Origin: a virus
Lineage: Duplodnaviria > Heunggongvirae > Uroviricota > Caudoviricetes
Virus record (IMG/VR): IMGVR_UViG_3300020050_014748
Strand: one strand, 5' to 3'
Length of the DNA: 64,000 nucleotides
Shown here: piece by piece, positions 1 to 64,000 of the stretch
Position numbering within the stretch: the first letter of the stretch is position 1
Layout: the number at the start of each line of letters is the position of its first letter
The notes under the pieces: model-generated
Database searches by the model: none
Told to the model about the DNA's origin: nothing
What the model saw: the letters and a program-made list of their open reading frames with translations, nothing else
Made by a program: the position numbers and the translations under genes

Positions 1-909
1 TTTGAGTTATACGATACATTCAAGGAAGAAATAGAATACATCCTTAAACCTGAGCAGGTAATAGCTGACAAACAAAACGCTAATTTCGATATCAGACAAG
101 GTTGGAATCTATTGAAAAACAAAAAAGAACCACTCAAAAAAACAATACTTTCAGAAAAAGCATTCAAAAAAAGAATAAAAGAAAAAGACCTAGATACAAT
201 AAGCAGTTTAGTTAATATTGCATACAATGAAGATGCAAATGTTGATATCTTTGCACAAAGAATAACACAAACTGTTGCAGCATTCGACTTAAACCTAAAG
301 AAAGAATATTTCTTATATGGAGTAAGAAAGGGAATCAATAGTTATATTGTAGCAAATAAGAAAACTGAAAAAATAATAGGTACAGACCAAATTCAAACAA
401 CAAGCGATGAGCAAGCAATTAAAAAACTTGTTGATAGAATGAGAGTAAAGGCTAAAGAAATAATGGGTGAAGAAGAAACAACAAAAAGACTTAACTTCAA
501 GACAGGAAAAAACGAAGAAATCAAAAAAGAAATCATACTCATTGGTATACCATACGAGGACAGAATGAGCATGAAAACAACAAAATTAATAGAACTTATA
601 TATGACATAGAAAAAGGTAAAATCAAAAAACCTACACGTAATAATAAAAACATTACAAACGACACCGAATTACCTGAGACAGAAAAGGGTCATATTTATA
701 AGAAATTAAACAAAATAGAAACAGAAGAAACAGCCCTAGATGCAATAGTAATAGATGATTCATCTGACACATCAGATGCAGAAAATAGAATAGAGCAAAT
801 TACAAGAGAAGAAGAAGTCATCGAAAACGAAACAGAACAAGTATTAAACGCAGAAACAATACTACCTGGGGAGGAAACATCGGAAGAAAGTCGAACTTCA
901 CCTAACTAA
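1..909 (+). CDS. hypothetical Lys/Glu-rich protein, 5'-partial (reading frame stays open to the left window edge; the TTG at 112 is just the first in-window start)
   Basis: Frame 1 has no stop codon from nt 1 to 909. Low-complexity charged protein. Confidence 0.45.
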   Translation, partial: FELYDTFKEEIEYILKPEQVIADKQNANFDIRQGWNLLKNKKEPLKKTILSEKAFKKRIKEKDLDTISSLVNIAYNEDANVDIFAQRITQTVAAFDLNLKKEYFLYGVRKGINSYIVANKKTEKIIGTDQIQTTSDEQAIKKLVDRMRVKAKEIMGEEETTKRLNFKTGKNEEIKKEIILIGIPYEDRMSMKTTKLIELIYDIEKGKIKKPTRNNKNITNDTELPETEKGHIYKKLNKIETEETALDAIVIDDSSDTSDAENRIEQITREEEVIENETEQVLNAETILPGEETSEESRTSPN

Positions 910-924
910 AAAAATAAAAACACA

Positions 925-2130
925 ATGTGTGGACTAATAGCAGCAATAAATAGCAATAAAGAAAAAGCACCCGTTAATGACAAAATCGTTGACATGTATG
1001 AAGAACAATACAGACGGGGAACAGAAGGATTCGGAATAATAACAATAGACAAAAACAAAAAACTAAATATCAAAAGAGCAACAGAACCAGCCAAGTTTAT
1101 GTACGATCTACATAACAACTTAGAAGCAATGGTACTTGCTCACCACAGAACACCAACATCTACAAAAAACAAATTATCACAAACACACCCAATACTAGTA
1201 GAAAACAATATACTAGATTACACTTATTATGTAATGCATAATGGGATGATAAGAAATTGTGATGAATTAAAAGATGAACATGAAAAAATGGGATTTATAT
1301 ATACAACAGAAATTCCAAAAGAAGAAGGTGTGGTAATATACAACGGGGCAAGATCTCATACTGCAAAATATAACGACTCAGAGTCATTAGCAATAGAAAT
1401 GGTTCTTTATTTAGAGAAAAAACAAAGTAAAGTATTCTTCGATGGAAGTGCAGCATTTCTAATAATAAAAATAGATAAAAAAACAAATAAAGCAATAGAA
1501 TTTATCTACGGAAGACATATAAATCCATTAAATCTAGAAATTAAAGACAATATACTAACACTTGCATCTGAAGGTCCAGGTGAGTTAATTGAAGAAGATA
1601 AAATCTTTACAATTAATCTTTCTTCAAACTCACTAGAAGCAACAGAACAAAACTTGAATTTCCCGATAAAAGAACCTACTCCAATTCCAAGTCCTTTTGG
1701 ATTCCAAAATCAAAAACAAACCCAAAATACAACAATACAAACAAACAAGAAAACAATATGGACAAAAGAAGATCAAGAAGAAGTTGATGATTATAATGCA
1801 GCATATCAGATTACAGAAAAAAATTGGGATAATGTAATGGACTTTTCAGTAGGAGAAGTACAATCATTAATGGAAGACTTCATACAGGAACTTGCAGAAG
1901 AAAAACTTGCATACACAGCAAACATCGAAGAGTATTTAATGCAATTCAAACAAATACTTAAGGAAGCAAAAGGAAACGCAATCAGCTATTACAGAAACAC
2001 AGAAGAGAATGCAGAAAGTATCATAGCTGATATCGAAGGATATACACCTAAACATTACCATGAAAGAGAGGTCGAAAATGATAATAATTTAGGTGAAGAA
2101 AGACAAAAAACATTATTACTAGGAGACTAA
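925..2130 (+). CDS. protein with N-terminal class-II (Ntn) glutamine amidotransferase-like domain; C-terminal half low complexity
   Basis: Begins MCGLIAA. Cys2 directly after Met is the hallmark of GATase type-2 / Ntn hydrolases (GlmS, AsnB and PurF start MCG). Confidence 0.4.
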   Translation: MCGLIAAINSNKEKAPVNDKIVDMYEEQYRRGTEGFGIITIDKNKKLNIKRATEPAKFMYDLHNNLEAMVLAHHRTPTSTKNKLSQTHPILVENNILDYTYYVMHNGMIRNCDELKDEHEKMGFIYTTEIPKEEGVVIYNGARSHTAKYNDSESLAIEMVLYLEKKQSKVFFDGSAAFLIIKIDKKTNKAIEFIYGRHINPLNLEIKDNILTLASEGPGELIEEDKIFTINLSSNSLEATEQNLNFPIKEPTPIPSPFGFQNQKQTQNTTIQTNKKTIWTKEDQEEVDDYNAAYQITEKNWDNVMDFSVGEVQSLMEDFIQELAEEKLAYTANIEEYLMQFKQILKEAKGNAISYYRNTEENAESIIADIEGYTPKHYHEREVENDNNLGEERQKTLLLGD

Positions 2131-2133
2131 AAA

Positions 2134-2559
2134 ATGATATATCCAACAAAAGAAGAAATACTGGAAAATCCTCCAGAAGGGATAAATGAAGACATTTTAA
2201 TCTTAGGAGAATGGAAAGAAAAACATTATAATAAGTGGAAAGAAAAAACAACTGAATACAAACATAATGCACTCTATGAACTAATAACAAGTTTATGTAA
2301 ATTATATGATAATCCTTGCTGTATAACAACAGAAGAAGAAAGAAATTATTACCTACAAGAAACAAGGACAATAAATATAAGCAAAAGTAAACCAAGTATC
2401 ATTAGTGCATTACATGAATTCGCACATCACATATTGGGTGAATCAGAGTTAAAAGCATGTAGTTACTCAGTATGGATGTATAAAATAGCATTTCCTAAAA
2501 TGTTCACAAAAATGAAATTTGACGGACATCTATTAAAACATGAAGACACAACAAATTAG
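2134..2559 (+). CDS. small protein with HExxH motif (HEFAHH), possible Zn-metallopeptidase-like
   Basis: HEFAHHILGE motif; the call rests on this single motif. Confidence 0.3.
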   Translation: MIYPTKEEILENPPEGINEDILILGEWKEKHYNKWKEKTTEYKHNALYELITSLCKLYDNPCCITTEEERNYYLQETRTINISKSKPSIISALHEFAHHILGESELKACSYSVWMYKIAFPKMFTKMKFDGHLLKHEDTTN

Positions 2560-2869
2560 AATCCCAGAAAATATAAAAATATGCTTAGACGTAGAAGAAA
2601 GGAATACTGGGATAATAGTACAGTTTAACCAAGATTTATGGGCTATATTCAGAAAAAACCCAGAAAATCAAGAAGACTATGGATTCCAATTACTAAATCC
2701 AAACACAAACGAAAGAGGAGAAGGTGTTTGGGGATTAACACAAATACAATGCACACGGGTTATTAATAAATTAATTAAAAACCCTGGATATGGATTTGGT
2801 AAAAAACAAGAAGACATTAAAAGAAAGATTACAAAAATAATTAAAAAAATTAAAACAACATATATATGA
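2540..2869 (+). CDS. hypothetical protein
   Basis: ORF in the + block; 20-nt overlap with the upstream gene suggests translational coupling. Confidence 0.4.
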   Translation: MKTQQIRIPENIKICLDVEERNTGIIVQFNQDLWAIFRKNPENQEDYGFQLLNPNTNERGEGVWGLTQIQCTRVINKLIKNPGYGFGKKQEDIKRKITKIIKKIKTTYI

Positions 2870-3312
2870 ATTACAACACAATCGTAGAAAAACTTAAGAT
2901 TATTGCAAGAGATGGACTTAGAATGAACATGGTTTCAAGAGTTCAAACACAAATTTCTGATATCGAAAAGAACATAAACGAACACACAGAAAACGTAATG
3001 AATCTCAAGAAAGACATCGCACGAGAAAACTTTGCAGAAACACAACTCGTTGAAGCAGATCCAGATTTTGCAGAAAAGAAAGAATATATAAAGAAAGGAG
3101 TAGAGATGATTGAAAAGTTAATTGTATCTGAAAATGAAAAAATTCAGAAACTCAATGAACTTAAGGATGAAAAGGTAAAGAAAATTGAAAGTATCCAAAA
3201 CGGTGAAATCAAAGTATCAATTGATGAACTTAATGAGAAAACAAATGAACTCATTAATGAGATCACAAAATCAACAGCAGTAAAAGCAGTTGAATCAGTT
3301 ACAAACAACTAA
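2866..3312 (+). CDS. hypothetical coiled-coil protein
   Basis: Charged heptad-like composition; followed by a terminator. Confidence 0.45.
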   Translation: MNYNTIVEKLKIIARDGLRMNMVSRVQTQISDIEKNINEHTENVMNLKKDIARENFAETQLVEADPDFAEKKEYIKKGVEMIEKLIVSENEKIQKLNELKDEKVKKIESIQNGEIKVSIDELNEKTNELINEITKSTAVKAVESVTNN

Positions 3313-3324
3313 ATAAAAGAAAAA

Positions 3325-3357
3325 GGTAGTAGATTAATTTCTACTACCTTTTTTATT
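3325..3357. terminator. bidirectional rho-independent terminator
   Basis: GGTAGTAGA-TTAATT-TCTACTACC hairpin with an A-run upstream and TTTTTTATTT downstream, between convergent blocks. Confidence 0.7.
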
Positions 3358-3623
3358 TACGGGGAATTAGGGGGAAAGTTCAGGCTTGGAGGAGCTGTGA
3401 TTTTTGATTTTCCACAGACTTATTGTGTTATATTTAATAAAAAATAGTTATTTTTTATATACCTTATTGGTTATATGACGACAAAATAAACAAGTTTTTT
3501 GTCCACATTCCCATCTATACAAATGATCAAAACCAAAAAGACATTTTAAAAGTTGCCATTTATTATTAAACCATCTTTTTTGATAATAATATTTCATAAG
3601 ATTGATTTATAATAGATTAAAAA

Positions 3624-3881
3624 TTATTTAGCACAATCTTTAAGCATTTTCATATCCCATCTTTTTGACGGTTTATAAAAACGAGATACATAGCCAACTT
3701 GATGAACACCACATTGACAATATCTATGTATCGCCATCTCACTTGGTGTACGACCTTCATATACAAGGTGTTCTACTGACCAATAATGTTTATGTTTTTT
3801 CTTGTATTTTTTTATATTGTTAGTTGGCATAATTAGTGTTTTACGCACAGATAAATATTTTCTTCTAATGTTCCACTGCAA
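3624..3881 (-). CDS. hypothetical basic protein
   Basis: First ORF of the minus-strand small-gene block. Confidence 0.4.
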   Translation of the reverse strand: MQWNIRRKYLSVRKTLIMPTNNIKKYKKKHKHYWSVEHLVYEGRTPSEMAIHRYCQCGVHQVGYVSRFYKPSKRWDMKMLKDCAK

Positions 3882-4021
3882 ATTATTTCATATTTTGGAC
3901 TAGCCCAATGTATTGCCCAAAATGATAACACAAGAACGAGAATAAAACAGGTTAACAAAAACATTGTTTGTACTATTACAATGAATAAATCTTTAATTGT
4001 TTTGTATTTGTATGCCATATA

Positions 4022-4450
4022 CTATTTCTCTCCCTTGGGGGTTAGGGTGGATAATTCATCTAGTTTTTGAAATGCTTTTTCAAGGGTCATTTTTGATAGT
4101 GATTGAACTGGCATATCCTCTTTCATGTGTTTTAGTAAACATTTCCTATGAAAAGGTGCGGAGCAATCAACACAAGCATAAGCACTTAGTATATTTACAG
4201 GTTCTCCACATCCCCCAATAAATGTTTTATCAGGCAATTCCATCAATTTACCGCACAGAACCGCTGAATTTTTTAATCCCTCCTCCACCGCCTTGTCATA
4301 TATGAGGGAGAGTTCGTCAGATAGAAATTCTTTGCCAAAATCTTCTTGTACTAATAAATGAATACCCGAAAAATCAGATGATTGCCAGTGTTCATTGGCA
4401 TATTTGTTCCATTTTTTAATACTTTCTTCTATAAGTTGTGATTTAGTCAT
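4022..4450 (-). CDS. hypothetical protein
   Basis: ORF tightly packed against the next gene (4-nt overlap). Confidence 0.45.
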   Translation of the reverse strand: MTKSQLIEESIKKWNKYANEHWQSSDFSGIHLLVQEDFGKEFLSDELSLIYDKAVEEGLKNSAVLCGKLMELPDKTFIGGCGEPVNILSAYACVDCSAPFHRKCLLKHMKEDMPVQSLSKMTLEKAFQKLDELSTLTPKGEK

Positions 4451-4902
4451 TGGGTTAAAAGGTTATTTATAAATAAAAGTGTTTCTTCTGGTTGGAGTTC
4501 AAGGTTGTCATTTTTGAGATTCCAGTAAATAGATATTTCCTTATCGTCTTTGTCTAAATAATCCATTCGCACCTCGCCTGTGGAATAGTAAAAGAAATTC
4601 ACTGGCTCATCTCCTATCGCCAAAAGCACATCAGCAATGCCTATCGTGCGACCGAGGATTTTAGTGATATGCTTTTCGTCAAACTGAACAAGACTTTCAG
4701 AACGACTTGCAAATCCCACAAAATCGAGAACATACTGCGTTTCTTCTACACGAACATGCCCTCTTTTATCTTCAATGATAGTAACACTTGTTACATAATT
4801 CTGAACAAAAACCTTACAACCAAATACCAAATCCAATATACTCGGATTCGCCTTGATAACTTCTTTTCGTATGTTTTCTATGAGTGAGTGTTTTGTTTTC
4901 AT
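4447..4902 (-). CDS. hypothetical protein
   Basis: ORF with 4-nt overlaps on both sides. Confidence 0.45.
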   Translation of the reverse strand: MKTKHSLIENIRKEVIKANPSILDLVFGCKVFVQNYVTSVTIIEDKRGHVRVEETQYVLDFVGFASRSESLVQFDEKHITKILGRTIGIADVLLAIGDEPVNFFYYSTGEVRMDYLDKDDKEISIYWNLKNDNLELQPEETLLFINNLLTQ

Positions 4903-5192
4903 TTTATTAAATTCTCTAATTTTAGTTTCTTTTGGTTTATCTGTGAAACGATGACTAATTTCATAACCTTAGATAATTCATTCATTGTCTCTCGGTCTGT
5001 TATTTTTTTCTCATAGCTCGGATTATCACTACCAGTCCATAAGTAAGATTTTACACAAAACATTGAAAACTCATTTCGCTTATTCTTTCCGTGAGTGGAA
5101 TCAATATCTGAATTTTCTAAAAGCCACAGTAAACTTTCTAATTCTTTGATATTCTCATTCAAACTATTTATTTGTTTTATTTTGTCTTCCAT
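4899..5192 (-). CDS. hypothetical protein
   Basis: ORF. Confidence 0.4.
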   Translation of the reverse strand: MEDKIKQINSLNENIKELESLLWLLENSDIDSTHGKNKRNEFSMFCVKSYLWTGSDNPSYEKKITDRETMNELSKVMKLVIVSQINQKKLKLENLIK

Positions 5193-5206
5193 ATATATTA
5201 TTCTTC

Positions 5207-5410
5207 TTAATCTACTAATTCCTTACAATCCCCACATCTCCCATCGACTATACCTGCGGAGCAACAGGGGGATTCGGGGGTAATATCACACAAGCAACAT
5301 TGCGTGTGATTCTCTATTTTTATACCGCAGGGTGGTACATTACCGAGATTTCTTTGCTCGTTATTCCAACAGTGAGTATGTGAGTGGTGTTCGTAATTTT
5401 GTGTGGTCAT
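5207..5410 (-). CDS. Cys-rich small protein (12 Cys in 67 aa)
   Basis: Multiple CC and CxxC motifs; metal-binding or disulfide-rich. Confidence 0.35.
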   Translation of the reverse strand: MTTQNYEHHSHTHCWNNEQRNLGNVPPCGIKIENHTQCCLCDITPESPCCSAGIVDGRCGDCKELVD

Positions 5411-5817
5411 GGGGTTATAAGTTTATTTTCTAGTAAATAGATGAGCATTTTTGCTCGTGCATCGGCTTCGGTACTTGCTTCTCTTGTTATTCTTCTTTTA
5501 CCAAGAGAGTATGAACGATACACAACTTCAAGATGGTGAGTTATTTCCAATCCACATCCTTCATCATTAAGATAGATTGTGTTCGGCAACATCTCCCCAA
5601 GCTCTGCGACTGTGAAGGCGGAGCAATACTCCCTAAAATCAGAAGTATCAACACGAGTAATATTCATTAACCCTAAATTTTCTTTATCTTCAAACGACAA
5701 TTTAATTCTAGGTTTTATAGCACCAGTTTCCCACAGGAAGATACTCTCCTGTATCACTCCTAATTCTTTCAGTTTTTTTGCAAGCTCTAATGAGCATACT
5801 TGTTGTTCGAGTTTCAT
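5407..5817 (-). CDS. hypothetical protein
   Basis: ORF. Confidence 0.45.
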   Translation of the reverse strand: MKLEQQVCSLELAKKLKELGVIQESIFLWETGAIKPRIKLSFEDKENLGLMNITRVDTSDFREYCSAFTVAELGEMLPNTIYLNDEGCGLEITHHLEVVYRSYSLGKRRITREASTEADARAKMLIYLLENKLITP

Positions 5818-5820
5818 ATT

Positions 5821-6276
5821 TTAAAAAGTTTTACTAATCGTATACCCTTTCGACTTGAGGGCTGAAATCATTTGTTCTTCGGTAAGGGGCAAAGGTTCAG
5901 AGAGACTAGGAGTACTAGGTTCCAAAGCGATTGCAGGAGAGAAGACACATCGCTCCGCAAGCCACTCGCCACGCCCGTCAAACTCAAAGCAGTAGAACAA
6001 CCACTGCCTATCGCTCCAGTACGCGAACACCGTAAGAGCACACCCATCTTCTGCTTTTACACAAAACACACACCCCCATACTATTTTATCGAACACACCC
6101 ACCACACCTCCAATCGTTGCCCAGAAGTCGGGGATTGACATTGGTTCGATGTTAAACTTTTGTGTGATTTGTGTGTCAGTGAGCCATTCACCGATTTTGT
6201 TGATTGTACCAAGGCGTACTGTACCACCTGATACTGGTTCGCCTATTTTTTGTTTGAATTTTTCGCTGTAGTACAT
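5821..6276 (-). CDS. hypothetical protein
   Basis: ORF. Confidence 0.45.
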   Translation of the reverse strand: MYYSEKFKQKIGEPVSGGTVRLGTINKIGEWLTDTQITQKFNIEPMSIPDFWATIGGVVGVFDKIVWGCVFCVKAEDGCALTVFAYWSDRQWLFYCFEFDGRGEWLAERCVFSPAIALEPSTPSLSEPLPLTEEQMISALKSKGYTISKTF

Positions 6277-6291
6277 AATGAGTATGTGGGG

Positions 6292-6573
6292 TTAGTTGAC
6301 AATTGATAAATAAAGTCCATTATTATCAATTTTTAATGGAAGTTCATTTTCTTGTATTAAATTATGAATAATTGAAGCGAGATACATATCTGCTTGTCTT
6401 GATGAATAATGATCAATAATTCTCATTTTTTCTCCAGTCTCCATTACGCACTCAATCAAAACATAAGCTAATAAAGTGGTTCTTCCACTACAGCGAGGAG
6501 CTGAATATAACCATCTGATTGATTCAATGTGTTTTTTCTGTTCTTTTGTAAGTTTTATTTTCATACCTATCAT
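6292..6573 (-). CDS. hypothetical protein
   Basis: ORF; a degenerate P-loop-like segment PRCSGRTT is not convincing. Confidence 0.4.
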   Translation of the reverse strand: MIGMKIKLTKEQKKHIESIRWLYSAPRCSGRTTLLAYVLIECVMETGEKMRIIDHYSSRQADMYLASIIHNLIQENELPLKIDNNGLYLSIVN

Positions 6574-6677
6574 GTGGGGTTAGTTTTATTAAAAATACTT
6601 TTGATACATTAGGGTAGCTAAAATCCCTGTTAAAATACCAATTGACCAGTAAATTAAAATCTCGATTTCTTGTTGTT

Positions 6678-7172
6678 TCATTTGTCTTCTTGATTATTTG
6701 ATAAGAGGGAGAGCATTTCGTTTCTAAAATCATTTCTCCCGTGGTAATATTCAACACTATTAGATTCTTCAAATGACCTATATTTTGGAATCTTCCCCGC
6801 CATTTCATCTTTCCATTGTTTTTCTTGGGATAGGAGGAGGGACTGTATGAATTGTTTGATAGGTTGTTTATCCAAAGCCCAATCTCCAACCAAATCAGTC
6901 GTTAAAAATCCGCCTTTTGCAAAAGATTCACAACATTTTTTATCAAACTCTTTCTCCCAATCTTCTCCTGTCGGAATGTGGGGGGAAGAGTTATGAATTT
7001 TCTTTAATCCTGTCCCATCACAAGCTTTGCAAGGATAATTATGTATTGAAGGTTTTTCTGAATAATCTTTATCGCCGATAAAATCTCCTCTAGCATTTAT
7101 TCCATGTATTTGAGAGTAAGTACCTTTACCTCCACAACTATAACATTCTTCTTTTTTTGTTTCGTTTGACAT
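6678..7172 (-). CDS. DnaJ-type zinc-finger (CxxCxGxG) protein
   Basis: CYSCGGKG and CKACDGTG repeats, plus further Cys pairs. The N-terminus MSNETKKE is shared with the next gene. Confidence 0.45.
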   Translation of the reverse strand: MSNETKKEECYSCGGKGTYSQIHGINARGDFIGDKDYSEKPSIHNYPCKACDGTGLKKIHNSSPHIPTGEDWEKEFDKKCCESFAKGGFLTTDLVGDWALDKQPIKQFIQSLLLSQEKQWKDEMAGKIPKYRSFEESNSVEYYHGRNDFRNEMLSLLSNNQEDK

Positions 7173-7177
7173 ATAAA

Positions 7178-7459
7178 TTACATATTACTAAATAAAAAAA
7201 CACCCACTAAGAACAAACCTAACCAAAACGTCACAAAATCTATTATTACTGTAATATAGTCAGTAGACATAGGGATACCACACTCATCACATAATACACC
7301 TTCAAAATAGTCATATCTTGAATACTCTAACCACTTTTTCACACCACACTTCCAACAACTGTGCCATCGCCACAGGAAACGGCGACCCCCATTACAAAGA
7401 TTACAATGACCGTAATCATTTGTAACTCGCACCTTATCTTTTTTTGTTTCATTTGACAT
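7178..7459 (-). CDS. zinc-ribbon protein, N-terminal paralog of 6678..7172
   Basis: Starts MSNETKKD. The upstream DNA (ttttttgtttcatttgacat) is duplicated. CNLCNGG and CDECG motifs. Confidence 0.4.
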   Translation of the reverse strand: MSNETKKDKVRVTNDYGHCNLCNGGRRFLWRWHSCWKCGVKKWLEYSRYDYFEGVLCDECGIPMSTDYITVIIDFVTFWLGLFLVGVFLFSNM

Positions 7460-7478
7460 AATTATTTATCTATAAACA

Positions 7479-7889
7479 TTAATCCCACCAGAGTCTTATT
7501 GTGTTATTGAATTCCCTAGATTTATCTTCGATAGATATTTCATCTGGATGTAAATTTCTTTTTAGTAGGGGTATAAATTTTTTTGCAGACTCTTCATTAC
7601 GACACCTAATCTCTATTTCATCTATATGGAATATGTCATCATCTATATCTCTTAATGCATAATGCTCAACAATAGGCATAACACCCACCCATTTATCTTT
7701 GTTTTTTATAAGATAATCAACTATATGTTCTCCATCTAAACCATTCATTGAGGCTCTTTTAATTAAATCAAAAACAATCATTTGGGTTGTGTTTATTTCT
7801 ACTTTTTGTCGTAAAAACCTTTCATGTCTTGTTGCATCCAATTCATTATCAAATTCTTTATTATCTTTTGTTTTATATATTATCTTCAT
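7479..7889 (-). CDS. hypothetical protein
   Basis: ORF. Confidence 0.45.
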   Translation of the reverse strand: MKIIYKTKDNKEFDNELDATRHERFLRQKVEINTTQMIVFDLIKRASMNGLDGEHIVDYLIKNKDKWVGVMPIVEHYALRDIDDDIFHIDEIEIRCRNEESAKKFIPLLKRNLHPDEISIEDKSREFNNTIRLWWD

Positions 7890-7892
7890 ATT

Positions 7893-8072
7893 ATAGTTCT
7901 AATAAATTTTCAATTGGTATATAGTGAAAACTACGATCAATAACTACGACTGCATATGGACGTTCGTCATACCCTGAAACATATCCATCCACATACCCAG
8001 TATCTCCGACTGAAACACCGTAACTGTTTCTCGAAAGAGAAATAATTTTTACCTTAGTTTTTGTGTTCATAT
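7893..8072 (-). CDS. small hypothetical protein (59 aa), below the ORF-track cutoff
   Basis: Manual translation gives MNTKTKVKIISLSRNSYGVSV..., which fits the gap between genes. Two further short minus ORFs follow at roughly 8076-8232 and 8237-8426. Confidence 0.3.
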
Positions 8073-8439
8073 CTTATGCATACCATTTAGGTAGATCTTC
8101 AAACGCACTAGTAATTTCTTTGTCACCTATAAATTCAAGTAATGCTTTATCAGCTGAGATGTGCACATACTCTGTATCATCTACGAGTTGGAGTTCAGCT
8201 AATCTTTTTAAAAGTTTTTCTTTGTTCATTTTGTTGGTATTTAATAATAAATTTACTATTTTGTATTAATTGATTCATACTCCTCATCTAAATACTGAAT
8301 CAAGGCATTAAGTAATCTCTCATTTTGTCTAGAAGTATACACAGTTTCAACTAGAGTTGTTTCATTAAAGTTATCTTTAAAAGGATTTTCTTTTAATATT
8401 TTCAATATCTTATCACTTGGTTTCATGTTTATTTAACAA

Positions 8440-9609
8440 TTAAGACTTAAAGACAATAGGAGCAACAACTGTTCGACCTCTATTTTTATCAATCAAAAAG
8501 AATGTTTGTTTTGGCCTTTCAAAATCACCCTTAATCATAACAGAGAAAGCATTCCAACCAATCATTGAACCATTACAGAGGAAGTTTCCACCATCTCTTG
8601 TTTGGTGAAGATGACCAAAACAATCAAGATCAGCATGTTCAATTTTTTGCCACTGAGAAATTGCTTTATATGTAGGAGGGTAAATACCACCAATTCCTCC
8701 ACCTGATTTTATTGCGTGTCCATGGTGGAAACGTATCTTATAATCATAAATATTAACAATTTGGTAGTAACTATCAGAGATTAAAAATGTTACTCTTTTA
8801 TTGTTCTTAAAATAATTAGAGAGATGATAATAAATTATTGTTTCAAGACTATTTCCTTGTTCTGTGGAAAAATGTATTTTGTGAGTTATTCTTGCATGGT
8901 TACCAACATGGCATGGGATAACAATATTCAAATCAGAGTTTTGGAGTAAAAATTCAATACCTGACACTAGGAGATTTTCAGCAAAGATAGAAGCATCTAT
9001 TGGTCTCAATGAACAGTTTTCAAGAAGTTCATCGTGTATATTACCACTTATGAAGTCACCGAGCAATGCCAATACAAGAGTATTTATCTTTACGTTCTGT
9101 TGTTCTTTTAATATAAGCTTTAAAGTGGATTGAAAAAATTCATCAGCTCTTTGTTTTGCAATATCAAGATTGTATTTATTCTTGAAATTAACCTTTTGTG
9201 GATCAACGGTTTCTTCAACGTGCCAATCTGATGCAAGTACAACAGCAGTAGCCTCAGAATCATACTTGCTTTTAATGTGCTTTATTGAATATGGTTTAAT
9301 AGATTTCTTTAATTGAAGAGAAGCCTCAAGTTCTTTTTTTATATACTCATTCTCTTCTAAGAGGATTTTATATTTTTTATCAAAATTCTTCTTATCCTCT
9401 TTTTCTTTCATTATATTTTTATCCTCAACTATTTGATCTTTTGTTGGGATAGTTAAATATATCGGTGGTATTTTTAAACCCATTCTTCGGAAACGATGAT
9501 CAACAGCGTCTCTGGTCATGCCTAGTTTTTTACTCAAGGCAGTAATACCTATGTTTTTATTTTTCTTAATAAAACTATTAATTTCATCAGATGTCATTTT
9601 TTTCTTCAT
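8440..9609 (-). CDS. HTH domain plus calcineurin-like metallophosphoesterase
   Basis: N-terminal HTH (ALSKKLGMTRDAVDHRFRRMG). Metallophosphatase motifs DWH, GDFISGN, GNHA, HHGH and GHLH. Confidence 0.6.
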   Translation of the reverse strand: MKKKMTSDEINSFIKKNKNIGITALSKKLGMTRDAVDHRFRRMGLKIPPIYLTIPTKDQIVEDKNIMKEKEDKKNFDKKYKILLEENEYIKKELEASLQLKKSIKPYSIKHIKSKYDSEATAVVLASDWHVEETVDPQKVNFKNKYNLDIAKQRADEFFQSTLKLILKEQQNVKINTLVLALLGDFISGNIHDELLENCSLRPIDASIFAENLLVSGIEFLLQNSDLNIVIPCHVGNHARITHKIHFSTEQGNSLETIIYYHLSNYFKNNKRVTFLISDSYYQIVNIYDYKIRFHHGHAIKSGGGIGGIYPPTYKAISQWQKIEHADLDCFGHLHQTRDGGNFLCNGSMIGWNAFSVMIKGDFERPKQTFFLIDKNRGRTVVAPIVFKS

Positions 9610-9643
9610 ATATATACGAAAACAGAATATTATTGTTATACTT

Positions 9644-9675
9644 CCATTATACTCCCCTATATTAAAAAAGTCAAG
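9644..9675 (-). promoter_or_regulatory. sigma70-like consensus promoter (phage promoter family copy)
   Basis: Minus strand reads CTTGACTTTTTTAATATAGGGGAGTATAATGG: -35 TTGACT, 17-nt spacer, -10 TATAAT. Confidence 0.65.
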
Positions 9676-9730
9676 TACTTTTACATAAATAGTGAATCCC
9701 CCAAAAACAAATAGTTTTCAGGGGATTGCT

Positions 9731-9964
9731 TTAGGCACAAAGCTTGGCTGCTTCTAGTGCGATTTCTGGCCTCATAGAGTGACACTTAATTTCATACAGT
9801 TCGTCTTTAGAAAACCATTCAAGGTCTTCTTTGGTTAAACGATCTTCGTAAATTAAGATACTCAACGAAATATTTAAAGAGCGAATTGAGTTCACGATTG
9901 GCGGAACTCTTGTTGTTTCTGGATCCATTTCTTTGTCTGGATCATTTTCAATTTCTAAACTCAT
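9731..9964 (-). CDS. hypothetical acidic protein
   Basis: ORF downstream of the promoter variant at 9985-10014. Confidence 0.4.
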   Translation of the reverse strand: MSLEIENDPDKEMDPETTRVPPIVNSIRSLNISLSILIYEDRLTKEDLEWFSKDELYEIKCHSMRPEIALEAAKLCA

Positions 9965-9984
9965 AATCTGTTTATTTATTAATT

Positions 9985-10014
9985 ACATTATACTCCGGTA
10001 TATTAAAAAAGTAA
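9985..10014 (-). promoter_or_regulatory. promoter family variant (TTTACT -35, TATAAT -10, spacer ...TATACCGGAG)
   Basis: Same architecture as the family, with substitutions in the spacer and the -35. Confidence 0.45.
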
Positions 10015-10019
10015 ATATA

Positions 10020-10256
10020 TTAAAACTTATAAACAAATGAGACAAACTTTTCACCGTGATGTCTATGGTGATACACATAACCAACCTTGTAACAAAACCT
10101 CCTATTCTCACAATTCAATAAAAATTTAAACGCAACATTTGATGAGTTGCGATAAAGGTGTTGGTCAACATAATGGTGACCACGGAAACTCCAGTGATAA
10201 TTCTGTGCCAACACCCTCCCAGAGAGCATTACGGCTAAAAGTACAATCTTTTTCAT
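10020..10256 (-). CDS. small secreted protein (signal peptide MKKIVLLAVMLSGRVLAQ)
   Basis: N-terminal signal-peptide-like segment. Confidence 0.4.
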   Translation of the reverse strand: MKKIVLLAVMLSGRVLAQNYHWSFRGHHYVDQHLYRNSSNVAFKFLLNCENRRFCYKVGYVYHHRHHGEKFVSFVYKF

Positions 10257-10258
10257 TT

Positions 10259-10273
10259 ATTATATTATACCAT
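10259..10273 (-). promoter_or_regulatory. extended -10 promoter (TGGTATAAT) placed for a leaderless transcript of 10020..10256
   Basis: Minus strand reads ATGGTATAATATAATAAATG; the ATG lies about 7 nt after the -10. Confidence 0.35.
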
Positions 10274-10276
10274 AAA

Positions 10277-10303
10277 AAATAACCCTCAAGAAAGGGTTAT
10301 TAA
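10277..10303 (-). terminator. rho-independent terminator after the lysozyme-like gene
   Basis: AATAACCCT-CAAGAA-AGGGTTATT hairpin followed by a T-run on the minus strand. Confidence 0.55.
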
Positions 10304-10374
10304 AAAATGATCTGTAGCCACTAAATACTTTATAAAATAAAATGTGTTATTTGTTGCGAGATCTTTTTGTAAAA

Positions 10375-10902
10375 CTATTTACATGTAACTGTAAAGTTTT
10401 TCTTTAGAAGCTTAGAGTAGAAAGAATATGTTCCACCATTTTTATATGAAACATATGTTGACCATTGGTTTTTATAAGAGTTACCCTTAGAAAAAGCCCA
10501 AGACATCATTTTTATTTGATCATAAGAAGAATTGTAATCTAAACTTTCATTATTTTCCTTCTTATATTTAACCAACCAAAAATCAAACGTCTTTTTATGG
10601 ATACCTGTTACACCCTTACCATGACCGCCATCATGAACAACGTTTTTAAATTTGCTTTCGCAGTACGCTATTTTTGATATAAGTTTAGGGTCTTGATTAA
10701 ACATTGGAGCCACTTCTTCAATAATTTGAGGAATGGTCATTTTGTCTCTTTTTTCCTTCAAGACCTGTTCGGGTGTTAACTCTAACACAATTGACTCTTT
10801 AATGTTTTCATCCTTTATGGGGACATCGAGAGTTTGTGCGTATGATATTGCACCATATCCTATTACAGATATTAGTACAAATAATATAAATGTTCTTAAC
10901 AT
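10375..10902 (-). CDS. lysozyme-like / transglycosylase-like protein with N-terminal signal anchor
   Basis: N-terminal TM segment. The IAYCESKF...HDGGHGKGVTG segment resembles the SLT/transglycosylase 'ES' active-site region. Sits next to the holin-like and amidase genes. Confidence 0.4.
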   Translation of the reverse strand: MLRTFILFVLISVIGYGAISYAQTLDVPIKDENIKESIVLELTPEQVLKEKRDKMTIPQIIEEVAPMFNQDPKLISKIAYCESKFKNVVHDGGHGKGVTGIHKKTFDFWLVKYKKENNESLDYNSSYDQIKMMSWAFSKGNSYKNQWSTYVSYKNGGTYSFYSKLLKKNFTVTCK

Positions 10903-10925
10903 AGTATCGGGGAAGCCCCGACAGG

Positions 10926-11111
10926 CTATACGATCTCTTTCGAAGTACTTGCTCTTAGCATAAAATCTATAACAGATTTTCCAACAGCAATGAATCCGAT
11001 AGTTTGAATAGTTGGGTCTACTGCAAAAATAGCAGCCATAACTCCAGCAATTCCCTGCAGGATCGCAATCCCTACAGTTCTACTTTGATACCACGGTTTT
11101 ACGTCTTTCAT
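10926..11111 (-). CDS. holin-like small membrane protein (2 TM)
   Basis: 61 aa, two hydrophobic helices, charged C-terminus; located between the amidase and lysozyme-like genes. Confidence 0.4.
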   Translation of the reverse strand: MKDVKPWYQSRTVGIAILQGIAGVMAAIFAVDPTIQTIGFIAVGKSVIDFMLRASTSKEIV

Positions 11112-11169
11112 AACAATTTTAAGTGGATTAGCCCACGAGGATAAAACGTTAATTTCTTATCCTATGATT

Positions 11170-11201
11170 ACATTATACTCTAGTATATTGAAAAAGTAAA
11201 C
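11170..11201 (-). promoter_or_regulatory. promoter family variant (TTTACT-N17-TATAAT)
   Basis: Minus strand reads GTTTACTTTTTCAATATACTAGAGTATAATGT. Confidence 0.45.
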
Positions 11202-11205
11202 TTGA

Positions 11206-11820
11206 CTATATTGAATTCATGTACTTTAATACTTTTTCCAATTTAGACTTAGGAACCATAACTTGGATCATTTCTTCCTTAACTTGTGGAATTATCCTTT
11301 TTATAACATCCTGAACAACATCAGATAGATTATCGCCCTTATAAGAGGCTATATCTGTGTGAGTGAGTATTGTATCAGCTTTTAATGGAACTTCGCTCTG
11401 TGAGGCTTGTAGGAGCTCACAGAGGGCTTTTAATTGCCATTCTGTGAGTGTTTTATCTATGGCGGTTATTTTCCCATCGCCATTAACATCATACCCCCAA
11501 GCCATTTCTACTCCAACAAAGAATTTGTTAGGATTATCAAAGTTTCCATCTAATTTCTTAGGTAGAACCTTTCTAGCGCGTTCGTTGGGATTTGATACAT
11601 TACCAGCGTGCCATGCAACGTCCTGTATTTTTACAAGCTGAAAAATTTCACCTTCATTTCTTCCTATAACAAAATGAGCTGACGAACGATTTTCACGATT
11701 ACCGTTAGATAACCATTCTATAGCACCCTTATAAGCACCTAGCGTACCGTGAATCACCCACCCAATCTTTTTTTCTTTCCCTATTGAGTAATTAGGGGTT
11801 TGTTTAAATGGTATTTGCAT
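11206..11820 (-). CDS. N-acetylmuramoyl-L-alanine amidase (Amidase_2/PGRP family), endolysin candidate
   Basis: WVIHGT, SAHFVIGRNGEIFQLV, AWHAGN and GVEMA motifs are typical of T7-lysozyme/PGRP amidases. Confidence 0.75.
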   Translation of the reverse strand: MQIPFKQTPNYSIGKEKKIGWVIHGTLGAYKGAIEWLSNGNRENRSSAHFVIGRNEGEIFQLVKIQDVAWHAGNVSNPNERARKVLPKKLDGNFDNPNKFFVGVEMAWGYDVNGDGKITAIDKTLTEWQLKALCELLQASQSEVPLKADTILTHTDIASYKGDNLSDVVQDVIKRIIPQVKEEMIQVMVPKSKLEKVLKYMNSI

Positions 11821-11843
11821 TTAAACATTATAACATAAAGACC

Positions 11844-12056
11844 CTAAATCTCTGTTCTGTGGGATGCACACTTCTTAGAACAAAACTTCCTGCCTATACT
11901 GGCAATATATTCAGAAACTCTAAAAGTTGATTTACAAAAATCACACTTTAATTCAACAAAAACTTTTACTTCTTTCTTCCTTTTAACTATTTGTATCTTT
12001 TGTTTTGGTAAACCAAAAACATAAAAGAAATCTTGTGGTTTTAATCTTTTGTACAT
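11844..12056 (-). CDS. small zinc-ribbon protein
   Basis: CDFC...CSKKC motifs. Confidence 0.35.
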   Translation of the reverse strand: MYKRLKPQDFFYVFGLPKQKIQIVKRKKEVKVFVELKCDFCKSTFRVSEYIASIGRKFCSKKCASHRTEI

Positions 12057-12058
12057 AG

Positions 12059-12133
12059 TCGGTCTGACTGGATTTGAACCAGTACTCGATCCCTTTTGAG
12101 GGGAGTGTCTCTACCAAATTGGACTACAGACCG
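12059..12133 (-). tRNA. tRNA, anticodon tentatively CAA (reads Leu UUG) but with a short variable loop
   Basis: Reverse complement gives acceptor CGGTCTG/CAGACCG, T-arm ACTGG-TTCAAAT-CCAGT, anticodon loop CTCAAAA and discriminator A. No encoded CCA. Confidence 0.6.
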
Positions 12134-12209
12134 GTAATGTAGAGCAATACCATTCTTGTCAGCTCATAGCTCTGACCGCATGAGTATCAAATTTGGTTTC
12201 TCTACATTG

Positions 12210-12283
12210 TCCGCCCAGCTAGATTCGAACTAGCACTGTGTGGGGTTTAAGTCCACTTCCTCTGCCGATTGGGATATGGGCGG
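12210..12283 (-). tRNA. tRNA, anticodon tentatively UAA (reads Leu UUA), short variable loop
   Basis: Acceptor CCGCCCA/TGGGCGG, T-arm GCTAG-TTCGAAT-CTAGC, anticodon stem GTGGA/CCCAC with loop CTTAAAC, discriminator A. Confidence 0.6.
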
Positions 12284-12304
12284 ATATTTAAATTTAAAAA
12301 CTAG

Positions 12305-12379
12305 TACCCCCGATGTGATTCGAACACATACTATCACGTTTCTAAGACGTGCGACTCCTTCCAGTTGGTCTACAGGGGC
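12305..12379 (-). tRNA. tRNA, anticodon tentatively UAG (reads Leu CUA), short variable loop
   Basis: Acceptor GCCCCTG/CGGGGGT with two G-U pairs, perfect anticodon stem CACGT/ACGTG with loop CTTAGAA, T-arm ATGTG-TTCGAAT-CACAT, discriminator A. Confidence 0.6.
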
Positions 12380-12542
12380 ATTTGCCATTCCAATATTTTT
12401 TAAAGAAGACTATTTCATGGCTCGATAAACTTCTAGTGAGTTTTTGTTGTTTTTGTTTTCTCACTGTATCGTGTTAGGTTTACGGATTTCTCCAGGTGTG
12501 TACCTTACGGCCTCTTACCCCAAGTATTCCACGATATAAAAA

Positions 12543-12779
12543 CTATTTCAAGTCTAATGCTCTAGTTAGTTCATCTTTAGAGAACCCAACAATAACCTTA
12601 TCGTCAATCGTTATAACAGGGACTCCTAGTTGCCCACTTTTTTCAATCATTTCTTTTTTCTTATCTGCATCTTCTGAAACATTAACTTCCTCAAATTCAA
12701 CTCCGTTTTCTTTTAAGAAATCTTTTGCAACAACACAATACTTACATGTTGGTGTACTGTATACTGTAACTTTTGACAT
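12543..12779 (-). CDS. glutaredoxin-like protein
   Basis: 78 aa with TCKYC active site, GVPVI and GF motifs; glutaredoxin/NrdH fold. Confidence 0.7.
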   Translation of the reverse strand: MSKVTVYSTPTCKYCVVAKDFLKENGVEFEEVNVSEDADKKKEMIEKSGQLGVPVITIDDKVIVGFSKDELTRALDLK

Positions 12780-12792
12780 AATTTTTTATTGG

Positions 12793-13080
12793 TTAACTTT
12801 GTAATTTACTTTCTCTTATTTTCTTAACATCTATTTTTGATTTTTCCCTGTGACATAATACACATAATATCTGACACTTAGAAACCTCAGATTCTCTTCT
12901 TTCTAACGAAAAACTCCAAATTCTATGTGTAACCTTTTTTGATGGATCAACATGATCAAGTTCGAGATTTTCTTTAGAATTACATTTAATACATTTCTTA
13001 TCTTTAAAAAACTCAAAACGTCTTCTTGCACACCATTCTCTTTGATATTTTCTTTTTGTTTCTATATTTTTCCAGGGCAT
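12793..13080 (-). CDS. HNH endonuclease
   Basis: LELDHVDP...CQILCVLCHREK His-Me finger. Confidence 0.6.
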   Translation of the reverse strand: MPWKNIETKRKYQREWCARRRFEFFKDKKCIKCNSKENLELDHVDPSKKVTHRIWSFSLERRESEVSKCQILCVLCHREKSKIDVKKIRESKLQS

Positions 13081-13107
13081 ATTTTACATATTATATTTAT
13101 AAAACAG

Positions 13108-13186
13108 TGCGTATGGTTTGAATCGAACAAACTCTCCCGAAGGCATAGATTTACAGTCTACTGTCCAACCATTGAACATCATACGC
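13108..13186 (-). tRNA. tRNA-Tyr (GUA), class II with long variable arm
   Basis: Acceptor GCGTATG/CATACGC, D-stem GTTC/GGAC, anticodon loop CTGTAAA, 13-nt variable arm GCCTTCGGGAGAG, T-arm GTTTG-TTCGATT-CAAAC. Confidence 0.75.
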
Positions 13187-13190
13187 ATGG

Positions 13191-13262
13191 CTAGCGGGCT
13201 AGGGGTCGGACCTAGAATCTATTGTTTCAAAGACAATCGTGTTACCATTACACTACCCACTA
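13191..13262 (-). tRNA. tRNA-Gln (UUG)
   Basis: Acceptor TAGTGGG/CCCGCTA, D-arm GTGT-AATGGTA-ACAC, anticodon stem ATTGT/ACAAT with loop CTTTGAA. The T-loop TCCGACC is atypical at position 55. Confidence 0.6.
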
Positions 13263-13675
13263 TTTTTTGATCTTTTAAAAGTTCTTATCCTGTGACAATT
13301 AGAACAAACAACTTCACATTTTTTAATCTCTTCTAAAATAATTTTTATGGAACATTTTATATTAACCGCATTAGACACTAGAAATTTTTTATCACGTATA
13401 TGATCAAAATCCATAACATAATAAGGATATATAATTCCACAATCAAAACATGGTTTATTTTTAGCTTCTTTTACTATTCTATGAATATACTCTGAACGTT
13501 TTTTATTATTTATTTTAAGTCTAGATTTTTCATTACCGTTCAAATAGTAAATATGTTTATAATAATCATTCCAACATTTTTTACACATAGAACCTAACCC
13601 GTCTTTTTTAGATTTATTTTTACTAAATTTATCAATTGATAAATTTAAATTACATTTATAACATTTCTTTTTCAT
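13253..13675 (-). CDS. HNH endonuclease with N-terminal zinc finger
   Basis: CYKCN...CKKC zinc finger, then MDFDHIRD...CEVVCSNCHRIR HNH motif. Confidence 0.6.
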   Translation of the reverse strand: MKKKCYKCNLNLSIDKFSKNKSKKDGLGSMCKKCWNDYYKHIYYLNGNEKSRLKINNKKRSEYIHRIVKEAKNKPCFDCGIIYPYYVMDFDHIRDKKFLVSNAVNIKCSIKIILEEIKKCEVVCSNCHRIRTFKRSKNSG

Positions 13676-13695
13676 AATTTTTATTACTCACCTAG

Positions 13696-13767
13696 TAGCG
13701 GGCCCCAGTAACGATCTGGATTTTTCAAAGTTATGAGCCTTGTGGGATCCCTGACCCCCCGCCCGCT
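13696..13767 (-). tRNA. tRNA with CAU anticodon (Met or Ile2), atypical T-loop
   Basis: Acceptor AGCGGGC/GCCCGCT, D-arm GGGG-TCAGGGA-TCCC, anticodon stem CAAGG/CTTTG with loop CTCATAA. The T-loop ATCGTTA is non-canonical. Confidence 0.45.
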
Positions 13768-13798
13768 ATTTAGGTAGATTTCTCTACCTAAAAACTAA

Positions 13799-13969
13799 CT
13801 ATTCACAAGAATCACACTTCACTGCATCCTGTGGATCTTCAGGCATAGAATCAATAGACTCTACAGCTTCTTGAACAGAATCAACAGTTTCAGTAACTTC
13901 TTCCATTGCAGGCTGTGCGTCTACAACTTCTACAGTTTCTTCAACTACAACATTTTCGTTATTTTCCAT
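13799..13969 (-). CDS. small highly acidic protein (56 aa, MENNENVVVEETVEVVDAQPAMEEV...)
   Basis: Manual translation of a minus-strand ORF between two tRNAs; about 40% Asp/Glu. Confidence 0.3.
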   Translation of the reverse strand: MENNENVVVEETVEVVDAQPAMEEVTETVDSVQEAVESIDSMPEDPQDAVKCDSCE

Positions 13970-13993
13970 ATTGTTTTAAAAATTAATTAATAA

Positions 13994-14067
13994 TGGTCAG
14001 AGATGAGAGAATCGAACTCCCGACTTACCCGTCCAAGGGGCATATGATACCATTTCAACAATCTCTG
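13994..14067 (-). tRNA. tRNA-Pro (UGG) with encoded CCA
   Basis: Acceptor CAGAGAT/ATCTCTG, anticodon stem TGCCC/GGGTA with loop CTTGGAC, T-arm GGGAG-TTCGATT-CTCTC, 3' ACCA. Confidence 0.7.
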
Positions 14068-15107
14068 TGGTGAACCATGCTTGCTAAGCCTGTGGTATAT
14101 GCCTTTAAGTATTTCTACCGGCAATCTTTTCTCTGGTACTAGCTTTGTGTACATTATTGGGTCAGTCAACCCGCGCCCCAATCTTCCTTCAGGTGGACGT
14201 GTAGGGAGTTACACCCTAATCTTTAATCGGTATCTTAACTTAATCTACATTGCCTGTCTGAATATACATCAGCGGTTTCCGCTTGGTTCACCAGCATATT
14301 TTATTTTTTTATCACTTCCGTATAATAAAAAAACTCCGAAAGCTATCTTGCAAATATTATGCGTACATCCACACTGCAAGAGTTATGTGGAGTACACACC
14401 GCTAGGCTGTTACGAGACCGAAGTCTGCGAAAGAGAAAAACGGAGAAACGATAGACTGGTTTGAGTTTATCAAGAGATCACTTTTAAGAGATATGATCAT
14501 ACTCTGCTATGCAAAATTAAAATAAACAACTAAATCGAAATTCGTCACGCCCAAGTGCAGGCCACGCGCTACCCATCACGGTTTCAAGTATACCCCTTGG
14601 TTTCACTCCAAAGTTACAACTATACCGTGCCTCACTACAGCCCCCATTTTTATCTGGGCTCTATAGAAGCCTTGTCCGCCTGCGAAACATTTAATTTTAA
14701 TGAACTGCGAGCCGACCTAGACTTGCACTAGGACGAACGGTTTTGGAGACCGAAATGCTGCTATTACATCATCGACTCAAGATATGTGAGTACGATATAT
14801 TGCTGAGTGCTATATAAACAAAACTTCAGTCAATCATAACGACAACACCACATATCCTCATTATTGCGACAATGGATAAGAGAAGCCTTAGCTGTTCTGT
14901 CCACTGCAATAATGAGAGTGTTACAGTAATGTAACACATGTGCGAGATAAGAGACTTGGACTCTTTTTTTCAGTTTGGAAAACTGACGTAATACCGTATA
15001 TACCAATCTCGCATAACTAATGGGACTTTAACAAAATAAATCATAATATGATTTAACCTGGTTTATTTCATTCACCAGAATCCCACTAATTCTCATCACT
15101 TACAAAT
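14068..15107 (-). ncRNA. candidate large structured non-coding RNA (about 1 kb, ORF-free, locally GC-enriched), transcribed from the consensus promoter at 15108-15139 toward the tRNA cluster
   Basis: No ORF of 60 aa or more on either strand across about 1 kb in an otherwise gene-dense genome. GC is higher than the flanks. Long-range helix TGGTGAACCA (14068-14077) pairs with TGGTTCACCA (14275-14284). Perfect hairpins include GTGTTACA-GTAA-TGTAACAC near 14925-14944. A family promoter lies immediately upstream on the minus strand and tRNA-Pro immediately downstream. Confidence 0.35.
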
Positions 15108-15139
15108 CCATTATACTCCCCTATACTAAAGAAGTCAAG
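15108..15139 (-). promoter_or_regulatory. promoter family copy with no protein gene downstream (drives the ORF-free region and tRNA cluster)
   Basis: Minus strand reads CTTGACTTCTTTAGTATAGGGGAGTATAATGG. Confidence 0.6.
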
Positions 15140-15160
15140 ACTATTATTCTACCATAAGTT

Positions 15161-15409
15161 TTACTTTCCCTTTCTTTTATTATTTGTCTGATCAGACTTC
15201 TCGTAAAACTCTATTATCTGATTAAGGAAAATAACGTGCTTTTTAATCTGTTCTAATTCTCTTTTGAATTGATATAAATACCACTCTTTACTTCCTTTTT
15301 CAGAATTCCATATCTTATTTAATAAACCCTTTATTTTATTACTCACCTTATCAAGACTCCATCTTTTAGGGGCGTAATGATTTTTTGTATTTTTCTTTAA
15401 ATTTACCAT
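15161..15409 (-). CDS. hypothetical protein
   Basis: ORF. Confidence 0.4.
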   Translation of the reverse strand: MVNLKKNTKNHYAPKRWSLDKVSNKIKGLLNKIWNSEKGSKEWYLYQFKRELEQIKKHVIFLNQIIEFYEKSDQTNNKRKGK

Positions 15410-15412
15410 ATT

Positions 15413-15886
15413 TTAATCACTGAGATGTTTAATTACATCATCAGCTATTTCTTTTGTAATTCCAGTTTTCCAAGACGTCTGAAAGAAGTTTTCTTGTTGC
15501 TCTGGTAGCATATCATTTTCATCATCTAGTATCGCATACTTCTCAACCTCTGGATGTTTATCCAACCATGCTTTAATTTCTCTTCCACGTTGACAGTTTT
15601 CTATTCCTCTTGGTCTGCTTGGGTCAAGCGGTTCACTTCCTGTTATGTCCAACAATGGTACAAGTTGTTTATTTATTTGCTCAACACTTTCAGGGTGGTG
15701 TCGCCACGATGATGATAAAACAACTTTGCAATTTGTATCTAGTTGTATTTTACCTACAAGAAAAGCCATATATGCATCAACAGGGAAATCTGTTTTAAAT
15801 AAACCACGTTTGTAGCAAGCCTCACTGTTCACTACACCGTCCATATCAAGAAACAACACCTTTATTTTTTCATTTATTTTATTCAC
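15413..15886 (-). CDS. HAD-superfamily phosphatase-like protein
   Basis: N-terminal VLFLDMDGVVN (DxDG motif I) and a downstream DD motif. Confidence 0.55.
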   Translation of the reverse strand: MNKINEKIKVLFLDMDGVVNSEACYKRGLFKTDFPVDAYMAFLVGKIQLDTNCKVVLSSSWRHHPESVEQINKQLVPLLDITGSEPLDPSRPRGIENCQRGREIKAWLDKHPEVEKYAILDDENDMLPEQQENFFQTSWKTGITKEIADDVIKHLSD

Positions 15887-16322
15887 CTCTTTTTATTATT
15901 TTACTTCCCTTAAGTATATCAAGTAAGTATCCATTAGAATTAAATTTAATAGCATTGAGACAATCTTCAATAGTTACCTCATCGCCCTTTTCATCTAATA
16001 CCTTATAGCCACGATGTATTAATCTAAAATCATTAATGTGTCTTACTAAAGACTTTGCCAATTCGTCTTTAGGTATACCTTTCTGCCAATTATCACTATC
16101 TCTCAATGATCCATCTTCCATCATCCTATGGCCGTGCATGTATTTAGCAAAAGAGTGATCAACAACTGGATTATTAAATCCTTCGTAATCAAATTTGCCT
16201 GCATCTGAATTCCTACTAGCACCACTAGTAAATACTCTTATTTTATTTTTAGAAATATTCACTTTCTTCTTCATCTTCTTCTTGTTCGTTTGTTTCATTG
16301 TTTGATTGATTATTTGTTTCAT
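15879..16322 (-). CDS. hypothetical protein (true start probably an internal Met; overlaps the upstream ORF)
   Basis: ORF with a 74-nt overlap with 16249..16839. Confidence 0.4.
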   Translation of the reverse strand: MKQIINQTMKQTNKKKMKKKVNISKNKIRVFTSGASRNSDAGKFDYEGFNNPVVDHSFAKYMHGHRMMEDGSLRDSDNWQKGIPKDELAKSLVRHINDFRLIHRGYKVLDEKGDEVTIEDCLNAIKFNSNGYLLDILKGSKIIKRGE

Positions 16323-16839
16323 TTTCTGGTAATATACCTAAAGAGTTTAATGCCTCGTTATACATAAATCTTTCTCGTGTTCGTACACCCTCTGGACCAG
16401 GAGGCACAGGTGGGCTATATGATGGTTGTGACAAAGATGGGTTTTCCAAAATACGGCGAAGTGAACTAATTTGAGCAAGTGATAATTGATGTGTGTATTG
16501 TACCCCATCTACATAATAAAATAATTTATTATTTCCAACTAATGTAATACCACGAGGCACATCACCTATAACAATATTGGAATGACCCAAAAAACGAATA
16601 GGGACAGATGTGAAATAATAATTATTAGATGGGTCAACAGTCACAATGGGGTCATTTATACGTGGACGCAAAGCTTCTTCATAATCTTGAAATTGAACCA
16701 TAGCGGGATCTGTGTATGGTATTTCTTGTATTTCACCAATCTGGTGACTGGTAATACCCCCCCCACCAAGAGTATTCCTCACAGCGTCATTAATATGATC
16801 AAGTGTCATACCGATCATTGGGTTATATTCATTTTCCAT
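16249..16839 (-). CDS. hypothetical protein with acidic C-terminal tail
   Basis: ORF; C-terminus is NETNEQEEDEEESEYF. Confidence 0.4.
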   Translation of the reverse strand: MENEYNPMIGMTLDHINDAVRNTLGGGGITSHQIGEIQEIPYTDPAMVQFQDYEEALRPRINDPIVTVDPSNNYYFTSVPIRFLGHSNIVIGDVPRGITLVGNNKLFYYVDGVQYTHQLSLAQISSLRRILENPSLSQPSYSPPVPPGPEGVRTRERFMYNEALNSLGILPENETNNQSNNETNEQEEDEEESEYF

Positions 16840-16847
16840 ATAATAGC

Positions 16848-17156
16848 CTAAGAATACAACTCAACGCACTCTTGTATTTTTTTTGACTTATAATTTTCTT
16901 CAACACACTGACTTCTAATTTCACTATTATCAATACCGTAACATGGGTCATTAGAAGTATTCACATCGACACTTTCTGTTGTTTTTTGTATTGCAGATTT
17001 TTCAAACTTTGAATTTCTGTCATCAAGATAAGTACTATTAATTACATCTTTTGATTCTTTATTTTCAGATACCGAAGCCAAGATTACAGAAATAAGTATC
17101 CCCATGATAGCAATTATTGTTAATACCTCTATTAATGTAAAACCTTTATTTTTCAT
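16848..17156 (-). CDS. type IV prepilin-like protein (class III signal peptide)
   Basis: MKNKG|FTLIEVLTIIAIMGILISV matches the prepilin peptidase site G|FTLIE with Glu at +5 and a hydrophobic helix. Confidence 0.55.
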   Translation of the reverse strand: MKNKGFTLIEVLTIIAIMGILISVILASVSENKESKDVINSTYLDDRNSKFEKSAIQKTTESVDVNTSNDPCYGIDNSEIRSQCVEENYKSKKIQECVELYS

Positions 17157-17157
17157 A

Positions 17158-18012
17158 CTATTTAATATTTATAAATGGAACAGAATTACCCATCATGTAC
17201 TGAGGTACATCACCTTTCCATTGTTTAATAGCTTGCAATTGAACATAATCAGCTCCACCCTGTGAGTTAATAGCCTGAGACTGAATTTTAATTGATTCTG
17301 CCTCACCTTGAGCTTGAACAATCTTCTGTTCCTTTTCGTACTTAGCTTGTTCTAGTTTATTTTTAGCACCTAGGGCACTTTGCTCAGCTGTAACTTTTAA
17401 TTCCACAGCCTCACTAAATGCTTTTGAGAATTCAAAATTGGTAACTGAGAAATCCTCAAGAATAGAGCTTTTTTCTGTGAGTTGCGTATCAAGTATCATG
17501 TTAACCTTGTCACTATATTCAGATCTCTTTGTAACAAGTTCCTCTGCTGTAAATTCTGCTGAGGTTGACTTAACAATTTGACGAACCATTGGTTCAATAA
17601 CATTTACTTCATAATTATCAACAGAACTATACTGTGAATATATTTGTATCGCCTTAGTTGGGTCAACGTGATATGTTACAACAACACCAATCTTTACATC
17701 TTGAAGATCTTTTGATGCACCAAATAATTCTGATGTATCCTTTGAATCTCCCTCTTTACCATTCTTATCGTAATTTATTGTTCTAGTCTTAACATCCATC
17801 TTGTAGACTTTTTCAATAACTGGAAACTTCAAATAAGGTCCTTGATTAATTATCCCAACTACTTTTCCGAGCCGTGTTTTAACTCCAACAGATCCTGCTT
17901 TTATAATCCCGAAACTGCTAAATACGAGAACAGTTAGAACCAAACCAATAACTATATGCTTAATAACCTTACCTACATTCAACTCACCATTTTCTTTTGT
18001 ATACATTTTCAT
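17158..18012 (-). CDS. SPFH/Band-7 (prohibitin/HflKC-like) membrane protein
   Basis: N-terminal TM, then an SPFH core and a C-terminal coiled coil (AEQSALGAKNKLEQAKYEKEQKIVQAQGEAE). Confidence 0.7.
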   Translation of the reverse strand: MKMYTKENGELNVGKVIKHIVIGLVLTVLVFSSFGIIKAGSVGVKTRLGKVVGIINQGPYLKFPVIEKVYKMDVKTRTINYDKNGKEGDSKDTSELFGASKDLQDVKIGVVVTYHVDPTKAIQIYSQYSSVDNYEVNVIEPMVRQIVKSTSAEFTAEELVTKRSEYSDKVNMILDTQLTEKSSILEDFSVTNFEFSKAFSEAVELKVTAEQSALGAKNKLEQAKYEKEQKIVQAQGEAESIKIQSQAINSQGGADYVQLQAIKQWKGDVPQYMMGNSVPFINIK

Positions 18013-18056
18013 TTAATTTTTATTATTAATATTGTAATACTTCGACTATTACAATT

Positions 18057-18088
18057 CCATTATACTCCCCTATATTAAAGAAGTCAAG
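18057..18088 (-). promoter_or_regulatory. promoter family copy
   Basis: Minus strand reads CTTGACTTCTTTAATATAGGGGAGTATAATGG; overlaps the 3' end of the helicase gene. Confidence 0.65.
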
Positions 18089-19739
18089 AGGTTCCTTCAA
18101 TTAAATAATCTAATTCTGATTTTTGCGTCTCAATAACTTGATTAAATATACTTGACTTCTTTTTAAGCAACCTTGCCATAAAATCATCAATTGTATTAAT
18201 GGCGTGCAAGCTATAAATATTAACAGAATCAGCTTTCTGCCCTGGTCGATGTAAACGATTAGCACCCTGTTCGTGATCAGATGGAGTCCAGCTGTAATCT
18301 ATAAAAATTACATTTGTTGCAGCGGTAAGAGTTATACCAGCACTTGCAGATTTAATACCTCCGAAAAATACCTTACAGTTTGGGTCTTCTTGAAATTTTT
18401 TGACCAACTCTCCTCTTTCACTAACACTTGTTTCAGCAATAATTAAAACAGAATCCGGATATTCATCACGAAGAATTTTTAATGGTTCATTGAAACAAGA
18501 GAACACAATCACCTTCTCTCCTGAATCTATCATTGAATCAATAAGTTCTCTTGTTGAATCTAATTTTCCAAGAGAAGTTAACTCTCTTAAGTAATTAATT
18601 TTCACAAGCTTTTCAGCAGAAAGAGATTTTTCAATTTGCTTATCTTTTTTACCTTTATTTTCACGAAGGTATTTTACAAACTCATCAGATATTTTTTTAT
18701 AATTTGATTTAAATTCTCCAGATAATTCAATCGGTCTAAAAATTTGGATCATTGGTGGTAACTCTTTTAATATTTGATCTTTTGTTCTTCTTAAAAAATA
18801 CTTACCAATCTTTTCACTAAGCTCTGCAAGGTTTGTTGCCCCTTTTGCTTGATACCCATAATATCCCTTCTGGCCGTCACAATATTTCTCAGCAAAACCA
18901 TAATAACTATTCCATGTTTTCGGATCTAGAATATTAAGCATGTTATACATCTCGATAGGCCTTGACAAGATCGGAGTTCCACTAAGCATTATTATTGAAG
19001 GTATATCTCTCGATAAAAGTTTAACAACTTTACTTCTTACAGATGTTGGTGTTTTTATTAAATGACTTTCATCACAAACCATTGTGTCAAATTTAACATT
19101 AACTAACCACTTATAAAATTTCTTAAGAATATCATAATTAATTATTATAACATCAACATCATTTGGAATTTCTTGTGTTTTTGTTTTTCCATCAACAACA
19201 AAAGATTTTAAATGTGTCCACCTTTCAACTTCTAACTGCCAAGAAAATTTCACAGACGCTGGGCAAATAATTAAAGATTTTTTAAATTTCTGTTTTACGA
19301 TAAAAGCAAGAGTCTGTAGTGTTTTTCCACTCCCTGGGGAATCCGCCAGTATTGCCCTCCCATTATTATTCATAAAAAACTCAACACCAATTTTTTGGTA
19401 ATTATATAATTCCCCCTTAATCCCATCAATAACAATATCAGAATCAATTGAATTTTTTATCCTCTTTGCATTCTCCTCTATCTCTGATTCACTTCTTTTT
19501 TCATCATCAGTTTTTTGAACAGCAGAAAGTGCCTCTTGGCTAATCACCACATCTGGGTATTTATTCTTTATCAAAAACATTATAGCAGAATCATTAAATC
19601 TCCATTTACCATTATTAAAAGTAAACTCTTTCCAACCATACGCTGATCTTATAAATCTACAGTATTCTATAATATCCTCATGAAATCTGAACTCAAATGT
19701 AAACTCATAATATTCTGTTTTTTCATAATTTATATACAT
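18084..19739 (-). CDS. SNF2-family DEAD-like helicase/ATPase
   Basis: Walker A ILADSPGSGKTLQ, DEAH-box-like MVCDESH, helicase C motifs (GGIKSASAGITLTAATNVIFID, QGANRLHRPGQ). Confidence 0.75.
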   Translation of the reverse strand: MYINYEKTEYYEFTFEFRFHEDIIEYCRFIRSAYGWKEFTFNNGKWRFNDSAIMFLIKNKYPDVVISQEALSAVQKTDDEKRSESEIEENAKRIKNSIDSDIVIDGIKGELYNYQKIGVEFFMNNNGRAILADSPGSGKTLQTLAFIVKQKFKKSLIICPASVKFSWQLEVERWTHLKSFVVDGKTKTQEIPNDVDVIIINYDILKKFYKWLVNVKFDTMVCDESHLIKTPTSVRSKVVKLLSRDIPSIIMLSGTPILSRPIEMYNMLNILDPKTWNSYYGFAEKYCDGQKGYYGYQAKGATNLAELSEKIGKYFLRRTKDQILKELPPMIQIFRPIELSGEFKSNYKKISDEFVKYLRENKGKKDKQIEKSLSAEKLVKINYLRELTSLGKLDSTRELIDSMIDSGEKVIVFSCFNEPLKILRDEYPDSVLIIAETSVSERGELVKKFQEDPNCKVFFGGIKSASAGITLTAATNVIFIDYSWTPSDHEQGANRLHRPGQKADSVNIYSLHAINTIDDFMARLLKKKSSIFNQVIETQKSELDYLIEGTS

Positions 19740-19751
19740 ACTACATAAATA

Positions 19752-19781
19752 AGTATACTCTCTTATATTAAAAAAGTCAAG
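19752..19781 (-). promoter_or_regulatory. promoter family variant (TTGACT-N17-TATACT), near-leaderless for the SNF2 gene
   Basis: Minus strand reads CTTGACTTTTTTAATATAAGAGAGTATACT; the -10 ends about 6 nt before the ATG at 19739. Confidence 0.55.
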
Positions 19782-19824
19782 TATTAAACAACAATAAACA
19801 AAAGCATAAATATCTAGTTACTTA

Positions 19825-19838
19825 TGCTATAATTATCA
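19825..19838 (+). promoter_or_regulatory. possible extended -10 promoter (TGCTATAAT) for the first plus-strand gene
   Basis: TGnTATAAT lies about 25 nt upstream of the ATG at 19863, in the divergent intergenic region; the -35 is weak. Confidence 0.3.
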
Positions 19839-19862
19839 AATTAACAAATTAAAATAAATCAA

Positions 19863-20144
19863 ATGGAAAATAAAAATAGCAATAGAATTTTTTCAACAAG
19901 AGACCTTTATCTAGCAACAACCCTTGTAACTCTCAAGTTTTACATGACAGGTATTGATGTTCAGTACGAAGGCAACAAAAACCAGTCTATCGGTTATTTC
20001 AAATTTGAAGATACCCCAGAAATACAAGATGCAAAGCAACAGTATATCCAGGGAATGCTCCAAGTTGAACCGAAAGCATTTGTGACAAACATGCATTCTC
20101 TCAAAGCAGAGATCGTGAATGCACAAAACAACCCCTCAAGATAA
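19863..20144 (+). CDS. hypothetical protein
   Basis: ORF followed by a terminator hairpin. Confidence 0.45.
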   Translation: MENKNSNRIFSTRDLYLATTLVTLKFYMTGIDVQYEGNKNQSIGYFKFEDTPEIQDAKQQYIQGMLQVEPKAFVTNMHSLKAEIVNAQNNPSR

Positions 20145-20158
20145 CGATATTTCAATAT

Positions 20159-20180
20159 CCCTCTCTTGAGGGTTTTTGTT
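20159..20180 (+). terminator. rho-independent terminator
   Basis: CCCTC-TCTT-GAGGG hairpin followed by TTTTTGTT. Confidence 0.6.
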
Positions 20181-20197
20181 GCTGCCTGGGTATGATG

Positions 20198-20226
20198 TTG
20201 ACTTCTTTAATATAGGGGAGTATAAT
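20198..20226 (+). promoter_or_regulatory. promoter family copy (TTGACTTCTTTAATATAGGGGAGTATAAT)
   Basis: Exact TTGACT-N17-TATAAT. Confidence 0.7.
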
Positions 20227-20255
20227 GTAATTACAAGTTTAAATCTTAAAAGATT

Positions 20256-21029
20256 ATGAAATATAATATAAATATAAATCAAAAAGTTTTAGAAAAAAGC
20301 ACACTAAATTTAATAGATTGTGCTATTTTGGACTGGGTAATAACAATATGCTCTTCAAAAAACGACTCAATTGAAGAAAAAAGAATCGAAGGAATGACAT
20401 GGATTGATTACAATACCATTATTTCTGATATGCCCCTACTTCGCATCAAAAGCAAGAGTGCATTAACACCAAGGTTTAAAAGGATAGAGAACGAAGGATA
20501 CATAAAAACAAAAATGGTTGGTACTGGTAGTGCCCAAAAGATGTTCGTTTCACTCACAGAAAAGATAGACAGCCTGTTCATTGAAACGAACGGACCGTTC
20601 ATAAAAATGAATGGAGCCGTTCACGAAAACGAACAGGGAGCCGTTCACGAATGTGAACATATCATTATACTAGATACTAATCATTATACTAATGATAAGG
20701 ATATGTGCAATGATGGTAAAAAAGAAGATTCTTTTAACCAATTTTGGTTGGAATACCCAAAGAAAGAGAACAAAATAAAAGCAAGAGAAAAATGGTTTAA
20801 AAAAGGTTTTGAAAAAGATATAGATAAAATCCTTGGTTTTATAAAAGAGGCAAAAAAAACAGATCGTTGGAAAAAAGGTTTTATAAAAGACCCAGTCACT
20901 TTTTTAAACAAGCAATCTTGGTATGACGACCTGACTGAGTATTACGACCGCTCGTCATCCCCAGCAGGGGTCCATAAAGACCGCAATGAAAATGATTATA
21001 TGAAAAATGTTATAAAATTAAAAAACTAA
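20256..21029 (+). CDS. replication initiation / replisome organizer-like protein (DnaD-like C-terminus), contains internal iterons
   Basis: C-terminal FNQFWLEYPKKENKIKAREKW is typical of the phage replisome-organizer/DnaD-like domain. An internal direct-repeat cluster lies at 20591-20658, and a DnaC-like loader follows. Confidence 0.45.
   Translation: MKYNININQKVLEKSTLNLIDCAILDWVITICSSKNDSIEEKRIEGMTWIDYNTIISDMPLLRIKSKSALTPRFKRIENEGYIKTKMVGTGSAQKMFVSLTEKIDSLFIETNGPFIKMNGAVHENEQGAVHECEHIIILDTNHYTNDKDMCNDGKKEDSFNQFWLEYPKKENKIKAREKWFKKGFEKDIDKILGFIKEAKKTDRWKKGFIKDPVTFLNKQSWYDDLTEYYDRSSSPAGVHKDRNENDYMKNVIKLKN
20591..20658. repeat. iteron-like direct repeats (3 copies of G(G/A)NCCGTTCA) plus inverted repeat GTTCAC-GAAT-GTGAAC inside the initiator gene; candidate replication origin
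   Basis: cggaccgttcat, ggagccgttcacgaa and ggagccgttcacgaa at 20591-20651; palindrome at 20643-20658. Confidence 0.45.
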
Positions 21030-21030
21030 T

Positions 21031-21588
21031 ATGCTTAAGACACAAATAAAACCTCGGTACAAAGATTCTTCCGTTAAAAATATAAATTCTGGTATATATA
21101 AAATGCTCGAAGAATCTATAAAAAAAAGAGAACCACCTTGTTTATATATCTTTGGTGACACAGGAGTTGGGAAAACATACATTGCATATGCAATTTATAA
21201 CCTAGTTACGGAACACGGCCTTCCGTGTGTCGTAGTGAGGGGCCTAGATATTGTTGAAGCAATAAAGGGAACATTTACAGGTCTCCCCCATTACGAAAGT
21301 CCCCAATATGAATCAACGGTTGAAATGATGCAGTTTCTAAAAGATTTAAGTGAGTATAAGGGACTTTTAATTATAGACGATGTTGGTGTTGAAAAATCAA
21401 GTGAGGCGGTGATTGTAAAAATGTTTCAGATTATAAATGACCGGTACGAATGGATGTACCCAACAACTTATACGAGTAATCTGGACCTTAACGAATTAAA
21501 AGAAAAAGTTGGAGATAGAATAGTTGGTAGAATTGTTGAGGATTGTGAAATTATAAAATTAGAAGGTAATAATAAAAGAAATGAATAA
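21031..21588 (+). CDS. DnaC/IstB-like AAA+ helicase loader
   Basis: Walker A GDTGVGKTYIAYA, Walker B LLIIDDVG. Confidence 0.65.
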   Translation: MLKTQIKPRYKDSSVKNINSGIYKMLEESIKKREPPCLYIFGDTGVGKTYIAYAIYNLVTEHGLPCVVVRGLDIVEAIKGTFTGLPHYESPQYESTVEMMQFLKDLSEYKGLLIIDDVGVEKSSEAVIVKMFQIINDRYEWMYPTTYTSNLDLNELKEKVGDRIVGRIVEDCEIIKLEGNNKRNE

Positions 21589-21746
21589 TAAAATAGAATT
21601 AAAAAAAGAAATAGTGACAACAGTTAAGGAAAATGAAATCTTAATGTCTTTTAATAACGACTCAGATGCTGAGTTATACGTCCAATGGTGGAATGATGTT
21701 GGACGTGAGTTGATTGAAGATTATTTGTTTGATAAGAATTTTTAAT
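21582..21746 (+). CDS. small hypothetical protein (54 aa)
   Basis: Manual ORF; ATGA overlap with the upstream stop codon. Confidence 0.3.
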
Positions 21747-21764
21747 AATTAAATTAAATGAAAT

Positions 21765-21962
21765 ATGATAAGTGATTATATTCTGGTGGACAAAAAGGGT
21801 CCATATTCAGTAAAGAGATGTCGTTTTTGTTATAACGTTATTTGGGGAGACCAAGTTTCAGCTGGTGATTTTTGTGATATTCATTGTAAGAATGACGGAT
21901 TATCACAAGATAGAAAAATAAAAAGTAAAGAGAAAAAAGATAGTAAATCTACGAGTTTATAA
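21765..21962 (+). CDS. small Cys-rich protein
   Basis: CRFC...CDIHC motifs. Confidence 0.35.
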   Translation: MISDYILVDKKGPYSVKRCRFCYNVIWGDQVSAGDFCDIHCKNDGLSQDRKIKSKEKKDSKSTSL

Positions 21963-21979
21963 ATTAACAAACGAGATAC

Positions 21980-23734
21980 ATGATAAATGAAAAATTATTA
22001 AAAATAGCAGAGAGAGCAATTTCTATCGGGTGGTCTTTAATCCCCGTAGGGGAAGATAAAGTTCCTCTTATTCCTTGGAAGAAATACCAGACAGAAAAGG
22101 CTGATCTTGAACAGATAAAAAAATGGCTTGAAATATATCCATCAATGCAACTTGGTGTAGCTACTGGCAAGTTAAGTAATTTACTTGTAGTTGATTTCGA
22201 GAATGGTGCAGATTTTGATTTGATTAAAGATAAAACATTTAAGGTCCGTACTGGGTCTGGTGGAGTTCATGCTTATTTTCAGCACGAAGAAGGATTCAAG
22301 AATGCAGTTAGAATATTCCCATTAGTGGATATACGTTCAGAAGGTGGGTACTGTGTAACGGTTGGTTCAAAAACAACAAAAGGAGAATATTCAATTTTAA
22401 ATGATTGTCCTATTGTAAAAATGTCACCAGAAACTAGGGCTCTTCTATTGGGTGGGACAAAAAAAGAGGTAGAGATTAAAACAGAAAAATCAGAACCAGC
22501 TTCTGAAGAAATACAATCAGATGCATTCTTCCTTCTTGAATCATACCCAGGTTACGGCAAGGGTGTTCGCAATGAAGAAATAACTAGGTTTATTGGAAAG
22601 GTTCTCTCCAGAATACACCCTGCACACTGGGAGACATACGGATGGGAGATTATCGTGAAAGCTAACCAGAAAAACACCCCTCCATTATCAACAGGAGAGC
22701 TCTACGCATCGTTTAGGAGCATAAAAGGTATTGAGACCCGAAAAACTCCATTAACGGCCTCTACGGTCAAAAATGAGCCGAATAACGCCCTCCTCGAGCA
22801 CCTTTCTGACGGTAGTGACGAAGTAAAACACATCTCAATTGTAGCTTCTGAACAAGTTGTTGACCAAGATGATGTTTACCCACTCGAAATGAAATGTTTC
22901 GATGACTTGATAATGGGCGGTGCCTCACCAGGTGACCTTGTTTCGGTTGCGGGAAGAACAGGTGAGGGTAAATCGTCTATTGCTCAAGATTGGACACTTA
23001 GTTTTATCAGAGGACCCAAAAAGGCACCTGTACTTTGGTTCTCTTATGAACTTTTACCAAGTCACCTTTGGAAGAAGTTTAAAACAATGGGAATGACAGA
23101 AGATGATATTACTGTTATACCAGCCAAACACACATCAGGAAATGTTGCATGGGTTGAGGCAAAAGTTAAAGAAGCAAAAGAAAAATTTAATATAAAGGTT
23201 GTTGTGATAGACCACCTCGGATTTCTTCTTCCAAAAACAAATGGAATACTAGGAAAGAATATGTCACAAAACCATGCTACTTTTGTAACACAAATAGTGA
23301 GAGACTTAAAAACAATAGCATTAAGTGAAGAAGTTATAATTGTTCTACCTGTACACGTAAGAAAAACAAACGGAGCATTGGATATTGAAAGTATAAAGGA
23401 CACCGCGGGGGTAGCTCAAGAAAGTGACCTTGTGTTTTTAATAGAAAGAGAAAGAGATACAGGTAAAGATTCAAAGGGTTATTTTACTGAATATACAAAA
23501 ATAACATTAGCAAAAAATCGTAAGACAGGACAAACACTATCAGCATGGTTTACGATGATAAATGAAAGATTCGCTTACTCAGATCGAAACGAGGATGAAA
23601 AGAAAGCAGTCGAAGGATGGAATGAAATGACAAGTACAACAACTCCATCATCGTATCAAGTTCCAGAAGAAAAAGAAGAGAAAGAAGTGGTTGTTGTTAC
23701 AAAAAGTATGTTGGATGAAATAGACGATGAATAA
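21980..23734 (+). CDS. primase-helicase: N-terminal bifunctional Prim-Pol domain plus C-terminal DnaB/RepA-like (RecA-fold) helicase
   Basis: N-terminus SIGWSLIPVGEDKVPLIPWKKYQ...LLVVDFEN is Prim-Pol-like. C-terminal Walker A VAGRTGEGKSSIA and Walker B VVVIDHLGFL. Confidence 0.65.
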   Translation: MINEKLLKIAERAISIGWSLIPVGEDKVPLIPWKKYQTEKADLEQIKKWLEIYPSMQLGVATGKLSNLLVVDFENGADFDLIKDKTFKVRTGSGGVHAYFQHEEGFKNAVRIFPLVDIRSEGGYCVTVGSKTTKGEYSILNDCPIVKMSPETRALLLGGTKKEVEIKTEKSEPASEEIQSDAFFLLESYPGYGKGVRNEEITRFIGKVLSRIHPAHWETYGWEIIVKANQKNTPPLSTGELYASFRSIKGIETRKTPLTASTVKNEPNNALLEHLSDGSDEVKHISIVASEQVVDQDDVYPLEMKCFDDLIMGGASPGDLVSVAGRTGEGKSSIAQDWTLSFIRGPKKAPVLWFSYELLPSHLWKKFKTMGMTEDDITVIPAKHTSGNVAWVEAKVKEAKEKFNIKVVVIDHLGFLLPKTNGILGKNMSQNHATFVTQIVRDLKTIALSEEVIIVLPVHVRKTNGALDIESIKDTAGVAQESDLVFLIERERDTGKDSKGYFTEYTKITLAKNRKTGQTLSAWFTMINERFAYSDRNEDEKKAVEGWNEMTSTTTPSSYQVPEEKEEKEVVVVTKSMLDEIDDE

Positions 23735-23915
23735 TTTACAGAGATGTGGAGCGTGTGGAGAATGGCAACAAGATCCAAGTTTATTTTCACAAGAAGAACA
23801 AAATATGCCGGAGTTGATTCATTGTGGATGTGAAAATGAAGAAGAGATTAGGTATGTAAGTAGGGATATGGCTATTGATGCAGGTGACTTATCATTAGAA
23901 GGTCAAAGATATTAA
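23727..23915 (+). CDS. small Cys-containing protein
   Basis: ORF with an 8-nt overlap with the upstream gene. Confidence 0.35.
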   Translation: MNNLQRCGACGEWQQDPSLFSQEEQNMPELIHCGCENEEEIRYVSRDMAIDAGDLSLEGQRY

Positions 23916-23917
23916 TT

Positions 23918-24151
23918 ATGGATGAAAAGAAAATAACACAAATACTAGAAAGTTTTGATGTTCCACTTGAAAAAATAGATGAGATTGTTCTTGTTATGTT
24001 AAAAGAGGCAGAACAGGGTAAAGTACAAAGAACAATATCAGAGAAAGAAGAATTTATAACAAGATCACATTTGCAACATTTAATTGATAATGAACCAGAC
24101 TGGAGAAAGAAGGCATTGATAGCCGGTTACTTTTTCGGCAAGATAGTTTAG
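23918..24151 (+). CDS. hypothetical protein
   Basis: ORF. Confidence 0.4.
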   Translation: MDEKKITQILESFDVPLEKIDEIVLVMLKEAEQGKVQRTISEKEEFITRSHLQHLIDNEPDWRKKALIAGYFFGKIV

Positions 24152-24157
24152 TGATAC

Positions 24158-24186
24158 TTGACTTCTTTAATATAGGGGAGTATAAT
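24158..24186 (+). promoter_or_regulatory. promoter family copy placed for a leaderless mRNA
   Basis: Identical 29-mer TTGACTTCTTTAATATAGGGGAGTATAAT; the ATG at 24193 lies 7 nt after the -10. Confidence 0.7.
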
Positions 24187-24192
24187 GGAATT

Positions 24193-24906
24193 ATGAATAA
24201 AGTTGTAGTCATAGGAGATATTCACGGGAGGGATATCTGGAAAAAAATTACAGAGAAAGAGAAAGATGCCGATAAGATAATATTTATGGGAGATTATTTT
24301 GATAGTTTTGATATACCATTCTATGAACAGTTTGATAACTGGATAGAGATAATTAAATTCAAAAAAGAAAATCCAGAAAAGGTTGTGTTGTTGATCGGGA
24401 ACCATTGTTTTCATTACATATCAGAAACAGAAAAATATTCAGGATATCAAAGAAATTACGCTCTAAAGATCGGTACAAGTATACAAAATGCGATAGATAC
24501 CAACTTGATGCAAATATCGTATCTTAATAATAAATTCTTGTTCACTCATGCTGGTGTTTCTCAAAAATGGCTTGAGTCACACGTTGAGAGTATGTTGGAT
24601 CTAGAATACACACCAGATGTTGCGTTAACTAAATTATTTATAAGTAGACCTGAATCTTTTAATTTTAATGGATCAGATTCATCAGGTGATGACATAACAC
24701 AGTCACCTATATGGATAAGACCGAAGAGTCTAGACAAGGTGAGAGTTCCAGGATTTATTCATGTAGTTGGACATACAGGAACAAGGGGTATAGAAACGTG
24801 GCTTCAACCACCAAAGTTTGATGAAGGAATAATATTAGTAGATTCATTAAGGTATAAAGAGTATTTAATAATTAAGAATGACCGACTAGAAGTTGGTAAA
24901 ATATAA
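24193..24906 (+). CDS. PPP-family Ser/Thr protein phosphatase (lambda PPase/ApaH-like metallophosphoesterase)
   Basis: VVIGDIHGR, FMGDYFDSF, LIGNHCFH, FTHAG and VGHTG motifs. Start moved to 24193 (MNKVVVIGD) because the 24151 Met lies inside the promoter. Confidence 0.7.
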   Translation: MNKVVVIGDIHGRDIWKKITEKEKDADKIIFMGDYFDSFDIPFYEQFDNWIEIIKFKKENPEKVVLLIGNHCFHYISETEKYSGYQRNYALKIGTSIQNAIDTNLMQISYLNNKFLFTHAGVSQKWLESHVESMLDLEYTPDVALTKLFISRPESFNFNGSDSSGDDITQSPIWIRPKSLDKVRVPGFIHVVGHTGTRGIETWLQPPKFDEGIILVDSLRYKEYLIIKNDRLEVGKI

Positions 24907-25690
24907 AATGATAAATTTTTTTAAAAAAATAATATTAGGAGATAAAAAGAAAGGGTTTGTTTTTACTACAAATAACATACGAGTAAGAACAGGTAATGGT
25001 GATCTTATAAACCAGCCAGAGTTCGGTGGGTGGACACCTATTTCTAGTTTTATGGTTGATTCCTCGGATGTTGGAAATGTTGGTGTGAATACTGGTAGTA
25101 ATTCTGTTGCTGTATTTACTGGTCAGCAAAAGCAAGAGGATAGTAGAATAGCTGTCGAGCCAAAGGCGGTTTTTGAGGAAATCAAAAGAGAGTCACCGGA
25201 AATATCTTTTGAAAACTTAGAAGAGAAAATAAAAGTTGTCACAGAAAGAATAAATATACTTAAAGACCACCTTAGTGATGAGCATTTGAAAGATGAACAT
25301 CGTTCTGTTTTTTATCTAAAGAATAGATTAAAATACCTTAAGACAAAAACTAAAAATCCATTAGATTGGGCCATGACAACAAATGAGGCAGTTGTTGATT
25401 TATGTAAAAGATATAAATTAAAAGTTGTACCCTTGAAGCAATATTACACTCTTGTTCCGAACGAGGGTATCCAAGAAATGGATCGTTACACAAAAGCATA
25501 CAAAGCAATAACTGGTGACACACCAATCTTTACACTTGTTGTAAAAGACACAGAAGTTAAAGAACAAACAAAGAAAGACAGAGATCCTATCTTGTTAGCA
25601 AACTCTCCACTTGGAAATTTTATGTTTATACTCGGAGCCTGGGACGATGAAATTTTATACATTGATGAGATAATATATGGCGGTAAGTAA
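24893..25690 (+). CDS. hypothetical protein
   Basis: ORF. Confidence 0.45.
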   Translation: MVKYKMINFFKKIILGDKKKGFVFTTNNIRVRTGNGDLINQPEFGGWTPISSFMVDSSDVGNVGVNTGSNSVAVFTGQQKQEDSRIAVEPKAVFEEIKRESPEISFENLEEKIKVVTERINILKDHLSDEHLKDEHRSVFYLKNRLKYLKTKTKNPLDWAMTTNEAVVDLCKRYKLKVVPLKQYYTLVPNEGIQEMDRYTKAYKAITGDTPIFTLVVKDTEVKEQTKKDRDPILLANSPLGNFMFILGAWDDEILYIDEIIYGGK

Positions 25691-25840
25691 ATGAAAACAA
25701 TATCAATGAATGACGTACAGACAGTAGAAAGATTTTATTGTCCATACAAAAAATGTGAAGCAGAGAATGAGTCTTATTATCTTGAAGAGGGAGAAATAGT
25801 TACATGCATCTCTTGTGGTATGGATATAAAGATAAAATAA
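25691..25840 (+). CDS. small zinc-ribbon protein (49 aa)
   Basis: Manual ORF with CPYKKC...CISCG motifs. Confidence 0.3.
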   Translation: MKTISMNDVQTVERFYCPYKKCEAENESYYLEEGEIVTCISCGMDIKIK

Positions 25841-25871
25841 AATTTACTAATAATTAATTGTATAAAATAGC

Positions 25872-25985
25872 ATGAATGATGATTATTTAGATTTTGAAGA
25901 GGAAGATAGTTTTGATGCTGACTTTGGTGAATATATTGAAGATGACGAAGAAGATGATTATTATGATAATTCAAGAGAGATATGA
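25872..25985 (+). CDS. 37-aa highly acidic peptide (MNDDYLDFEEEDSFDADFGEYIEDDEEDDYYDNSREI)
   Basis: Manual ORF; ATGA overlap with the next gene. Asp/Glu content above 50%. Confidence 0.25.
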   Translation: MNDDYLDFEEEDSFDADFGEYIEDDEEDDYYDNSREI

Positions 25986-26170
25986 AGAAACCCAAATATA
26001 GAATAGGAGATATTGTTTTGTATGAAAATATAGATAGAGATGGATTAATGTATATGGTTAAGGTGATTAGTGGGTATAAACATAACAAAACATGGCACTA
26101 CAGGATTGAATCACCTGGACAATGGTATTGCCCTAGTGTACCAGAGAGTGATATTATTAGTTTAAAATAA
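25982..26170 (+). CDS. hypothetical protein
   Basis: ORF. Confidence 0.4.
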   Translation: MKKPKYRIGDIVLYENIDRDGLMYMVKVISGYKHNKTWHYRIESPGQWYCPSVPESDIISLK

Positions 26171-26176
26171 AAAAAT

Positions 26177-27211
26177 ATGGCAAAGAAAAAAGAATTAGAA
26201 GATGTAAATAACCCAAACGAGCTTGTTGAAGATGTAATGGCTCGGATGCAAAAAAAATATGGAAACGACATGGTTATTGTCGATGAGGATCTTGATGTTT
26301 CAGAAGTAAAAGCAATACCAACTGGGAGTTTTGGACTAGATTCAGTTTTTGGCTGTGGAGGTATTCCACGGGGAAGAATGATAGAATTGTTTGGTCAGGA
26401 GTCTAGTGGAAAATCAACACTGTCTCATTATTTAATCGCGGAAGTTCAAAGACAAGGTGGAAGAGCTGCCCTTATTGATGCTGAATTCTCTTATGATCCA
26501 CGCTACACATCTTCTATTGGTGTTGATACATCAAAACTACTTGTTACACAACCATTACACTTAGAAGCTGCAATGGAAACACTCAGGGAGCTTGTTGATA
26601 CAAATGCATTTGATATCATTGTTGTAGATAGTGTTGCGGCTATGGCTCCAATGACAGAAATTGAAGGAGATTTTCTTAAGGATACAATGGGTCTTCAAGC
26701 AAGAAAGCTCGGTGCTGCTCTTAGAGTACTAACTGGTTCAATATCTCGATCTAAAACAATTGTAATATTCATAAACCAACTTAGAGAGAAGATTGGTGTT
26801 ATATATGGAAAAAAAGAAACCACTCCTGGAGGAAAGGCGTTGAAATTTTTTGCATCAGTAAGACTTGAGGTATCTAAGGGTGAAAAAATAGTTGATTCAG
26901 ACGATAAGCAGATAGGAAATTTCTTGAATATTACAGGGGTAAAAAATAAAGTCGGATTCCCTTTTATGAAAACATCAGTTGAATTATATTATGGTAAAGG
27001 ATTGGATTTACATGGCGATGCTTTGGATTATGGGGAGAAAATCGGGGTCATTAATAAGACAGGTACAACCTATTCATTTAATGATACGAAACTTGGAGTT
27101 GGACGCAATAATGCAAAAAACTTCCTTATTAAGAATGGAGATACTTACGAGGCCGTACTTAACGCAATTAAAGAAGAAATAAAATGTCAAAAAGAATCTC
27201 AAGTAAAGTAA
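26177..27211 (+). CDS. recA: RecA recombinase
   Basis: GSFGLDSVFGCGGIPRGRMIELFGQESSGKSTL (Walker A), IIVVDSVAAM, and conserved RecA blocks throughout. Confidence 0.85.
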   Translation: MAKKKELEDVNNPNELVEDVMARMQKKYGNDMVIVDEDLDVSEVKAIPTGSFGLDSVFGCGGIPRGRMIELFGQESSGKSTLSHYLIAEVQRQGGRAALIDAEFSYDPRYTSSIGVDTSKLLVTQPLHLEAAMETLRELVDTNAFDIIVVDSVAAMAPMTEIEGDFLKDTMGLQARKLGAALRVLTGSISRSKTIVIFINQLREKIGVIYGKKETTPGGKALKFFASVRLEVSKGEKIVDSDDKQIGNFLNITGVKNKVGFPFMKTSVELYYGKGLDLHGDALDYGEKIGVINKTGTTYSFNDTKLGVGRNNAKNFLIKNGDTYEAVLNAIKEEIKCQKESQVK

Positions 27212-27675
27212 AGGAAATCTACGATTACATAACAAGTAAAAATAAAGAATCCGTGCAAAATGGAAACAAACTATTACCTATCTGTTATGCAGTGATCTTA
27301 GATAAAAATAAAACTGTTTCAATAATGGACATACCGCTTTACAATTATGTAGCCGGGGAGGTTGATAGAATATTAAAAGAAACTGGGAAAGTATTAAAAC
27401 AAAACAAAGCAAATGTTAAGATGTTTATGTACACAACACAAGGTAATGTAACAAACAATAAAACAGGAGAATCAAGTGAATGTTTAATATTTTCAGCAAG
27501 AGATTGTTATAATAATAAATACTTTCAAATACTAGAGATACTACGGGGTGAAAAAATAGATTTTAAAAAAAAGATCTCACACTCACCAAAAGACTGGAAG
27601 GATGGGAAAAAGAAGAGTGATTTTAAAGATACCCTCCTTGACATAATATGGTTTGAGTATAAGAATGTTAGGTAG
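27184..27675 (+). CDS. hypothetical protein
   Basis: ORF overlapping the recA 3' end by 28 nt. Confidence 0.45.
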   Translation: MSKRISSKVKEIYDYITSKNKESVQNGNKLLPICYAVILDKNKTVSIMDIPLYNYVAGEVDRILKETGKVLKQNKANVKMFMYTTQGNVTNNKTGESSECLIFSARDCYNNKYFQILEILRGEKIDFKKKISHSPKDWKDGKKKSDFKDTLLDIIWFEYKNVR

Positions 27676-27678
27676 TAC

Positions 27679-27707
27679 TTGACTTCTTTAGTATGGGGGA
27701 GTATAAT
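27679..27707 (+). promoter_or_regulatory. promoter family copy placed for a leaderless mRNA
   Basis: TTGACTTCTTTAGTATGGGGGAGTATAAT; the ATG at 27714 lies 7 nt after the -10. Confidence 0.65.
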
Positions 27708-27713
27708 GTAAAT

Positions 27714-28154
27714 ATGATAAAGAACAAGGATAAGAAGAAAGATGTATATCATGCCGATCCGAGGAATGATATAGAAAAGTTTCTAGTGTCAAATTTACCC
27801 ATAATTCTTGATGCTCACGGAATCAATAAAATAAGTTTTTATATGGTGACGAAGAGTGATTGCGATGATGATACTGTGATGTTTTCAATTGTGTATAGTG
27901 ATACATATAAAACAGCATCAGTAACTATTCATACATTAGCACAAGAATTATTTAAGAGGGGGGAATTTGCAACAGTGTTAAATGGATTTGTTCATGAAAT
28001 AAGTCACATTTTAACAAATAAATTAGGTGAGTTAGCCCTAAACAGGCATTCAACCAAGAGGGAGATAAGAGATTCAGTAGAGGAGTTAACTGAAACAATA
28101 GCACAAATAGTAAGGGTATTATTATCAAAGACACACCCAAAAATATTTAATTAA
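27714..28154 (+). CDS. hypothetical protein (start adjusted to lie outside the promoter)
   Basis: MIKNKDKKKD...; the 27693 Met lies within the -10/-35 elements. Confidence 0.45.
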   Translation: MIKNKDKKKDVYHADPRNDIEKFLVSNLPIILDAHGINKISFYMVTKSDCDDDTVMFSIVYSDTYKTASVTIHTLAQELFKRGEFATVLNGFVHEISHILTNKLGELALNRHSTKREIRDSVEELTETIAQIVRVLLSKTHPKIFN

Positions 28155-28177
28155 TAACATAAAAACATAAAAACAAT

Positions 28178-28801
28178 ATGACAAATATATTTGAACAAGG
28201 AAAAGCAGTTATTGTAGAACCATTTTATTTTAAAGAAGTAGGTGATTCAATACAAGGAACATATGTAGGTAAGAGAACAGGAGAGAAGGATAATTTTGGA
28301 AATGAAGTAATTGTATATGAACTTAAAACAGAATCTGGTACAATCAAAAATGTATCATTCACTGTTTCAAAGAAAATAAACGATGATATGAATTACGTCA
28401 GATTCGGTCAGATCGTTGGATTCAAGTTTCTTAGTAGAGACAAGTTTATGAAGAATGGAAGAGAAACAGAGTTTAAGAACATTAAGGTTTTCGCAGACCC
28501 AAAGATTGTTGATCAGGACTGGCTTAATACACATGAAGGTGGAAGTAAAAATGATAGTGGTGTAGGTATGATCGAAACTGAAAAAATGATAGATCTCGAT
28601 GGTTTCGCAGCTGAACTCTCAAATGGAGTTGATATTACGTCACCAGATTTTCAACTTAAGAAAATAGCAGATCTTGCAAAAACAAAACTTGGAGTTTCTG
28701 ATCCACTCGTTGTTAAGGATAAAGTAATGGAAACAACAGGACTTGCATTTATACCAGCGAACTATTCAAGAATAATTGAATTGCTAGAAGATCCATTTTA
28801 G
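28178..28801 (+). CDS. possible single-stranded DNA-binding protein (SSB-like acidic C-terminal tip ...ELLEDPF)
   Basis: The C-terminus resembles the bacterial SSB tail (DDDIPF). Sits in the recombination module next to recA and sbcD. Fold not verified. Confidence 0.3.
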   Translation: MTNIFEQGKAVIVEPFYFKEVGDSIQGTYVGKRTGEKDNFGNEVIVYELKTESGTIKNVSFTVSKKINDDMNYVRFGQIVGFKFLSRDKFMKNGRETEFKNIKVFADPKIVDQDWLNTHEGGSKNDSGVGMIETEKMIDLDGFAAELSNGVDITSPDFQLKKIADLAKTKLGVSDPLVVKDKVMETTGLAFIPANYSRIIELLEDPF

Positions 28802-28810
28802 TAGTATAAT
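28781..28810 (+). promoter_or_regulatory. possible promoter TTGCTA-N18-TATAAT upstream of the sbcD-like gene
   Basis: Sequence match only. Confidence 0.3.
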
Positions 28811-28855
28811 TAAAAGACATAATAAAATCTATGGGAAAAAGGGTAATAAAATAAT

Positions 28856-29890
28856 ATGATAACTAAGAATAAAATTGGAATTTTGGGAGATATGCATTTT
28901 AAGGACTTACTAAGTTATCATGAGTATGTTAAAGACCAAAGAATTCCAGAGAGAAAAGAAATACTAGATTTTATCGTATCTTCTTTTTATGACTGTGATA
29001 CTGTGATTTTCATGGGTGATAACTTTGATCGAAAAAATAATTCATCAGAAGTTATAAAAGACTTTGTGCAATTTGTAGAAAGGTTTAATGATAAGAATAT
29101 ATATATTCTAGCAGGGAATCATGAAAAAAAAGGAGATGGTAAATCAGCAATAGATTTCATGAGAGAGATCAATAAACCTAATTGGACAATAATAACAACA
29201 CCCCAAGTTGGCACAATCGGTAAAGATGATGTATATTTTCTACCATATATGTCACGTCCAGAATTAGGAGTATTAAATGATACAGATGGGTGTAAAGCAA
29301 TACTAGATAAAATGATTGGTGGTAAATACTTATTTGCACACCACGCCATATCTGATACATTCTCAAATGGCAATGTGTCAACTAATACATTCCATGAGGT
29401 GATCCTTCCAAAGAAAGAGCTCGAAGATAAGTTTGATATTGTTATGGCTGGGCATATACACAAACCACAGCAAGATGGTAAAACTATTATATCTGGGAGT
29501 GTTTTCACAAATGAGGCCGGTGAAACAGAGAAGTTTATATGGAAAATAGACACGTCAAATAATACTGTTGAAAAAATAAAACTTCCAGGAAGAGGAATCT
29601 ATAAGTTAGAGAATCCTACAATCGAGAAATTAAGTGAAATACCGTTAAATTCTATCGTTAAGGTAATTATCACATCCAAAGATATAAAAGCAGAAGAAAT
29701 AAAAGAGTACATTAAAAGATTTGATACATTTATATTTTTAGAAAAATACCCCAACGAAAGAAAGAAGTTACATTTTGATGAGGGTGCAATAGATTTTTCT
29801 ATCAACAGTCTACTTAATATGTATAGTGCTGAAAAGGGTATTCCACTAGATAAATTAACAAGAGGTATGGAATTAATTCTTGATAAATAA
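28856..29890 (+). CDS. sbcD: SbcD/Mre11-like nuclease (metallophosphoesterase)
   Basis: GDMHF, FMGDNFDR, AGNHEKK and AGHIHKP motifs. Confidence 0.7.
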   Translation: MITKNKIGILGDMHFKDLLSYHEYVKDQRIPERKEILDFIVSSFYDCDTVIFMGDNFDRKNNSSEVIKDFVQFVERFNDKNIYILAGNHEKKGDGKSAIDFMREINKPNWTIITTPQVGTIGKDDVYFLPYMSRPELGVLNDTDGCKAILDKMIGGKYLFAHHAISDTFSNGNVSTNTFHEVILPKKELEDKFDIVMAGHIHKPQQDGKTIISGSVFTNEAGETEKFIWKIDTSNNTVEKIKLPGRGIYKLENPTIEKLSEIPLNSIVKVIITSKDIKAEEIKEYIKRFDTFIFLEKYPNERKKLHFDEGAIDFSINSLLNMYSAEKGIPLDKLTRGMELILDK

Positions 29891-30257
29891 TATGAACACA
29901 GAATTAACAGAGGAAGATATTGCATATATGGATATCGCTAATAATCAATCTGAATTCTTTGATCATCTTATGATGGAATCAGATAAGTTAAATAATTTAA
30001 TCAACAGTGGTTATTTTTCAGAAGAAGCAGATGGTGAAGAAGGTACAGCCTTATTAAATCTATCTAATCGGTTTAAGAAAGAAGATTTAGCTCGTGAATA
30101 TAAACGATTTAAAGCACATAGAGTGATATACTCAATAATGAGCAATCTAGAGAAGAATGGTTTTATATCAATACATAAACCAGTTAAGGGTAAGGATTTC
30201 AGAAGTGAAGCTTTAACACTATATAATAATTATAAAAAAAGACTTAATAATGAGTAA
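29880..30257 (+). CDS. hypothetical protein
   Basis: ORF. Confidence 0.4.
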   Translation: MINNMNTELTEEDIAYMDIANNQSEFFDHLMMESDKLNNLINSGYFSEEADGEEGTALLNLSNRFKKEDLAREYKRFKAHRVIYSIMSNLEKNGFISIHKPVKGKDFRSEALTLYNNYKKRLNNE

Positions 30258-30786
30258 ATCAATTGTTTCAATGGGGATAGATCTTTCTTTGACAGGCACC
30301 GGAGTTGTCTTATTAAAGAACGGTAAGGTTATTTTAGAGAAGTTAATTAAGTCAAAACCATCAGGAGATAAGCCCATTGACGAGTTGATAAGGATAGAAA
30401 ATATTGTTAAAGAAATATATACATGTATGAATGGTTTCTCTGTTGATATTGCTGTGATAGAGAACCTCGCTTTTGGGGTTAGGAATGCTACATCGCTTAC
30501 ACAATTAGCCGGTCTAAATTACTTCACTCGATCAATGCTTTATGCAGAAAAAATACCTTTTGTTCTAGTTGCACCAACTAGTTTGAAGAAATTTATTACT
30601 GGTAGTGGTGCTTCAAAGAAGGATGTTATGTTGATGGAGGTTTACAAAAAATACAATGTTGCTTTTGTAGATGATAACATAGCTGATGCATTCTCTTTGT
30701 CAAAAATAGGTGAATGTTTATTGTTTAATCACAAGTTAAATACCACAGAAAAAGAGGTTATAAATCTAATTAAAAAACAATTATGA
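30250..30786 (+). CDS. RuvC-like Holliday junction resolvase
   Basis: MGIDLSLTGTGVVLL (RuvC motif GIDPG.TG.G) and an acidic IENLAF segment. Confidence 0.55.
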   Translation: MSKSIVSMGIDLSLTGTGVVLLKNGKVILEKLIKSKPSGDKPIDELIRIENIVKEIYTCMNGFSVDIAVIENLAFGVRNATSLTQLAGLNYFTRSMLYAEKIPFVLVAPTSLKKFITGSGASKKDVMLMEVYKKYNVAFVDDNIADAFSLSKIGECLLFNHKLNTTEKEVINLIKKQL

Positions 30787-31058
30787 GTCATGAAAAGGTA
30801 AAAAATAATGATCATCTCTTGATAAAATATATCTTAACACCAGAACAAATAGTTGCACTCTGTGAAGCTCATAAAAAAATCATAGAAACAGGTCTTATAA
30901 AATTAGGGTTTGAATATAAGGAACATGAAAGTTATATTGAATCATCTGAAAAAACATTTAATTCATTAATAAGAGAAACACAAAGAATTCTCGCAGAGAA
31001 AGGAGTTAAGGAACAAATAAGGTTAGAGATTAAAAGAGATACTAAAAATACAAAATAA
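30783..31058 (+). CDS. hypothetical protein
   Basis: ORF. Confidence 0.4.
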   Translation: MSHEKVKNNDHLLIKYILTPEQIVALCEAHKKIIETGLIKLGFEYKEHESYIESSEKTFNSLIRETQRILAEKGVKEQIRLEIKRDTKNTK

Positions 31059-31327
31059 TGACAAATATAATAAAAACAATCGTGCCTACTGTGTGTCCAT
31101 GTTGTAAAGGGGATATATTGGTTGAGTTTACAAATAATTCTCCAGAGATATCATCTGTTTTTACACTTGAGGACGCAAGAACAGCAAAAGATGATGCAAT
31201 ATCAAGAGTTGGATTTTTATCTATTGATGAGGATAAAAAGAATCAAGTTATAAAGTGGATAAATGATGAGAATACAGTGTTTGGTCCATCTGAGGTATCA
31301 GAAATAATCAATAGTTTATTAAAGTAA
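31058..31327 (+). CDS. hypothetical protein
   Basis: ORF. Confidence 0.4.
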   Translation: MTNIIKTIVPTVCPCCKGDILVEFTNNSPEISSVFTLEDARTAKDDAISRVGFLSIDEDKKNQVIKWINDENTVFGPSEVSEIINSLLK

Positions 31328-31332
31328 TAAAA

Positions 31333-31962
31333 ATGAGACATATAGATTTAGTAGGACAAAGATTTAATAAACTGACTGTTTTGAGTAAGACCCATATTAA
31401 AAAGGGTCACTTCCTGTGGTTTTGTAAGTGTGATTGCGGTAAAGAAACATATGTCCATCCCAGTAATTTAAAGAATAACCATACAAAATCCTGTGGATGT
31501 TACAGAAAAGCATGGGCTACTGTTAGTGGAAAACATTTTAAAAAACATGGACTATATAAAGATCCCATATATCAATCATGGAAGGGTATTTTTTCTAGAT
31601 TAAAAAAAGCAAAAAGTCAGAAGAAATATCATCATTACCTAGAGGGAAAAATTAAAATTTGTAAGAGATGGCATAAATTAGAAAATTTCATAGAAGATAT
31701 GAGTAAAACCTGGTTCCATGGAGCACAGATTGACCGAATAAATAATGACGATGATTACAAGCCATCAAACTGTAGATGGGCGACTAGGAAACAACAAATG
31801 AACAATACTAATCATAATGTAATTTTAACTTTTAAAAATAAGACACAAAATGCTACCCAGTGGGGAGAAGAACTAGGAATGAGTCCAGAATTGATTAGGA
31901 ACAGAGTCAGAAAAGGATGGTCAGTCAAAAGATCACTTACCCCATTACAAAGAAATAAATGA
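31333..31962 (+). CDS. HNH homing endonuclease-like (HNH_3 type) with zinc finger
   Basis: CKCDCG...CGCYRK motifs; IDRINNDDDYKPSNCRWATRKQQ is typical of HNH_3. Confidence 0.5.
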   Translation: MRHIDLVGQRFNKLTVLSKTHIKKGHFLWFCKCDCGKETYVHPSNLKNNHTKSCGCYRKAWATVSGKHFKKHGLYKDPIYQSWKGIFSRLKKAKSQKKYHHYLEGKIKICKRWHKLENFIEDMSKTWFHGAQIDRINNDDDYKPSNCRWATRKQQMNNTNHNVILTFKNKTQNATQWGEELGMSPELIRNRVRKGWSVKRSLTPLQRNK

Positions 31963-34070
31963 TATTACTAAAAAATCTAAAACTTAATAATTTTCTTTCG
32001 CACGAAGATACAGATATTGTGTTTAATAAAAACACAAAACTACTTATTGACGGCAAATCAGGTACTGGGAAGAGCTCTATAATTGATGCCATAATATGGT
32101 GTCTTTATGGCGTTTCTAGGACTGATAACAAGAGCATTATAAAACACGGAGAAAGTAAAACTACTGTTTCTTTAGAGTTGGTAGAAAGCAATCTTAATAT
32201 ATCTTATTTAATAACAAGATCAACAACAGATAAGGCCAAGAATACACTTGAAATAAGTGAGACAACAGATGACGGCATTGTTCCAATAAGTAGAAATGGT
32301 TTAAAAGATAAGCAGGATTGGATTGAAAAAGAATTACTACGTTGTTCTTATACTCTTTTTGTTAACTCTATCGCGTACCCACAAAATAACGTTGACAACT
32401 TTGTTTATCAGAATGCTCCACGAAGAAAAGATTTACTTCTTGAAATAGCTAATATTAGTGATTTTGATTTATATTACGCAAGAGCTCGCGATCTACTACA
32501 GTTAAAGAATGAAGAAAAAATAAGATTAGAATCACTACTATCAATCAATACAAGATCTATAGATGAAAAAAAACTCTTGGTCGTAGATATAAGTGAACTA
32601 AAGACAGAGTTGGATAGTATTAATTTTGAACTAACAAAAGAGGGTTCAAACTTGGAGTTGCTTATTTCTGAGAAGTCAAAAATAGGTGATTTTATGCCAC
32701 AGATTAACGGTATAAAAATAAATATACATGAAAAAGAAAAAGATGTATCTTTATTAAAAACAAATATTGAATCAAAGAGAAGAAATATTGAAATCTGTGA
32801 GGCGATAGATATTGAATCATTAAAAGAAAAGACAAAGGATTATGAAATTCTTAAGAATAGAAAGAACGAATTAGAATTAGCATATTCCCAGGAAGTTGAA
32901 AGAACAAATAGACTTCTTGCTCTTATGTCAAATAAACCGACAGAAAGAGATTATGATTCAGAGATATCTCAACTCAACCAGAGATTAATACCACTCATTA
33001 AGGAAACTGGTAGTTGCCCGGCGGGTGATAACTGTCCATTTGTTCTACCAATAAAGAGCCAGATTAGTTACCTTGAGGAGCAGATAAAAGAAAAAACAGA
33101 ACTTAAAGGGAAGCTAGATCAAGAAAAAAATGAATATACAAAAAGAGTATCAGAAATAGGTTTGTCTGCTTTCTCTGATGAAAATAAAGTTGAATTACAG
33201 TCAGTTAAAACACAAGTGTCTTCATGTGAAGAAGCGATATCAAAATTGGCTATTGCTCAAGCACAAATAGACACACTGCCAGTTCTACGATCTGAATTAT
33301 CTGAACTCGAAACAAGGTTATTTAAGTTAAATGATGAAATTAGTGTATTAAAAATAGAATTACTACAAAAGGAAGAAGCTCAAAGGGGTATTGACACAAC
33401 TGCATTTACTATAAGAGAAAGAGATATACGCTCTAGAATTAATGATCTATCTGTAAAGGCAAGTATATTAAAACACAAAATGTCTGTATCTGATGATGCA
33501 AGTAAAAGTATCGACAAGTTAACAGAAGAAAACAGTAAAATCATTAGTGATGTTGAAAATGTAAATAAAACAATAGATGATCTTTCTTCTATTAAGGAAG
33601 CATTCGGCTCAAAGGGTCTTAAGACAGTTGTTATAGATTACCTCATACCGAGACTTGAAGAAAAGATTAATGAAGTACTATCATCTCTCTCTGATTTTAG
33701 AATTACACTAGATACACAAAAAACAGGTTCAGATGGTGAAAGTATTATTGAAGGTTTGTTTATAAACATATACAATGAGAACGGTGAAAAACTTGATTTC
33801 GCTTCATATAGTGGGGGTGAGAAAATTAAGATAAGTATGGCGATATCCGAAGCACTTGCTTCACTCTCTAATAAGATAGGATTTAGATTATTAGATGAAG
33901 CAATAAACTCACTTGATAATGAAAGTACACAAGATTTTATAACTGTTCTGTTGAAACTTCAAGATAATTTCCCTCAGATGGTGTCAATATCACACATACC
34001 TGAGATTAAAGATATTTTTGAGGATAAGATACAAATTATTAAAAACCGTGGTGTAAGTAGAATTATATAA
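31959..34070 (+). CDS. sbcC: SbcC/Rad50-like ATPase
   Basis: N-terminal Walker A LIDGKSGTGKSS, long coiled coils, C-terminal signature SGGEKIKISMAISEALA and Walker B RLLDEA. Confidence 0.75.
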   Translation: MILLKNLKLNNFLSHEDTDIVFNKNTKLLIDGKSGTGKSSIIDAIIWCLYGVSRTDNKSIIKHGESKTTVSLELVESNLNISYLITRSTTDKAKNTLEISETTDDGIVPISRNGLKDKQDWIEKELLRCSYTLFVNSIAYPQNNVDNFVYQNAPRRKDLLLEIANISDFDLYYARARDLLQLKNEEKIRLESLLSINTRSIDEKKLLVVDISELKTELDSINFELTKEGSNLELLISEKSKIGDFMPQINGIKINIHEKEKDVSLLKTNIESKRRNIEICEAIDIESLKEKTKDYEILKNRKNELELAYSQEVERTNRLLALMSNKPTERDYDSEISQLNQRLIPLIKETGSCPAGDNCPFVLPIKSQISYLEEQIKEKTELKGKLDQEKNEYTKRVSEIGLSAFSDENKVELQSVKTQVSSCEEAISKLAIAQAQIDTLPVLRSELSELETRLFKLNDEISVLKIELLQKEEAQRGIDTTAFTIRERDIRSRINDLSVKASILKHKMSVSDDASKSIDKLTEENSKIISDVENVNKTIDDLSSIKEAFGSKGLKTVVIDYLIPRLEEKINEVLSSLSDFRITLDTQKTGSDGESIIEGLFINIYNENGEKLDFASYSGGEKIKISMAISEALASLSNKIGFRLLDEAINSLDNESTQDFITVLLKLQDNFPQMVSISHIPEIKDIFEDKIQIIKNRGVSRII

Positions 34071-34086
34071 TATTAAATTTATAAAT

Positions 34087-34656
34087 ATGGATGAATCAAA
34101 AAAAGAAGAAATTGTTAGTGTTGAACCGGAAAGTGAAGTAAAAGAAAATACTATTGATCAGAAAAACGCAGAAGATAAGAAGGATGAGCCGATAGATTTT
34201 CTTCTTAGAATTGTCCCTGAACACAGAAAGGTGAGTAGGGAAGTTACAGAGGGTGATATTGAAAGAGTGATAGAAGAAGCAAAAGTACTTTTTAATATCT
34301 GTTATTCTCAGAATGGTCCGTATAATGGTGCACTTGCGATGGCCCATCCACAAATAGACGATAAGGATCCACTTAGATTTTTTGTAACTGCAAGTGCTGA
34401 ATTAATAATAAATCCAGTTATTGTGAGACGAACAAAAACTACAATAGATTCAGTTGAGGGTTGCTATACATACCCAAGCTTACCACCACTTAAGACCGTC
34501 CAAAGATCAAATAAGATTGAGGTTGAATATCAAACAATAGAAGAAGACGGGAAACTATCAAGGGTGTCATACAAGGGGGTAAGTGGGAAGGAAGCAAAAG
34601 TTTGGCAACACGAAATTGGGCATTTGGATGCAGTTTATATATACGATAATAATTAA
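34087..34656 (+). CDS. hypothetical protein
   Basis: ORF. Confidence 0.45.
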   Translation: MDESKKEEIVSVEPESEVKENTIDQKNAEDKKDEPIDFLLRIVPEHRKVSREVTEGDIERVIEEAKVLFNICYSQNGPYNGALAMAHPQIDDKDPLRFFVTASAELIINPVIVRRTKTTIDSVEGCYTYPSLPPLKTVQRSNKIEVEYQTIEEDGKLSRVSYKGVSGKEAKVWQHEIGHLDAVYIYDNN

Positions 34657-34674
34657 TATTAATAATACAAAAAT

Positions 34675-35217
34675 ATGTTTAGAAGAATATTTAAAATGAG
34701 TAATAAAGTAGAGAATCATGTAATCAAAGGGGATGCAAGTGGTAATATTGTTGATGATAATAGTGTATTAGATCCTATTTGGGACGATACAAACAAAGAA
34801 ACAAAACCAATACATATGAGTGTTACATTAAATAGAATGGATAGTATGTATAATGACATAAATGATTTCAATGGAAGTATGTCACTTTTATCTTTATATG
34901 CAAATGAAACAATCCTAGTTGAACCATCACGTAAGTTTAATGTTAACTCGTGGATTTCAGTAAAATTACCAGAAGGTGTTATGTGTCTTATAAAAGAAAC
35001 ACCTGAGATGCTCAAAGAGGGTTTCCATGTATTAGGTGGCTTACTGGATGAGACACACAATGGTGATATTGATGTAACATTGATTAATTCTTCAGATAAA
35101 GCAAAAATGATAGCAGAGGGTGATAAAATTGGTCAACTATTTTTCATCCCAACTCTTACTGTTGATTTCAATAAAACAGAATTACAAGAAAAAGAAGAAA
35201 TTAAAATAGTTGATTAA
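34675..35217 (+). CDS. dUTPase/dCTP-deaminase-like protein
   Basis: GGLLDETHNGDIDVTLIN resembles dUTPase motif 3 (G.IDxxYRG...N); other motifs not seen. Confidence 0.35.
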   Translation: MFRRIFKMSNKVENHVIKGDASGNIVDDNSVLDPIWDDTNKETKPIHMSVTLNRMDSMYNDINDFNGSMSLLSLYANETILVEPSRKFNVNSWISVKLPEGVMCLIKETPEMLKEGFHVLGGLLDETHNGDIDVTLINSSDKAKMIAEGDKIGQLFFIPTLTVDFNKTELQEKEEIKIVD

Positions 35218-35220
35218 AAT

Positions 35221-35835
35221 ATGAAAGAAATTAAAGCACATGATTTTCCAAGTGTATACAAAGACCTTAATATAGATTTGTCTAAATTGGGTTGTGTGAT
35301 GCTTGACGTTGACCCAATTTATAATAATACAGATGTTGATGATGAGGAATATTCAAGGTTTTATTATGTTGAGCCTAAATATTTGTATTACGCAAAAAAT
35401 AAAGATAAATTTTGGATAAATGGATGGGTAGCAGAAGAGACACCCCACATGACACTTCTTTATGGTTTAATGAAGGAAGCAGAAGAATACAAAGATCAAA
35501 TAAGAGAACTTCTAAAAGACTGGAATTGTAAATCTGTTCAAATAGAAGACATTGATTCATTTGATTCCCCTTATGAAGATGAAGAGTATTATTGTATTGT
35601 TGCGAAACTTAAACTTACTGATAATATAATTGAGGGTCATAACAGGATGCAGTTACTCCCACACATTGACACATATTCAGAATATAAACCACATGTTACA
35701 ATATGTTATATACAGAAAAATGACAAACTAAGAGATGAGATAATTAAGGATTTAAAGGAGACATTAGTGGGAAGAAGATTGTATATTACCAATATTAATT
35801 TAGGTGGAAATAAAAATGAGAAACGAACAACCTAG
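35221..35835 (+). CDS. 2H phosphoesterase superfamily protein (LigT / cyclic phosphodiesterase / Acb1-like)
   Basis: Two H-x-T-x motifs about 80 aa apart: ETPHMTLLYGL and YKPHVTICYIQ. Confidence 0.55.
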   Translation: MKEIKAHDFPSVYKDLNIDLSKLGCVMLDVDPIYNNTDVDDEEYSRFYYVEPKYLYYAKNKDKFWINGWVAEETPHMTLLYGLMKEAEEYKDQIRELLKDWNCKSVQIEDIDSFDSPYEDEEYYCIVAKLKLTDNIIEGHNRMQLLPHIDTYSEYKPHVTICYIQKNDKLRDEIIKDLKETLVGRRLYITNINLGGNKNEKRTT

Positions 35836-36754
35836 CCCTAATGATGAGGGTGTGTGGGATATAAGCGAATTAGAGGAGAAGGTTAATAAACCAAACCAAT
35901 GGGGATCTGTTGGATCTAAGGTATTTAAAGCCCTCAGTGTAACTCACGAAAGAATACCGTCAGGATGTTATTCTGTAACTGTAGATAATAGAGATGGTCA
36001 ATCAATATTTATGGGAAGAGATATTAAGATTGATTCAATACAAACATTCAAGGGTGATATTATTGGTTCAGTTATGAATGAAGTCAATGACTTCTGGGGT
36101 AAGGAAAAGATTTTTAAAGATAATGGTTTTCTTCATCGTAGGGGGTATTTATTTTATGGCCCCGGAGGGTCTGGTAAGAGTAGTATGGTATGGCAAATAG
36201 CACAAGATGTTATCAAAAGGGGTGGAATTGTTTTTGTTTGTGATCACCCAAAATTCTTCGTTCAAGGATTACATACATTTAGAAAAGTTGAACCCAATAG
36301 ACCCATTGTTTGCGTGTTCGAAGACATTGATGCTATAATAGCAAGATACGGAGAGTCTGATATACTTCAATTACTTGATGGTGATAGTCAGATAAATAGA
36401 GTTATTAATATTGCAACAACAAATTACCCAGAACATCTTGACCGTAGAATTGTTTCTCGACCTAGACGTTTTGATAGAATATACAAAATTGTTGCTCCAT
36501 CTGATGAAGTTAGAATTCAGTTCTTAAAAAATAAACTACCGAAATCACAGAAAGTAAAAGAATGGATAAGTAAAACAAAAGGATTATCGTTTGCTTCTCT
36601 AACTGAATGTCTTATTTCTGTCATCTGTCTAGGAAATAACCTTGATGAAACAATTGCAGTCTTAAGGGAAATTGAAAGTGATAAACCAAAAAGTTCTGAT
36701 TTTGCAGATAAAAAAGGTGATATAGGATTTGGTCCAAAAGAATTAGAAGATTAA
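35804..36754 (+). CDS. AAA+ ATPase
   Basis: Walker A GPGGSGKSS, Walker B IVCVFEDIDA, sensor-1-like ATTN. Confidence 0.6.
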   Translation: MEIKMRNEQPSPNDEGVWDISELEEKVNKPNQWGSVGSKVFKALSVTHERIPSGCYSVTVDNRDGQSIFMGRDIKIDSIQTFKGDIIGSVMNEVNDFWGKEKIFKDNGFLHRRGYLFYGPGGSGKSSMVWQIAQDVIKRGGIVFVCDHPKFFVQGLHTFRKVEPNRPIVCVFEDIDAIIARYGESDILQLLDGDSQINRVINIATTNYPEHLDRRIVSRPRRFDRIYKIVAPSDEVRIQFLKNKLPKSQKVKEWISKTKGLSFASLTECLISVICLGNNLDETIAVLREIESDKPKSSDFADKKGDIGFGPKELED

Positions 36755-36766
36755 AAAATATTAAAT

Positions 36767-38398
36767 ATGGCTATAAATAAAGAAATTACATTTGGGGAAG
36801 GTGCATTAACTCGAATACAAAAAGGTATAAATACAGTAGCTGAACTAGCTGGTGTAACACTCGGCCCTCGTGGTAGAAATATCATTGTTGATAGAGGTAT
36901 TATGCCACCAAGTATCAGTAATGATGGCCTTGATGGCATACGAACAGTTATACTAAAGGATCGTCTTCAGAATATGGGAGCAGACATTGTTAGAGATGTT
37001 GCAATTAAAACTAACGATAAAGCAAGAGGAGCAAGAACAGCTTCTATTGTGTTAACACAATCAATTTTTAATGAAGGTTTTAGCCAGATAAAAAAGGGTG
37101 TTAATGTTATTGCAATTAAAAAGGGTATTGAAAAGGGTGCTGCTTATGTAATTGAAGAACTAAAGAAAAGAGCTACTAAGATTGAAACAAATGATCAATT
37201 GAAAGCAGTTGCTACTATATCATCTGAATCAGAAGAATGTGGTGCTATTGTAGCTGAAGCATTTGATAAGGTGGGTAAAGATGGAATCGTCAAAGCAGAG
37301 GAGTCTACTTTGAGTAGTGGTATTACTCTTGAAATTGTTGATGGAATGAAAATAGAGAGAGGTTGGATTAACCCGTGGATGGTCAACAATCCAAATAAGA
37401 TGGAGGCAGAATACGATAATGTTGCAGTTATGATTGTTGATAAAAAGATGATCCAAATCAAAGACTTTCTTCCTATTCAAGAAAAAATGGCAACATCTGG
37501 TATTGGAGAACTTCTTATTATAGCAGAAGATGTTGATGGTGAGGCGCTTGAGACACTCGTGGGTAATAATATGAGAGGAGGATTTCGTGTTGTTGCAATT
37601 AAATCTCCAGGGTTTGGTGTTGAAAAGAAAGAGATACTTAAGGATATTGAAATATTGACTGGTGCAAAGATAATCTCAGATGAAACAGGGAACCCAATGA
37701 AGACAGCGGAACTTGATAGTGTTGGTTTTGCAAAGAAGATTGTTGTATCTAGAAATGAAACAGTAATCATTGGTAATCCAAATACAAAAGAACTTGTTAA
37801 TAATAGAATAGAAGAACTTAAAACTCAACTTTCAGAACTTAAATCAAACATTGATATTAAGAATATGGAGTCAAGAATAGGAAAACTCTCTGGAGGAGCT
37901 GGTATAATAAAGATAGGAGCATTAACAGAAGCCGGAATGAAATATCTTAAAATGAAGATTGATGACTCTATTGATGAGGCAAGAAATTCACTTCAGGAAG
38001 GATTCGTAAAAGGTGGAGGCTCTGAGTTGTTTAGTATTGCAGACAGTATGTCACTTGAAAGTAAGGAAATGACAGCAGAAGAAAAAATTGGTTTCAATAT
38101 TGTCATGGAATCAATTAAGATGCCACTCAAGAAAATCATGATAAATGCTGGTGAGAACGATATTGAAGCAATGGAAAAAGAACTCTCTTTGAGACTGAAA
38201 GAACATAAAGATTCTGGTTATGATGCAATATCTGGTAAGATTGTTGATGATATGATAGAAGCTGGTATAATAGATTCTATTAAGGTTATTATAATCGCAT
38301 TACAGAATGCAGCAGAAGCAGCGGCAACTGCACTCACAATAGGAGCATCGGTCTCAGATGAAATAAAAGATAAAGAAGAAGACAAGAATAATTATTAA
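36767..38398 (+). CDS. GroEL/Cpn60-like chaperonin (divergent)
   Basis: VTLGPRGRNII, NMGA and apical/equatorial blocks are conserved; lacks the C-terminal GGM repeats. Confidence 0.8.
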   Translation: MAINKEITFGEGALTRIQKGINTVAELAGVTLGPRGRNIIVDRGIMPPSISNDGLDGIRTVILKDRLQNMGADIVRDVAIKTNDKARGARTASIVLTQSIFNEGFSQIKKGVNVIAIKKGIEKGAAYVIEELKKRATKIETNDQLKAVATISSESEECGAIVAEAFDKVGKDGIVKAEESTLSSGITLEIVDGMKIERGWINPWMVNNPNKMEAEYDNVAVMIVDKKMIQIKDFLPIQEKMATSGIGELLIIAEDVDGEALETLVGNNMRGGFRVVAIKSPGFGVEKKEILKDIEILTGAKIISDETGNPMKTAELDSVGFAKKIVVSRNETVIIGNPNTKELVNNRIEELKTQLSELKSNIDIKNMESRIGKLSGGAGIIKIGALTEAGMKYLKMKIDDSIDEARNSLQEGFVKGGGSELFSIADSMSLESKEMTAEEKIGFNIVMESIKMPLKKIMINAGENDIEAMEKELSLRLKEHKDSGYDAISGKIVDDMIEAGIIDSIKVIIIALQNAAEAAATALTIGASVSDEIKDKEEDKNNY

Positions 38399-38415
38399 TT
38401 ATATATAAAACAAAA

Positions 38416-38823
38416 ATGAGCACAATACAAAAAACATTTAAACAACTTAGGGATTTTGACCAAATGGTTGGAAAACTATTTGAAGAAAACCCAGAACTTA
38501 AGAATACAAAGTTCGGCTATTCAGTTAAGAGGTTTAATGAAAAGAATTATATCCCCGTTCTTAAAAAATACAGAACTGCAGTTGAAGATATTTATATTGA
38601 ACATGCTCTTGTTGATGAAAAAACAAAAGCTATTATCCTTGATAAGGACTCAAACCGTGGGTTCGCTTATTCAAAAGACGGATTGAGAAAGGTTATTGAA
38701 GCAGAAGGTAAAATAATGGAAGAATGGGATCAGAAATTATTTGATATTGAAACTTATGTTTGTACAGATCTTCCTGAGCTTACTGAGGAACAACTAGTAT
38801 TAATAGATGGTATATTGAAATAA
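38416..38823 (+). CDS. hypothetical protein
   Basis: ORF. Confidence 0.45.
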   Translation: MSTIQKTFKQLRDFDQMVGKLFEENPELKNTKFGYSVKRFNEKNYIPVLKKYRTAVEDIYIEHALVDEKTKAIILDKDSNRGFAYSKDGLRKVIEAEGKIMEEWDQKLFDIETYVCTDLPELTEEQLVLIDGILK

Positions 38824-38827
38824 TATC

Positions 38828-39211
38828 ATGGAAAATACCGTAAATAATCAAGAGGCATATCTTGTTGAATATAAAAAATTCATTGAGGAATACAAAAGGA
38901 GTGAAGTTAGTGGTGAGGAGGTTGGTGAGGTTATCGCGCGACTTGCAAATTACTTTGCTATGTTTAATATGCGTATGGTTGCTGATGATAGAAGACTTTC
39001 TTTAGTTGCAAGAGATATTGAAGGAAGAGCTGACGAATCTGGCAAACCAATATCATCAAGTAAGGCAAAGATATACACAGATGCAACAGATGAAGCTAAT
39101 GATTTCAGAATATCAAGAGCTCATTTGCAGAATATTGAGCAGATGATAAATTCGCTTAAGAGTCTACAGAAAGGTGTTTTACAGGAGTATTCACATTTAG
39201 GTAATTCTTAG
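38828..39211 (+). CDS. hypothetical protein
   Basis: ORF. Confidence 0.45.
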   Translation: MENTVNNQEAYLVEYKKFIEEYKRSEVSGEEVGEVIARLANYFAMFNMRMVADDRRLSLVARDIEGRADESGKPISSSKAKIYTDATDEANDFRISRAHLQNIEQMINSLKSLQKGVLQEYSHLGNS

Positions 39212-39214
39212 ATT

Positions 39215-39508
39215 ATGCAAATAGAACGCTCTTGTAAAAATTGTGGGAGTAAGTTTTTTGCTAAAAAACATAAGCAATTATTCTGTAGTAGACGTTGTTT
39301 TAAACAAGATTACTTTAAGAAAAAGAAAGCTGAGTTTGAGGGGAAGTTCCCAGCATATAAATGTTCTAAGTGCTTAAAATCAACAAATCTTAATTTTGAC
39401 CCAGTTCAAAATACTCTTAGGTGGGCTGAATTCAAGTGTCCACACTGTAATGATCCAGACATTAATATATATGTAATATTCTCAATAGAAACATTTATAG
39501 TATTTTAA
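39215..39508 (+). CDS. zinc-finger protein
   Basis: CKNCG...CSRRC...CSKC...CPHC motifs. Confidence 0.45.
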   Translation: MQIERSCKNCGSKFFAKKHKQLFCSRRCFKQDYFKKKKAEFEGKFPAYKCSKCLKSTNLNFDPVQNTLRWAEFKCPHCNDPDINIYVIFSIETFIVF

Positions 39509-39510
39509 TA

Positions 39511-39546
39511 AAAAACAACCCTATTAGTTAGGGTTGTTTTTTATTG
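39511..39546. terminator. bidirectional rho-independent terminator between convergent blocks
   Basis: AAAAA-CAACCCTA-TTAGT-TAGGGTTG-TTTTTTATT; the hairpin overlaps the stop codon of the giant gene. Confidence 0.7.
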
Positions 39547-42500
39547 TGTTAGTTAAATTTGAGTATTTTTGAGTTGGTGTGTCAATGTTCGGTGTCTCAG
39601 GGTTTAATGAGAAATCAACACCTTCAGATGCCTCAAGATAAGCCTTAGCAACCTTAGGTGATGCATTAATTATAGTATTAAGTCTATATACATACCGGGG
39701 GGTATCGTACTTACCTGTGTCAAATGAAATATTACCATCTTTTGTTACTGCAGCCCATCGAGCGATTGAATCAATGTCTTCTTGTGTATATGTTCCATTA
39801 TCAACATTATCAAGGAAAAAATCTTCAATTTCTTTTATTAATTCCTTTTTATTTGCTTTTGATATTCCTTTTTTATTGTATTCTTTTTTTATGTTTTTAA
39901 ATAATTTTATAAACTGATTTAATGATTTATTTTCGAGTGGTATATCAGTCAATGATTCTCTGACATTTTTAACACCAAGTTTATCAGCATCTAATCTTAC
40001 CTTGTCTGGTATTCTAAAAGTTATTGTTTCTGGTAGGCTTAACCACTTCTCTTGATATGGAGTTATTCTTCCACCACTTTCTTTTATATTTTTAATTAAT
40101 TCAATTGATGGTTTTAATCTAGTAAAAACCTCATCAAGATTTTTACTTTTTTCTGATATTTTTTCAATATTAAATATTTTTTGGATATTTGACATTGCAC
40201 CTTTAATTGATCTTGCTTCACTATTTGATATCGTATCTCCTATTTTTTCTTCTGTTTTTTTAATATTAAATTTTTTTTGAATGTTTAGTATTGTATCACT
40301 ATATGTTTCTTTTTCTTTTGTTGATTTTTTTATATTTTTAGGTATGTTTTTATCACTCAGTTTTTTAAAAACTTGTTTTATCATCCAAGATGGATTATTG
40401 TCTTCACTTCTATTTACTATATCTAGTGATTTTTTGGAGTCAAGGGCTTCCTGTAGGGCCTGACTTCTTAGTTGTCTTTCTGTTTTACCCCAAGATGGAA
40501 TTGCGATAAAATCATCTGGACTTGAATTAGTAAAACCAGACTCAACAAGATTTCCATTTGAAAAAATATCATATTTTGACCTACCCTCCCCTGGTTTTAC
40601 TTTGTAAATTTTAATTTTTAAATCATTTTCTATTATTGTATCCATAACACGATTTACTACAGATATGTGACTTGTCTGATCATCTCCAACAAGCTGATTT
40701 TTGATAACATTAATTATGTTCTTTGATGTAACATATCCAGATTTTGTAACATTAACTTCAGTGAATGGTGTCGCCAGATTTCCTCTCTTGAGTACAGCAT
40801 TAGCATAACTCTCAGGAACACCACCCTCACCAACTTTTATAATAAGCATCTTGTCCCCATCTTGGTCAGCTTGGTGTATAACTCTCTCGTTAAAATGACT
40901 CACAACAGCATGTTCTCTTCCAAGACTCTCGTGCCCTAATTTTGTGCCGTTAATAGCCTTAGCAACTGTGATGTTGTTAATATCATAAGAAGGATCGCGC
41001 ATAATCATAACCTTATCACCTTCTTTTATATCCCTCTTCTTCATAAATTCAGCACCTAGTACAACTTCATCATCTTTAACATACCGCCATGGTTTATTAG
41101 GTCCATCTATTGGTAATTTAATGGATGGTGAGTAGAATAATCTACCACTATTAGGTAGGTTGTCAGACAATACTGTTTCCATAAACATGTTCTTTGATAT
41201 CTTCTCGAGGTTGTGGGCAAGGTTTACTCTTGCGGCTCCAAGCTTAAATGATTCACCCATTGGTCCGTAGAATAGTTCATCTTTATCTAAGTTATATTTT
41301 TCTGCGTATTTATCTATGACTTTTTCTAGTTTTTCTTTTGTATTTGCTTCCATTGCCTCCTTGTTAAAGGCCTCAAAATCTTTTCTTCTTTTGGCTGTTT
41401 CCGCAAGCATATCTTCTGTTACTTTTGGATCATTACTTGAGAATTTTCTTTCTAGGGATGATTTAACACGTCCATCCTCACTTGCGCTAATAGGTTTAAA
41501 ATATATATCAGATATATTTACATCGAGTGATCCCTCCTTTGGTCCAAGTTTCATGTTTGTATCAAAAGTTACTATTTCATTTCTTCCAAGATCTAAACCA
41601 TATTCTTCTTTGAGCATTTTTCTATATGCAGCATCAGCTCTTGTCATGTGGCTTTTCATTATTATTTTAACTTTTGACCCATCAGCTTTTTCTACATATC
41701 CAGAAATAAGAGGTTTTGAACCTGTTGTGTATTTTGTTGGGTCATAATCAACTCCCCCTATAGATTTATCAAAAAAATCTTCACCTGCTATTGTCTTACC
41801 ATCGACTTCTGATCCCTTCTTAAATGATTCTACTGCTTTTCTTGCTTTTTCACTTTGTGGATCTTCAAACTTAGATGAATCTATGTCTAATTCTTTTCGA
41901 TCTCCTATTGTTTTTGCCTTTAAAATATGCATCTTTACCTTACCTGTTTCTTTTGAAACATCATAGCGATGAGTATTCAAGTTTGATCTTTTAACAAAGT
42001 CACCAGCTGTTGCATCTTTAGGCCAACCTAAAACATCAACAGAGAAAGTTCTTATAAATTTATCATCCGAAGAAAATTCTGAGGTTTTTTCACCCTTATT
42101 TAAATATTTTAAAGGATTAGTATCAAAATCCTTAACAAGTTTAGGTTCTTTTTTTATGAATACTATACCATCTGATCCTTTTTTAACAATCCCGAGTGGG
42201 GTATAACCTTTTTTGTCAAGATGTTGTATTTCGTCTGTTAAATAATAAAGTATATTCCTACTATCAGTTGGATTTTTTATTTCATCGCGATAATTATTAT
42301 TTTTCCCAACATGAATAATCTCCATTGAGTCTTCAGGGAGTCCGTTTTCTTTATTGAATTTTTTTATATCCTTATCTAGTTGTCCAATGTTTTCTTTAGA
42401 TCCTTCTTTAAATACCAATCCATACCCACCTTTATTAAGAATAATCTCCTTTCTTGTCCCAGAATTTGCTTTTCTTCTATATAGCCAACTTAGATCTCTT

Positions 42501-45500
42501 AAATCTTTTGTGTTTGTAATTTCAAAAGAATCATCTCCTGTTGCTTTTTTAATCTTATTTGTAAATATTTCAATAAACTTAGGCCATCCTTCGTTTATAT
42601 TTTCGCCATTATTAGATACCTCTTTTGCTAGTTTTGTTATGTTTTTTTCCGTAAAATCTCTCCTTGTTTTAGGATCTGATATTATTGAAGCAACTCCAGC
42701 ATTAACACCTTCCTCTCCTCTTCCTGTCATTATAAAGTTTCTAAAATTTGGAGATTTTACTTTTTTAACTGTTTTTTCAACGGGTGTCATATCAGCTCTG
42801 TCAGATTCATTTACAATAGTATTCTCAATATTTTTTGATGTAACATAACCACTATCTTGTGTTGTTGGTATTTCAGGTGTTTTAACTATTGTTTTTTGTT
42901 CAGGGATTATCTCTGTTTTTCCGATAGTATCTATATTGGTACCATCGTTCTGTTTTTGTATTGTCGTATCAACTACCGGTTTTTTATTTGGTACCTGTTC
43001 TACTGATTCAACTACTGGTGTTGCTGGATTGTTAGATTCTTTTGCTAATCTTTCTGTGTTTATTGAATCTTCAAATCTTCCGTCTGTAAGTTGTACTCTT
43101 AGGTGGTATTCTTGTTTTCCACTACTCTTACCCCCCTTAGTGGTCATTAATCCTGTTTTTAACGGAAGAATTCTTCCCCAAACACCCTTAATTCCATTAT
43201 CTCTCAGTGATTGACTTAATGTATCTTTATTATTAAATTTATTGTATTCAATAAGGCTATCTGGTCCTTCTGTGTTAACCTTTTCGTTCATTTTTGGTAT
43301 TCTACTTTCTCTCGCAACAAAACCAAGTGAAATAAAAGTATTTTCACCTGTTTCTGGATGTTTTATAACACCAAATGCTTCAACTGTATTTTGTGGATTT
43401 TTAAATGGAGTAAACTCACCTTTGTCTATTTTTTCTTTAGGTGTTGTTTTATTTAAAAACTCCATTTTGTTTTTATAATCACTACCTCTATCCATCAAGA
43501 ATACATTATCACCAAACGGAGCTTCTCCTGATTTTACTGCTTTGTCAAATGCTTCTATGTTTAATCTAGTCTTTCCTTCATTAATAGTACTTCCACCTCC
43601 AGTTAATGGATAAATACCTGTAGCTGAGAATTTACCACTAGGTTTTTCTGTGAAATTAACAGGTGAAAGATCCTTTTGTGTTGAATTGCCGTATGTTTCA
43701 TAAAGATGATTAGGAATTTTATCACCAAGTACACCCGTAATTGTTTTTGATTCTTGTAATTGTTTTGCTATAGATTTTACATCAGCAATATCTGCACGAT
43801 CTCTGATTATAGCACCCATACCTCCTTTATCTAATTGTCTAACAGAAGCAAGGGCTTTCAGTAACTCAGAGTCAGACTCACGAGGTGTCCAACCTTCATC
43901 ATAAGCAGCTTGTTCTATGTTTGTTAAAGCTTCTTCTTTTATTGACTCTAATTCTTTTTGTGTGTATTTTCTTGATCCATTTCCACTCTTAGTTGTATTA
44001 ACGGGTGCCCATTTATTAAGAACATCATTAGAAGCCTCATCAGCAACCTTGTTCATTTCTCTAACAATAACATCCTCATATTTCTCACCCTTATTAACTA
44101 TTGTTGAGTGTTTATCTCCCTTCCAATTCATTACATCTCTAGATAATGGTGATTTTTGCATCATCTTACTACCCATGCCGTGCAAACCTACCATTGTAAC
44201 CGCGCTGGCAAATGCATCTTCTGGTGATTCTCCGTTTATTGTACTTAGAACAAGTGCAGGTGCTACCATTTTTGCATATCCTTTTAGATTTTGCCCTGCT
44301 GTTGTGAACAGTGAACCCATTATTGCTTCTGTTGCAAATGTACCCGCATAATCCATAAAATCAGACTCACTTTGTGTATCTAATCCATCATGTATTGCTT
44401 GCTTAGCAACACCAAAAGACCCGAAATTAAAAGCATTTCGAAGTATAGGGCTATATTTTATACGAGCTGCAACTCTTTTGTCTATTTCCATTGGGATTTG
44501 TTGCAAGTCAAGATTACCTTCTGCTTTTGCTAACCTATTTGCATCCTTAAGTGCCTTTGTTGCATTCACAACTTGTGTTTTTGATATTTTCCCAGTTTCT
44601 TTGCCAAAATTATTAATTTTAGAAAGAGCGCTCTTTACTTTTTCAAACCCTGGTATTTTAATTTTACTAGATAACTCTGGTGCTATTGTTTTAATTGGAT
44701 TCATATCAAAAAGCCCGGCATTCCACGGTAATGGTTTAACAACATTTGATACAGGACTTTTTGCAAAAACCTTACCCAAACCTGGTATTTTTGATAATAC
44801 TATTCTTGTTTTTGTTAATCCTTTGATAAAACCACCGAGTGTTCCTATTGTTGATATACCATATCCAGTACCGTATGCTATTTTTTCTGCAGTAGTACGC
44901 TCTTCTGGTTCTTCAAGAATAGCCAAACCAGCAGGAGATCCCATGACAAGACCCTTTCCGAATTCACCAGCTATTGTATTTTCACCCTTGTCATTTTCTC
45001 CAAATTTTGCGAATACTGAAGGGATTTCCTTCCATACAGCTTTTACTGAGTCAGTAAAAGAATGACCGAAAGTCCCCTTAGGGTGCTGTACGTCAAATTC
45101 AAATTTTTGTTTCGCCTTAATTGCTGCATCATCAAGACCCAGGAGTTTATAATATTCCTCTTTAGCTTTATTTTTTTCTTCTCTATCTAGTCCGTACGCA
45201 ATCTTTGATAATTCATCAGCTTTTTCTCTTGGAAGATTTGTTATCATTCCAAATTTATCAGGCATTGGAAGATCATCTACATTGTATGACTCCCAGTTGA
45301 GTGCCATCGTAAATGCTTCATCCCTTGTTATTTTACCTTGAGTCAATAGTGTAAGAGGAATGGCCTGTGCTTTTGTTTTTCTAATATGGTCCTTTGTATT
45401 TAAAACCTGCTTGTTTTCGAGTGTGTCTAATCCACCTAGCCATAAGGGTATGATGTGATCTATTTGAACTTCAATTTTTGATCTTCCACCTCTTAGTATT

Positions 45501-45913
45501 TTATTCTCTTCTGGTTCGTATCCTCTACTCGATTTTATTATTATACCAGGTTGGGTTGGATCTAGTGCATATTGCCCGCCACCCATTTTTTCTGATATGT
45601 TTCTTGCTACTGTTTTATCAGATGGATTACCCCACATAACCTCACCCTCTGGTGTTTTTTGTCCAGGTAAAAAATTTGATGAAAGATAACTCTCTGGAAG
45701 TTCTTGCATTTTAGATGAAGAAGGAAGTGATACTTGGACCTTCTCTGGCATAAGTGATTCACTTTCTATCCCCGTCTCTATTTTTTGAGGTGTTCTTATA
45801 TATGGTGATACATAAGAACTAGAAATACCACTCTGTACACTTTTTTGTAAGTTCTTAAAATTAGATGGACTTATTTTGTCTAAATATTCTGAATTTTCTT
45901 TTATATTTGCCAT
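39524..45913 (-). CDS. giant virion-type protein (2129 aa) with N-terminal HNH-like motif and a DxDGD (RNA polymerase beta-prime double-psi beta-barrel-like) motif; candidate virion-packaged RNA polymerase or injected protein
   Basis: Uninterrupted 6.4-kb ORF. Near aa 150-180, QIDHIIPLWLGGLDTLENKQVLNTKDH is a His-Me finger. At nt 40847-40870, ADQDGDKM (compare universal beta-prime NADFDGDQM) is preceded by RDPSYD...H. Confidence 0.7.
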   Translation of the reverse strand: MANIKENSEYLDKISPSNFKNLQKSVQSGISSSYVSPYIRTPQKIETGIESESLMPEKVQVSLPSSSKMQELPESYLSSNFLPGQKTPEGEVMWGNPSDKTVARNISEKMGGGQYALDPTQPGIIIKSSRGYEPEENKILRGGRSKIEVQIDHIIPLWLGGLDTLENKQVLNTKDHIRKTKAQAIPLTLLTQGKITRDEAFTMALNWESYNVDDLPMPDKFGMITNLPREKADELSKIAYGLDREEKNKAKEEYYKLLGLDDAAIKAKQKFEFDVQHPKGTFGHSFTDSVKAVWKEIPSVFAKFGENDKGENTIAGEFGKGLVMGSPAGLAILEEPEERTTAEKIAYGTGYGISTIGTLGGFIKGLTKTRIVLSKIPGLGKVFAKSPVSNVVKPLPWNAGLFDMNPIKTIAPELSSKIKIPGFEKVKSALSKINNFGKETGKISKTQVVNATKALKDANRLAKAEGNLDLQQIPMEIDKRVAARIKYSPILRNAFNFGSFGVAKQAIHDGLDTQSESDFMDYAGTFATEAIMGSLFTTAGQNLKGYAKMVAPALVLSTINGESPEDAFASAVTMVGLHGMGSKMMQKSPLSRDVMNWKGDKHSTIVNKGEKYEDVIVREMNKVADEASNDVLNKWAPVNTTKSGNGSRKYTQKELESIKEEALTNIEQAAYDEGWTPRESDSELLKALASVRQLDKGGMGAIIRDRADIADVKSIAKQLQESKTITGVLGDKIPNHLYETYGNSTQKDLSPVNFTEKPSGKFSATGIYPLTGGGSTINEGKTRLNIEAFDKAVKSGEAPFGDNVFLMDRGSDYKNKMEFLNKTTPKEKIDKGEFTPFKNPQNTVEAFGVIKHPETGENTFISLGFVARESRIPKMNEKVNTEGPDSLIEYNKFNNKDTLSQSLRDNGIKGVWGRILPLKTGLMTTKGGKSSGKQEYHLRVQLTDGRFEDSINTERLAKESNNPATPVVESVEQVPNKKPVVDTTIQKQNDGTNIDTIGKTEIIPEQKTIVKTPEIPTTQDSGYVTSKNIENTIVNESDRADMTPVEKTVKKVKSPNFRNFIMTGRGEEGVNAGVASIISDPKTRRDFTEKNITKLAKEVSNNGENINEGWPKFIEIFTNKIKKATGDDSFEITNTKDLRDLSWLYRRKANSGTRKEIILNKGGYGLVFKEGSKENIGQLDKDIKKFNKENGLPEDSMEIIHVGKNNNYRDEIKNPTDSRNILYYLTDEIQHLDKKGYTPLGIVKKGSDGIVFIKKEPKLVKDFDTNPLKYLNKGEKTSEFSSDDKFIRTFSVDVLGWPKDATAGDFVKRSNLNTHRYDVSKETGKVKMHILKAKTIGDRKELDIDSSKFEDPQSEKARKAVESFKKGSEVDGKTIAGEDFFDKSIGGVDYDPTKYTTGSKPLISGYVEKADGSKVKIIMKSHMTRADAAYRKMLKEEYGLDLGRNEIVTFDTNMKLGPKEGSLDVNISDIYFKPISASEDGRVKSSLERKFSSNDPKVTEDMLAETAKRRKDFEAFNKEAMEANTKEKLEKVIDKYAEKYNLDKDELFYGPMGESFKLGAARVNLAHNLEKISKNMFMETVLSDNLPNSGRLFYSPSIKLPIDGPNKPWRYVKDDEVVLGAEFMKKRDIKEGDKVMIMRDPSYDINNITVAKAINGTKLGHESLGREHAVVSHFNERVIHQADQDGDKMLIIKVGEGGVPESYANAVLKRGNLATPFTEVNVTKSGYVTSKNIINVIKNQLVGDDQTSHISVVNRVMDTIIENDLKIKIYKVKPGEGRSKYDIFSNGNLVESGFTNSSPDDFIAIPSWGKTERQLRSQALQEALDSKKSLDIVNRSEDNNPSWMIKQVFKKLSDKNIPKNIKKSTKEKETYSDTILNIQKKFNIKKTEEKIGDTISNSEARSIKGAMSNIQKIFNIEKISEKSKNLDEVFTRLKPSIELIKNIKESGGRITPYQEKWLSLPETITFRIPDKVRLDADKLGVKNVRESLTDIPLENKSLNQFIKLFKNIKKEYNKKGISKANKKELIKEIEDFFLDNVDNGTYTQEDIDSIARWAAVTKDGNISFDTGKYDTPRYVYRLNTIINASPKVAKAYLEASEGVDFSLNPETPNIDTPTQKYSNLTNTIKNNPN

Positions 45914-45914
45914 A

Positions 45915-48071
45915 TTAATATATGAAATCTATTAACGCTTTTGCTGTTGCTTGTTCTTTAGGTACACCACTATAATCCACTGATGATGGATTTGGTTGAC
46001 TTATTAGATCTATGTATTCTCTTAGGTTAAATTCTGGATTTCCCTTTTTTGCAGTTTCGTTTTGTTTGTAAATTGCAGACAATATCATTGGATCTATGTT
46101 TTTATTGTCTTTAATGAACTGATCTTCTGTTTTCGGTGCCTTTGGCTTCGCTAGAAATGTACCCCAGAACGTATTATTATCACCACTTAATTGCTTAACG
46201 GCTTTATTTATATCATTGTAATTAGAGAGAATATATCCAGTTATTCCTGTTCCTTGTCCATCTTTTATGTCTCCGATTGCACCGCCAAGTAGTGATTGTG
46301 CCATACCCAATACTCTAGGTGCTAGACTTTTTGCGGTATTTTCATTAATAACACCACTATTTACATAAAGGTTAAAACTATCTACAATTGCAGATGAATA
46401 CTCTTGGGCCTTTTTTAATCCTTCAGGTGATGTATCTGGTGATTGTGTTAGATCGTAAACTTCTTCAATCCCAGCTCTTGTCCATATATCAATTCCAGCC
46501 ATAGCGTCTGCATCTCCATAAACAGAGAAGTTTTGTATTATACCAGGGAGGTTTGCTGTTTTTTTGATTCTACCATTTTCGTCAAGAATACTATCCTTGA
46601 AAACACCGTAATCTTTATAAAAGTCAGTTCTTCCTGATGCTATATCTGCATTCTCTCTTAGTAACTTACTAAGATTTTGTTCTTGTGTAAGTCTTGTGAG
46701 CATCTTCCCAGGTGCATCCTCTAGTGTTTTATACATATCAATAAGAACCTTCTTTGTTTCATCATATCTATCTTCTATATTATCCATTGCACTAGTGTAT
46801 AATCCTTGTGCTTCAGTGTATTGAGTCTTTACATTATCAAGATCTGATTGGAAATTTTTTATATTATTATCAACATAATCTGCATATCTCTGGTTTTGTC
46901 TCCCCTTGAGGGTATACAAATAATTCTTGTAATTTTTATACATAGCGTCAGTAACAGGATTACTTGTGTCTGTATTTGCAACAGTTTCATTAACATCATC
47001 AATCATTTTATTGATATCAGAAACATATTGATCTCTTGCTTTAACGTAGTCAATACTTGTATCTACTGCATTTGGAGACATATCCTGCAGTTCTTTTGCT
47101 TTATTAAGAAGTTCAGTAACACCATATTTTTTATCCAGCTCTTCTCCTAATTTTCCGATTTGACCTTCTTCCATTAATCCAAGCATTTGTTGTGCGAAAT
47201 ATTCAGATCCTGTATTTTTTCCGATAAAAGAAGGCGCAACACCCATAGCGTCTTCTAATGTTGCGTATCTTGGTGTAGTAGAACTTGGTGTCCCAGTAGA
47301 TGTTGTTGTACTACCTCCCGTTGTTTTAGGTACTGTAACATTTCCGACTTTCTGGGTTGTTTGTGATCCAGTTTGAGTTGGTGTAGTTTTTGTTGTTGTT
47401 GAAACGGTTCCGTCAGATTTCTTTACCGTTGTCTGAGTAGTAGCAACTGGTGTATTGTTTGATTTTAATTGATTAAGTTTTATATTATCTTGAACACTTT
47501 TCTGGAATTCATCAAAAGCTGTAAGTTTTGTTTTTGATCCACCCGCTAAAAACGATGTATCTTCTACTTTTTTAAGAGGGGAAAGAGTTAATGGTTCTGT
47601 TTTTGTGGGTGTGGTTGTTTTTGTTGTACTTGGAGTATAAGAATTACCAAACATGCTCTTCATTATGCTGTCTATGTTTGTATCTAATTTATTCGTGTTT
47701 GTTTTAAGAGTGGGAGCACTTGGAAACACCACAACTTTTGTCCCTTTTGTTGTACTTACTGGAGGGGTCGTTAAGCCACTTGAGCCAGATGAAGATCCTC
47801 CAAGTGAGAGACCTGATATTGGTGTAAAATTAGACGGTATTGAAAGACCTTGTGATGAAGATGTGTTCAGTGAGTTACCTTGTGCTCCTATATTCAATGG
47901 TCCACCTTGTCCATCATACTTACTCATTGATTTTTTTACAATAGAAAGTATTGATTTTGCTTTTGCACGTTTTGTGCTTCCAATAGGCGCATTAACTGCA
48001 TCATAAATAACCGAAGATAGCTTCGGGTGGTTCATAATTGAATTTATAATAGCATCTTTTTCTTTACTCAT
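45915..48071 (-). CDS. Thr/Ser-rich virion protein (718 aa)
   Basis: Long low-complexity T/S linkers and a coiled-coil region; in the structural block next to the giant protein. Confidence 0.55.
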   Translation of the reverse strand: MSKEKDAIINSIMNHPKLSSVIYDAVNAPIGSTKRAKAKSILSIVKKSMSKYDGQGGPLNIGAQGNSLNTSSSQGLSIPSNFTPISGLSLGGSSSGSSGLTTPPVSTTKGTKVVVFPSAPTLKTNTNKLDTNIDSIMKSMFGNSYTPSTTKTTTPTKTEPLTLSPLKKVEDTSFLAGGSKTKLTAFDEFQKSVQDNIKLNQLKSNNTPVATTQTTVKKSDGTVSTTTKTTPTQTGSQTTQKVGNVTVPKTTGGSTTTSTGTPSSTTPRYATLEDAMGVAPSFIGKNTGSEYFAQQMLGLMEEGQIGKLGEELDKKYGVTELLNKAKELQDMSPNAVDTSIDYVKARDQYVSDINKMIDDVNETVANTDTSNPVTDAMYKNYKNYLYTLKGRQNQRYADYVDNNIKNFQSDLDNVKTQYTEAQGLYTSAMDNIEDRYDETKKVLIDMYKTLEDAPGKMLTRLTQEQNLSKLLRENADIASGRTDFYKDYGVFKDSILDENGRIKKTANLPGIIQNFSVYGDADAMAGIDIWTRAGIEEVYDLTQSPDTSPEGLKKAQEYSSAIVDSFNLYVNSGVINENTAKSLAPRVLGMAQSLLGGAIGDIKDGQGTGITGYILSNYNDINKAVKQLSGDNNTFWGTFLAKPKAPKTEDQFIKDNKNIDPMILSAIYKQNETAKKGNPEFNLREYIDLISQPNPSSVDYSGVPKEQATAKALIDFIY

Positions 48072-48072
48072 A

Positions 48073-48501
48073 TTATTTTAGATATTTCTTTGGATTTTTA
48101 AATTTGCCGAAAGAATCTACAATTCTATAATCTAAGTGGTCAGATGGGCCACCAGAATTTGAATAACTAGATCCACTGTCACCCATTGATCCAATGATTT
48201 TATTCTTAGGAACCATTTCCCCTGGTTTTACCATAATATCACGAAGGTGGCTATATCTATGTACGTTATTCTTTTTATCTTTTACTAAAATAGAATTCCC
48301 AAAACCATGATCTCCGTTTTTTTGCCCCGGCTTTACACCCACAACCTGACCTTCCTCCATGTTTGGAATAGGTGTTCCCTTTTTATTAGCGATATCTACG
48401 CCAGGGTGAAACTTTTCGTACTTAGTCTTACCTCCGTATTGGGTGGTAATATTCCCTAACGATGACAAGTTTGGATATTTCTTTTTTGGGACATTCTCCA
48501 T
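48073..48501 (-). CDS. M23-family peptidase (LytM-like endopeptidase)
   Basis: HPGVDIA (HxGxD) and a C-terminal GDSGSS...HLDYRI (HxH-like) motif. Confidence 0.6.
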   Translation of the reverse strand: MENVPKKKYPNLSSLGNITTQYGGKTKYEKFHPGVDIANKKGTPIPNMEEGQVVGVKPGQKNGDHGFGNSILVKDKKNNVHRYSHLRDIMVKPGEMVPKNKIIGSMGDSGSSYSNSGGPSDHLDYRIVDSFGKFKNPKKYLK

Positions 48502-48525
48502 ATCAAGCCATTATATCATAAGTTT

Positions 48526-51500
48526 CTATTTTTTACTTGCTTTTATGGCAGCAAGCGTGTCTTTACCAAGAATACCGTCAGGTGTAACCCCCGCCTTAAT
48601 TTGATATGCCTGGAGTGCACTTGCTGTTTTTTGACCAAATATTCCATCTACTGTTCCTGCACCATAATTGTTTTCATTCAAGAAGCTTTGTAGTTCACTA
48701 ACATAATTACTTTTTGCAGATCCTTGTTTTAAGTTACCATTCGTTAACCATGAATCATAATTGTATTTTGATCCAGTTACAGCAGTTGAAGCGCCATCTG
48801 TGGTACCTGTACCCATGTTACCAGCTGCTTTACTTGAATTTTCGAGTCCTTGGTTTTGCACGTTATAAGTAGATGGATCGTACTGTTTATTTTCTGATCC
48901 TGTTGTACTAAAAGTATCCTTATTTGAAGGTGAGTCAAATAAGTTTTCCTTATTACTCATTTCTTTTTCTTTTGCAAGTTTTAACTCAAGCTCGCTATTT
49001 GTCGTTAATAATTTGTTGTTTTGAAATTCTCTTGCTTTTTCTGAATTTGTAAGTTTATCTTTATAGAAATTAGTATAAAGACTACTTCTATAGTTTCCAT
49101 TCTCATCAAGAACAGAATCTCTATAAGCCTGTGCTTCTGCATCTGTTAATGTTGGATCAGCTTTCTTTATGTTTTCAAGACTAAACTTTTCTAGAATATC
49201 AGAAGATGGGGTTAATCCGAGTCTTTGTCTTTGTTCCGCAGAAAGAGCAGCTATTTGAGCTGGTGTTCCATATGTTCTAAGGTTATTCATCTCGGTTCTT
49301 TCTTCTTCTGTTAGTTTTATGTTTCTATTTCTTGAGTCAGCTAATCTTGCAGATTTCAGAACTTCATCAACGGCTTCATTTTTAAGTCCACTTTGTTGTA
49401 TACCTCTTTGGTTGTATGTTTCTTCAAGATTTTGAATCTGCTTCCATGCATTATTTGAATTATCACTAAGTGTTATTCCAAGGTCTCTCTCTACATCTTC
49501 CCTGAACTGTCTCATTTTTTCATCAGCAAGAGCTTTTTGTTGTTCTGTTTCAGCAGAAGCAACATCTGTTAATGCATCATAATATTGAGTTTTTATTTCA
49601 GATGCTAAGGCTTTCCATTCTGGTGTACCAGGTTTAGGGAGTCTCTCTGAGTATGCAGCAAAGAAGTCATCAGGTAGGTCACTTAATCCGTACTTTAATA
49701 TCTTAGGATCAAGTGTTCTCATCTTTGAATTAGACGGTAATAGTGTTTCCATTGCCTTAGAAGCTGCTTTTCCACTATCTGTTAACACGTAATCTGCTTT
49801 CTTTGCTGTTGGGTCTATAAATTTAGCCTCAGGAACTGTTTTCCCAAGTTTCTTTTGTTGCTGTGAATACATATCAGCGTAAATATCTCCCATTGTGTAT
49901 CCACCATAAGCTAAGGCACTTATATAGAACGCCATTTGTTTTGGGTCGTTTTTTATTTTAGTGACAAAGTCTTGTGTTAATTCACCAAACACTTTACCGA
50001 TATCTGCTTCGTCTTTAATAAACTTAGAAGCAGACCTTTCTGCTGATTCTGCTCTCTGGTTTCCATATAGATTTAGCGAATTAGATCCTTGTGTTGTTGA
50101 ACCCGATTGTGAGTTTGTTTGTGATCCTGTTTGTGATCCTGTTTGTGATCCTGTTTGTGGGGTATTTTCAACTCCAGGTTGAACCCCAGGTTGCACTTCT
50201 GTTTGTTGATTACCACTACCGGTGTTATTGGTATTTGTTTTTGGTTTTGAGTTATTTATTGCTTCTACAGTGCGTGGTCCTACAATACCGTCATCAACAA
50301 GTCCATTTTCTTTTTGGAATTTTTTAACAGCGGCTTCAGTTAATGGTCCAAACTTTCCATCTGCTGTAAGATTTGCACCTTTTGTATTTAAAAACTCTTG
50401 AAGTTTCTTGATATCAGTAGAAGATCCTGTATTTAATTTCAAGTTTCCAGAAAAGGATAACTGTTGCATGTTATTTGTTTGTGCAGTTGTATCAACACCC
50501 ATATTATTGCTTTCTTTTGTAGAAGTATTAATTCCACTAAAACCAACATCCCCTGCTTTTGCGTTATTAAAATTATTATTTTTTTGTACAAGTTGTGTTA
50601 ATTCTTGAACTGTATTAATGTTAGATATATCAATACCTGCATTTTTTGCTTGACCTTTTGCTTCATCAAAAAAAACTTGGTGATCTAATGCCCCTTTTAA
50701 ATCACTGCCTGTATACCCACTTTTTTTTGCTGTGTTTAATAAACCAATGTTATTTAAAACATTATTATAAGTACCTTTTTCTGTTAGAAACTTTTTAGCA
50801 ACCTCGTCCACTTTTACATAATCCAGCCAGTGTGATCTTTTGCTTTTTCCTAATTCTGGAACATACCCCTTAGCTAAAGCATCATCATAAGACATATCTT
50901 TTAACCCTTGCTTTGCCGCTTCGTCAAACAACTGTACTGTTGCAAGTAGTGATGAATATTTTTGTAGTGTTTCTGGGTTTTTTAGATCATCCCTATGTTT
51001 TATTGAATAATCTAATTCAGTAACTGCATCTGGGTATGTGTATTTTAGAATAGTTGGGATTTCTGGTGTATATTGGATGTTACTTGGTGATGTGTTAACA
51101 CTTTGATTTGATGATTGAGGTGTATTTTGTTGTGGTGCTTGTTGATTAACGACCGACTGTGTTGTTTTTTTGTTTATAACACTTAATGTATTTGGACCAA
51201 CAATACCATCAGGTGTTAAGCCGTTTGAGTTTTGGAATTTCTTGACAGCTGCTTCTGTGAGGGGTCCAAATTTACCATCAGCGGTTAATCCAGCATTCTG
51301 TGTAGTATTTAAAAAATTCTGAAGTTTCTTAATGTCCTCACTTGACCCTGTATTTAATTTAAGATTCCCCGAGAAAGATAATTGTTGAATATTGTTATTT
51401 AAAGCACTTGGTGTTGTATTTTTATTAATATTACTTGTATTTGAGCTTTGTTGAAACGCTTTTTCAGATGCAACATTAGAATAATCACCTTTTACATCAG

Positions 51501-52314
51501 ATGACATATCTATAATTGTTTTATTTACCTGTCCAGTTCGTGGATCATAAGCATCACCGTATAAATCCTTAGTATCAACTCTTGTTATATTTTCTAGTGG
51601 ATTCGGTATTGTGTTTTTGGATGAATTTGGGTTATATCCATTCCATGGAATACCTAATGCTGTTGTTATTTCTTTTATTGAAGTACCCAAACTTCCCGTG
51701 ATTGATTTTTTCTCTCCATTATTGTTATAGGTCCAATACTCAACAGCAATATTACTTCCACTTATATTTGGATCTATGTAATTTGTTTGATATATAACAC
51801 CGGGTGTTTTGTATTTACTGTGTGGGTCTCCATTATCATCAACAAGAGTTCCACCAACAGGAATAGATCCTGTTGTTGTGTACATCTTTCCATTAAGAAC
51901 ATATTTTTGTTCCTTTTGAACCTTTGGTGATGTTGTATCGTATGTTGAAGGATTTGGGCCCATGTCAGGTGCCATAACGGCCTTAATCTGATTTAGGTCA
52001 CCTTTATAACCAGATTGAGCTGCTTTTTGTACAGCAAGATCATTGAGTGACATTAAATTTGTTTTTATAGCGTTATCACTCCCGAAGTCTTTTTTTGCAT
52101 CACCTTGACTTATATATAAACCAAGTTCCCCCCCTGTCAAGGATGGACTTGCTAGAAATTTTTGTGTTAAATCTTTTGGATTATAAACAATATTCTCGTA
52201 TGGATTACCTGGAATAGGAGACCATTTCCAATCTCTTGTAACCTGAAAATCACCGTATTGATGATACGGTGCACTGTATAATTTTTCGTAATAAGCGCGG
52301 GATGCAGCTGACAT
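48526..52314 (-). CDS. large virion protein (1262 aa) with three peptidoglycan-binding (PG_binding_1) domains; tape-measure/ejection-associated candidate
   Basis: Three copies of LQ.FLN...LT.DGKFGP.T..AV..FQ...GL..DGI.GP.T. Low-complexity QTGS repeats. Confidence 0.6.
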   Translation of the reverse strand: MSAASRAYYEKLYSAPYHQYGDFQVTRDWKWSPIPGNPYENIVYNPKDLTQKFLASPSLTGGELGLYISQGDAKKDFGSDNAIKTNLMSLNDLAVQKAAQSGYKGDLNQIKAVMAPDMGPNPSTYDTTSPKVQKEQKYVLNGKMYTTTGSIPVGGTLVDDNGDPHSKYKTPGVIYQTNYIDPNISGSNIAVEYWTYNNNGEKKSITGSLGTSIKEITTALGIPWNGYNPNSSKNTIPNPLENITRVDTKDLYGDAYDPRTGQVNKTIIDMSSDVKGDYSNVASEKAFQQSSNTSNINKNTTPSALNNNIQQLSFSGNLKLNTGSSEDIKKLQNFLNTTQNAGLTADGKFGPLTEAAVKKFQNSNGLTPDGIVGPNTLSVINKKTTQSVVNQQAPQQNTPQSSNQSVNTSPSNIQYTPEIPTILKYTYPDAVTELDYSIKHRDDLKNPETLQKYSSLLATVQLFDEAAKQGLKDMSYDDALAKGYVPELGKSKRSHWLDYVKVDEVAKKFLTEKGTYNNVLNNIGLLNTAKKSGYTGSDLKGALDHQVFFDEAKGQAKNAGIDISNINTVQELTQLVQKNNNFNNAKAGDVGFSGINTSTKESNNMGVDTTAQTNNMQQLSFSGNLKLNTGSSTDIKKLQEFLNTKGANLTADGKFGPLTEAAVKKFQKENGLVDDGIVGPRTVEAINNSKPKTNTNNTGSGNQQTEVQPGVQPGVENTPQTGSQTGSQTGSQTNSQSGSTTQGSNSLNLYGNQRAESAERSASKFIKDEADIGKVFGELTQDFVTKIKNDPKQMAFYISALAYGGYTMGDIYADMYSQQQKKLGKTVPEAKFIDPTAKKADYVLTDSGKAASKAMETLLPSNSKMRTLDPKILKYGLSDLPDDFFAAYSERLPKPGTPEWKALASEIKTQYYDALTDVASAETEQQKALADEKMRQFREDVERDLGITLSDNSNNAWKQIQNLEETYNQRGIQQSGLKNEAVDEVLKSARLADSRNRNIKLTEEERTEMNNLRTYGTPAQIAALSAEQRQRLGLTPSSDILEKFSLENIKKADPTLTDAEAQAYRDSVLDENGNYRSSLYTNFYKDKLTNSEKAREFQNNKLLTTNSELELKLAKEKEMSNKENLFDSPSNKDTFSTTGSENKQYDPSTYNVQNQGLENSSKAAGNMGTGTTDGASTAVTGSKYNYDSWLTNGNLKQGSAKSNYVSELQSFLNENNYGAGTVDGIFGQKTASALQAYQIKAGVTPDGILGKDTLAAIKASKK
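50117..50160. repeat. 12-nt tandem repeat (tttgtgatcctg, about 3.5 copies) encoding (QTGS)n
   Basis: Direct tandem copies visible in the sequence. Confidence 0.7.
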
Positions 52315-52317
52315 ATA

Positions 52318-52893
52318 TTATTTTCCGTTATAGTAAATCATTCCCTCTTCAGGTCCCGACTGATTAGACCCTCCGACACCCATAGCCTGTTCTGGAGGCA
52401 TAGGTGGTTGTCCCATTGTTTGTTCACTTGGCATTCCAACCTCAGCTGGTGTTTCTGGTGCTTCGTCCATTGGAGCACCCATAGATGAGAATAATTTATC
52501 AAGAGCAGAAACCGCCTTGTTTTCAGCTCCATCATCTACTGGTTGTCCATATCTTTGACCTAGCTGGTAAGGGCTAAATTCAATTTCCTTCATTGATCCA
52601 TCTGGACCAATACCGTACTCATTATTAAGAACTTCATAATCTTCTAGTATTCCACCTTCACCAAGTTCATTGCTTGATAATTTCACAACGGCCCTTTGTG
52701 CTTCTGCTGGATTATCAAAAAGATTATCAAACTGAGACTCATCCATAAATGGTCTAAGGGTTTTATTTGTAGAATCTACAAGCCAAAGAGACGTAGAGTC
52801 TTGGTCTGATTCATTAACTAGTCTAATAAGGGCTGATTTTCCTATAAATATAGGGGTACCTTTAGATGGTTGTTTTGGGAGTTCGTTTGGCAT
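52318..52893 (-). CDS. hypothetical virion-block protein with Pro/Met/Gly-rich C-terminus
   Basis: ORF. Confidence 0.45.
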   Translation of the reverse strand: MPNELPKQPSKGTPIFIGKSALIRLVNESDQDSTSLWLVDSTNKTLRPFMDESQFDNLFDNPAEAQRAVVKLSSNELGEGGILEDYEVLNNEYGIGPDGSMKEIEFSPYQLGQRYGQPVDDGAENKAVSALDKLFSSMGAPMDEAPETPAEVGMPSEQTMGQPPMPPEQAMGVGGSNQSGPEEGMIYYNGK

Positions 52894-53135
52894 ATTAGTT
52901 TTGTTTTACTTCTTCGGTTTCTTCTTTTTTGCTTAACATTTTCATGTTTTTTATAACAAGATCAAGTATCCCACTTAGTTCTATTAAGCCAGTTACCTCA
53001 GCTTTTGCAACCCTAACAGTATCACCATCTGTTTCAATTATAATTTGTCTTATTTTGTTATTTTCCATATATTTTTTAGAAATTGTATTAATATTGTTAT
53101 TATAACATTAGTACATCTTATAATAACAATAAATA

Positions 53136-55088
53136 TTACTCATTTGGGTCTTCTGAGATAGAGAATGCTGAACCAACTATCATTTCCGTTGATGACCTTG
53201 CTATACCTATGGAATTTCTTGTTAGGCCACTACTTGACACAGTTCCACTACCTGAGTTTTCAGTTAAAACAAAAGCCAAGTCTTTATTTGTATCAGACAC
53301 ACCAGATAGCCATAATTCCCCACTTGAATAAACACTAGAGTTTGAATATCCAATATTGAGTTCACCTGAATTATTTGCTTGAAACTCAAAAAGATAATTA
53401 TAACTACCAATTAAACCGTTGGTTATATTATAAACACTAATAGAGTCAGGGTATCGTGAGTTTTTAACAAGTGGTATTGTTATAAAATTTTCACCAGTTC
53501 CTACAATACTAGCATTTCCTGTTACTACCCATTTGGCAGCTCTATAAGTATAAGTAATAGTCCCGGTTGCTGGAGTTGTTGGTGTACCAGAGACAGCATA
53601 TGTAACCGTTGTTGTTGTTGGTCTTGTTAATATTTTATGCCATCCATTATATTCAGATTCATTGGCTCCCGCTATAAAAATATAATCACCGACAATTGCC
53701 TCACTTGAAGGTAAGGTTGCGGTTGTTGTAACAGTAGCAGTACTTCCAGATCTTGTTATTGATGTAACACCGGCACTTGTGTGAATTGACCTATTTGACG
53801 GTCCGCCTTCTGTATCAAATAATTCATAAAATCTAGCTGTATAACCATAAGATCCTGTTCCCAGTGGCGATGTTAACCTAAGTGATATACTAACTGGTGA
53901 TATTCTTAATAATTTAATTGTTTGCCCGACACTTAAACTCGCATCGTATGTTGCATTTCTTGTGTCTTGCCTTATTGTTGTTTTGTTTGTTGAATAGACA
54001 TTACTAGAGTCTGGTAGCATGTATAAATTACCAGCTGTTAGCCCTGTTGTTTTATATATACCGTTTCTAACTACTCTTATTTTTTTATTTGCATCATATG
54101 TAAATGTTGCATTACCTCCTCCTCCTGTTAATGTTAATACGTCTCCATCTGTATATCCAGTTCCGTAGTCAATTATAAATAAAGATATTACTACACCAGA
54201 TCCATTTGATGAGTATGAAACAACACAACCAGATCCTGTTCCGCCTGTTGTTGTTGATGTTCCTGTAACATTAGCGGTAAATCCTGTTCCACCTGAAATA
54301 ATCTCAGCTGGTGATCCAGAATCAAGTGCGATTCCAGTTCTTCTTTGTGCTGGAAAAAGACAACTACCCTTAATTATTTTACCTTTATTATCATCATCAC
54401 CACCTACTAATACTACAAAATTTCCAGCAGAGATATCTTCTCTTGTAATAAATTTATTAATAAGAGTAAAATCAGAAACCTGAAGACCATCAGTTGTTGA
54501 ATAAGACATGCTTGAATCAGTGTTTCCAATAAATAGATCACCTGACTCGTATACCCTAAAAACAGCATTTTCCTTGTTATTAAAAGTAGATCCAGCCCAA
54601 AAACGAACATCATCACCACCTGTTATTTCAGATGAAAGACCAAAACTGTCAGCAATATCAGTGATATAGTTAGGTCCTATTATAAATCCCCCAATATTCC
54701 CAGTTAATGCATTAATATTACCAGAAACATATACATTGACAAACTCAGCGTACCCAGTAGGTCCATCAAGCCAAAAACCTTGTTTTTTAGGTTTCCAGTT
54801 TGAAGACTTTATAAATGTATTTATCCATAAATCAGAAATAGCTCCACTGTCTTTAGTAGGCATGTTTTCTGTGTTTCCATTACCCGCAGTATTCTCTGTT
54901 GTAGCAACTTGGCTTGAACCTAAATTTGTTGCAGTTTCAACACCTTCACCACTACCAACAGGAACACCCTCTGACCCAGCGGTATTTAGTGAGTGTAGGG
55001 AATCAGAAGTACCCGAAGCGCCTTGTTCAGCACCACGGTTCATGAAAGAATCATATGGGGAGTCAAGAGTTTCGTAGTTTAATGCCAT
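53136..55088 (-). CDS. Gly/Thr-rich tail fiber-like protein
   Basis: 650 aa, G/T/S-rich; shares a degenerate copy of the GGTGY...GGNATFT repeat domain with the next gene. Confidence 0.5.
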   Translation of the reverse strand: MALNYETLDSPYDSFMNRGAEQGASGTSDSLHSLNTAGSEGVPVGSGEGVETATNLGSSQVATTENTAGNGNTENMPTKDSGAISDLWINTFIKSSNWKPKKQGFWLDGPTGYAEFVNVYVSGNINALTGNIGGFIIGPNYITDIADSFGLSSEITGGDDVRFWAGSTFNNKENAVFRVYESGDLFIGNTDSSMSYSTTDGLQVSDFTLINKFITREDISAGNFVVLVGGDDDNKGKIIKGSCLFPAQRRTGIALDSGSPAEIISGGTGFTANVTGTSTTTGGTGSGCVVSYSSNGSGVVISLFIIDYGTGYTDGDVLTLTGGGGNATFTYDANKKIRVVRNGIYKTTGLTAGNLYMLPDSSNVYSTNKTTIRQDTRNATYDASLSVGQTIKLLRISPVSISLRLTSPLGTGSYGYTARFYELFDTEGGPSNRSIHTSAGVTSITRSGSTATVTTTATLPSSEAIVGDYIFIAGANESEYNGWHKILTRPTTTTVTYAVSGTPTTPATGTITYTYRAAKWVVTGNASIVGTGENFITIPLVKNSRYPDSISVYNITNGLIGSYNYLFEFQANNSGELNIGYSNSSVYSSGELWLSGVSDTNKDLAFVLTENSGSGTVSSSGLTRNSIGIARSSTEMIVGSAFSISEDPNE

Positions 55089-55090
55089 AT

Positions 55091-57379
55091 TTATTCTTCG
55101 TTAGTATCGTTAACTGTACCTGGTAGATATATAACACTTAATCTTATTATCTTTGGCGATTGTAGTGAACTATCTCTTAATGAAAGAGAAAATGTTCTAC
55201 ATGGCACAGCTTGCCCACGTTCTGGGTCTTTGGATGTTATTTTGAGAAGTGAGACACCCTTTGTTGCCGTTCCATCTATTTCATACCAACTTGGATTACC
55301 TTCTGCGGTAGAAACAAAGGCCTTCAATGAACTACCTCTTTCTGTTTCTATAATAAGAGAGTTTAATGTATTTGTATTCTCATAATTACCTTGAAGATTC
55401 ATCTTATTCAAATCAATTCTAAAGAATATTTCACTACCGTCATCTGTACTCCCCTCCAAAAATGATTTAACCGCTTTATTACCTGCTGTATCTATAAACA
55501 CAAGACGATCAGAATCAAGTTCACTTACAAAAGTGGTAAATTCACTTGCTTTAACATTAGTATGAATAAACCAATTCTCTTGAGTTAAGCTATATTCAAG
55601 GCAAACATCTCTAAGTGTTTTTTCGATTGATCCATCGGGATAATATAATGTTACATCACCTAATGTGAAGAACACACTTCTACCCTTTTTCCCTGCAGCA
55701 CAAGCTTCCTTACCTGCTTTTGTTGCGCCATTAATATATCTCTCAACTTTATTAGAAATAAGTTTAGGTATACCACCAGATGTACTATATATACCCGTAT
55801 AATGCAAGAAATAAAGACTTCCGAGTAATTTTACATTACCCTTTTTTGACACATTCCCGATACCGAGGTCAAAGTTCTCGAGAGTGTAATCATTCCAACT
55901 TGAAAGACTATTTTTGTTAGCAATCATCATAACATTACCGATGTTCTCCATCATTGTAATACCATCGTTATCACCCCCACTTAATTTAAATGTATCGTAT
56001 TGCTTTACATCTCTTCCTGTGATTGATCCATTATTAACCCATCTGAATTTTTTCGGCCCTGTATATGTTCCACTCACCCATATCTCATCTGAGGCAAGGA
56101 ATGTCGTAAATGAACCTGAGAATGTGTATGTACAAGTTACTGTTGTGTCTTGAATACTAACAAGTGAAATATCAGCAACCTTATTTGGTCCTCTATAGAC
56201 TTCATATTCTTTAGCACCAGTTGCTGTGTATAAATACTTTGTATCTGTTACACTTAATGTTATTGTACCAGACGGTGTTAAATTATCTGCACTTATTAAG
56301 GATATAATTCCTAGTGGGAAAGACGATCGGAGTACAGTTGTTGGATATACAGTTTGGTTTGTACTTATTGTAAATGTTGCATTAGTGCCACCACCAGAAA
56401 CAGTTATTGTTTCATTTTCCTTGTATCCAGATCCAGCCGCATTAATAGCGATTACAGTCACAACACCAGTAGAGGTTGTTATGTTTACAGTAAGCCCTGT
56501 TCCTGATCCTCCAGTTGTAGCAACTGCAGTTCCATTAGAATACCCTGTTCCACCAGAGATAATAGTGGCACCATTAACTGTTCCTTTTTCTTGTTTAAAA
56601 TTAGCAAGATATAATCTATTTTTATAATAGTTTATAAATTGAGCTTTTGGTGAGTTATAAAGATGTCCCGCTGCATCAGCAGAATCATAAACAGTAGTCC
56701 CGTCATCTCCACTTATGTAACGATTATAATCAGCGTAATTCGAAATATAATAATTCTCTTCTGCTTGTGTTCCGTCCATAACACCAGCGAGAATATCTGC
56801 ACCTTTTCCTGTGAGTGGTGTCCATGCATTTACTGTTGTTATTGTGAATGTTGCATTTGCTCCACCAGTTGAAACAGTTAATGTTTCCCCGTTAGCATAT
56901 CCAGTTCCTCCAGCGTTTACTGATATTGCTGATATAACCCCTCCAGATGCTGTTATATCGACCGTACAGCCACTTCCAGAGCCTCCAGTAGTGGCAACCG
57001 CAGTCCCGGTTGTATAACCCGTTCCACCGCCTTTTAAAGTGACCGCTGTGACAACTCCAGCTTCACTTAAATAAAATAATATTGCTTTATTTGCAGTAGC
57101 TGCTTCACTCAAACGGTAGAGTCCCTGATTTGTTGCGATATCAGGGTTAAAGTAAAAAATACCATAATTATTATTTGTTGCGAAGGCCGTTCCACCTACC
57201 GCCTCTCCTACAACTATCTGTCCTCCTCTTTTTTCAATAGAACCTATGTTTACAGATCTTGCGTTTTCAGAAGCATATAGTTCTGTTTTTTTTGCAACAT
57301 TAAAACTCACAAGCGAGTTCACGCCTTCAAAATACTCAACATTTATTCTTTTTTCATTTGAACCAATTTCTGTTGCCAT
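55091..57379 (-). CDS. tail fiber/receptor-binding-like protein with two internal copies of a roughly 65-aa GGTGY...NATFTI repeat domain
   Basis: KGGGTGYTTGTAVATTGGSGSGCTVDITASGGVISAISVNAGGTGYANGETLTVSTGGANATFTI and ISGGTGYSNGTAVATTGGSGTGLTVNITTSTGVVTVIAINAAGSGYKENETITVSGGGTNATFTI. Confidence 0.5.
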   Translation of the reverse strand: MATEIGSNEKRINVEYFEGVNSLVSFNVAKKTELYASENARSVNIGSIEKRGGQIVVGEAVGGTAFATNNNYGIFYFNPDIATNQGLYRLSEAATANKAILFYLSEAGVVTAVTLKGGGTGYTTGTAVATTGGSGSGCTVDITASGGVISAISVNAGGTGYANGETLTVSTGGANATFTITTVNAWTPLTGKGADILAGVMDGTQAEENYYISNYADYNRYISGDDGTTVYDSADAAGHLYNSPKAQFINYYKNRLYLANFKQEKGTVNGATIISGGTGYSNGTAVATTGGSGTGLTVNITTSTGVVTVIAINAAGSGYKENETITVSGGGTNATFTISTNQTVYPTTVLRSSFPLGIISLISADNLTPSGTITLSVTDTKYLYTATGAKEYEVYRGPNKVADISLVSIQDTTVTCTYTFSGSFTTFLASDEIWVSGTYTGPKKFRWVNNGSITGRDVKQYDTFKLSGGDNDGITMMENIGNVMMIANKNSLSSWNDYTLENFDLGIGNVSKKGNVKLLGSLYFLHYTGIYSTSGGIPKLISNKVERYINGATKAGKEACAAGKKGRSVFFTLGDVTLYYPDGSIEKTLRDVCLEYSLTQENWFIHTNVKASEFTTFVSELDSDRLVFIDTAGNKAVKSFLEGSTDDGSEIFFRIDLNKMNLQGNYENTNTLNSLIIETERGSSLKAFVSTAEGNPSWYEIDGTATKGVSLLKITSKDPERGQAVPCRTFSLSLRDSSLQSPKIIRLSVIYLPGTVNDTNEE

Positions 57380-57394
57380 ATTATACTTGAATTA

Positions 57395-58537
57395 TTACAC
57401 GTTAGCCTCAGGAGCAATACCACACCAGTCAAGGGCAGCGTCTCTATCAACAGAAGCAACAACCATATCATTTAAATTTTGAATGAACATTTTATAGTCA
57501 TTCATGTAATTAGGATTTCCAAACTTACGTCCAGCTCTATACATCATAAAATCCTTAACAACATAACACCCATTATCAGGTAGATCAATAACATCAGAGT
57601 TAGATGTAACTCTATCTGTTTTTGTTAAATACATATAGTGGTATGTAGGTGAATTTTGTGGTGTAGGTAATATGCCAATATATTTACCTCTTATGTAATA
57701 TCTTGGTGCACTACCCGTGTAGGTGAATGCTTCTCTTAATGAGATGTAATCAATAGGATACTTTCCTTGATTATTTAAAGCAGTTGGATCAGATGTTTCA
57801 AGGCCACCAGTAATAGATACTAGTTGATAGAAATCATCAGGTAGTAGGTATTCACTTGTTCCAGAAACAATAGAGAGAGTAGAGAGCGCAGATGCAGAGT
57901 ATTCTCTATTTGAAAGATTTAATTTGTTTCTCATTAAAGAGAAACCTTCGTTTAACCACGAAAGAGCATCGTCACGTGTGACTAGCTTTAATTCTTTGTT
58001 GTTAAGTAAACTAAAGAAGTCATTAAGAATATCTTCTACTGTATCTCTTTCAAACCCAGCATACGGAAGACTATTAGATTCATTAGAAACAGCAGTTGAG
58101 GTAGAATTATAAAATACAAACCATCCATACCCAGCTACGTGAGTAGAATCATCATATGTTGTGAACCAGTTACCAGGTTGTATATCAACAGTAGCAAGTA
58201 ATGTACCCGTACTAAATGTTTCCGTAACTGTGTAATAAAACTTAACTTGGTTATACGGAATAACACTTACCCTTGAACTTTCTGAGTGTGAAAACTTTGT
58301 TGAGGTCGTAAAAGTAAGCAAGCCCGTACTAGAGTTAACTGTTGAAATCTTGAGTATTTCAGCTTCATCAGCACCTACATTTCCTATTAAAACATATGCA
58401 TCAGTTGCAAAAGCAGGATCTGTTGCGTTTGTAATAGTTAAACTAGAAACACCTGATATATAATTGGACACCAAGTAAGAATACTTAGCAGATTGGAGTA
58501 ATATTCGATTGTCAGCCTGTAATGTGGTGATAGCCAT
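57395..58537 (-). CDS. structural protein (unknown role)
   Basis: 380-aa ORF in the virion block. Confidence 0.45.
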   Translation of the reverse strand: MAITTLQADNRILLQSAKYSYLVSNYISGVSSLTITNATDPAFATDAYVLIGNVGADEAEILKISTVNSSTGLLTFTTSTKFSHSESSRVSVIPYNQVKFYYTVTETFSTGTLLATVDIQPGNWFTTYDDSTHVAGYGWFVFYNSTSTAVSNESNSLPYAGFERDTVEDILNDFFSLLNNKELKLVTRDDALSWLNEGFSLMRNKLNLSNREYSASALSTLSIVSGTSEYLLPDDFYQLVSITGGLETSDPTALNNQGKYPIDYISLREAFTYTGSAPRYYIRGKYIGILPTPQNSPTYHYMYLTKTDRVTSNSDVIDLPDNGCYVVKDFMMYRAGRKFGNPNYMNDYKMFIQNLNDMVVASVDRDAALDWCGIAPEANV

Positions 58538-58565
58538 AATGGTTTTATTATAACATAAATCTATT

Positions 58566-60491
58566 CTATCTCGACATTTTACCAGTTTTTGTGCTCATTC
58601 TTGATATAGAGCCCATCTTCTGGTTGTTTCTATTTATTGAACCACTCTTAGAGGATATTTGATTAGAAGATCCACCTATAGACCTTTTACTCATTGATCC
58701 ATTAGGTCTTTTTCGGAAGACCCCAAATGGTATATAAAGGAAATCTATAAGGTTGGATAATCGTAGTGTTTCAGAAATGGTTCGGAAATACATTTTTACA
58801 GTAGAAAGTATATCACTTAATTGTATTTCTTCTGTGAAAATAGGAGAGAGACTTTTTATAACAGAAAGAACATTACTCAATCTAAGTGTTTCAGATATTG
58901 TTCTACTTGTGTTTTTTGTAACACTTGCAGTTAATCTTAAATTCTCTGTAATCATTAAATTAAGAACACTTATACTTGTAAATACCCCTGTTAAGTTGAG
59001 TGTCTCTGAAATAACCCTAGAAAATGATCGTATTGTTGTGTCAGTAAGAGATATTGATTCAGTTAAAATTCTTGCAGTTATAGAACGTAATACATCTGCT
59101 GTTAGTATTAAGTTTTCCGTAAGTACTCTTGATGAACTTTTTATTATTGTACCTGTCAATGAAAGATCATTTAATATTGTCTTTGATAGACTTTTTATGA
59201 GTGTTCCCGTTAGATTTAAGTCTTCTGTGCATGTTTGGGTGTAAAGAGAAGTTGCTGGGTTTAATCCTATTGCGATAAAATCCCACTCATTTCCAGTAGT
59301 ATTGATTGTTAAGGTTGAAGAAGTTGGGGTAACAACAACATCTGTTGTACTAACAATAGCAGAAATATCCTGACTATTTGTTTTAATCAAGGTTGTTGTA
59401 TTTGAACCATTACTAGAATAATCTCTTACAAAATAAAAACCAACAACATATGCGTTATTAACCGTTGTAGTGACTGAAACAGAGGCAGTAGAAGAAGTAG
59501 CCCCAGCTGTTGTAGTACCAGTATAAGGTGTAGTTTGATCAACATTATTAGCAGACACAGCACCGCCGTTTACGTTAGCACTATTAGAAACAGCAATTGT
59601 GTTTGTTCCAGTTGCTGGGTTTACTAATCCCCAAAAAGTTAGATATCTAGCAGAGAGTGTATTTGTCATCGTTGACCCTATTTGGGTCATTGAAACACCA
59701 CCATAAGTAACACTAACAGCACCGTTGGATGTTTCATTTAAAGCTACAAGTAGGTAATCTCCATTATTATTATGAGACCAACTTGTTGTCCCCTGTGATC
59801 CGTTTCCTGATGTGTTACCAAACTCTATTACCTGGAATGGATATTGAATACCGTTCCCAGCTCTATATAAAACCCTAACTTGGTATGCTGTTAATGCGTC
59901 ATTCCAAACACCAACTTCATCAACAAGGCCAGAGAAATAACTACTCCCATCATCTCTTCCAATATTAAAAAATCCAGTAGAAGAAGATCCATTCCCACTA
60001 CATGCAACAGTATCAACGAGTGTTCCATTAATATATGCTTTTAGATTTGTATTATCGTACGTTAAAACAAGATGGTGATAATTACTCGTACCTAAATCAT
60101 AAGCATAATCAGACCCTTGGTTTGAAGTACCAACCCTGTCACGTCTAAATCGAACAGATTTTGTTCCACCATTATCTCTGTATTCTAGTTTATATTGAAC
60201 ATCAGAAGAAGAACCACCCTGTGCTAGGATGGTGTGAATAGCGTTAGATGGTGCTGTTGTTACCTTAACCCAACAAGATAAAGTTATCGCGCCCCCATCA
60301 ATACCTAGGTTGTTGTTAGTTGATAGGTATTTTGTGGAATTAGATGAACCGAAATCTGCCCCATTATTTATCTTAGCTGAAGCATAACCAACAGTGTTAT
60401 TGTTTGTTAAATTATAACCACCAACAGTATCAGTGGCATTACCACTGGATTCATCTAGTTTATAATATGCAATTATATTGTCTAGTAGCAT
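58566..60491 (-). CDS. LamG/concanavalin-like lectin domain protein with C-terminal roughly 13-aa tandem repeats
   Basis: N-terminus ...LSCWVKV...HHLVLTYDNTNLKAYINGTLVD...GLVDEVGVWNDALTAYQV is a LamG pattern. C-terminal periodic repeats of the form xxRxIxExLxLxx. Confidence 0.5.
   Translation of the reverse strand: MLLDNIIAYYKLDESSGNATDTVGGYNLTNNNTVGYASAKINNGADFGSSNSTKYLSTNNNLGIDGGAITLSCWVKVTTAPSNAIHTILAQGGSSSDVQYKLEYRDNGGTKSVRFRRDRVGTSNQGSDYAYDLGTSNYHHLVLTYDNTNLKAYINGTLVDTVACSGNGSSSTGFFNIGRDDGSSYFSGLVDEVGVWNDALTAYQVRVLYRAGNGIQYPFQVIEFGNTSGNGSQGTTSWSHNNNGDYLLVALNETSNGAVSVTYGGVSMTQIGSTMTNTLSARYLTFWGLVNPATGTNTIAVSNSANVNGGAVSANNVDQTTPYTGTTTAGATSSTASVSVTTTVNNAYVVGFYFVRDYSSNGSNTTTLIKTNSQDISAIVSTTDVVVTPTSSTLTINTTGNEWDFIAIGLNPATSLYTQTCTEDLNLTGTLIKSLSKTILNDLSLTGTIIKSSSRVLTENLILTADVLRSITARILTESISLTDTTIRSFSRVISETLNLTGVFTSISVLNLMITENLRLTASVTKNTSRTISETLRLSNVLSVIKSLSPIFTEEIQLSDILSTVKMYFRTISETLRLSNLIDFLYIPFGVFRKRPNGSMSKRSIGGSSNQISSKSGSINRNNQKMGSISRMSTKTGKMSR
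58740..59230. repeat. degenerate roughly 39-42-nt tandem repeats inside the LamG gene
   Basis: Recurrent AGTGTTTCAGAAAT...-like units. Confidence 0.45.
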
Positions 60492-60506
60492 TTCCTAGTG
60501 ATTCAA

Positions 60507-61163
60507 TTATTTAAATCTAGTTTTTTTACCGATATCTGAATGTACTTTCTTGTGGCAAGACCTACATAATGTTAGTCCATTATCAATATCAAACCTTAAT
60601 TCTGGGTACTCATTAAAGCCTTTTATATGGTGAGCAACTGGACTCTTTTGTTTAATGTTACACATTCTACAAGTCCAATAATCTCTTTTATATACACCTT
60701 TTCTCCAAATGTTATATTCTTTTGATTTTCGAATCAAATGGTTTGCTTCAGTTTTCCCACCTTTCCAGTTCCAGTGATTTTCTCGTGAGAGTTTTTTTAC
60801 ATGATCGGCACTTTTAGGCTTACCCTTATTCCCTGCTGATATATTATTCCGATGGCTTTCTGTGAATTTTTTACCTAACCATACTTTAGTAATATAACCA
60901 GTGTGGCCCTTTTTAAAAAAGCCGTATTTTAATGGGTCAAGATTTCTATATTCTCTTCTACACTCACTAGAACATGTTACTATTTTATTCAACCTGGATT
61001 TTGATATCTGTATTTCTTTTTTACAATTCTTACATAAAATAATTATTCTATTTTTATTATAAGAACAAGATCTTGAACAGAATTTTATTTTAGCCCATTC
61101 ATATTTTTTATAATTACAACTTCTTAGTATAATATTACACCCCTCACATTTTTTTGTTTCCAT
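60507..61163 (-). CDS. HNH endonuclease with N-terminal Cys-rich zinc fingers
   Basis: C-terminal AHHIKGF...LTLCRSCHKKVH motif. Confidence 0.55.
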   Translation of the reverse strand: METKKCEGCNIILRSCNYKKYEWAKIKFCSRSCSYNKNRIIILCKNCKKEIQISKSRLNKIVTCSSECRREYRNLDPLKYGFFKKGHTGYITKVWLGKKFTESHRNNISAGNKGKPKSADHVKKLSRENHWNWKGGKTEANHLIRKSKEYNIWRKGVYKRDYWTCRMCNIKQKSPVAHHIKGFNEYPELRFDIDNGLTLCRSCHKKVHSDIGKKTRFK

Positions 61164-61196
61164 TTATCAATTATAGCACAAGGGTGTAGATACCAC

Positions 61197-61886
61197 CTAA
61201 CTTGAACATTGGACCTTCCAAGAAATTTGCATTGAATCGCCATTCACTACGTTAATAGCAGAGAACACTTGACGACAAAGCAAAACACCAGATGAGGCTG
61301 CGTTAAGTACCCCTGATTCTGTCACCGCTTTTGTACCGGTCACAGTGAATGTATTAACAAGCTGAGCCGTATCATTTGTTTGTGTAGTTGTTACACGTGA
61401 AGCAGTAGCATTAGCACGAGACAAACCAGAATCAGCTATTTCAGTTTCGAGTGTTGTATCTGCAACGTTAGCTGCTGTCGTACCCGTCCCAGTAGCGATA
61501 TATGTAAACGCAGCTTCTGATCCAGCACCATTTAAGCGTGAGGCAGCACCAGCAAAACCAGCGTTTGTTATAAGATTTGAAATAACAGATTTATCAGACC
61601 AACGGCCTAGAATATATGGAATCTTCTTAAAATGAGGAGAAACAATCCCATGTTTTATTAAGAATGTAAATAGTTTATTCTGTTGAAAAACAGGTTTTAT
61701 TTTACCATCTTTATCACGAAGAACATACTCAACGTTTTCTCTTACGCGATTTCTCGACTTATTATTTACCTTTTTCTCAACTTTCTTCTTTGTGTTTTTC
61801 ATAATAATACTATTATATAATAATTGAATCCTTAAGATCAGAAATGACCTTATCTGCATTCTTTTGAGTTTCTTCAAAATCAGCAT
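61197..61886 (-). CDS. hypothetical structural protein
   Basis: ORF. Confidence 0.45.
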   Translation of the reverse strand: MLILKKLKRMQIRSFLILRIQLLYNSIIMKNTKKKVEKKVNNKSRNRVRENVEYVLRDKDGKIKPVFQQNKLFTFLIKHGIVSPHFKKIPYILGRWSDKSVISNLITNAGFAGAASRLNGAGSEAAFTYIATGTGTTAANVADTTLETEIADSGLSRANATASRVTTTQTNDTAQLVNTFTVTGTKAVTESGVLNAASSGVLLCRQVFSAINVVNGDSMQISWKVQCSS

Positions 61887-62106
61887 TTTCTATACTTCTC
61901 TGCTCGTCACTCATTCTTACATCAAGATATTTCTTAAGCTCAGCCTCTATCTCTTCTGTAGTCTGGTCCATGCCAAACTCAAGAGAAAGACTTTCAAGAA
62001 CAGAATCATCTTCATCTAAAAGATTAAATTTAACATTAAGGAAATCCCTCCCTTCTGCTACATAACGATCCTTTATTGTGCTGGTAATTTTTATTTTCTT
62101 TATCAT
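61813..62106 (-). CDS. hypothetical acidic protein
   Basis: ORF overlapping the previous one by 74 nt. Confidence 0.35.
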   Translation of the reverse strand: MIKKIKITSTIKDRYVAEGRDFLNVKFNLLDEDDSVLESLSLEFGMDQTTEEIEAELKKYLDVRMSDEQRSIENADFEETQKNADKVISDLKDSIII

Positions 62107-62109
62107 ATA

Positions 62110-62556
62110 TTATGCTCTTTTTTTGAGTTTTTTAAGTTTCTTTAGTAAATTAGATGGTGTCTCAACTCCAGCCTTGCTTACATTTTCAATAATTGAAATA
62201 AATTCAGTTATTGCAATAAAACCGAGCATGAGATCTGCAAAGAGTTGACCCTGATCTATGACAAACCTATCAGTGATAGTTGCAGCTGATACAAGTATAC
62301 CATAGACAACCATTTTAAGGATTGTTCTACTGCATTTTGCACTTGTTATCTTTTCATTGTTCTTAAGTACAGCAATTAATGCGGTAATAAAGTCAAAAGT
62401 TATAAGCGCAGCAACTGCAAGGTATAACTCTGTCTTGAGTGGGTTAAACAAAAATGCGTACACTGAAAGTAATCCTGAAAAAAACAGTTTTAATTTCATG
62501 TTAGACAATGTTACTGTCCCTACTGATATTAAATTTTCCAAAGTAAGAGCCTTCAT
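62110..62556 (-). CDS. holin-like membrane protein (3-4 TM, charged C-terminus KKLKKLKKRA)
   Basis: Hydropathy pattern typical of phage holin families. Confidence 0.4.
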   Translation of the reverse strand: MKALTLENLISVGTVTLSNMKLKLFFSGLLSVYAFLFNPLKTELYLAVAALITFDFITALIAVLKNNEKITSAKCSRTILKMVVYGILVSAATITDRFVIDQGQLFADLMLGFIAITEFISIIENVSKAGVETPSNLLKKLKKLKKRA

Positions 62557-62569
62557 ATCTAAAACTGTT

Positions 62570-62782
62570 TTACTGTTTTTCTACTACTTCTAATTTTTCT
62601 GCTTCTAATTTCAACACCAAAAAATTTTCCTTTCTCTGTGAAATCTCTGCTTCTTGAATTGCAATAAACTCAAGTTCTCTGTTTATTTTTTTAAGATCAA
62701 AAACTTCTTCTTTTGATTTTGAAGGTGTTATTGTTGTAACTTTGATTTCTGTGTCGCTATGTTTTGTGATTTGTTCGCTCAT
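62570..62782 (-). CDS. hypothetical protein
   Basis: ORF. Confidence 0.35.
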   Translation of the reverse strand: MSEQITKHSDTEIKVTTITPSKSKEEVFDLKKINRELEFIAIQEAEISQRKENFLVLKLEAEKLEVVEKQ

Positions 62783-62803
62783 ATATTTATTATTAATTTA
62801 TAA

Positions 62804-63817
62804 TTAGTTTAATTTAACCCAACCGCCATCATATCCCCACCATCCTGTTGATGTGATAGTTGCACCATCGCCATCATTACAGAATATAAGAAGTCCGTTT
62901 GCTGGTGATGAGATTGCTTCTGCTTCTGAACCTCTCATTTGTGGAGGTAGAAATCCTTTTGTCGTTGAGTTCATATGAAGCAATGCACTTGCATTTGGAT
63001 TTGTTGCTGCTGGATTTGAACCAATACCCATTATCATTCCTGATGTTGTACCATCTGTGTATAGGAATGCTCCTGAATAGAGATGTACTCTATCACCTCC
63101 GAATGTTGCTCCAAAACCTGCCACTTGGAATGAACCAGTATTTTCTGACATGAAACCGTATTTTGCAAGCACCCCCTCTGGTGTATTGATATCAGAGCGA
63201 ATAGTGAGCATATTGTCGCCTGTGGTGTTTGTGACTTTTAGAAGGTAATCATAGAGTGTTTGTCCTGTAATGTGTAGATACGCTGTTGGGTTTGTGTTTC
63301 TTATACCAACATATTTATCTGTTTTAATGAAGATACTATCAGTTGCCCCATTGATACCAAAGGCGAGTGGTGTTGCTCCTGATGAAGATGAGAAATATGC
63401 AGTTGTACCAGAAGTTCCAGCAACAAATCCATTCGTAGCAGAATCAAGGAAATATGCGATTTCACCTGCTCCTCCAGTTGTTCTCACATCAAGTCGTACT
63501 GCTGGAGTTGCTGTTCCAATTCCGAGTCTATTATTTGTATTATCCCAAAAAAGATTTGAGTTGTCTTGTTCTACTGCTCCACCTGTGCCAAGGAAAAGAA
63601 TTGACCCAGCCGTTAATCCAGGTAGAGATAACCCTGCTAAACTTAATATATTTGTTGAATCATTATAATTAAAGTTTGCATTATCTTGATTTATAAACCC
63701 AGTCGAGTCAACAAACAAAACAGAACCAGAAGTTCCTCCAGTTACCGTTGTTGTTCCTATTGTGATTCCACCAGATGTTACTGGAGAAGCTTGTGGTTTA
63801 TCTTGATAGAGAGGCAT
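62804..63817 (-). CDS. Gly/Thr/Asn-rich fiber-like protein
   Basis: 337 aa of G/T/S/N-rich sequence. Confidence 0.45.
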   Translation of the reverse strand: MPLYQDKPQASPVTSGGITIGTTTVTGGTSGSVLFVDSTGFINQDNANFNYNDSTNILSLAGLSLPGLTAGSILFLGTGGAVEQDNSNLFWDNTNNRLGIGTATPAVRLDVRTTGGAGEIAYFLDSATNGFVAGTSGTTAYFSSSSGATPLAFGINGATDSIFIKTDKYVGIRNTNPTAYLHITGQTLYDYLLKVTNTTGDNMLTIRSDINTPEGVLAKYGFMSENTGSFQVAGFGATFGGDRVHLYSGAFLYTDGTTSGMIMGIGSNPAATNPNASALLHMNSTTKGFLPPQMRGSEAEAISSPANGLLIFCNDGDGATITSTGWWGYDGGWVKLN

Positions 63818-64000
63818 ATATTATATGTAGTTTTGTGCTTCAACTTCAATATAGTTTATATCCATATTGTCTGCGTTTGCGTTATGAGCATATGTACTCA
63901 AAGCAACCTTAGGAACAGAAGCGTCATTAATAAAAGCAACTCTATATCCACCTACATAGAATTCAGCTGAAAAACCGTTGAATACGATTCTAAAATCTGT

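Follow-up and report, generated by a model that had tools for sequence, protein, structure and literature searches.

The question raised by this locus is what a family of short, closely alike, promoter-like repeats on both strands of a phage genome represents, and which RNA polymerase would read it. A search of the whole 64-kb window (the entire stretch of DNA that was analysed) with TTGACTTCTTTAATATAGGGGAGTATAAT, at up to 8 substitutions in 29 nt, recovered nine copies with 0-6 mismatches, at positions where chance predicts none. Matches with three mismatches or fewer numbered six, against 0 in 100 dinucleotide-preserving shuffles, and the family is the top-ranking repeat family of the window. 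The -35 element is TTGACT in seven of the nine copies and TTTACT in the remaining two (9987 and 11172), the -10 element is TATAAT in eight and TATACT in one (19752), and the spacer is 17 nt long throughout; four copies have the spacer string AATATAGGGGAG unaltered, another four have it with 1-2 changes and the copy at 11172 with 4. The repeated promoter family that had been noted at nine places by a sequence-only reading of this DNA is thus borne out by the motif search, with the coordinates correct to within 1-2 nt; the accompanying description as near-identical and near-perfect holds for six copies, and for the 17-nt spacer in all nine, but not for the three that are clearly diverged. Six copies are also the six best sigma-70-type matches between 8.6 and 28.5 kb, combining 11 of 12 consensus hexamer positions with the 17-nt spacer. 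Likeness between the copies ends sharply beyond about -38 to +3, which defines a unit of 36-41 nt and argues against the earlier-raised option of a larger dispersed repeat, and the spacer motif has zero occurrences away from the promoter copies in the window. All nine copies are intergenic and co-oriented with the downstream gene, which supports the earlier proposal that they mark operon starts in both divergent blocks. They are spread over 18 kb, one per transcription unit, in the part of the genome with the replication, recombination, nucleotide-metabolism and tRNA genes, and are confined to it. The 7th nucleotide after the -10 is a purine in 8/9 copies (and in 42/47 sites across the clade described below), preceded in these eight by T in seven cases and by C in one. 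Two copies have a terminator-like hairpin directly upstream, outside the repeat itself. Judged by these features the sites look like real sigma-70-type promoters, with activity, starts and timing as predictions from the DNA.

Six copies are on the minus strand. The one at 9646-9674 (TTGACT-17-TATAAT, 1 mismatch to the family 29-mer, predicted start ~9639) heads by its position the exonuclease gene 8440-9609 and a long leftward operon that extends to about 3450; a terminator-like hairpin at 9727-9695 lies 20 nt upstream of it, and it shows no change in the strain variant L004. The diverged copy at 9987-10015 (TTTACT-17-TATAAT, 4 mismatches, with ...ATATACCGGAG in the spacer, predicted start ~9980) is positioned at the head of ORF 9731-9964, and its L004 orthologue differs by one base. 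The most diverged copy, at 11172-11200 (TTTACT-17-TATAAT, 6 mismatches, predicted start ~11165), similarly precedes the ORFs 10926-11111 and 10375-10902, the latter with a weak, sub-threshold match to the Pfam SLT model. The copy at 15110-15138 (1 mismatch, predicted start ~15103) heads by position a stable-RNA operon running from 15012 down to 12058, with nine tRNA genes (eight found by ARAGORN and one more by an Rfam scan), a tmRNA-like gene and small ORFs; its orthologues in L042 and L044 likewise stand ahead of tRNA arrays. An exact consensus copy at 18059-18087 (0 mismatches, predicted start ~18052) overlaps the SNF2 stop codon by 4 nt and, going by position, heads the SPFH/Band-7 gene 17158-18012, the pilin-like gene 16848-17156 and further genes. 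The copy at 19752-19780 (TTGACT-17-TATACT, 4 mismatches) forms the leftward promoter of the divergent control region, with the ATG of the SNF2 helicase gene (19739) 12 nt after its -10; orthologues of this copy also precede SNF2 in L042, L043 and L044.

The three plus-strand copies begin with the rightward promoter of the divergent region at 20198-20226, an exact consensus (0 mismatches) with a predicted start at 20233 and a terminator (20159-20172) directly upstream, which heads by position a replication operon with an initiator-like gene at 20256, an IstB/DnaC-like gene at 21031 and a primase-helicase gene at 21980. The copy at 24158-24186, again with 0 mismatches to the consensus, fills the 41-nt gap between two genes, and its predicted start, 24193, falls on the A of a metallophosphatase gene's ATG; the same layout is seen in the relative L037 (TATAATggaattATG). 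Comparably, the copy at 27679-27707 (2 mismatches) fills a 38-nt gap and has its predicted start, 27714, at the A of the ATG of ORF 27714-28154, and its orthologues in L037, L038 and L035 keep the 6 nt from -10 to ATG with differing spacers. The coincidence of both predicted starts with the first base of the start codon implies leaderless mRNAs. A Shine-Dalgarno-like motif of any kind is seen in only 6/76 genes, and the gene starts have A-rich leaders. RNA that begins exactly at AUG from these two copies would fit a host that does not use Shine-Dalgarno sites.

Comparison of the window with 11 related phage genomes (12 genomes in all, with 47 sites of this type, hereafter class I) separates what is conserved from what is not. 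Promoters at orthologous places are present in relatives with only about 75-90% identity in RecA and a G+C of anywhere between 30 and 46%; hexamers, spacing and leaderless ATG are retained there, with varying spacer centres. Within the spacer, clade-wide conservation is restricted to the 5 nt adjoining the -10, positions -17 to -13, which read R-G-G-W-R: of the 47 sites, 44 carry G at -15, all 47 have A or T at -14 and 46 have a purine at -13. Outside the spacer, an AC at -37/-36 ahead of the -35 is found in 40-41 of the 47. The block next to the -10, with this AC, is probably functional. TG at -15/-14 occurs in 0/47 class-I sites, which rejects their assignment to the extended -10 (TGn) promoters. 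The spacer centre (AATATA in the window) has about 35% identity between genomes as against 64-81% within genomes, each having its own version of the spacer (TCTTTAATATAG in the window, TTTTTAACGTTG in L042, TTTGGAATnGGA in L045 and AAGTAAAAAGAT in L046), and hence there is no general requirement of RNA polymerase for the AATATA centre. Thus, of the extra recognition element formerly suggested for the spacer, the part next to the -10 is supported by its conservation across the 12 genomes, but the genome-specific AATATA centre is not. An extended discriminator, offered as another option, is not supported, as conservation of the bases that follow the -10 (GGAATT or GTAATT) is limited to the window genome and its closest relatives. 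The possession of its own spacer version by each relative indicates homogenisation within the lineage or a lineage-specific factor, for which these versions leave room, and not a general requirement. Among strain variants, differences fall at 2/410 positions of the promoter unit as against 78/2971 in the flanks (Fisher p = 0.005), with no insertions or deletions at the promoters between the window and these strains. Individual copies keep their private variants from strain to strain, implying that gene conversion, if it occurs, is rare.

A second class of promoters (class II) is of the extended -10 type, TRTGnTATAAT, with TG at -15/-14 and without a -35; TGNTATAAT has 17 sites in the window versus 6.4 expected, and such sites are found ahead of one lysis gene, several virion-block genes and one conserved small gene. 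The site at 19825-19833 on the plus strand (TTATGCTATAAT) is for the small DUF5659 gene 19863-20144, which lies between two divergent class-I promoters and has its own terminator behind it. Both this extended -10 and the terminator are present in 4/6 relatives examined, in window-like form in L042 and L044 and more weakly in L036 and L039, and are not seen in the listed stretch or gene start of L043 and L040. On the minus strand, a site at 11827-11835 (TGTTATAAT) stands 6 nt before the ATG of the endolysin-like amidase gene 11206-11820, and further extended -10 sites lie at 10264, 48510, 53099, 58547 and 61170. The use of two promoter classes on different gene sets supports the idea of separate temporal classes, and judging by gene content a shared temporal class for the class-I copies is plausible. 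The single temporal class proposed earlier is made plausible by their confinement to one part of the genome with the other class elsewhere, but three diverged copies are situated amid lysis-like genes, so the class is not a clean one. Given that class II needs no -35, a switch disabling -35 recognition could turn off the class-I set as a block. Switches from -35/-10 to extended -10 promoters in phage development are known from T4 AsiA and from gp39/gp76 of the Thermus phage P23-45. As in the AsiA and gp39 systems, there are two promoter types differing in their need for a -35, the -35-dependent type serving early functions, the extended -10 type one lysis gene and several virion-block genes; unlike in those systems, no protein resembling AsiA or gp39 was identified, and the analogy is a hypothetical one.

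Which enzyme would read class I is best approached through the sites themselves, which have a -35 near TTGACA, a TATAAT at 17 nt, co-orientation with a gene and a purine at the start, i.e. the sequence features of primary-sigma promoters. We consider it likely that they are the strong early/middle promoters of the phage for the RNA polymerase of its host with its primary (sigma-70-type) sigma factor. Each would be a compact core promoter of 36-41 bp, built of AC, the -35 TTGACT, a 17-bp spacer with a purine-rich G block at -17 to -13, and TATAAT, from which RNA would start at a purine 7 nt past the -10; by their position such promoters would head the replication, recombination, nucleotide-metabolism and tRNA/tmRNA units on both sides of the divergent control region. 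The comparison across genomes suggests that the G block and the AC are selected across the whole clade and probably tune polymerase binding, and that the spacer centre is free to vary between phages, its likeness within a genome perhaps stemming from recent shared ancestry or from homogenisation by recombination or gene conversion. The phage encodes RecA, a Mre11/Rad50-like (SbcCD-like) pair, RuvC and an exonuclease.

Certain observations count against a host sigma factor. The main sigma factor of Bacteroidota does not use TTGACA/TATAAT, and both the few Shine-Dalgarno sites and a relative binned with Ignavibacteriales raise the concern of such a host. Moreover, L035 and L039 encode small proteins with a sigma-70 region-4 domain. 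The class-I sites might accordingly be read by a sigma factor or an RNA polymerase of the phage itself: the gene starts with A-rich leaders and without Shine-Dalgarno sites, together with the Ignavibacteriales-binned relative, would fit a host of the FCB group, within which the Bacteroidota have a main sigma with other motifs, the region-4 proteins are at hand in relatives, and the window takes in all but about 16 kb of a genome of roughly 80 kb. Promoters for phage-encoded sigma factors, such as SPO1 gp28 or T4 gp55, typically combine non-host hexamers with a phage sigma gene. Here, in contrast, the hexamers exactly match the primary-sigma consensus, class II is the canonical TRTGnTATAAT extended -10 and also points to a standard host enzyme, and the Pfam scan of 62 window proteins (from 64 kb of a genome of roughly 80 kb) gave no domain of a sigma factor or an RNA polymerase. 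The relatives' region-4 proteins are without a homologue in the window, and another related short contig was binned with Candidatus Paceibacterota, not with the FCB group. Hence, for the 64 kb searched, a promoter of the gp28 or gp55 kind was rejected, the phage sigma factor put forward in the sequence-only reading is not supported, and we regard a phage enzyme as very improbable.

Families of strong host-type early promoters are well known in lytic phages, such as those of T5 (e.g. N25), T7 A1-A3, SPO1 early and T4 early. As in these, many near-consensus -35/-10 copies head early units and are alike beyond the hexamers; unlike in these, the likeness takes in nearly every base of the 17-nt spacer, a conserved A/T-rich element upstream is lacking, the block adjoining the -10 is G-rich (RGGWR) and not TG, leaderless messages are implied, and host and phage are uncultivated. 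Bases upstream of the -10 can add strength via sigma region 3 or R451 near -18, as in the sensing of the spacer by sigma-70 (Singh et al. 2011, PMC3130263) and in the TGn element; in distinction to the TGn or TRTG elements, conservation here falls on G at -16/-15 and on a purine at -13, and TG at -15/-14 is absent from all 47 sites. As phage early-promoter families go, class I is an ordinary one, its single addition being a small conserved block beside the -10. For a large and widespread clade of uncultivated phages with genomes of roughly 55-110 kb it offers a ready-made transcription map, including the starts of early units, predicted leaderless messages and the genes with a different promoter type. 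It also gives a clue to the host, which is indicated to have a standard TTGACA/TATAAT polymerase without use of Shine-Dalgarno sites. The clade-wide G block and the homogenisation of spacers within genomes pose small questions on promoter recognition and on concerted evolution of regulatory repeats, and the 41-bp unit is a candidate for a strong portable promoter.

The genome-specific spacer centre, with or without the G block, could alternatively be the binding site of a phage regulator (a repressor, activator or polymerase appropriator), which we deem rather unlikely; such a factor, at the same low likelihood, would switch the whole class on or off and co-evolve with its sites in each lineage. 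That each related genome has a spacer version common to its copies, with high identity within and low identity between genomes, is the pattern expected from co-evolution with a trans factor, and a possible source is the DUF5659 gene, which is 51-93% identical across the clade, always lies between the divergent promoters and has its own promoter and terminator. Against this, no DNA-binding domain was found among the scanned window proteins, the model of the DUF5659 protein (pLDDT 88) matches no known fold, DNA-binding or otherwise, and the wide differences between the spacers of copies within L044 and within L035 imply that a centre-binding factor would not be general to the clade. Operator- or stoperator-type sites are bound by repressors and are usually dyad-symmetric or found also away from promoters; the spacers here are without dyad symmetry, the motif is never found outside promoters, and no DNA-binding protein was identified, with the genome-specific spacer versions leaving room for a bound factor. 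A bolder proposal, which has perhaps one chance in several of being correct, is that R-G-G-W-R at -17 to -13 (with its near-invariant G at -15, and never TG) and AC at -37/-36 constitute a previously undescribed promoter element, read by the primary sigma of an uncultivated, possibly Patescibacteria-like host without Shine-Dalgarno use or by some conserved protein of the phage, for instance the DUF5659 product, the spacer centres being lineage-specific regulator sites that switch the whole early class.

Two further readings look past the control of transcription. To the idea that the repeats are not promoters at all, and instead replication-origin iterons, packaging or partition sites or remnants of mobile repeats, we attach almost no credence: only their being repeats favours it, as opposed to the limits of similarity at -38 and +3, which leave no larger repeat, the dispersal over 18 kb as one copy per transcription unit always co-oriented with the next gene, and the conservation between genomes of precisely the hexamers, the spacing and the start purine. 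It is improbable, though less so, that the copies serve mainly as short homology patches for shuffling promoter-led gene cassettes, their identity being kept by that recombination, in the manner of the PeSL (promoter-early stem-loop) cassettes of T4-type phages (Arbiol et al. 2010, PMC2839356; Comeau et al. 2014, PMC4122927). In these phages recombination between repeated early promoters was shown experimentally (PMC2839356), and the resemblance extends to sigma-70-like early promoters that are repeated, often with a G run, to a recombination system of the phage's own (here RecA, the SbcCD-like proteins, RuvC and the exonuclease) and to genes flanked by copies. The near-identity over 36-41 bp in both orientations is also in favour. 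Unlike PeSL, the 41-nt unit has no stem-loop (fold -0.5 kcal/mol, z = 0.26), measures 36-41 nt and not about 100 nt, and belongs to the replication module instead of to regions where orphan genes abound. Breakpoints between close relatives lie away from the copies, both between the window and the strain variants L001-L006 and in the Metallophos-RecA replacement that distinguishes the window from M43. Membership of PeSL was therefore rejected, as the unit is without a stem-loop and insertions, deletions and replacements between close relatives are not bounded by copies. In more distant relatives, SNF2 is flanked by promoter copies in L044 as in the window, despite a different place and orientation, and the SNF2 and SPFH cassettes occupy differing positions in L039, L040, L044 and L046; these rearranged cassettes are suggestive only.

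A mismatch-tolerant search of the 64-kb window with the 29-mer TTGACTTCTTTAATATAGGGGAGTATAAT, which typifies the promoter-like family here termed class I, recovered exactly nine sites when up to 8 substitutions were allowed, and these are the same nine that the sequence-only reading had listed. With at most 3 mismatches six sites were obtained, as against none in 100 dinucleotide-preserving shuffles. Running from the -35 to the -10 element, and named below by their left coordinates, the copies lie on the minus strand at 9646-9674 (1 mismatch), 9987-10015 (4), 11172-11200 (6), 15110-15138 (1), 18059-18087 (0) and 19752-19780 (4), and on the plus strand at 20198-20226 (0), 24158-24186 (0) and 27679-27707 (2). 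The exact 17-nt spacer ascribed to them is present in all nine; TTGACT is replaced by TTTACT in two copies and TATAAT by TATACT in one. Among the repeat families of the window, direct and inverted alike, this one ranks first, and its six close copies are the top six sigma-70-type matches within 8.6-28.5 kb. Similarity between copies extends from 1-3 nt before the -35 (usually tAC) to a few bases past the predicted start, with a 3' side of the form TATAAT-GgAAtT-R, and defines a unit of 36-41 nt beyond which the flanks are unrelated. No hairpin was found within this unit. The spacer motif does not occur in the window outside the promoter copies, and this confinement to promoters weighs against a free-standing operator.

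The window is part of a tailed-phage genome, at 32-37% G+C, and all nine copies in it are intergenic and oriented to the next gene. A leftward block, from 19739 down to ~3450, encodes an SNF2 helicase, an SPFH protein, a pilin-like protein, a glutaredoxin, nine tRNA genes and a tmRNA-like gene, an exonuclease, an endolysin-like amidase, an SLT-like protein (a weak match) and many small ORFs. The rightward block (20256-39508) encodes a replication initiator-like protein, an IstB/DnaC-like ATPase, a primase-helicase, a metallophosphatase, a bacterial-type RecA (26177-27211), a Mre11/Rad50-like pair, RuvC, a peptide deformylase (34087-34656), a dUTPase and a GroEL-type chaperonin (36767-38398), and a virion block on the minus strand (39524-64000) supplies virion and tail proteins, cell-wall hydrolases and a holin. 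Copies 19752 (-) and 20198 (+) form the arms of a divergent control region, the tRNA/tmRNA operon begins with copy 15110, and terminator-like hairpins lie directly upstream of copies 9646 and 20198. Copies 24158 and 27679 occupy the whole of 41-nt and 38-nt gaps, respectively, and in both the A of the start codon is the 7th base after the -10, so that leaderless messages are predicted; the calls of ORFs 24151-24906 and 27693-28154, which begin at GTG/ATG within the promoter, are spurious. A purine occupies this 7th base in 8 of the 9 copies, preceded by T in seven and by C in one. The operon-start role proposed for the copies is plausible, as is a single temporal class common to them.

Several further features accompany these transcription units. 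The predicted 5' leaders of the 18059 and 11172 transcripts (18013-18052 and 11112-11165, minus strand) contain hairpins, GTAATAgtcgaagTATTAC at the very 5' end of the former and AGGATAA...TTATCCT in the latter, which may be stabilising or attenuating elements. In the tRNA operon that starts at promoter 15110, the tmRNA-like gene (14191-14552, minus strand) matches Rfam RF00023 over the whole length of the model with 46.3 bits, where the gathering score is 47, and neither this gene nor an additional tRNA at 14708-14778 was called by ARAGORN. The product of 16848-17156 carries a type-IV-pilin N-terminal methylation motif.

There is no cultured relative within a collection of 50,697 phage records: a near-identity DNA search with the region gave no match there, and the primase-helicase, searched as protein, had only remote matches, all below 30% identity. 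Scans for the promoter motif in IMG/VR and in 185,579 species genomes likewise found none, and metagenome matches were solely strain variants of the window phage, 86-99% identical. These retain the private variants of each site and differ at 2 of 410 positions in the promoter units versus 78 of 2971 in the 150-nt flanks (p = 0.005). Searches with RecA and SNF2 brought out a large clade whose contigs mostly measure ~55-110 kb, and loci of eleven further genomes were compared with the window (12 genomes). Selecting solely for TTGAC and either TATAAT or TATACT, each without mismatch and 16-18 nt apart, yielded 47 sites. Two of these, inside the dUTPase genes of L037 (19350-19378) and L038 (11528-11556), are coding coincidences, since codons for the conserved dUTPase motif GYRGEYN happen to read GGGGAGTATAAT (...GGGGA(G/A)TATAAT..., with TTGACA 17 nt before). 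Such a mimic within a coding region is a caution for motif scans. Orthologous promoters stay in place among the relatives, most clearly the one after the gene following RecA, which keeps a 6-nt distance from -10 to ATG in four genomes as its spacer changes. In a more distant subclade (L013, L036, L039, L040 and L046) the -35 falls within an 11-bp palindrome, ACTTGACAAGT, that most promoter copies have in common; spacers in this subclade are mostly of 16 nt, and TATACT is the -10.

Comparison across the clade divides the conserved spacer into two parts with different patterns of conservation. Adjoining the -10, the 47 sites show a purine at -17 (44), G at -16 (35), G at -15 (44), A or T at -14 (all 47) and a purine at -13 (46); A and C are found at -37 and -36 in 40 and 41 sites, and a purine at the 7th nucleotide after the -10 in 42. 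The GGGAG next to the -10 is, on this comparison, part of a clade-wide R-G-G-W-R block apparently under selection, and the AATATA centre is lineage-specific. At -23 to -18, identity within the window's subclade is 35% between genomes versus 64-81% within a genome, and every genome has a version to itself: TCTTTAATATAG in the window, TTTTTAACGTTG in L042, TTTTTAACA plus a variable part in L043/L037, TTTGGAATnGGA in L045, AAGTAAAAAGAT in L046 and a largely variable form in L044/L035. The block cannot be read as a TGn extended -10, since none of the 47 sites has TG at -15/-14. Sigma-70 senses spacer bases near -18 (PMC3130263), and by this likeness a polymerase contact at the block is plausible.

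As to which polymerase reads the sites, what the sites keep over deep divergence and a G+C range of 30-46% is precisely their hexamers, spacing, start purine and position, which constitutes strong comparative evidence for class-I sites being working promoters of the standard primary-sigma holoenzyme. Of the forms suggested earlier for an extra recognition element, neither a phage-encoded sigma factor nor an extended discriminator is supported. The 62 window proteins scanned against Pfam show no sigma, RNA polymerase or helix-turn-helix regulator domain. Some relatives encode small proteins of 86-251 aa with little beyond the sigma-70 region-4 helix-turn-helix (L035 5243-5503 and 7336-8091; L039 18582-18923), which might bind -35 elements or polymerase; a search for their homologues in the window found none. 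Several relatives likewise have near-identical spacers among their own copies, each with a different sequence, and this points to concerted evolution or lineage-specific factors behind the AATATA centre rather than to a general polymerase requirement. Under concerted evolution, the recombination system of the phage itself would copy the units or act on them by gene conversion, and recombination between class-I copies may homogenise them. Repeated sigma-70-like early promoters are known from PeSLs, which carry a stem-loop, are conserved over ~100 bp and shuffle orphan genes by recombination (PMC2839356). In our material SNF2 differs in place and orientation between the window and L044, yet promoter copies flank it in each, and cassettes have shifted position among the more distant relatives; these observations are no more than suggestive. 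Unlike PeSLs, however, the class-I unit has no stem-loop and spans only 36-41 nt, and breakpoints between close relatives are not at promoter copies; class-I sites are thus not PeSLs. The family is an ordinary kind of feature, a predicted phage early/middle promoter family, and its points of modest interest are the conserved non-TG block adjoining the -10 and the genome-specific homogenised spacers.

A second, promoter-like class (class II) is suggested by TGNTATAAT, observed 17 times in the window against 6.4 expected. Seven of them lie between genes and face a gene, most sharing the extended -10 TTtATGnTATAAT without a -35: they precede the endolysin-like amidase gene (11827-11835), the ORF 10020-10256 (10264-10272), virion-block genes (48510-48518, 53099-53107, 58547-58555 and 61170-61178) and the DUF5659 gene (19825-19833), and in most the -10 lies 6-9 nt upstream of the ATG. 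AsiA and gp39 exemplify a block switch between -35-dependent and -35-independent promoters, and by analogy a switch of this kind would be possible with two promoter types that depend differently on a -35. The DUF5659 gene (19863-20144, plus strand) lies between divergent class-I promoters with its own extended -10 and terminator, both visible also in L042, L044, L036 and L039 and less clear or not seen in L043 and L040. Its product is 51-93% identical across the clade, and its neighbours are less conserved. A single-sequence model was poor and an alignment-based AlphaFold model confident (pLDDT 88); a role as a DNA-binding regulator gained no support: there was no sequence match in the PDB and no significant PDB structural match to the model, and the literature yielded nothing.

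Only 6 of 76 window genes have a Shine-Dalgarno-like motif of any kind, and the leaders of these 76 starts are A-rich with AAT before the ATG, which argues that the host is probably one without Shine-Dalgarno pairing; several window messages are predicted to be leaderless. Hints to its identity are conflicting and both weak: a short Ignavibacteriales-binned contig carries the nearest RecA among species genomes but itself looks like phage DNA, since the same overlapping 165-aa gene comes after its RecA, and a homologue of DUF5659 comes from a short contig that binning placed in Candidatus Paceibacterota. The strain variants also carry insertions of 0.4-2.7 kb relative to the window, at 1270-4014 and 5678-6813 of L002, 1793-2206 and 6016-6511 of L004 and 377-1136 of L001, corresponding to window positions 21747, 23401, 15005, 10380 and 17170, respectively. 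One interrupts the primase-helicase gene, and in relatives the interval from the DnaC-like gene to the primase contains RNA ligase, PNKP and HNH genes; the insertions look like mobile endonuclease or RNA-repair cassettes.

Follow-up and report, generated by a model that had tools for sequence, protein, structure and literature searches.

The minus strand of positions 14068-15139 very probably forms the promoter-proximal part of a phage translation-RNA operon, in which tRNA genes and a tmRNA gene are arranged among many modules. All positions are those of the window, the whole 64,000-nucleotide stretch of phage DNA that was analysed. The tmRNA is a divergent member of a kind already known in phages, and the region does not represent a new class of large RNA; its only possibly new parts are the leader and the spacer between the first two tRNA genes (spacer B). 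A preliminary description of this DNA had recognised a promoter-driven, structured and non-protein-coding RNA block adjoining the tRNA island, which our analysis upholds. The same description had proposed a single RNA of about 1 kb similar to GOLLD or ROOL; this had to be abandoned, as no match to GOLLD, ROOL or HEARO was obtained and the block consists of modular tRNAs plus a tmRNA.

Organization of the region and its relatives

At the head of the region (Table 1) there is, as had been claimed, a phage promoter on the minus strand, of the sigma-70 type (TTGACT-17-TATAAT at 15138..15110). It matches 11 of the 12 consensus positions, is 89% identical to the copy in the relative L075 and belongs to a family of six copies of a 31-nt element in the window, with two mismatches at most, when none would be expected by chance. 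The G+C enrichment reported for the region was also confirmed (0.37-0.47 vs. approximately 0.20-0.33 in the flanks), and ARAGORN located tRNA-Pro directly downstream, as had been described. The interval itself is not free of genes, since ARAGORN, run with its defaults, detects tRNA-Gly(UCC) inside it. No strong internal terminator was found. We infer that transcription of the operon starts near position 15103 of the minus strand, from where the transcript of this phage-family promoter would run through the leader, tRNA-Gly, spacer B, tRNA-Trp, spacer C, the tmRNA, spacer D and tRNA-Pro, and then into the remaining tRNA island. The mature RNAs would be freed from this precursor by the RNase P, 3'-end trimming enzymes and CCA-adding enzyme of the host.

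Table 1. Features located in and around positions 14068-15139 of the window
Feature	Position	Strand	Details
Sigma-70-type phage promoter	15108-15138	-	-35 TTGACT at 15138-15133, 17-nt spacer, -10 TATAAT at 15115-15110
Leader	15013-15109	-	Conserved, structured; three-way-junction core at 15015-15091
tRNA-Gly(UCC)	14940-15012	-	ARAGORN default and Rfam tRNA model
Spacer B	14779-14939	-	Three conserved hairpins
Spacer B, hairpin B1	14918-14937	-	GTGTTACA-GTAA-TGTAACAC
Spacer B, hairpin B2	14857-14916	-	Predicted fold
Spacer B, hairpin B3	14781-14856	-	Predicted fold
tRNA-Trp(CCA)	14707-14778	-	Rfam tRNA model; ARAGORN relaxed scoring
Spacer C	14553-14706	-	154 nt; GC-rich; lineage-specific
One-piece tmRNA (ssrA)	14191-14552	-	362 nt; full-length RF00023 match
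tmRNA acceptor stem	14552-14546 with 14201-14195	-	GGGCGUG / CACGUCC, includes G3·U70
tmRNA PK1	14505-14476	-	Two stems, H-type order
tmRNA tag frame	14464-14402	-	20 codons and UAG stop
tmRNA PK2	14398-14347	-	Two stems, H-type order
tmRNA PK3	14343-14299	-	Two stems, H-type order
tmRNA T arm	14218-14202	-	T-loop UGUAACU
tmRNA 3' end	14194-14191	-	ACCU
Spacer D	14068-14190	-	123 nt; variable; without significant structure
tRNA-Pro(UGG)	13994-14067	-	ARAGORN and Rfam tRNA model (51.3 bits); next operon gene, just outside 14068-15139
TTG-started ORF, 127 aa	14081-14464	+	Antisense to tmRNA; no Pfam match
TTG-started ORF, 64 aa	13987-14181	-	No Pfam match

The tRNA-Gly(UCC) gene, whose T-loop is UCCAAGU, obtained 58.3 bits with the Rfam tRNA model (RF00005) and is syntenic in the relatives L075 and L079. 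The tRNA-Trp(CCA) gene is divergent, with a UGCAAGU T-loop and a D-loop without GG, although its cloverleaf can be drawn. It reached 45.3 bits (RF00005, cut-off 29), only when a small region was scanned, and was seen by ARAGORN only under relaxed scoring; L075 has a canonical tRNA-Trp at the syntenic position. In L075 the tRNA-Gly, tRNA-Trp and tmRNA genes keep the order that they have in the window. ORFs encoding HNH endonucleases are found between modules of the relatives, specifically between the leader and tRNA-Gly in L079 and between tRNA-Trp and the tmRNA in L075, and because of these insertions the modules must be regarded as separable, independent units. For spacers C and D, no counterpart was detected in L075.

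Homologues of the tmRNA were searched with an nhmmer profile. L079 was found through a metagenome scan with a back-translated pattern of the tag, which gave this one true relative and four chance matches, while a pattern of the tag C-terminus gave only chance matches in a genome collection and revealed no host or prophage copy. In IMG/VR, four exact or degenerate DNA patterns, representing the 3' end and the tag region of the tmRNA as well as the leader and spacer B, had zero matches, and a 15-mer of the T arm had 39 chance matches, none of them similar to a tmRNA. Searching GenBank phage DNA with the region, and with 10 kb around it, gave no match either. Relatives recovered from IMG/VR through the neighbouring HAD-like protein and the helicase (L001-L027) have no similar island; L001-L008 were scanned, and isolated tRNAs appeared in L005 and L008. 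In contigs L028-L035, whose flanking proteins are identical, identity is 98.7-100%, which is too high for covariation analysis. Through homologues of the 95-aa island protein we reached unrelated tRNA islands that lack this tmRNA, and through those of the Band_7 protein a sister lineage with large tRNA islands, in which neither the tmRNA nor spacer B nor the leader is present. A distant related phage, L085, carries a TROVE gene.

Leader and spacers

In the core of the leader, a stem of 13 bp closes off two hairpins. The minimum free energy (MFE) z-score of the leader is -3.7, and 2 of the 26 predicted pairs are compensatory. The leader is 88% identical to that of L075, compared with approximately 70% for the adjoining tRNAs, and its core is almost invariant. 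Spacer B folds with an MFE of -55 kcal/mol (z-score -5.8), and 95% of the cells at its 61 predicted pairs are paired in the window, L079 and L075. Two-sided changes that keep pairing occur at 16 of these pairs, whereas slid controls gave 1-2 and shuffles 5.7±2.0, a result to be read bearing in mind that the same sequences served both to predict the structure and to test it and that these represent about two independent lineages. The apical motifs of spacer B are conserved in sequence. Hairpin B1 had already been noticed and is real, and L075 retains it with a single compensatory change, but it lies at 14918-14937 and not at 14925-14944.

Neither the leader nor spacer B matched any Rfam family in the lax-filter scan (E≤10), and the leader matched no riboswitch family. 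Among the sequences collected, a model of spacer B (R1) had matches only in this lineage and that of the leader (R2) only marginal matches elsewhere. The suggestion that the region may be a new class is therefore sustained in part: these two elements are conserved, structured and without an Rfam match. A Y RNA (YrlA)/Ro60 reading was rejected, as there is no TROVE homologue in the window and no Rfam match.

Spacer C has a possible cloverleaf-like fold with an MFE z-score of only -1.5; all seven L079 substitutions (7/7) fit this fold and one pair is compensatory. No significant similarity to it was detected anywhere in L075, which has an HNH_3 ORF in its place. Spacer D, with a z-score of +0.2, carries a 17-nt deletion in L079. 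Homology of spacers C and D with the 278-nt spacer that follows the tmRNA in L075 was considered and discarded, the similarity not being significant.

The hairpins of the leader and spacer B are most likely 'punctuation' for the processing or stability of the precursor. Alternatively, both elements may accumulate as small stable RNAs in the manner of RNAC and RNAD of bacteriophage T4, which are small structured RNAs of unknown role among the phage tRNA genes (PMC3014915, PMC9697503). The leader and spacer B are analogous in their conserved structure and in their place within a tRNA operon. The comparison is only with how the T4 RNAs may work, as no GenBank phage, T4 being assumed to be among them, resembles the region in sequence. 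To our knowledge, the tRNA cluster of T4 has no tmRNA.

It is also possible, if unlikely, that the leader, spacer B or both are new trans-acting small RNAs or tRNA-mimicking decoys and not mere processing signals. Such a role would agree with the two-sided changes and conserved apical motifs of spacer B, with a leader core nearly invariant beside tRNAs of approximately 70% identity, with the lack of Rfam matches and with the T4 precedent. However, the elements are confined to a narrow lineage, the covariation has the limits given above, and hairpins between tRNAs would be just as expected if they served RNase III, RNase E or RNase P as processing sites or shielded the RNA from exonucleases. 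Punctuation of the precursor is the preferred reading.

The tmRNA gene and its tag

The tmRNA was detected in a lax-filter scan of positions 13600-15300, where it matched model positions 1-374 of RF00023 with 46.3 bits (E = 9.6e-17). The gathering score of this family is 47 bits, 0.7 bit higher, and the gene was missing both from the Rfam scan at the gathering threshold and from the Infernal E-value scan of the whole window, in which it was lost to the filters. The syntenic orthologues of L079 (54.4 bits) and L075 (82.4 bits) are above the cut-off. ARAGORN, under default or relaxed scoring, gave no tmRNA in the window and reported none in L075 or L079, which is a limit of the tool and not a biological criterion. 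Among the classes excluded by eye in the preliminary description was tmRNA, wrongly; for RNase P and introns, the scan gave no match at E≤10.

Pairs were counted in a four-sequence alignment (A3), and a separate three-sequence alignment was also made. At the 49 pairs of the core, including those of three pseudoknots, 99% of the cells are paired, and PK1, PK2 and PK3 are each 96-100% paired. Both sides change with pairing kept at 11 pairs, whereas slid controls gave 0-1 and shuffles 2.8±1.4; these counts come from about three independent lineages and most of the signal from L075. The compensatory pairs are located in the acceptor stem (2 pairs), the T arm (3 pairs), helix 2, PK1 and PK3, and none in PK2; helix 2a, the segment of helix 2 that was tested (8 pairs), contains three of them. 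No PK4 could be recognised, its region being occupied by small hairpins that vary with the lineage. The tRNA-like domain of the tmRNA has a T arm and a 7-bp acceptor stem with an invariant G3·U70 (4/4 sequences). The discriminator A opens a 3' end that reads ACCU in the window gene, ACCA in that of L079 and ACAA in that of L075. Because the window gene ends in ACCU, its CCA is not gene-encoded. The T-loop of the window tmRNA is atypical, without the usual U55-C56.

The tag frame follows the consensus (S/A/V)(N/K)QSIVSPFFSFADFGLV(T/L)A. It reads SNQSIVSPFFSFADFGLVTA in the window, AKQ...VTA in L034, VKQ...VTA in L079 and AKQSIVSPFFSFADFGLVLA (AKQ...VLA) in L075, each followed by a stop, so that the peptide is hydrophobic and its C-terminus is LVTA or LVLA; tmRNA tags commonly end in ...LAA. 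Between the window and L075 the frame presents four synonymous changes, the stop passes from UAG to UAA, and codons 1, 2 and 19 specify different amino acids. The window has UCA as its resume codon, atypical where GCN is usual, and L034 and L075 have GCA; GUA also occurs, and this first codon varies between UCA, GCA and GUA even among near-identical contigs. The upstream U(-5)A(-4) is kept in all the alleles, as read from the sequences. Overall, the tmRNA is 82% identical to that of L075, compared with approximately 70-75% for the adjoining tRNAs and protein genes.

Several of these features, namely a score of 46.3 bits against 47, the ARAGORN miss, the non-canonical T-loop, the odd and variable resume codon and the placement of 11 of the 15 L034 substitutions inside the tmRNA, could belong to a gene of host origin that no longer functions and is decaying. 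We consider this improbable, given that 11 compensatory pairs and 99% pairing are maintained across lineages that are approximately 80% identical, that G3·U70 and the U(-5)A(-4) context do not vary, that the tag frame is open and shows synonymous and stop-to-stop changes, and that the tmRNA is better conserved than its neighbours.

A gene for SmpB was not found in the window by tblastn with an approximate E. coli SmpB sequence as query (best E 0.61), so the tmRNA would depend on the host for its function. We infer transcription, processing, charging and tagging from the sequence. The host AlaRS would charge the tmRNA through G3·U70, and the charged molecule, together with host SmpB and EF-Tu, would enter stalled ribosomes and append (A)SNQSIVSPFFSFADFGLVTA. 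Such tagging would release ribosomes during the infection and mark truncated proteins.

Other readings and comparison with known systems

GOLLD and ROOL RNAs occur frequently in phages, next to tRNA genes. The region resembles them and HEARO in its phage context, its tRNA neighbourhood and its non-coding, GC-enriched sequence, and one large ornate RNA, of that kind or of a new class and with the tRNA- and tmRNA-like parts as domains, would be in accordance with a single promoter, the lack of a strong internal terminator and parts that fold far better than shuffles. That reading is very improbable. The Infernal scan proposed earlier, run with lax filters and covering the GOLLD, ROOL, HEARO, RNase P, tmRNA and intron models, returned nothing beyond chance except tRNA and tmRNA; over 13600-15300 on both strands (Rfam 15, E≤10), the other matches were chance-level ones to DGCR5 (E 6.6) and IS009 (E 9.7). 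Unlike a single large RNA, the interval resolves into recognisable tRNAs and a full-length tmRNA, is interrupted by HNH ORFs between modules in the relatives and includes two spacers that are missing or replaced in L075. The only long-range helix that had been proposed, of 10 bp, has its second arm at 14284-14293 and not at 14275-14284, and it is not significant, since a perfect inverted repeat of at least 10 bp appeared in 44% of dinucleotide shuffles of the region. One of its arms is inside the tmRNA and the partner arm (14068-14077, in spacer D) is absent in L075; no conserved long-range pairing between modules was found.

The stretch had also been described as having no ORF of at least 60 aa, which is true for ATG-started ORFs, none of which crosses it, and not for TTG-started ones, as two overlap it. 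An overlooked protein-coding gene across the region, whether with an alternative start, a different genetic code or an intron, has a negligible probability: these two ORFs exist and some metagenome gene callers predict a gene on the strand opposite the tmRNA in L031 and L034, but neither ORF has a Pfam match, other gene calls on identical DNA omit the antisense gene, and RNA genes with an RNA-type substitution pattern explain the region fully. The antisense 127-aa ORF was consequently rejected as a gene, its frame being also broken in L075, where the longest stop-free run antisense to the tmRNA is 66 codons.

Reading the region as a translation-RNA operon, its tmRNA can be compared with those of other phages. 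A tmRNA is present in 402 of 18,146 phage genomes (approximately 2.3%; PMC9004378), huge phages encode tmRNA and sometimes SmpB (PMC7162821), and subcluster C1 mycobacteriophages are annotated with 32 tRNAs and one tmRNA (PMC13014143). The gene described here shares with phage one-piece tmRNAs its place in a phage tRNA cluster, the G3·U70 of the tRNA-like domain, the pseudoknots and the tag frame. It differs in belonging to a genome of only about 70-80 kb without a match in GenBank phage DNA, in the UGUAACU T-loop, in a resume codon that is UCA, GCA or GUA depending on the contig, in the hydrophobic tag ending LVTA or LVLA and in being missed by ARAGORN and by the Rfam cut-off and default filters. 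The marine phage Melnitz has a two-piece tmRNA preceded by a glutamine riboswitch and an early sigma-70-type promoter (PMC9004378). Both phages have the tmRNA just downstream of a sigma-70-type promoter with a structured RNA element. However, the tmRNA here is one-piece and not permuted, and the leader precedes tRNA-Gly instead of lying within the tmRNA gene, and matches no riboswitch family at E≤10.

An uncultivated phage of medium size (approximately 70-80 kb, estimated from contigs) thus carries its own ribosome-rescue RNA. Since ARAGORN and the Rfam cut-off and default filters miss this tmRNA, surveys of phage tmRNAs may undercount them, and counts based only on ARAGORN, such as the 2.3% mentioned above, may be underestimates. 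More doubtful is a broader proposal in which the leader and spacer B would be new lineage-specific small RNAs acting in trans, for example by regulating host translation or by mimicking tRNA or tmRNA to divert the RNA-targeting defences of the host, and the tmRNA tag would be tailored to the phage. If this were true, the tag, with its variable first codon and its LVTA or LVLA end, might send rescued proteins to a fate unlike that of host tagging. Finally, RNAC and RNAD of T4 have gone without an explanation for decades, and this compact, promoter-defined operon, in which tRNAs, a tmRNA and conserved non-tRNA hairpins would be co-transcribed, makes a tractable case for the role of the small RNAs of phage tRNA regions.

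Gene content of the promoter-driven stretch

The 1.07 kb at 14068-15139, which the preliminary description had proposed as a single ORF-free RNA candidate, is a series of modules, since Rfam and ARAGORN scans resolve tRNAs and a tmRNA within it. ARAGORN found tRNA-Gly(UCC) with default settings and tRNA-Trp(CCA) with relaxed scoring. The Rfam scan of the window at the gathering threshold returned seven tRNAs only, and a lax-filter scan of 13600-15300 (E<=10) added a tRNA at 14708-14778(-) (45.3 bits) and a full-length match to the tmRNA model RF00023 (46.3 bits, gathering score 47; E 9.6e-17), a class previously excluded on visual inspection. GOLLD, ROOL, HEARO, RNase P and intron models gave no match in this lax-filter scan. 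ARAGORN did not report the tmRNA, relaxed scoring included, and both tmRNA and tRNA-Trp were lost to the Infernal speed filters in a whole-window E-value scan. Another divergent tRNA of the island, tRNA-Met(CAT), was called by ARAGORN, and the Rfam tRNA model was silent on it at the gathering score, at E<=0.01 (window) and at E<=10 (1.7-kb scan). Between tRNA-Pro and tRNA-Met lies a very acidic 56-aa ORF ending in CDSCE, with no PHROG match and with counterparts in the relatives L075 (50 aa, ending in CESCQ) and L079.

The minus-strand promoter was confirmed as a near-consensus sigma-70-type element (TTGACT-17 nt-TATAAT). It belongs to a 31-nt family (TTGACTTCTTTARTATAGGGGAGTATAATGG) present in six copies in the window at <=2 mismatches (0 expected by chance); GGGGAG is conserved between its -35 and -10 elements, and L075 also has this family. 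The GC enrichment likewise held (0.37-0.47 over 14000-14900 vs about 0.20-0.33 in both flanks). The stretch is free of ATG-started ORFs of at least 60 aa, as had been claimed, but two TTG-started ORFs without Pfam matches overlap it; the 127-aa one is not conserved in L075, because stop-free runs on the strand opposite the tmRNA reach at most 66 codons there. Two proposed pairings needed small corrections of position: the 10-bp long-range helix has its second arm at 14284-14293, and the 8-bp hairpin lies at 14918-14937. As structural evidence the helix is at chance level, perfect inverted repeats of at least 10 bp appearing in 44% of dinucleotide-shuffled versions of the region, and L075 lacks its partner arm. 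Altogether, the earlier observation was partly confirmed and its interpretation partly supported.

Features of the window (operon in order from the promoter) and of related contigs
Feature	Contig	Coordinates	Strand	Remark
Promoter	window	15138..15110	-	
Leader	window	15013-15109	-	97 nt
tRNA-Gly(UCC)	window	14940-15012	-	T-loop UCCAAGU
Spacer B	window	14779-14939	-	161 nt
tRNA-Trp(CCA)	window	14707-14778	-	T-loop UGCAAGU
Spacer C	window		-	154 nt
tmRNA	window	14191-14552	-	362 nt
tmRNA T-loop UGUAACU	window	14202-14218		
First tag codon	window	14462-14464		
Spacer D	window		-	123 nt
tRNA-Pro	window		-	
Acidic ORF	window	13799-13969	-	56 aa
tRNA-Met(CAT)	window	13695-13767	-	
HNH-family ORF	window	13253-13675	-	
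TTG-started ORF	window	14081-14464	+	127 aa
TTG-started ORF	window	13987-14181	-	64 aa
Promoter family	window	9644-9674, 15108-15138, 18057-18087	-	
Promoter family	window	20198-20228, 24158-24188, 27679-27709	+	
Band_7/prohibitin-family protein	window	17158-18012	-	
GroEL-type chaperonin	window	36767-38398	+	
HNH_3 endonuclease ORF	L075	4760-5125		
tmRNA	L075	5139-5498		82.4 bits
Spacer	L075	5499-5776		278 nt
tRNA-Pro-like sequence	L075	5777-5850		
HNH-family ORF	L079	1786-2172		
RNase P RNA match	L086	12763-13128	+	
RNase P RNA match	L089	16260-16591 + 17119-17151		split
RNase P RNA match	L090	10626-10957 + 11485-11517		split
RNase P RNA match	L092	8807-9138		
TROVE/Ro60 protein	L085	12925-14313		

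Structure, tag and conservation of the tmRNA

No similarity to GenBank phages was found. Contigs that share one and the same 82-aa upstream protein (L028-L035) show 98.7-100% identity across the region, L034 having 15 substitutions, 11 of them inside the tmRNA. L075, reached via a 75%-identical homologue of this protein (P0003), is syntenic and clearly diverged. L079, recovered by a metagenome scan with the back-translated tag pattern, has about 95% identity and a tmRNA score of 54.4 bits.

In a four-sequence alignment covering the acceptor stem, an 8-pair helix 2 segment, the T arm and two stems each of pseudoknots PK1, PK2 and PK3, the 49 core pairs of the tmRNA are standard in 99% of cells. 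Two-sided changes with pairing kept occur at 11 pairs, vs 0-1 after shifting the partners by 1-3 columns and 2.8±1.4 after shuffling. The alanine identity pair G3·U70 is the same in all four sequences; PK4 was not established. The encoded tags, each followed by a stop, are SNQSIVSPFFSFADFGLVTA (window), AKQSIVSPFFSFADFGLVTA (L034), VKQSIVSPFFSFADFGLVTA (L079) and AKQSIVSPFFSFADFGLVLA (L075). The 3' half of the frame differs between window and L075 by four synonymous changes (GCA/GCU, UUC/UUU, CUC/CUA, GUA/GUG), one Thr-to-Leu and a UAG-to-UAA stop change; the synonymous and stop-to-stop pattern is the signature of a translated frame. Identity between the two is 82% in the tmRNA vs 68-74% in the neighbouring tRNAs and 70-75% in flanking protein genes. 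Judged from these comparisons, the tmRNA is real and under selection.

Several of its traits are atypical. The resume codon of the window allele is UCA, with U(-5)A(-4) at the same distance in all alleles, and the tag ends in LVTA or LVLA; the common tmRNA tag ending is ...LAA. The first tag codon varies among otherwise near-identical contigs, being UCA (Ser) in the window and L028-L033, GCA (Ala) in L034 and L075 and GUA (Val) in L079, and the allele changes are clustered within 20 nt, just upstream of the tag and at its start. The T-loop of the tmRNA lacks U55-C56, and the near-universal U55 is also missing from tRNA-Trp, which in addition lacks the D-loop GG, and from tRNA-Gly. The elbow of these three RNAs may be altered, and the unusual loops account for their low detector scores; loops are canonical in the tRNA-Gly alleles of L075 and L079 and in the L075 tmRNA. 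A further sequence, GCGGGAGGGGAGTAACCTTTAGTAAAGGGTGTAACTCCCTTCCCCCGCACCA, occurs without any difference in ten IMG/VR contigs, represented by eleven retrieved stretches (L039, L043, L047, L051, L053, L055, L058, L060, L062, L063, L067; L039 = L060). It resembles a T arm, again with the unusual GUGUAAC loop, and after it the 3' strand of an acceptor stem and CCA; this points to the 3' half of a tRNA or tRNA-like RNA.

Leader, spacers and apparent turnover of the island

Spacer B folds into three hairpins (MFE z-score -5.8) whose 61 pairs are standard in 95% of cells among window, L079 and L075. Two-sided changes affect 16 pairs (six in the basal stem of hairpin B3) vs 1-2 in controls with shifted partners and 5.7±2.0 after shuffling, counts that come from about two independent lineages only and from a structure predicted with the same sequences. 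The leader forms a three-way junction (z-score -3.7) and is 88% identical to that of L075, with an almost invariant core. Neither element had an Rfam match (lax-filter scan of 13600-15300, E<=10), and their covariance models recovered only their own source sequences plus two marginal leader-model hits (E 0.035 and 0.098). For spacer C, a z-score of -1.5 and seven of seven L079 substitutions fitting a cloverleaf-like fold weakly suggest structure; spacer D is unstructured (z +0.2) and variable.

The L075 island runs from the promoter through leader, tRNA-Gly(UCC), spacer B, tRNA-Trp(CCA) and HNH_3 ORF to the tmRNA, the HNH ORF occupying the position of spacer C. L079 has an insertion directly after the leader that consists of an HNH ORF and a different tRNA-Gly allele. 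Such mobile-gene insertions separate the modules, which argues against a single RNA. HNH-family ORFs stand at three different island sites in window, L079 and L075; that of L079 had no database match and was assigned by analogy. The L079 insertion came with replacement of the tRNA-Gly allele, of whose old 5' end 8 nt remain. Island turnover looks driven by homing endonucleases. The L075 sequence at the tRNA-Pro position is a homologue whose anticodon loop has UGG and whose T arm is very divergent, and it is called by neither ARAGORN nor Rfam; the GC-rich, ORF-poor spacer before it (z -2.2) is unrelated to those of the window.

The Band_7 protein of the window has >2,200 metagenome homologues at E<=1e-30, and the long contigs inspected resemble phages; the label of one of them as a Nanoarchaeota MAG probably reflects faulty binning. 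In a sister lineage (Band_7 protein 66% identical), a full-length class A RNase P RNA match lies inside an island of at least 25 tRNAs. The bacterial class A match in L086 (76.8 bits, cut-off 100; E 2.2e-22) has CR-I-like and CR-V-like motifs. An insertion of about 530 nt carrying a 162-aa ORF, possibly an intron or a homing-endonuclease insertion, interrupts the gene in L089 and L090 some 33 nt short of the 3' end. A limited literature search found no publication on phage-encoded RNase P RNA. A related phage contig, L085, whose Band_7 protein is 68% identical, has a gene for a TROVE/Ro60 protein beside RecT/YqaJ genes; phage Ro60 genes are usually accompanied by Y RNAs (PMC4201824).

Proposed function and relation to other phage RNAs

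The gene content, RNA architectures and conservation are shown by the sequence analysis, and a composite operon carrying a tmRNA very probably explains the stretch. A single primary transcript would start near 15103 and be processed by RNase P and 3'-end trimming enzymes of the host; the tmRNA gene ends in ACCU with no encoded CCA, which would be added later. A search of the window with an E. coli SmpB query detected no such gene, and the factors are therefore presumed to come from the host: host AlaRS would charge the tmRNA, which with host SmpB and EF-Tu would free stalled ribosomes during infection and tag nascent chains.

The leader and spacer-B hairpins are most likely processing or stability elements of this precursor. 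A less likely alternative is that they persist as small RNAs and have a function of their own, as may T4 RNAC and RNAD, small RNAs of the tRNA region whose roles are unknown (PMC3014915; PMC9697503). A GOLLD/ROOL-like RNA was rejected: neither family matched in the lax-filter scan of 13600-15300, and the modules are separable by insertions.

Phage tmRNAs are already established: one survey found them in 402 of 18,146 phage genomes, and in Melnitz-like marine phages a two-piece tmRNA lies beside an early promoter and a glutamine riboswitch (PMC9004378); tmRNA and SmpB also occur in huge phages (PMC7162821). The one described here is a new divergent tmRNA in a mid-sized phage, notable mainly in that standard detection misses it and that conserved hairpins accompany it.

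Follow-up and report, generated by a model that had tools for sequence, protein, structure and literature searches.

A recurrent gene pair coding for an SPFH/prohibitin-like protein and a short pilin-like protein in uncultivated phages

Pilins and truncated PilA-like genes have been described in phages before. In one report (Sztanko et al., Cell Rep 2026, PMC12952977), the P-FimU protein of F10-like Pseudomonas prophages is described as replacing the host minor pilin and blocking pilus-tip phages, truncated PilA-like genes of about 60 residues are described in six virulent Pseudomonas phages, and the action proposed for phage pilins against pilus-dependent superinfection is either incorporation or inhibition of assembly. 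In the SNJ2 provirus of Natrinema, the pilins hijack the host machinery and build filaments, which are the receptor for another virus (PMC12426801). Several phage pilin-like families are also present in PHROGs.

The second type of protein considered here belongs to the SPFH family, whose members typically form ring or cage assemblies; among them, the prohibitins and HflK/C are modulators of FtsH-type (FtsH/m-AAA) proteases. In bacterial SPFH-NfeD operons (qmcA-ybbJ, yuaF-floT), an SPFH gene and the gene of a small membrane protein are co-transcribed. Phages also carry SPFH/prohibitin genes, to which, to our knowledge, no function has been assigned. The phage proteins Tip, Aqs1 and PlzR, which inhibit type IV pili, are not pilins; they are cytoplasmic, have PilB or PilZ as binding partner and lack a class III signal.

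The gene pair described here lies in a 64-kb window, i.e., the whole stretch of DNA that was analyzed (64,000 nucleotides). The window is phage DNA, with genes for PrimPol-DnaB, RecA, RuvC, an SNF2 helicase, a DnaC-like loader, tail proteins, lysin and holin, as well as 8 tRNA genes. The pair, composed of an SPFH gene and the gene of a small pilin-like protein that we term the mini-pilin, is located in the early/replication arm of this phage of about 70 kb, beside helicase and replication genes (Table 1). The neighbours of the mini-pilin gene are the SPFH gene, the SNF2 helicase and a HAD phosphatase (identified by Pfam). A DNA search with the 7 kb around the pair gave zero matches in GenBank phages, indicating that close relatives of the phage are absent from that collection, and the PADLOC defence models matched neither the SPFH protein, the mini-pilin nor the two downstream ORFs, indicating that the pair is not a known defence component. 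The earlier note on this DNA had placed a promoter at 18057-18088, and a promoter-like sequence with a close consensus match is indeed found there. The same TTGACT/TATAAT hexamer pair occurs at two further intergenic sites (15138 to 15110 on the minus strand and 20198 to 20226 on the plus strand), and the window-wide scan returned 32 matches versus 28 expected from shuffles; since this is no enrichment, the site is to be regarded as a plausible consensus match only.

Table 1. Features of the SPFH/mini-pilin locus, with positions in the 64-kb window
Feature	Position	Strand	Evidence
Promoter-like TTGACT-17 nt-TATAAT	18059..18087	-	11/12 consensus match; inside the 71-bp SNF2 helicase-SPFH gap
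SPFH/Band_7 gene, prohibitin-type, 284 aa	17158..18012	-	Band_7 108.8 bits; phrog_200
Gene junction: SPFH stop TAG (17158-17160), 1 nt, mini-pilin ATG (17154-17156)	17154..17160	-	Read from the sequence
Predicted headless mini-pilin gene, 102 aa	16848..17156	-	ORF; PF07963 and TIGR02532 above cut-offs
Class III leader MKNKG, residues 1-5, last residue Gly-1	17142..17156	-	Sequence
Pilin alpha1-type hydrophobic helix, residues 6-33 (F+1, E+5)	17058..17141	-	N_methyl/TIGR02532 matches span residues 2-26; AlphaFold
Polar low-complexity linker, about residues 34-66	16959..17057	-	pLDDT <50 at 35-50, 52-54, 57-66
Three-cysteine motif C-x-G-I-x(8)-C-x(12)-C-[IV]-x-[RL]-Y (C72, C84, C97)	16851..16943	-	Predicted loop and helix

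The larger gene codes for an SPFH/prohibitin-like protein and stands, as the earlier note had stated, directly upstream of the mini-pilin gene, at a distance of one nucleotide; its Band_7 score of 108.8 bits compares with a cut-off of 23.6. In the protein, an N-terminal hydrophobic anchor (about residues 20-37) precedes the SPFH domain, and the C-terminal part is coiled-coil. Among solved structures, the nearest are prohibitin-2 (8rrh_B, E=6e-22) and prohibitin-1, aligned over residues ~97-263, and a homologue with 66% identity carries the NCBI name "prohibitin family protein". The HflK and HflC equivalog models remained far under their cut-offs (28 bits versus 134 for hflC and 22 versus 159 for hflK). 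More than 2300 homologues were found at E<=1e-20. Among phages, SPFH/prohibitin genes are present in 154 GenBank records, with at most 35% identity to the SPFH protein of the window; these phrog_200 genes of cultured phages are homologous to it, and none of the three best-matching records has a pilin-like neighbour.

The smaller ORF begins MKNKGFTLIEVLTIIAIMGILISV (in summary form MKNKG/FTLIEV..., the slash marking the putative cleavage site). Its short basic leader MKNKG is followed by FTLIEVLTIIAIMGILISVILA, with Gly at position -1, Phe at +1, Glu at +5 and a run of about 20 hydrophobic residues. The class III signal with these three residues, which had been read from the DNA beforehand, was recovered by both Pfam N_methyl (PF07963, 29 bits, cut-off 21.2) and TIGR02532 IV_pilin_GFxxxE (22 bits, cut-off 16.3). 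In a six-frame translation of the 64-kb window, the mini-pilin is the sole in-ORF match to the pattern G-[hydrophobic]-T-L-I-E followed by a hydrophobic run; a second match of the regular expression, at 27338, has no start codon ahead of a stop.

Conservation of the G-F-x-x-x-E site in homologues, proposed earlier as a check, proved to be high. Among 57 non-redundant relatives of the mini-pilin, Gly-1 and Phe+1 are each present in 55 and Glu+5 in all 57, the latter count being partly circular because Glu+5 belonged to the detection pattern for the locus-derived sequences. The alpha1-type helix segment is the only part conserved in all partners, and their N-terminal ~30 residues are nearly identical though the accompanying SPFH genes diverge down to ~37-45% identity. 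Judged by these alignments, the class III motif is real and under strong constraint. A generic membrane anchor is disfavoured, since it would need neither Gly-1, Phe+1 nor Glu+5. The earlier note had held that homologs lacking the site would reduce the protein to a transmembrane helix, and one such case was found: in locus L121, from a phage whose SNF2 helicase is ~98% identical, the pilin-like protein has Arg at -1 and Leu at +1. Most relatives keep the site. In another locus (L099), position -1 is occupied by Val. Cleavage by PilD requires Gly-1, so that the Arg-1 variant should escape it, and the two proteins together suggest that processing is perhaps not essential. A scan of approximately 50 window proteins gave no peptidase A24 gene. 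The identical mini-pilin protein occurs on seven contigs from JGI metagenomes, with a Band_7 gene adjoining on at least three of these, and a tblastn search against GenBank phages returned N-terminal matches only (Acinetobacter phage Acibel004 and a Vibrio phage), without SPFH context.

In the AlphaFold model of the mini-pilin, a helix at residues 8-33 (block-mean pLDDT ~91 for residues 11-20 and ~83 for 21-30) is followed by a disordered stretch (35-66) and a second helix (78-101), with zero strands; the C-terminal part, which includes the second helix, reaches block-mean values of 86-90 (residues 71-100). The globular alpha-beta pilin head is absent from this model, for which Foldseek gave zero matches in the PDB. 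None of the GspG/H/I, ComGC/D/E or PilA models came near its cut-off (the best, GspH, scored 32 bits versus 80), and the pilin equivalog models align to residues ~1-40 only (in the case of GspH, to the N-terminal ~35). Likewise, the similarity to generic pilins ends after ~35 residues, in a plateau of thousands of N-terminal-only matches of ~63 bits, and no likeness to a specific host pilin was found beyond the N-terminus. Neither the motif search of the 64-kb window nor the neighbouring genes revealed any other pilin gene or pilus machinery.

The relatives range from 30 to 130 residues (30, 42, 46, 49, 54, 60 ... 130) and have in common the class III signal and the helix; the linker varies in length, with large indels in the alignment, and is missing from the short forms. 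Short forms, of 30-60 residues, are common. Eight nt ahead of the gene of the 30-residue form (L009) stands a perfect AGGAGG, and the TAA of this gene overlaps the ATG of the SPFH gene. From this comparison, all that lies beyond the helix is apparently dispensable. Among 19 long-form relatives, the three Cys residues of the C-terminal motif are at least 90% conserved, and in all loci compared the motif is restricted to ORFs with a pilin-type N-terminus. Another small ectodomain, C-x13-P-[AV]-K-C-L, is combined with three kinds of anchor: pilin-type in P0005, degenerate pilin-type in L151 and ordinary TM in L031. This suggests that, as an anchor, the class III helix can be interchanged with others. 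The designation "pilin or pseudopilin" in the earlier note therefore has to be given up in its structural sense: with a predicted headless fold, no equivalog near its cut-off and partners down to 30 residues, the mini-pilin, as modelled, is not a canonical minor pilin. It fits the truncated PilA-like class, in which a phage gene carries the N-terminal pilin helix only.

The distribution of the pair was enumerated in both directions. About one-quarter to one-third of the close SPFH homologues have a pilin-like gene directly downstream, and a few have one upstream. A pilin-like ORF no more than 250 bp downstream is present in 8 of 42 loci at SPFH identity >=55%, in 8 of 25 at 43-55% and in 2 of 90 at <43%; with 1.8 kb allowed, 21 of 63 loci have such a partner. 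In the reverse direction, all six loci reached from pilin-like homologues have a Band_7 gene upstream, on the same strand and within 1.7 kb. Only the SPFH and pilin-like genes are common to most of the 24 paired loci (a replication initiator occurs in six and DUF5659 in four), and the flanking genes vary from locus to locus. The gene order is reversed in L009 and L070, and the partner lies upstream in L169. The 1-nt junction recurs in L001, L003, L201, L202 and L203, and the reversed genes of L009 overlap in TAATG; the other genes of these phages are equally tightly packed, so that the spacing alone is weak evidence. On the SPFH tree, pairing requires 11 state changes versus 17.6 with shuffled labels; it is long-lived, with several losses. 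The SPFH columns that separate paired from unpaired genes, compared with a contact surface such as the TM helix in view, are scattered (216, 119, 9, 185, 263 and others), which is most simply phylogenetic signal. The SPFH/mini-pilin pair is a real recurrent module, present in dozens of related uncultivated phages, and the association noticed earlier in a single phage thus extends to its relatives.

The other two-thirds to three-quarters of the close SPFH homologues have no partner, suggesting that the SPFH protein has a function of its own. The slot downstream of the SPFH gene is also occupied, in 8 of 64 close loci, by other small proteins with a single TM segment, and repeatedly by a small coiled-coil protein; in L121 a Vsr/DUF559-type homing endonuclease is inserted exactly between the SPFH and pilin-like genes, the flanks being diverged. 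No pilin-like partner was found beside the SPFH genes of cellular Patescibacteria (MAGs). A literature search for an SPFH-pilin link, or for pilin or SPFH genes in papers on CPR phages, yielded nothing, and the link appears to be undescribed. The novelty claimed by the earlier note can be retained for this link; phage pilin-like genes themselves are known (PHROGs and PMC12952977).

The cellular SPFH genes nearest to that of the phage (56-67% identity) all come from MAGs of Patescibacteria, and two of them lie among non-phage genes on contigs of 179-189 kb. Judged solely by homology and MAG binning, the host probably belongs to the ultra-small Patescibacteria (CPR bacteria). Type IV pili are nearly universal in the Patescibacteria, and PilD is documented in TM7x (Nanosynbacter lyticus), for which pilin gene mutants are also reported (PMC11623550), consistent with the earlier expectation that the host would supply the prepilin peptidase.

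Like P-FimU and the truncated PilA-like proteins, the mini-pilin presents a prepilin-type N-terminus on a phage gene, and the truncated class also consists of the N-terminal helix only. P-FimU, however, has the full length and the head of a minor pilin, and its incorporation was shown (PMC12952977), whereas the mini-pilin is predicted to be headless and has no full-length likeness to a host pilus subunit; the truncated PilA-like genes, whose function is putative, are mentioned with no SPFH neighbour in the section of that report consulted, whereas the mini-pilin is tied to a prohibitin-type gene. Compared with these Pseudomonas cases, a Patescibacterium is the probable host, and a private three-Cys C-terminal domain is present in the long forms. 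The SNJ2 pilins are also virus-encoded class III signal proteins, but they are complete pilins that use the host pilus machinery, and no SPFH gene accompanies them. Like the prohibitin and HflK-HflC assemblies, the phage SPFH protein combines Band_7 with an anchor at its N-terminus and a coiled coil in its C-terminal part; unlike HflK and HflC, it is phage-encoded and is neither an HflK nor an HflC equivalog. Unlike the small proteins of the SPFH-NfeD operons, the mini-pilin has no NfeD/OB-fold in Pfam, is predicted to be all-helical and carries a prepilin signal instead; an NfeD partner was rejected because this domain is absent. With Tip, Aqs1 and PlzR (reviewed in PMC11656802 and PMC11461919), the outcome may be the same, i.e., an infected cell whose pili no longer function, the mini-pilin being distinguished by its class III signal.

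Starting from the observed motif, architecture, recurrent linkage and placement in the early region, we propose, with a probability of roughly 0.4, that the pair forms an early membrane module in which the mini-pilin is a pilin-mimic decoy that owes its stability or its organisation to the SPFH scaffold. The SPFH protein would presumably form the ring or cage typical of its family, the mini-pilin being co-transcribed. The latter would be inserted in the manner of a pilin, with its N-terminus inside and its C-terminus outside, and would be recognised, and perhaps processed, by the host prepilin peptidase, as well as recognised by those parts of the pilus machinery that bind alpha1. It could then act as a decoy or poison, by competing for PilD as a substrate, by serving as a subunit that terminates the chain or is no receptor, or by draining the pilin pool. 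As a consequence, functional pili, the probable phage receptors and the organ of DNA uptake, would no longer be displayed by the infected cell. The SPFH assembly would be the membrane partner which, through physical contact, may gather the mini-pilin into a microdomain or protect it against quality control of the FtsH type; this protection is modelled on HflK/C and the prohibitins with FtsH/m-AAA substrates.

We counted for the decoy the linkage seen in both directions, its persistence amid varying flanks and on the SPFH tree, the constrained motif, the dispensable remainder of the protein, the pili of the Patescibacteria, the location of the lysis genes elsewhere and the precedents of the 60-residue PilA-like genes and of P-FimU (PMC12952977), the latter being also an experimental precedent for the earlier idea of a phage pilin directed against superinfection. 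Counted against it were the majority of close SPFH genes without a partner, the Arg-1 (L121) and Val-1 (L099) variants, the C-x13-P-[AV]-K-C-L ectodomain on varied anchors and the generally tight spacing; the conserved three-Cys C-terminal domain of the long forms, which a decoy does not need, was counted against a pure decoy. In a more elaborate version, which we consider rather doubtful, a prohibitin-like cage would use the headless pilin helix as bait, capturing or walling off prepilins, PilD or the pilus platform, or else guarding the bait from FtsH, and would shut off the type IV pili, which the Patescibacteria need for attachment and DNA uptake and which probably also serve phage adsorption.

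The main rival to the decoy holds that the mini-pilin is an accessory or regulatory subunit of the SPFH protein with an NfeD-like role, its class III signal-anchor providing an efficient route of export and anchoring in a host with many prepilin-type proteins, and that it acts on the membrane or on FtsH and not on pili. This account is somewhat unlikely in our estimate. It would accommodate the one-way dependence, in which the pilin-like members looked up all have an upstream SPFH gene and many SPFH genes have no partner, as well as the use of the same slot by other small single-TM proteins and the coiled-coil protein, the presence of one ectodomain on both pilin-type and ordinary anchors, and the Arg-1 variant in a near-identical phage. 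The conserved Cys-rich C-terminal helix of the long forms and the prohibitin-like nature of the SPFH protein, with prohibitins and HflK/C acting on FtsH-type proteases, point in the same direction. However, a plain anchor would leave the near-invariant residues and the residue-for-residue agreement with the pilin consensus unexplained, the 30-residue partner has zero ectodomain, the NfeD domain is absent, and the SPFH genes of cellular Patescibacteria have no such partner.

It is improbable that the mini-pilin is a true minor pilin or pseudopilin, processed and built into the host pilus in place of a host subunit as P-FimU is. The complete class III signal and the precedents of P-FimU and the SNJ2 pilins would allow it, and the naturally short Geobacter PilA indicates that very small pilins can assemble. 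Against this stand the missing alpha-beta head (helices and a disordered linker in AlphaFold, with no Foldseek match in the PDB), the confinement of both the equivalog alignments and the likeness to host pilins to the N-terminal region, the partners of 30-46 residues and the Arg-1 variant.

There is similarly little to be said for two unrelated "morons" lying side by side at an insertion hot spot 3' of the SPFH gene. The slot is indeed highly variable, a homing endonuclease has entered it in L121, and most SPFH genes are unpaired; but an SPFH gene was found at every one of the loci reached from the pilin-like side, the pair persists where its flanks change, both gene orders and overlapping stop/start codons occur, and the SPFH tree shows significant clustering and long persistence of the pairing. 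In addition, the three best-matching GenBank phages, whose SPFH genes are more distant, are unpaired, indicating that the slot does not generally carry such a partner. A membrane pair for lysis timing or with a holin-like role, which a small single-TM protein beside a membrane protein and the ability of SPFH proteins to affect membrane integrity might bring to mind, has next to no likelihood, as the pair sits in the helicase/replication arm, the class III motif plays no part in known holins, and the idea of a lysis cassette was rejected because the canonical holin (62110-62556) and amidase (11206-11820) lie elsewhere.

The recurrent pair suggests a new phage way to tamper with host pili or membrane. 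Phage SPFH genes are common, both in GenBank phage records and among thousands of metagenomic homologues, and a partner with a readable targeting signal provides the first concrete, testable handle on them. If the bait reading were true, it would represent a mechanistically new form of receptor shut-down and the first function for a phage SPFH protein. Headless mini-pilins would, moreover, be of use in probing how specific PilD is and what the alpha1 helix contributes when pili are assembled. In the episymbiotic way of life of the Patescibacteria, type IV pili have a central place. The phages of these bacteria are known almost solely from metagenomes; a module directed at the pilus, if true, would be among the first proposed mechanisms by which CPR phages interact specifically with their hosts.

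The 102-aa protein encoded next to the SPFH gene carries a class III signal, as the earlier note had read it, and scores above the curated cut-offs of PF07963 (29 bits versus 21.2) and TIGR02532 (22 versus 16.3), the two models of the prepilin N-terminal cleavage/methylation motif. In a six-frame translation of the window, it is the sole in-ORF match to G-[hydrophobic]-T-L-I-E followed by a hydrophobic run; at the other regex match, at 27338, a stop comes without a preceding start codon. Models for GspG/H/I, ComGC/D/E and PilA match only its first ~35 residues, with scores far under their cut-offs. The AlphaFold model, for which 19 family members served as input, comprises a confident helix (residues 8-33), a disordered polar linker (35-66, pLDDT <50) and a confident loop and helix (78-101), with no beta structure, and a Foldseek comparison of this model with the PDB gave no match. 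The small protein is classed here with the prepilin-type N-terminal domain proteins and, on structural grounds, not as the pilin or pseudopilin of the earlier note.

About 20 long-form relatives (97-130 aa) have this N-terminus in common, together with a motif at the C-terminus whose three Cys are nearly invariant, and in many of them a short loop, C-K-K-D-P-T-H-x-G-C, directly follows the helix. Among all collected loci, every ORF with the three-Cys motif also has a pilin-type N-terminus. Short partners are common (30, 42, 43, 46, 49, 54, 55 and 60 aa). The 30-aa ORF at L009:2485-2577 (IMG/VR UViG_3300029305_002887; MKNKGFTLIELLATIVILAIIILTIVGGLR) consists of leader and helix and nothing else; a perfect AGGAGG precedes it by 8 nt, its stop codon and the SPFH start codon overlap (TAATG), the gene order is opposite to that of the window and the SPFH protein is 37% identical. 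Because the model is headless, the specific pilin models score far under their cut-offs and partners range down to 30 aa, the family is best described as headless mini-pilins, in which the conserved unit is class III signal plus alpha1 helix and the remainder is optional.

The G-F-x-x-x-E site proposed in the earlier note is kept in most relatives: among 57 non-redundant sequences, Gly-1 and Phe+1 are each retained in 55 and Glu+5 in all 57, the last count being partly circular for locus-derived sequences, where Glu+5 was part of the detection pattern, and free of this for the HMMER-derived ones. Two sequences deviate at position -1, namely L099 (Val-1) and, more tellingly, L121/P0004, with the leader MKNKR/LTLIE (slash, cleavage site), whose phage carries an SNF2 helicase ~98% identical to that of the window. 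PilD-type cleavage needs Gly at -1, and the Arg-1 variant should therefore escape it. In L121, a 222-aa Vsr/DUF559-type endonuclease gene (L121:3880-4548; metagenome contig JACCDG010694206.1) lies exactly between the SPFH and mini-pilin genes; the SPFH gene has diverged strongly at its 3' end and the mini-pilin gene over its first ~120 nt, and the remainder is nearly identical. The insertion looks like a homing endonuclease with co-conversion of its flanks.

The larger protein is a prohibitin-branch SPFH protein, its best solved relatives being prohibitins 1 and 2; identification as HflK or HflC was rejected, as it fails the equivalog models. Its gene is separated by 1 nt from the mini-pilin gene on the same strand, in the direct upstream position that the earlier note described. 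Features of the window are collected in the following table.

Features of the pair and its surroundings in the window
Feature	Position	Strand	Remarks
Mini-pilin ORF	16848-17156	minus	102 aa; N-terminus MKNKGFTLIEVLTIIAIMGILISV
SPFH ORF	17158-18012	minus	284 aa; Band_7/SPFH, 108.8 bits
Promoter-like site TTGACT-17-TATAAT	18087->18059	minus	11/12; in gap after SNF2 helicase gene
Eight tRNA genes (Leu x3, Tyr, Gln, Met, Pro, Gly)	12058-15012	minus	directly downstream of the pair's operon
Cpn60/GroEL-type chaperonin; peptide deformylase	36767-38398; 34087-34656	plus	chaperonin 166 bits
2129-aa ORF	39524-45913	minus	heads tail/structural arm; no PHROG match
718-aa ORF	45915-48071		adjoins 2129-aa ORF; no PHROG match
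1262-aa protein	48526-52314	minus	several separate matches to endolysin-type domains
Small metallo-endopeptidase	48073-48501	minus	phrog_7767; after 1262-aa protein gene
HNH endonuclease gene	60507-61163	minus	lodged among tail/structural genes

The recurrence of the pairing was assessed with SPFH homologues from IMG/VR, GTDB genomes and metagenomes (165 non-duplicate loci), counting pilin-like ORFs at most 250 bp downstream on the same strand where the locus had enough downstream room. Such an ORF follows 8 of 42 SPFH genes whose products are at least 55% identical to the window protein, 8 of 25 at 43-55% and 2 of 90 below 43%, the last class also yielding three upstream matches, of which L070 and L169 are genuine. 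When 1.8 kb was allowed, 21 of 63 close homologues had a partner. Reverse look-ups, which are the stronger test, started from four long and two short pilin-like homologues; in all six, a same-strand Band_7 gene lay upstream (the same 1-nt junction in three; one to four small ORFs intervening in three). The pairing is thus real and recurrent. SPFH and mini-pilin are the only gene families common to most of the 24 paired loci (a replication initiator occurs in 6, DUF5659 in 4); therefore, the pair is maintained although the genes around it change. In a rough NJ tree of the SPFH proteins, the paired state is clustered and not monophyletic; it shows 11 state changes, as compared with 17.6 on average and never fewer than 12 when labels were shuffled 1000 times, which fits an old association with repeated loss.

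That the two genes are chance neighbours in a hot spot is improbable in the face of this recurrence, although all genes in these phages are tightly spaced and other small genes, some of them for ordinary single-TM proteins, are also found in the position after SPFH, both of which weaken the linkage inference. It is weakened further by a small ectodomain, C-x13-P-[AV]-K-C-L-x-[YH]-[FY], found on a pilin-type anchor (protein P0005), a degenerate pilin-type anchor (L151) and an ordinary TM helix (L031), in L031 and L151 downstream of SPFH. In L025, L033, L124, L147 and L151, a ~60-75-aa hydrophilic, probably coiled-coil protein (...RKRV...IE.KI...Q..YD...) directly follows SPFH, and in some loci such an ORF lies between SPFH and mini-pilin. 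Genes for S-adenosylhomocysteine hydrolase, SAM synthetase and a sugar-nucleotidyl transferase adjoin the pair in L001 (6698-9603), L201 and L202, where the window phage carries HAD_SAK_2 and unknown ORFs. A different prepilin-type family of 81-92 aa (M-K-Q-R-G-[FIL]-T-L-I-E ... GINGMTESRCIEGYKF) is found in L073, L079, L082 and L083 (SPFH ~35% identical), non-adjacent, 0.9-2.4 kb upstream of SPFH.

That the window is phage DNA follows from its genes for replication and recombination (PrimPol-DnaB, RecA, RuvC, an SbcC-like ATPase, a DnaC-like loader, SNF2 helicase), accessory functions (Cpn60 chaperonin, peptide deformylase, dUTPase), tail, lysin, holin and amidase, and tRNAs. The 1262-aa protein and the metallo-endopeptidase are probably a tail-associated cell-wall-degrading apparatus. 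The mini-pilin protein is identical on seven JGI metagenome contigs (70.6 kb being the longest among those listed). The promoter placed upstream of the pair by the earlier note matches the consensus, yet the scan as a whole was not enriched over shuffles, so that it stands as a consensus match only. The same hexamers occur at two other intergenic sites, 15110-15138(-) and 20198-20226(+), and the three may be a family of early promoters flanking the strand switch at ~19.8-20.2 kb, where GC skew changes sign.

The closest cellular SPFH relatives (56-67% identity) are all from Patescibacteria MAGs (Saccharibacteria, Minisyncoccia, Kaiserbacteria, Paceibacterota, Parcubacteria); one further match is from a 'Nanoarchaeota' bin of a 0.2-um groundwater fraction. 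Two of the cellular genes lie on 179- and 189-kb contigs amid non-phage genes (OmdA/YdeI, DUF1428, KGG, DpnI-like), and none of 18 genome loci has a pilin-like neighbour of SPFH. Many related contigs are from Hainich groundwater, where 59% of the summed relative abundance of MAGs belongs to Patescibacteria. Nearly all members of this group encode type IV pili, and TM7x encodes PilD (PMC11623550). Together, the nearest cellular genes, the Hainich contigs and the pili and PilD of the group point to Patescibacteria as the probable host, and the mini-pilin would be a phage-side addition to an SPFH gene shared with the host lineage.

Motif, architecture, linkage and location in the early/replication arm are matters of observation; the function of the module we infer throughout. 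In our preferred reading, with a probability of roughly 0.4, the mini-pilin is a pilin mimic that serves as decoy, competitor or poison subunit with SPFH support. It would enter the membrane in the prepilin manner and be recognized by PilD and the alpha1-binding parts of the pilus machinery, functional pili would be lost from the infected cell, and the SPFH assembly would concentrate or stabilize the small protein. In favour of this reading, precisely the residues on which prepilin recognition and filament packing depend are extremely conserved, the rest of the mini-pilin is dispensable, and P-FimU and the 60-residue PilA-like phage genes set a precedent. FtsH-type proteases are gated by prohibitins and HflK/C. 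In Synechocystis, a build-up of unprocessed prepilin has toxic effects on the Sec/YidC translocon (PMC8546353); a mini-prepilin that is made in excess or resists cleavage could therefore also work by blocking the biogenesis of membrane proteins, an idea that would fit the Arg-1 variant.

The main competing explanation, somewhat less probable than pilin mimicry, makes the small protein a subunit of the SPFH complex that is held by a class III anchor and is unrelated to pili. It is favoured in that the dependence runs one way, anchors are interchangeable, a variant with Arg-1 exists and the long forms have a conserved C-terminal domain. An incorporated true minor pilin is unlikely; the model of the protein has no beta structure. 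A lysis function is very improbable, the pair lying apart from holin and amidase.

Phage pilin-like genes are already catalogued in several PHROGs, and archaeal virus pilins are also known. The experimentally understood class is P-FimU, which takes the place of a host minor pilin and keeps out pilus-tip phages; 60-residue PilA-like genes in six virulent Pseudomonas phages are reported in that paper as well, with incorporation or assembly inhibition proposed (PMC12952977). SPFH genes are frequent in phages, with 154 GenBank phage records at no more than 35% identity, and in the three best of these no pilin-like gene lies near SPFH. To our knowledge, phage SPFH genes are uncharacterized. Literature searches found no paper linking SPFH with pilins or prepilin-type proteins, nor any on CPR phages mentioning an SPFH or pilin-like gene. 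The class III signal, the SPFH pairing and the view that this pairing is undescribed thus stand from the earlier note, whereas the pilin-mimic idea as such is no longer new. The module would represent phage pilin mimicry, here linked with an SPFH scaffold, in phages that putatively infect CPR bacteria, and the pairing offers a testable partner for phage prohibitins.
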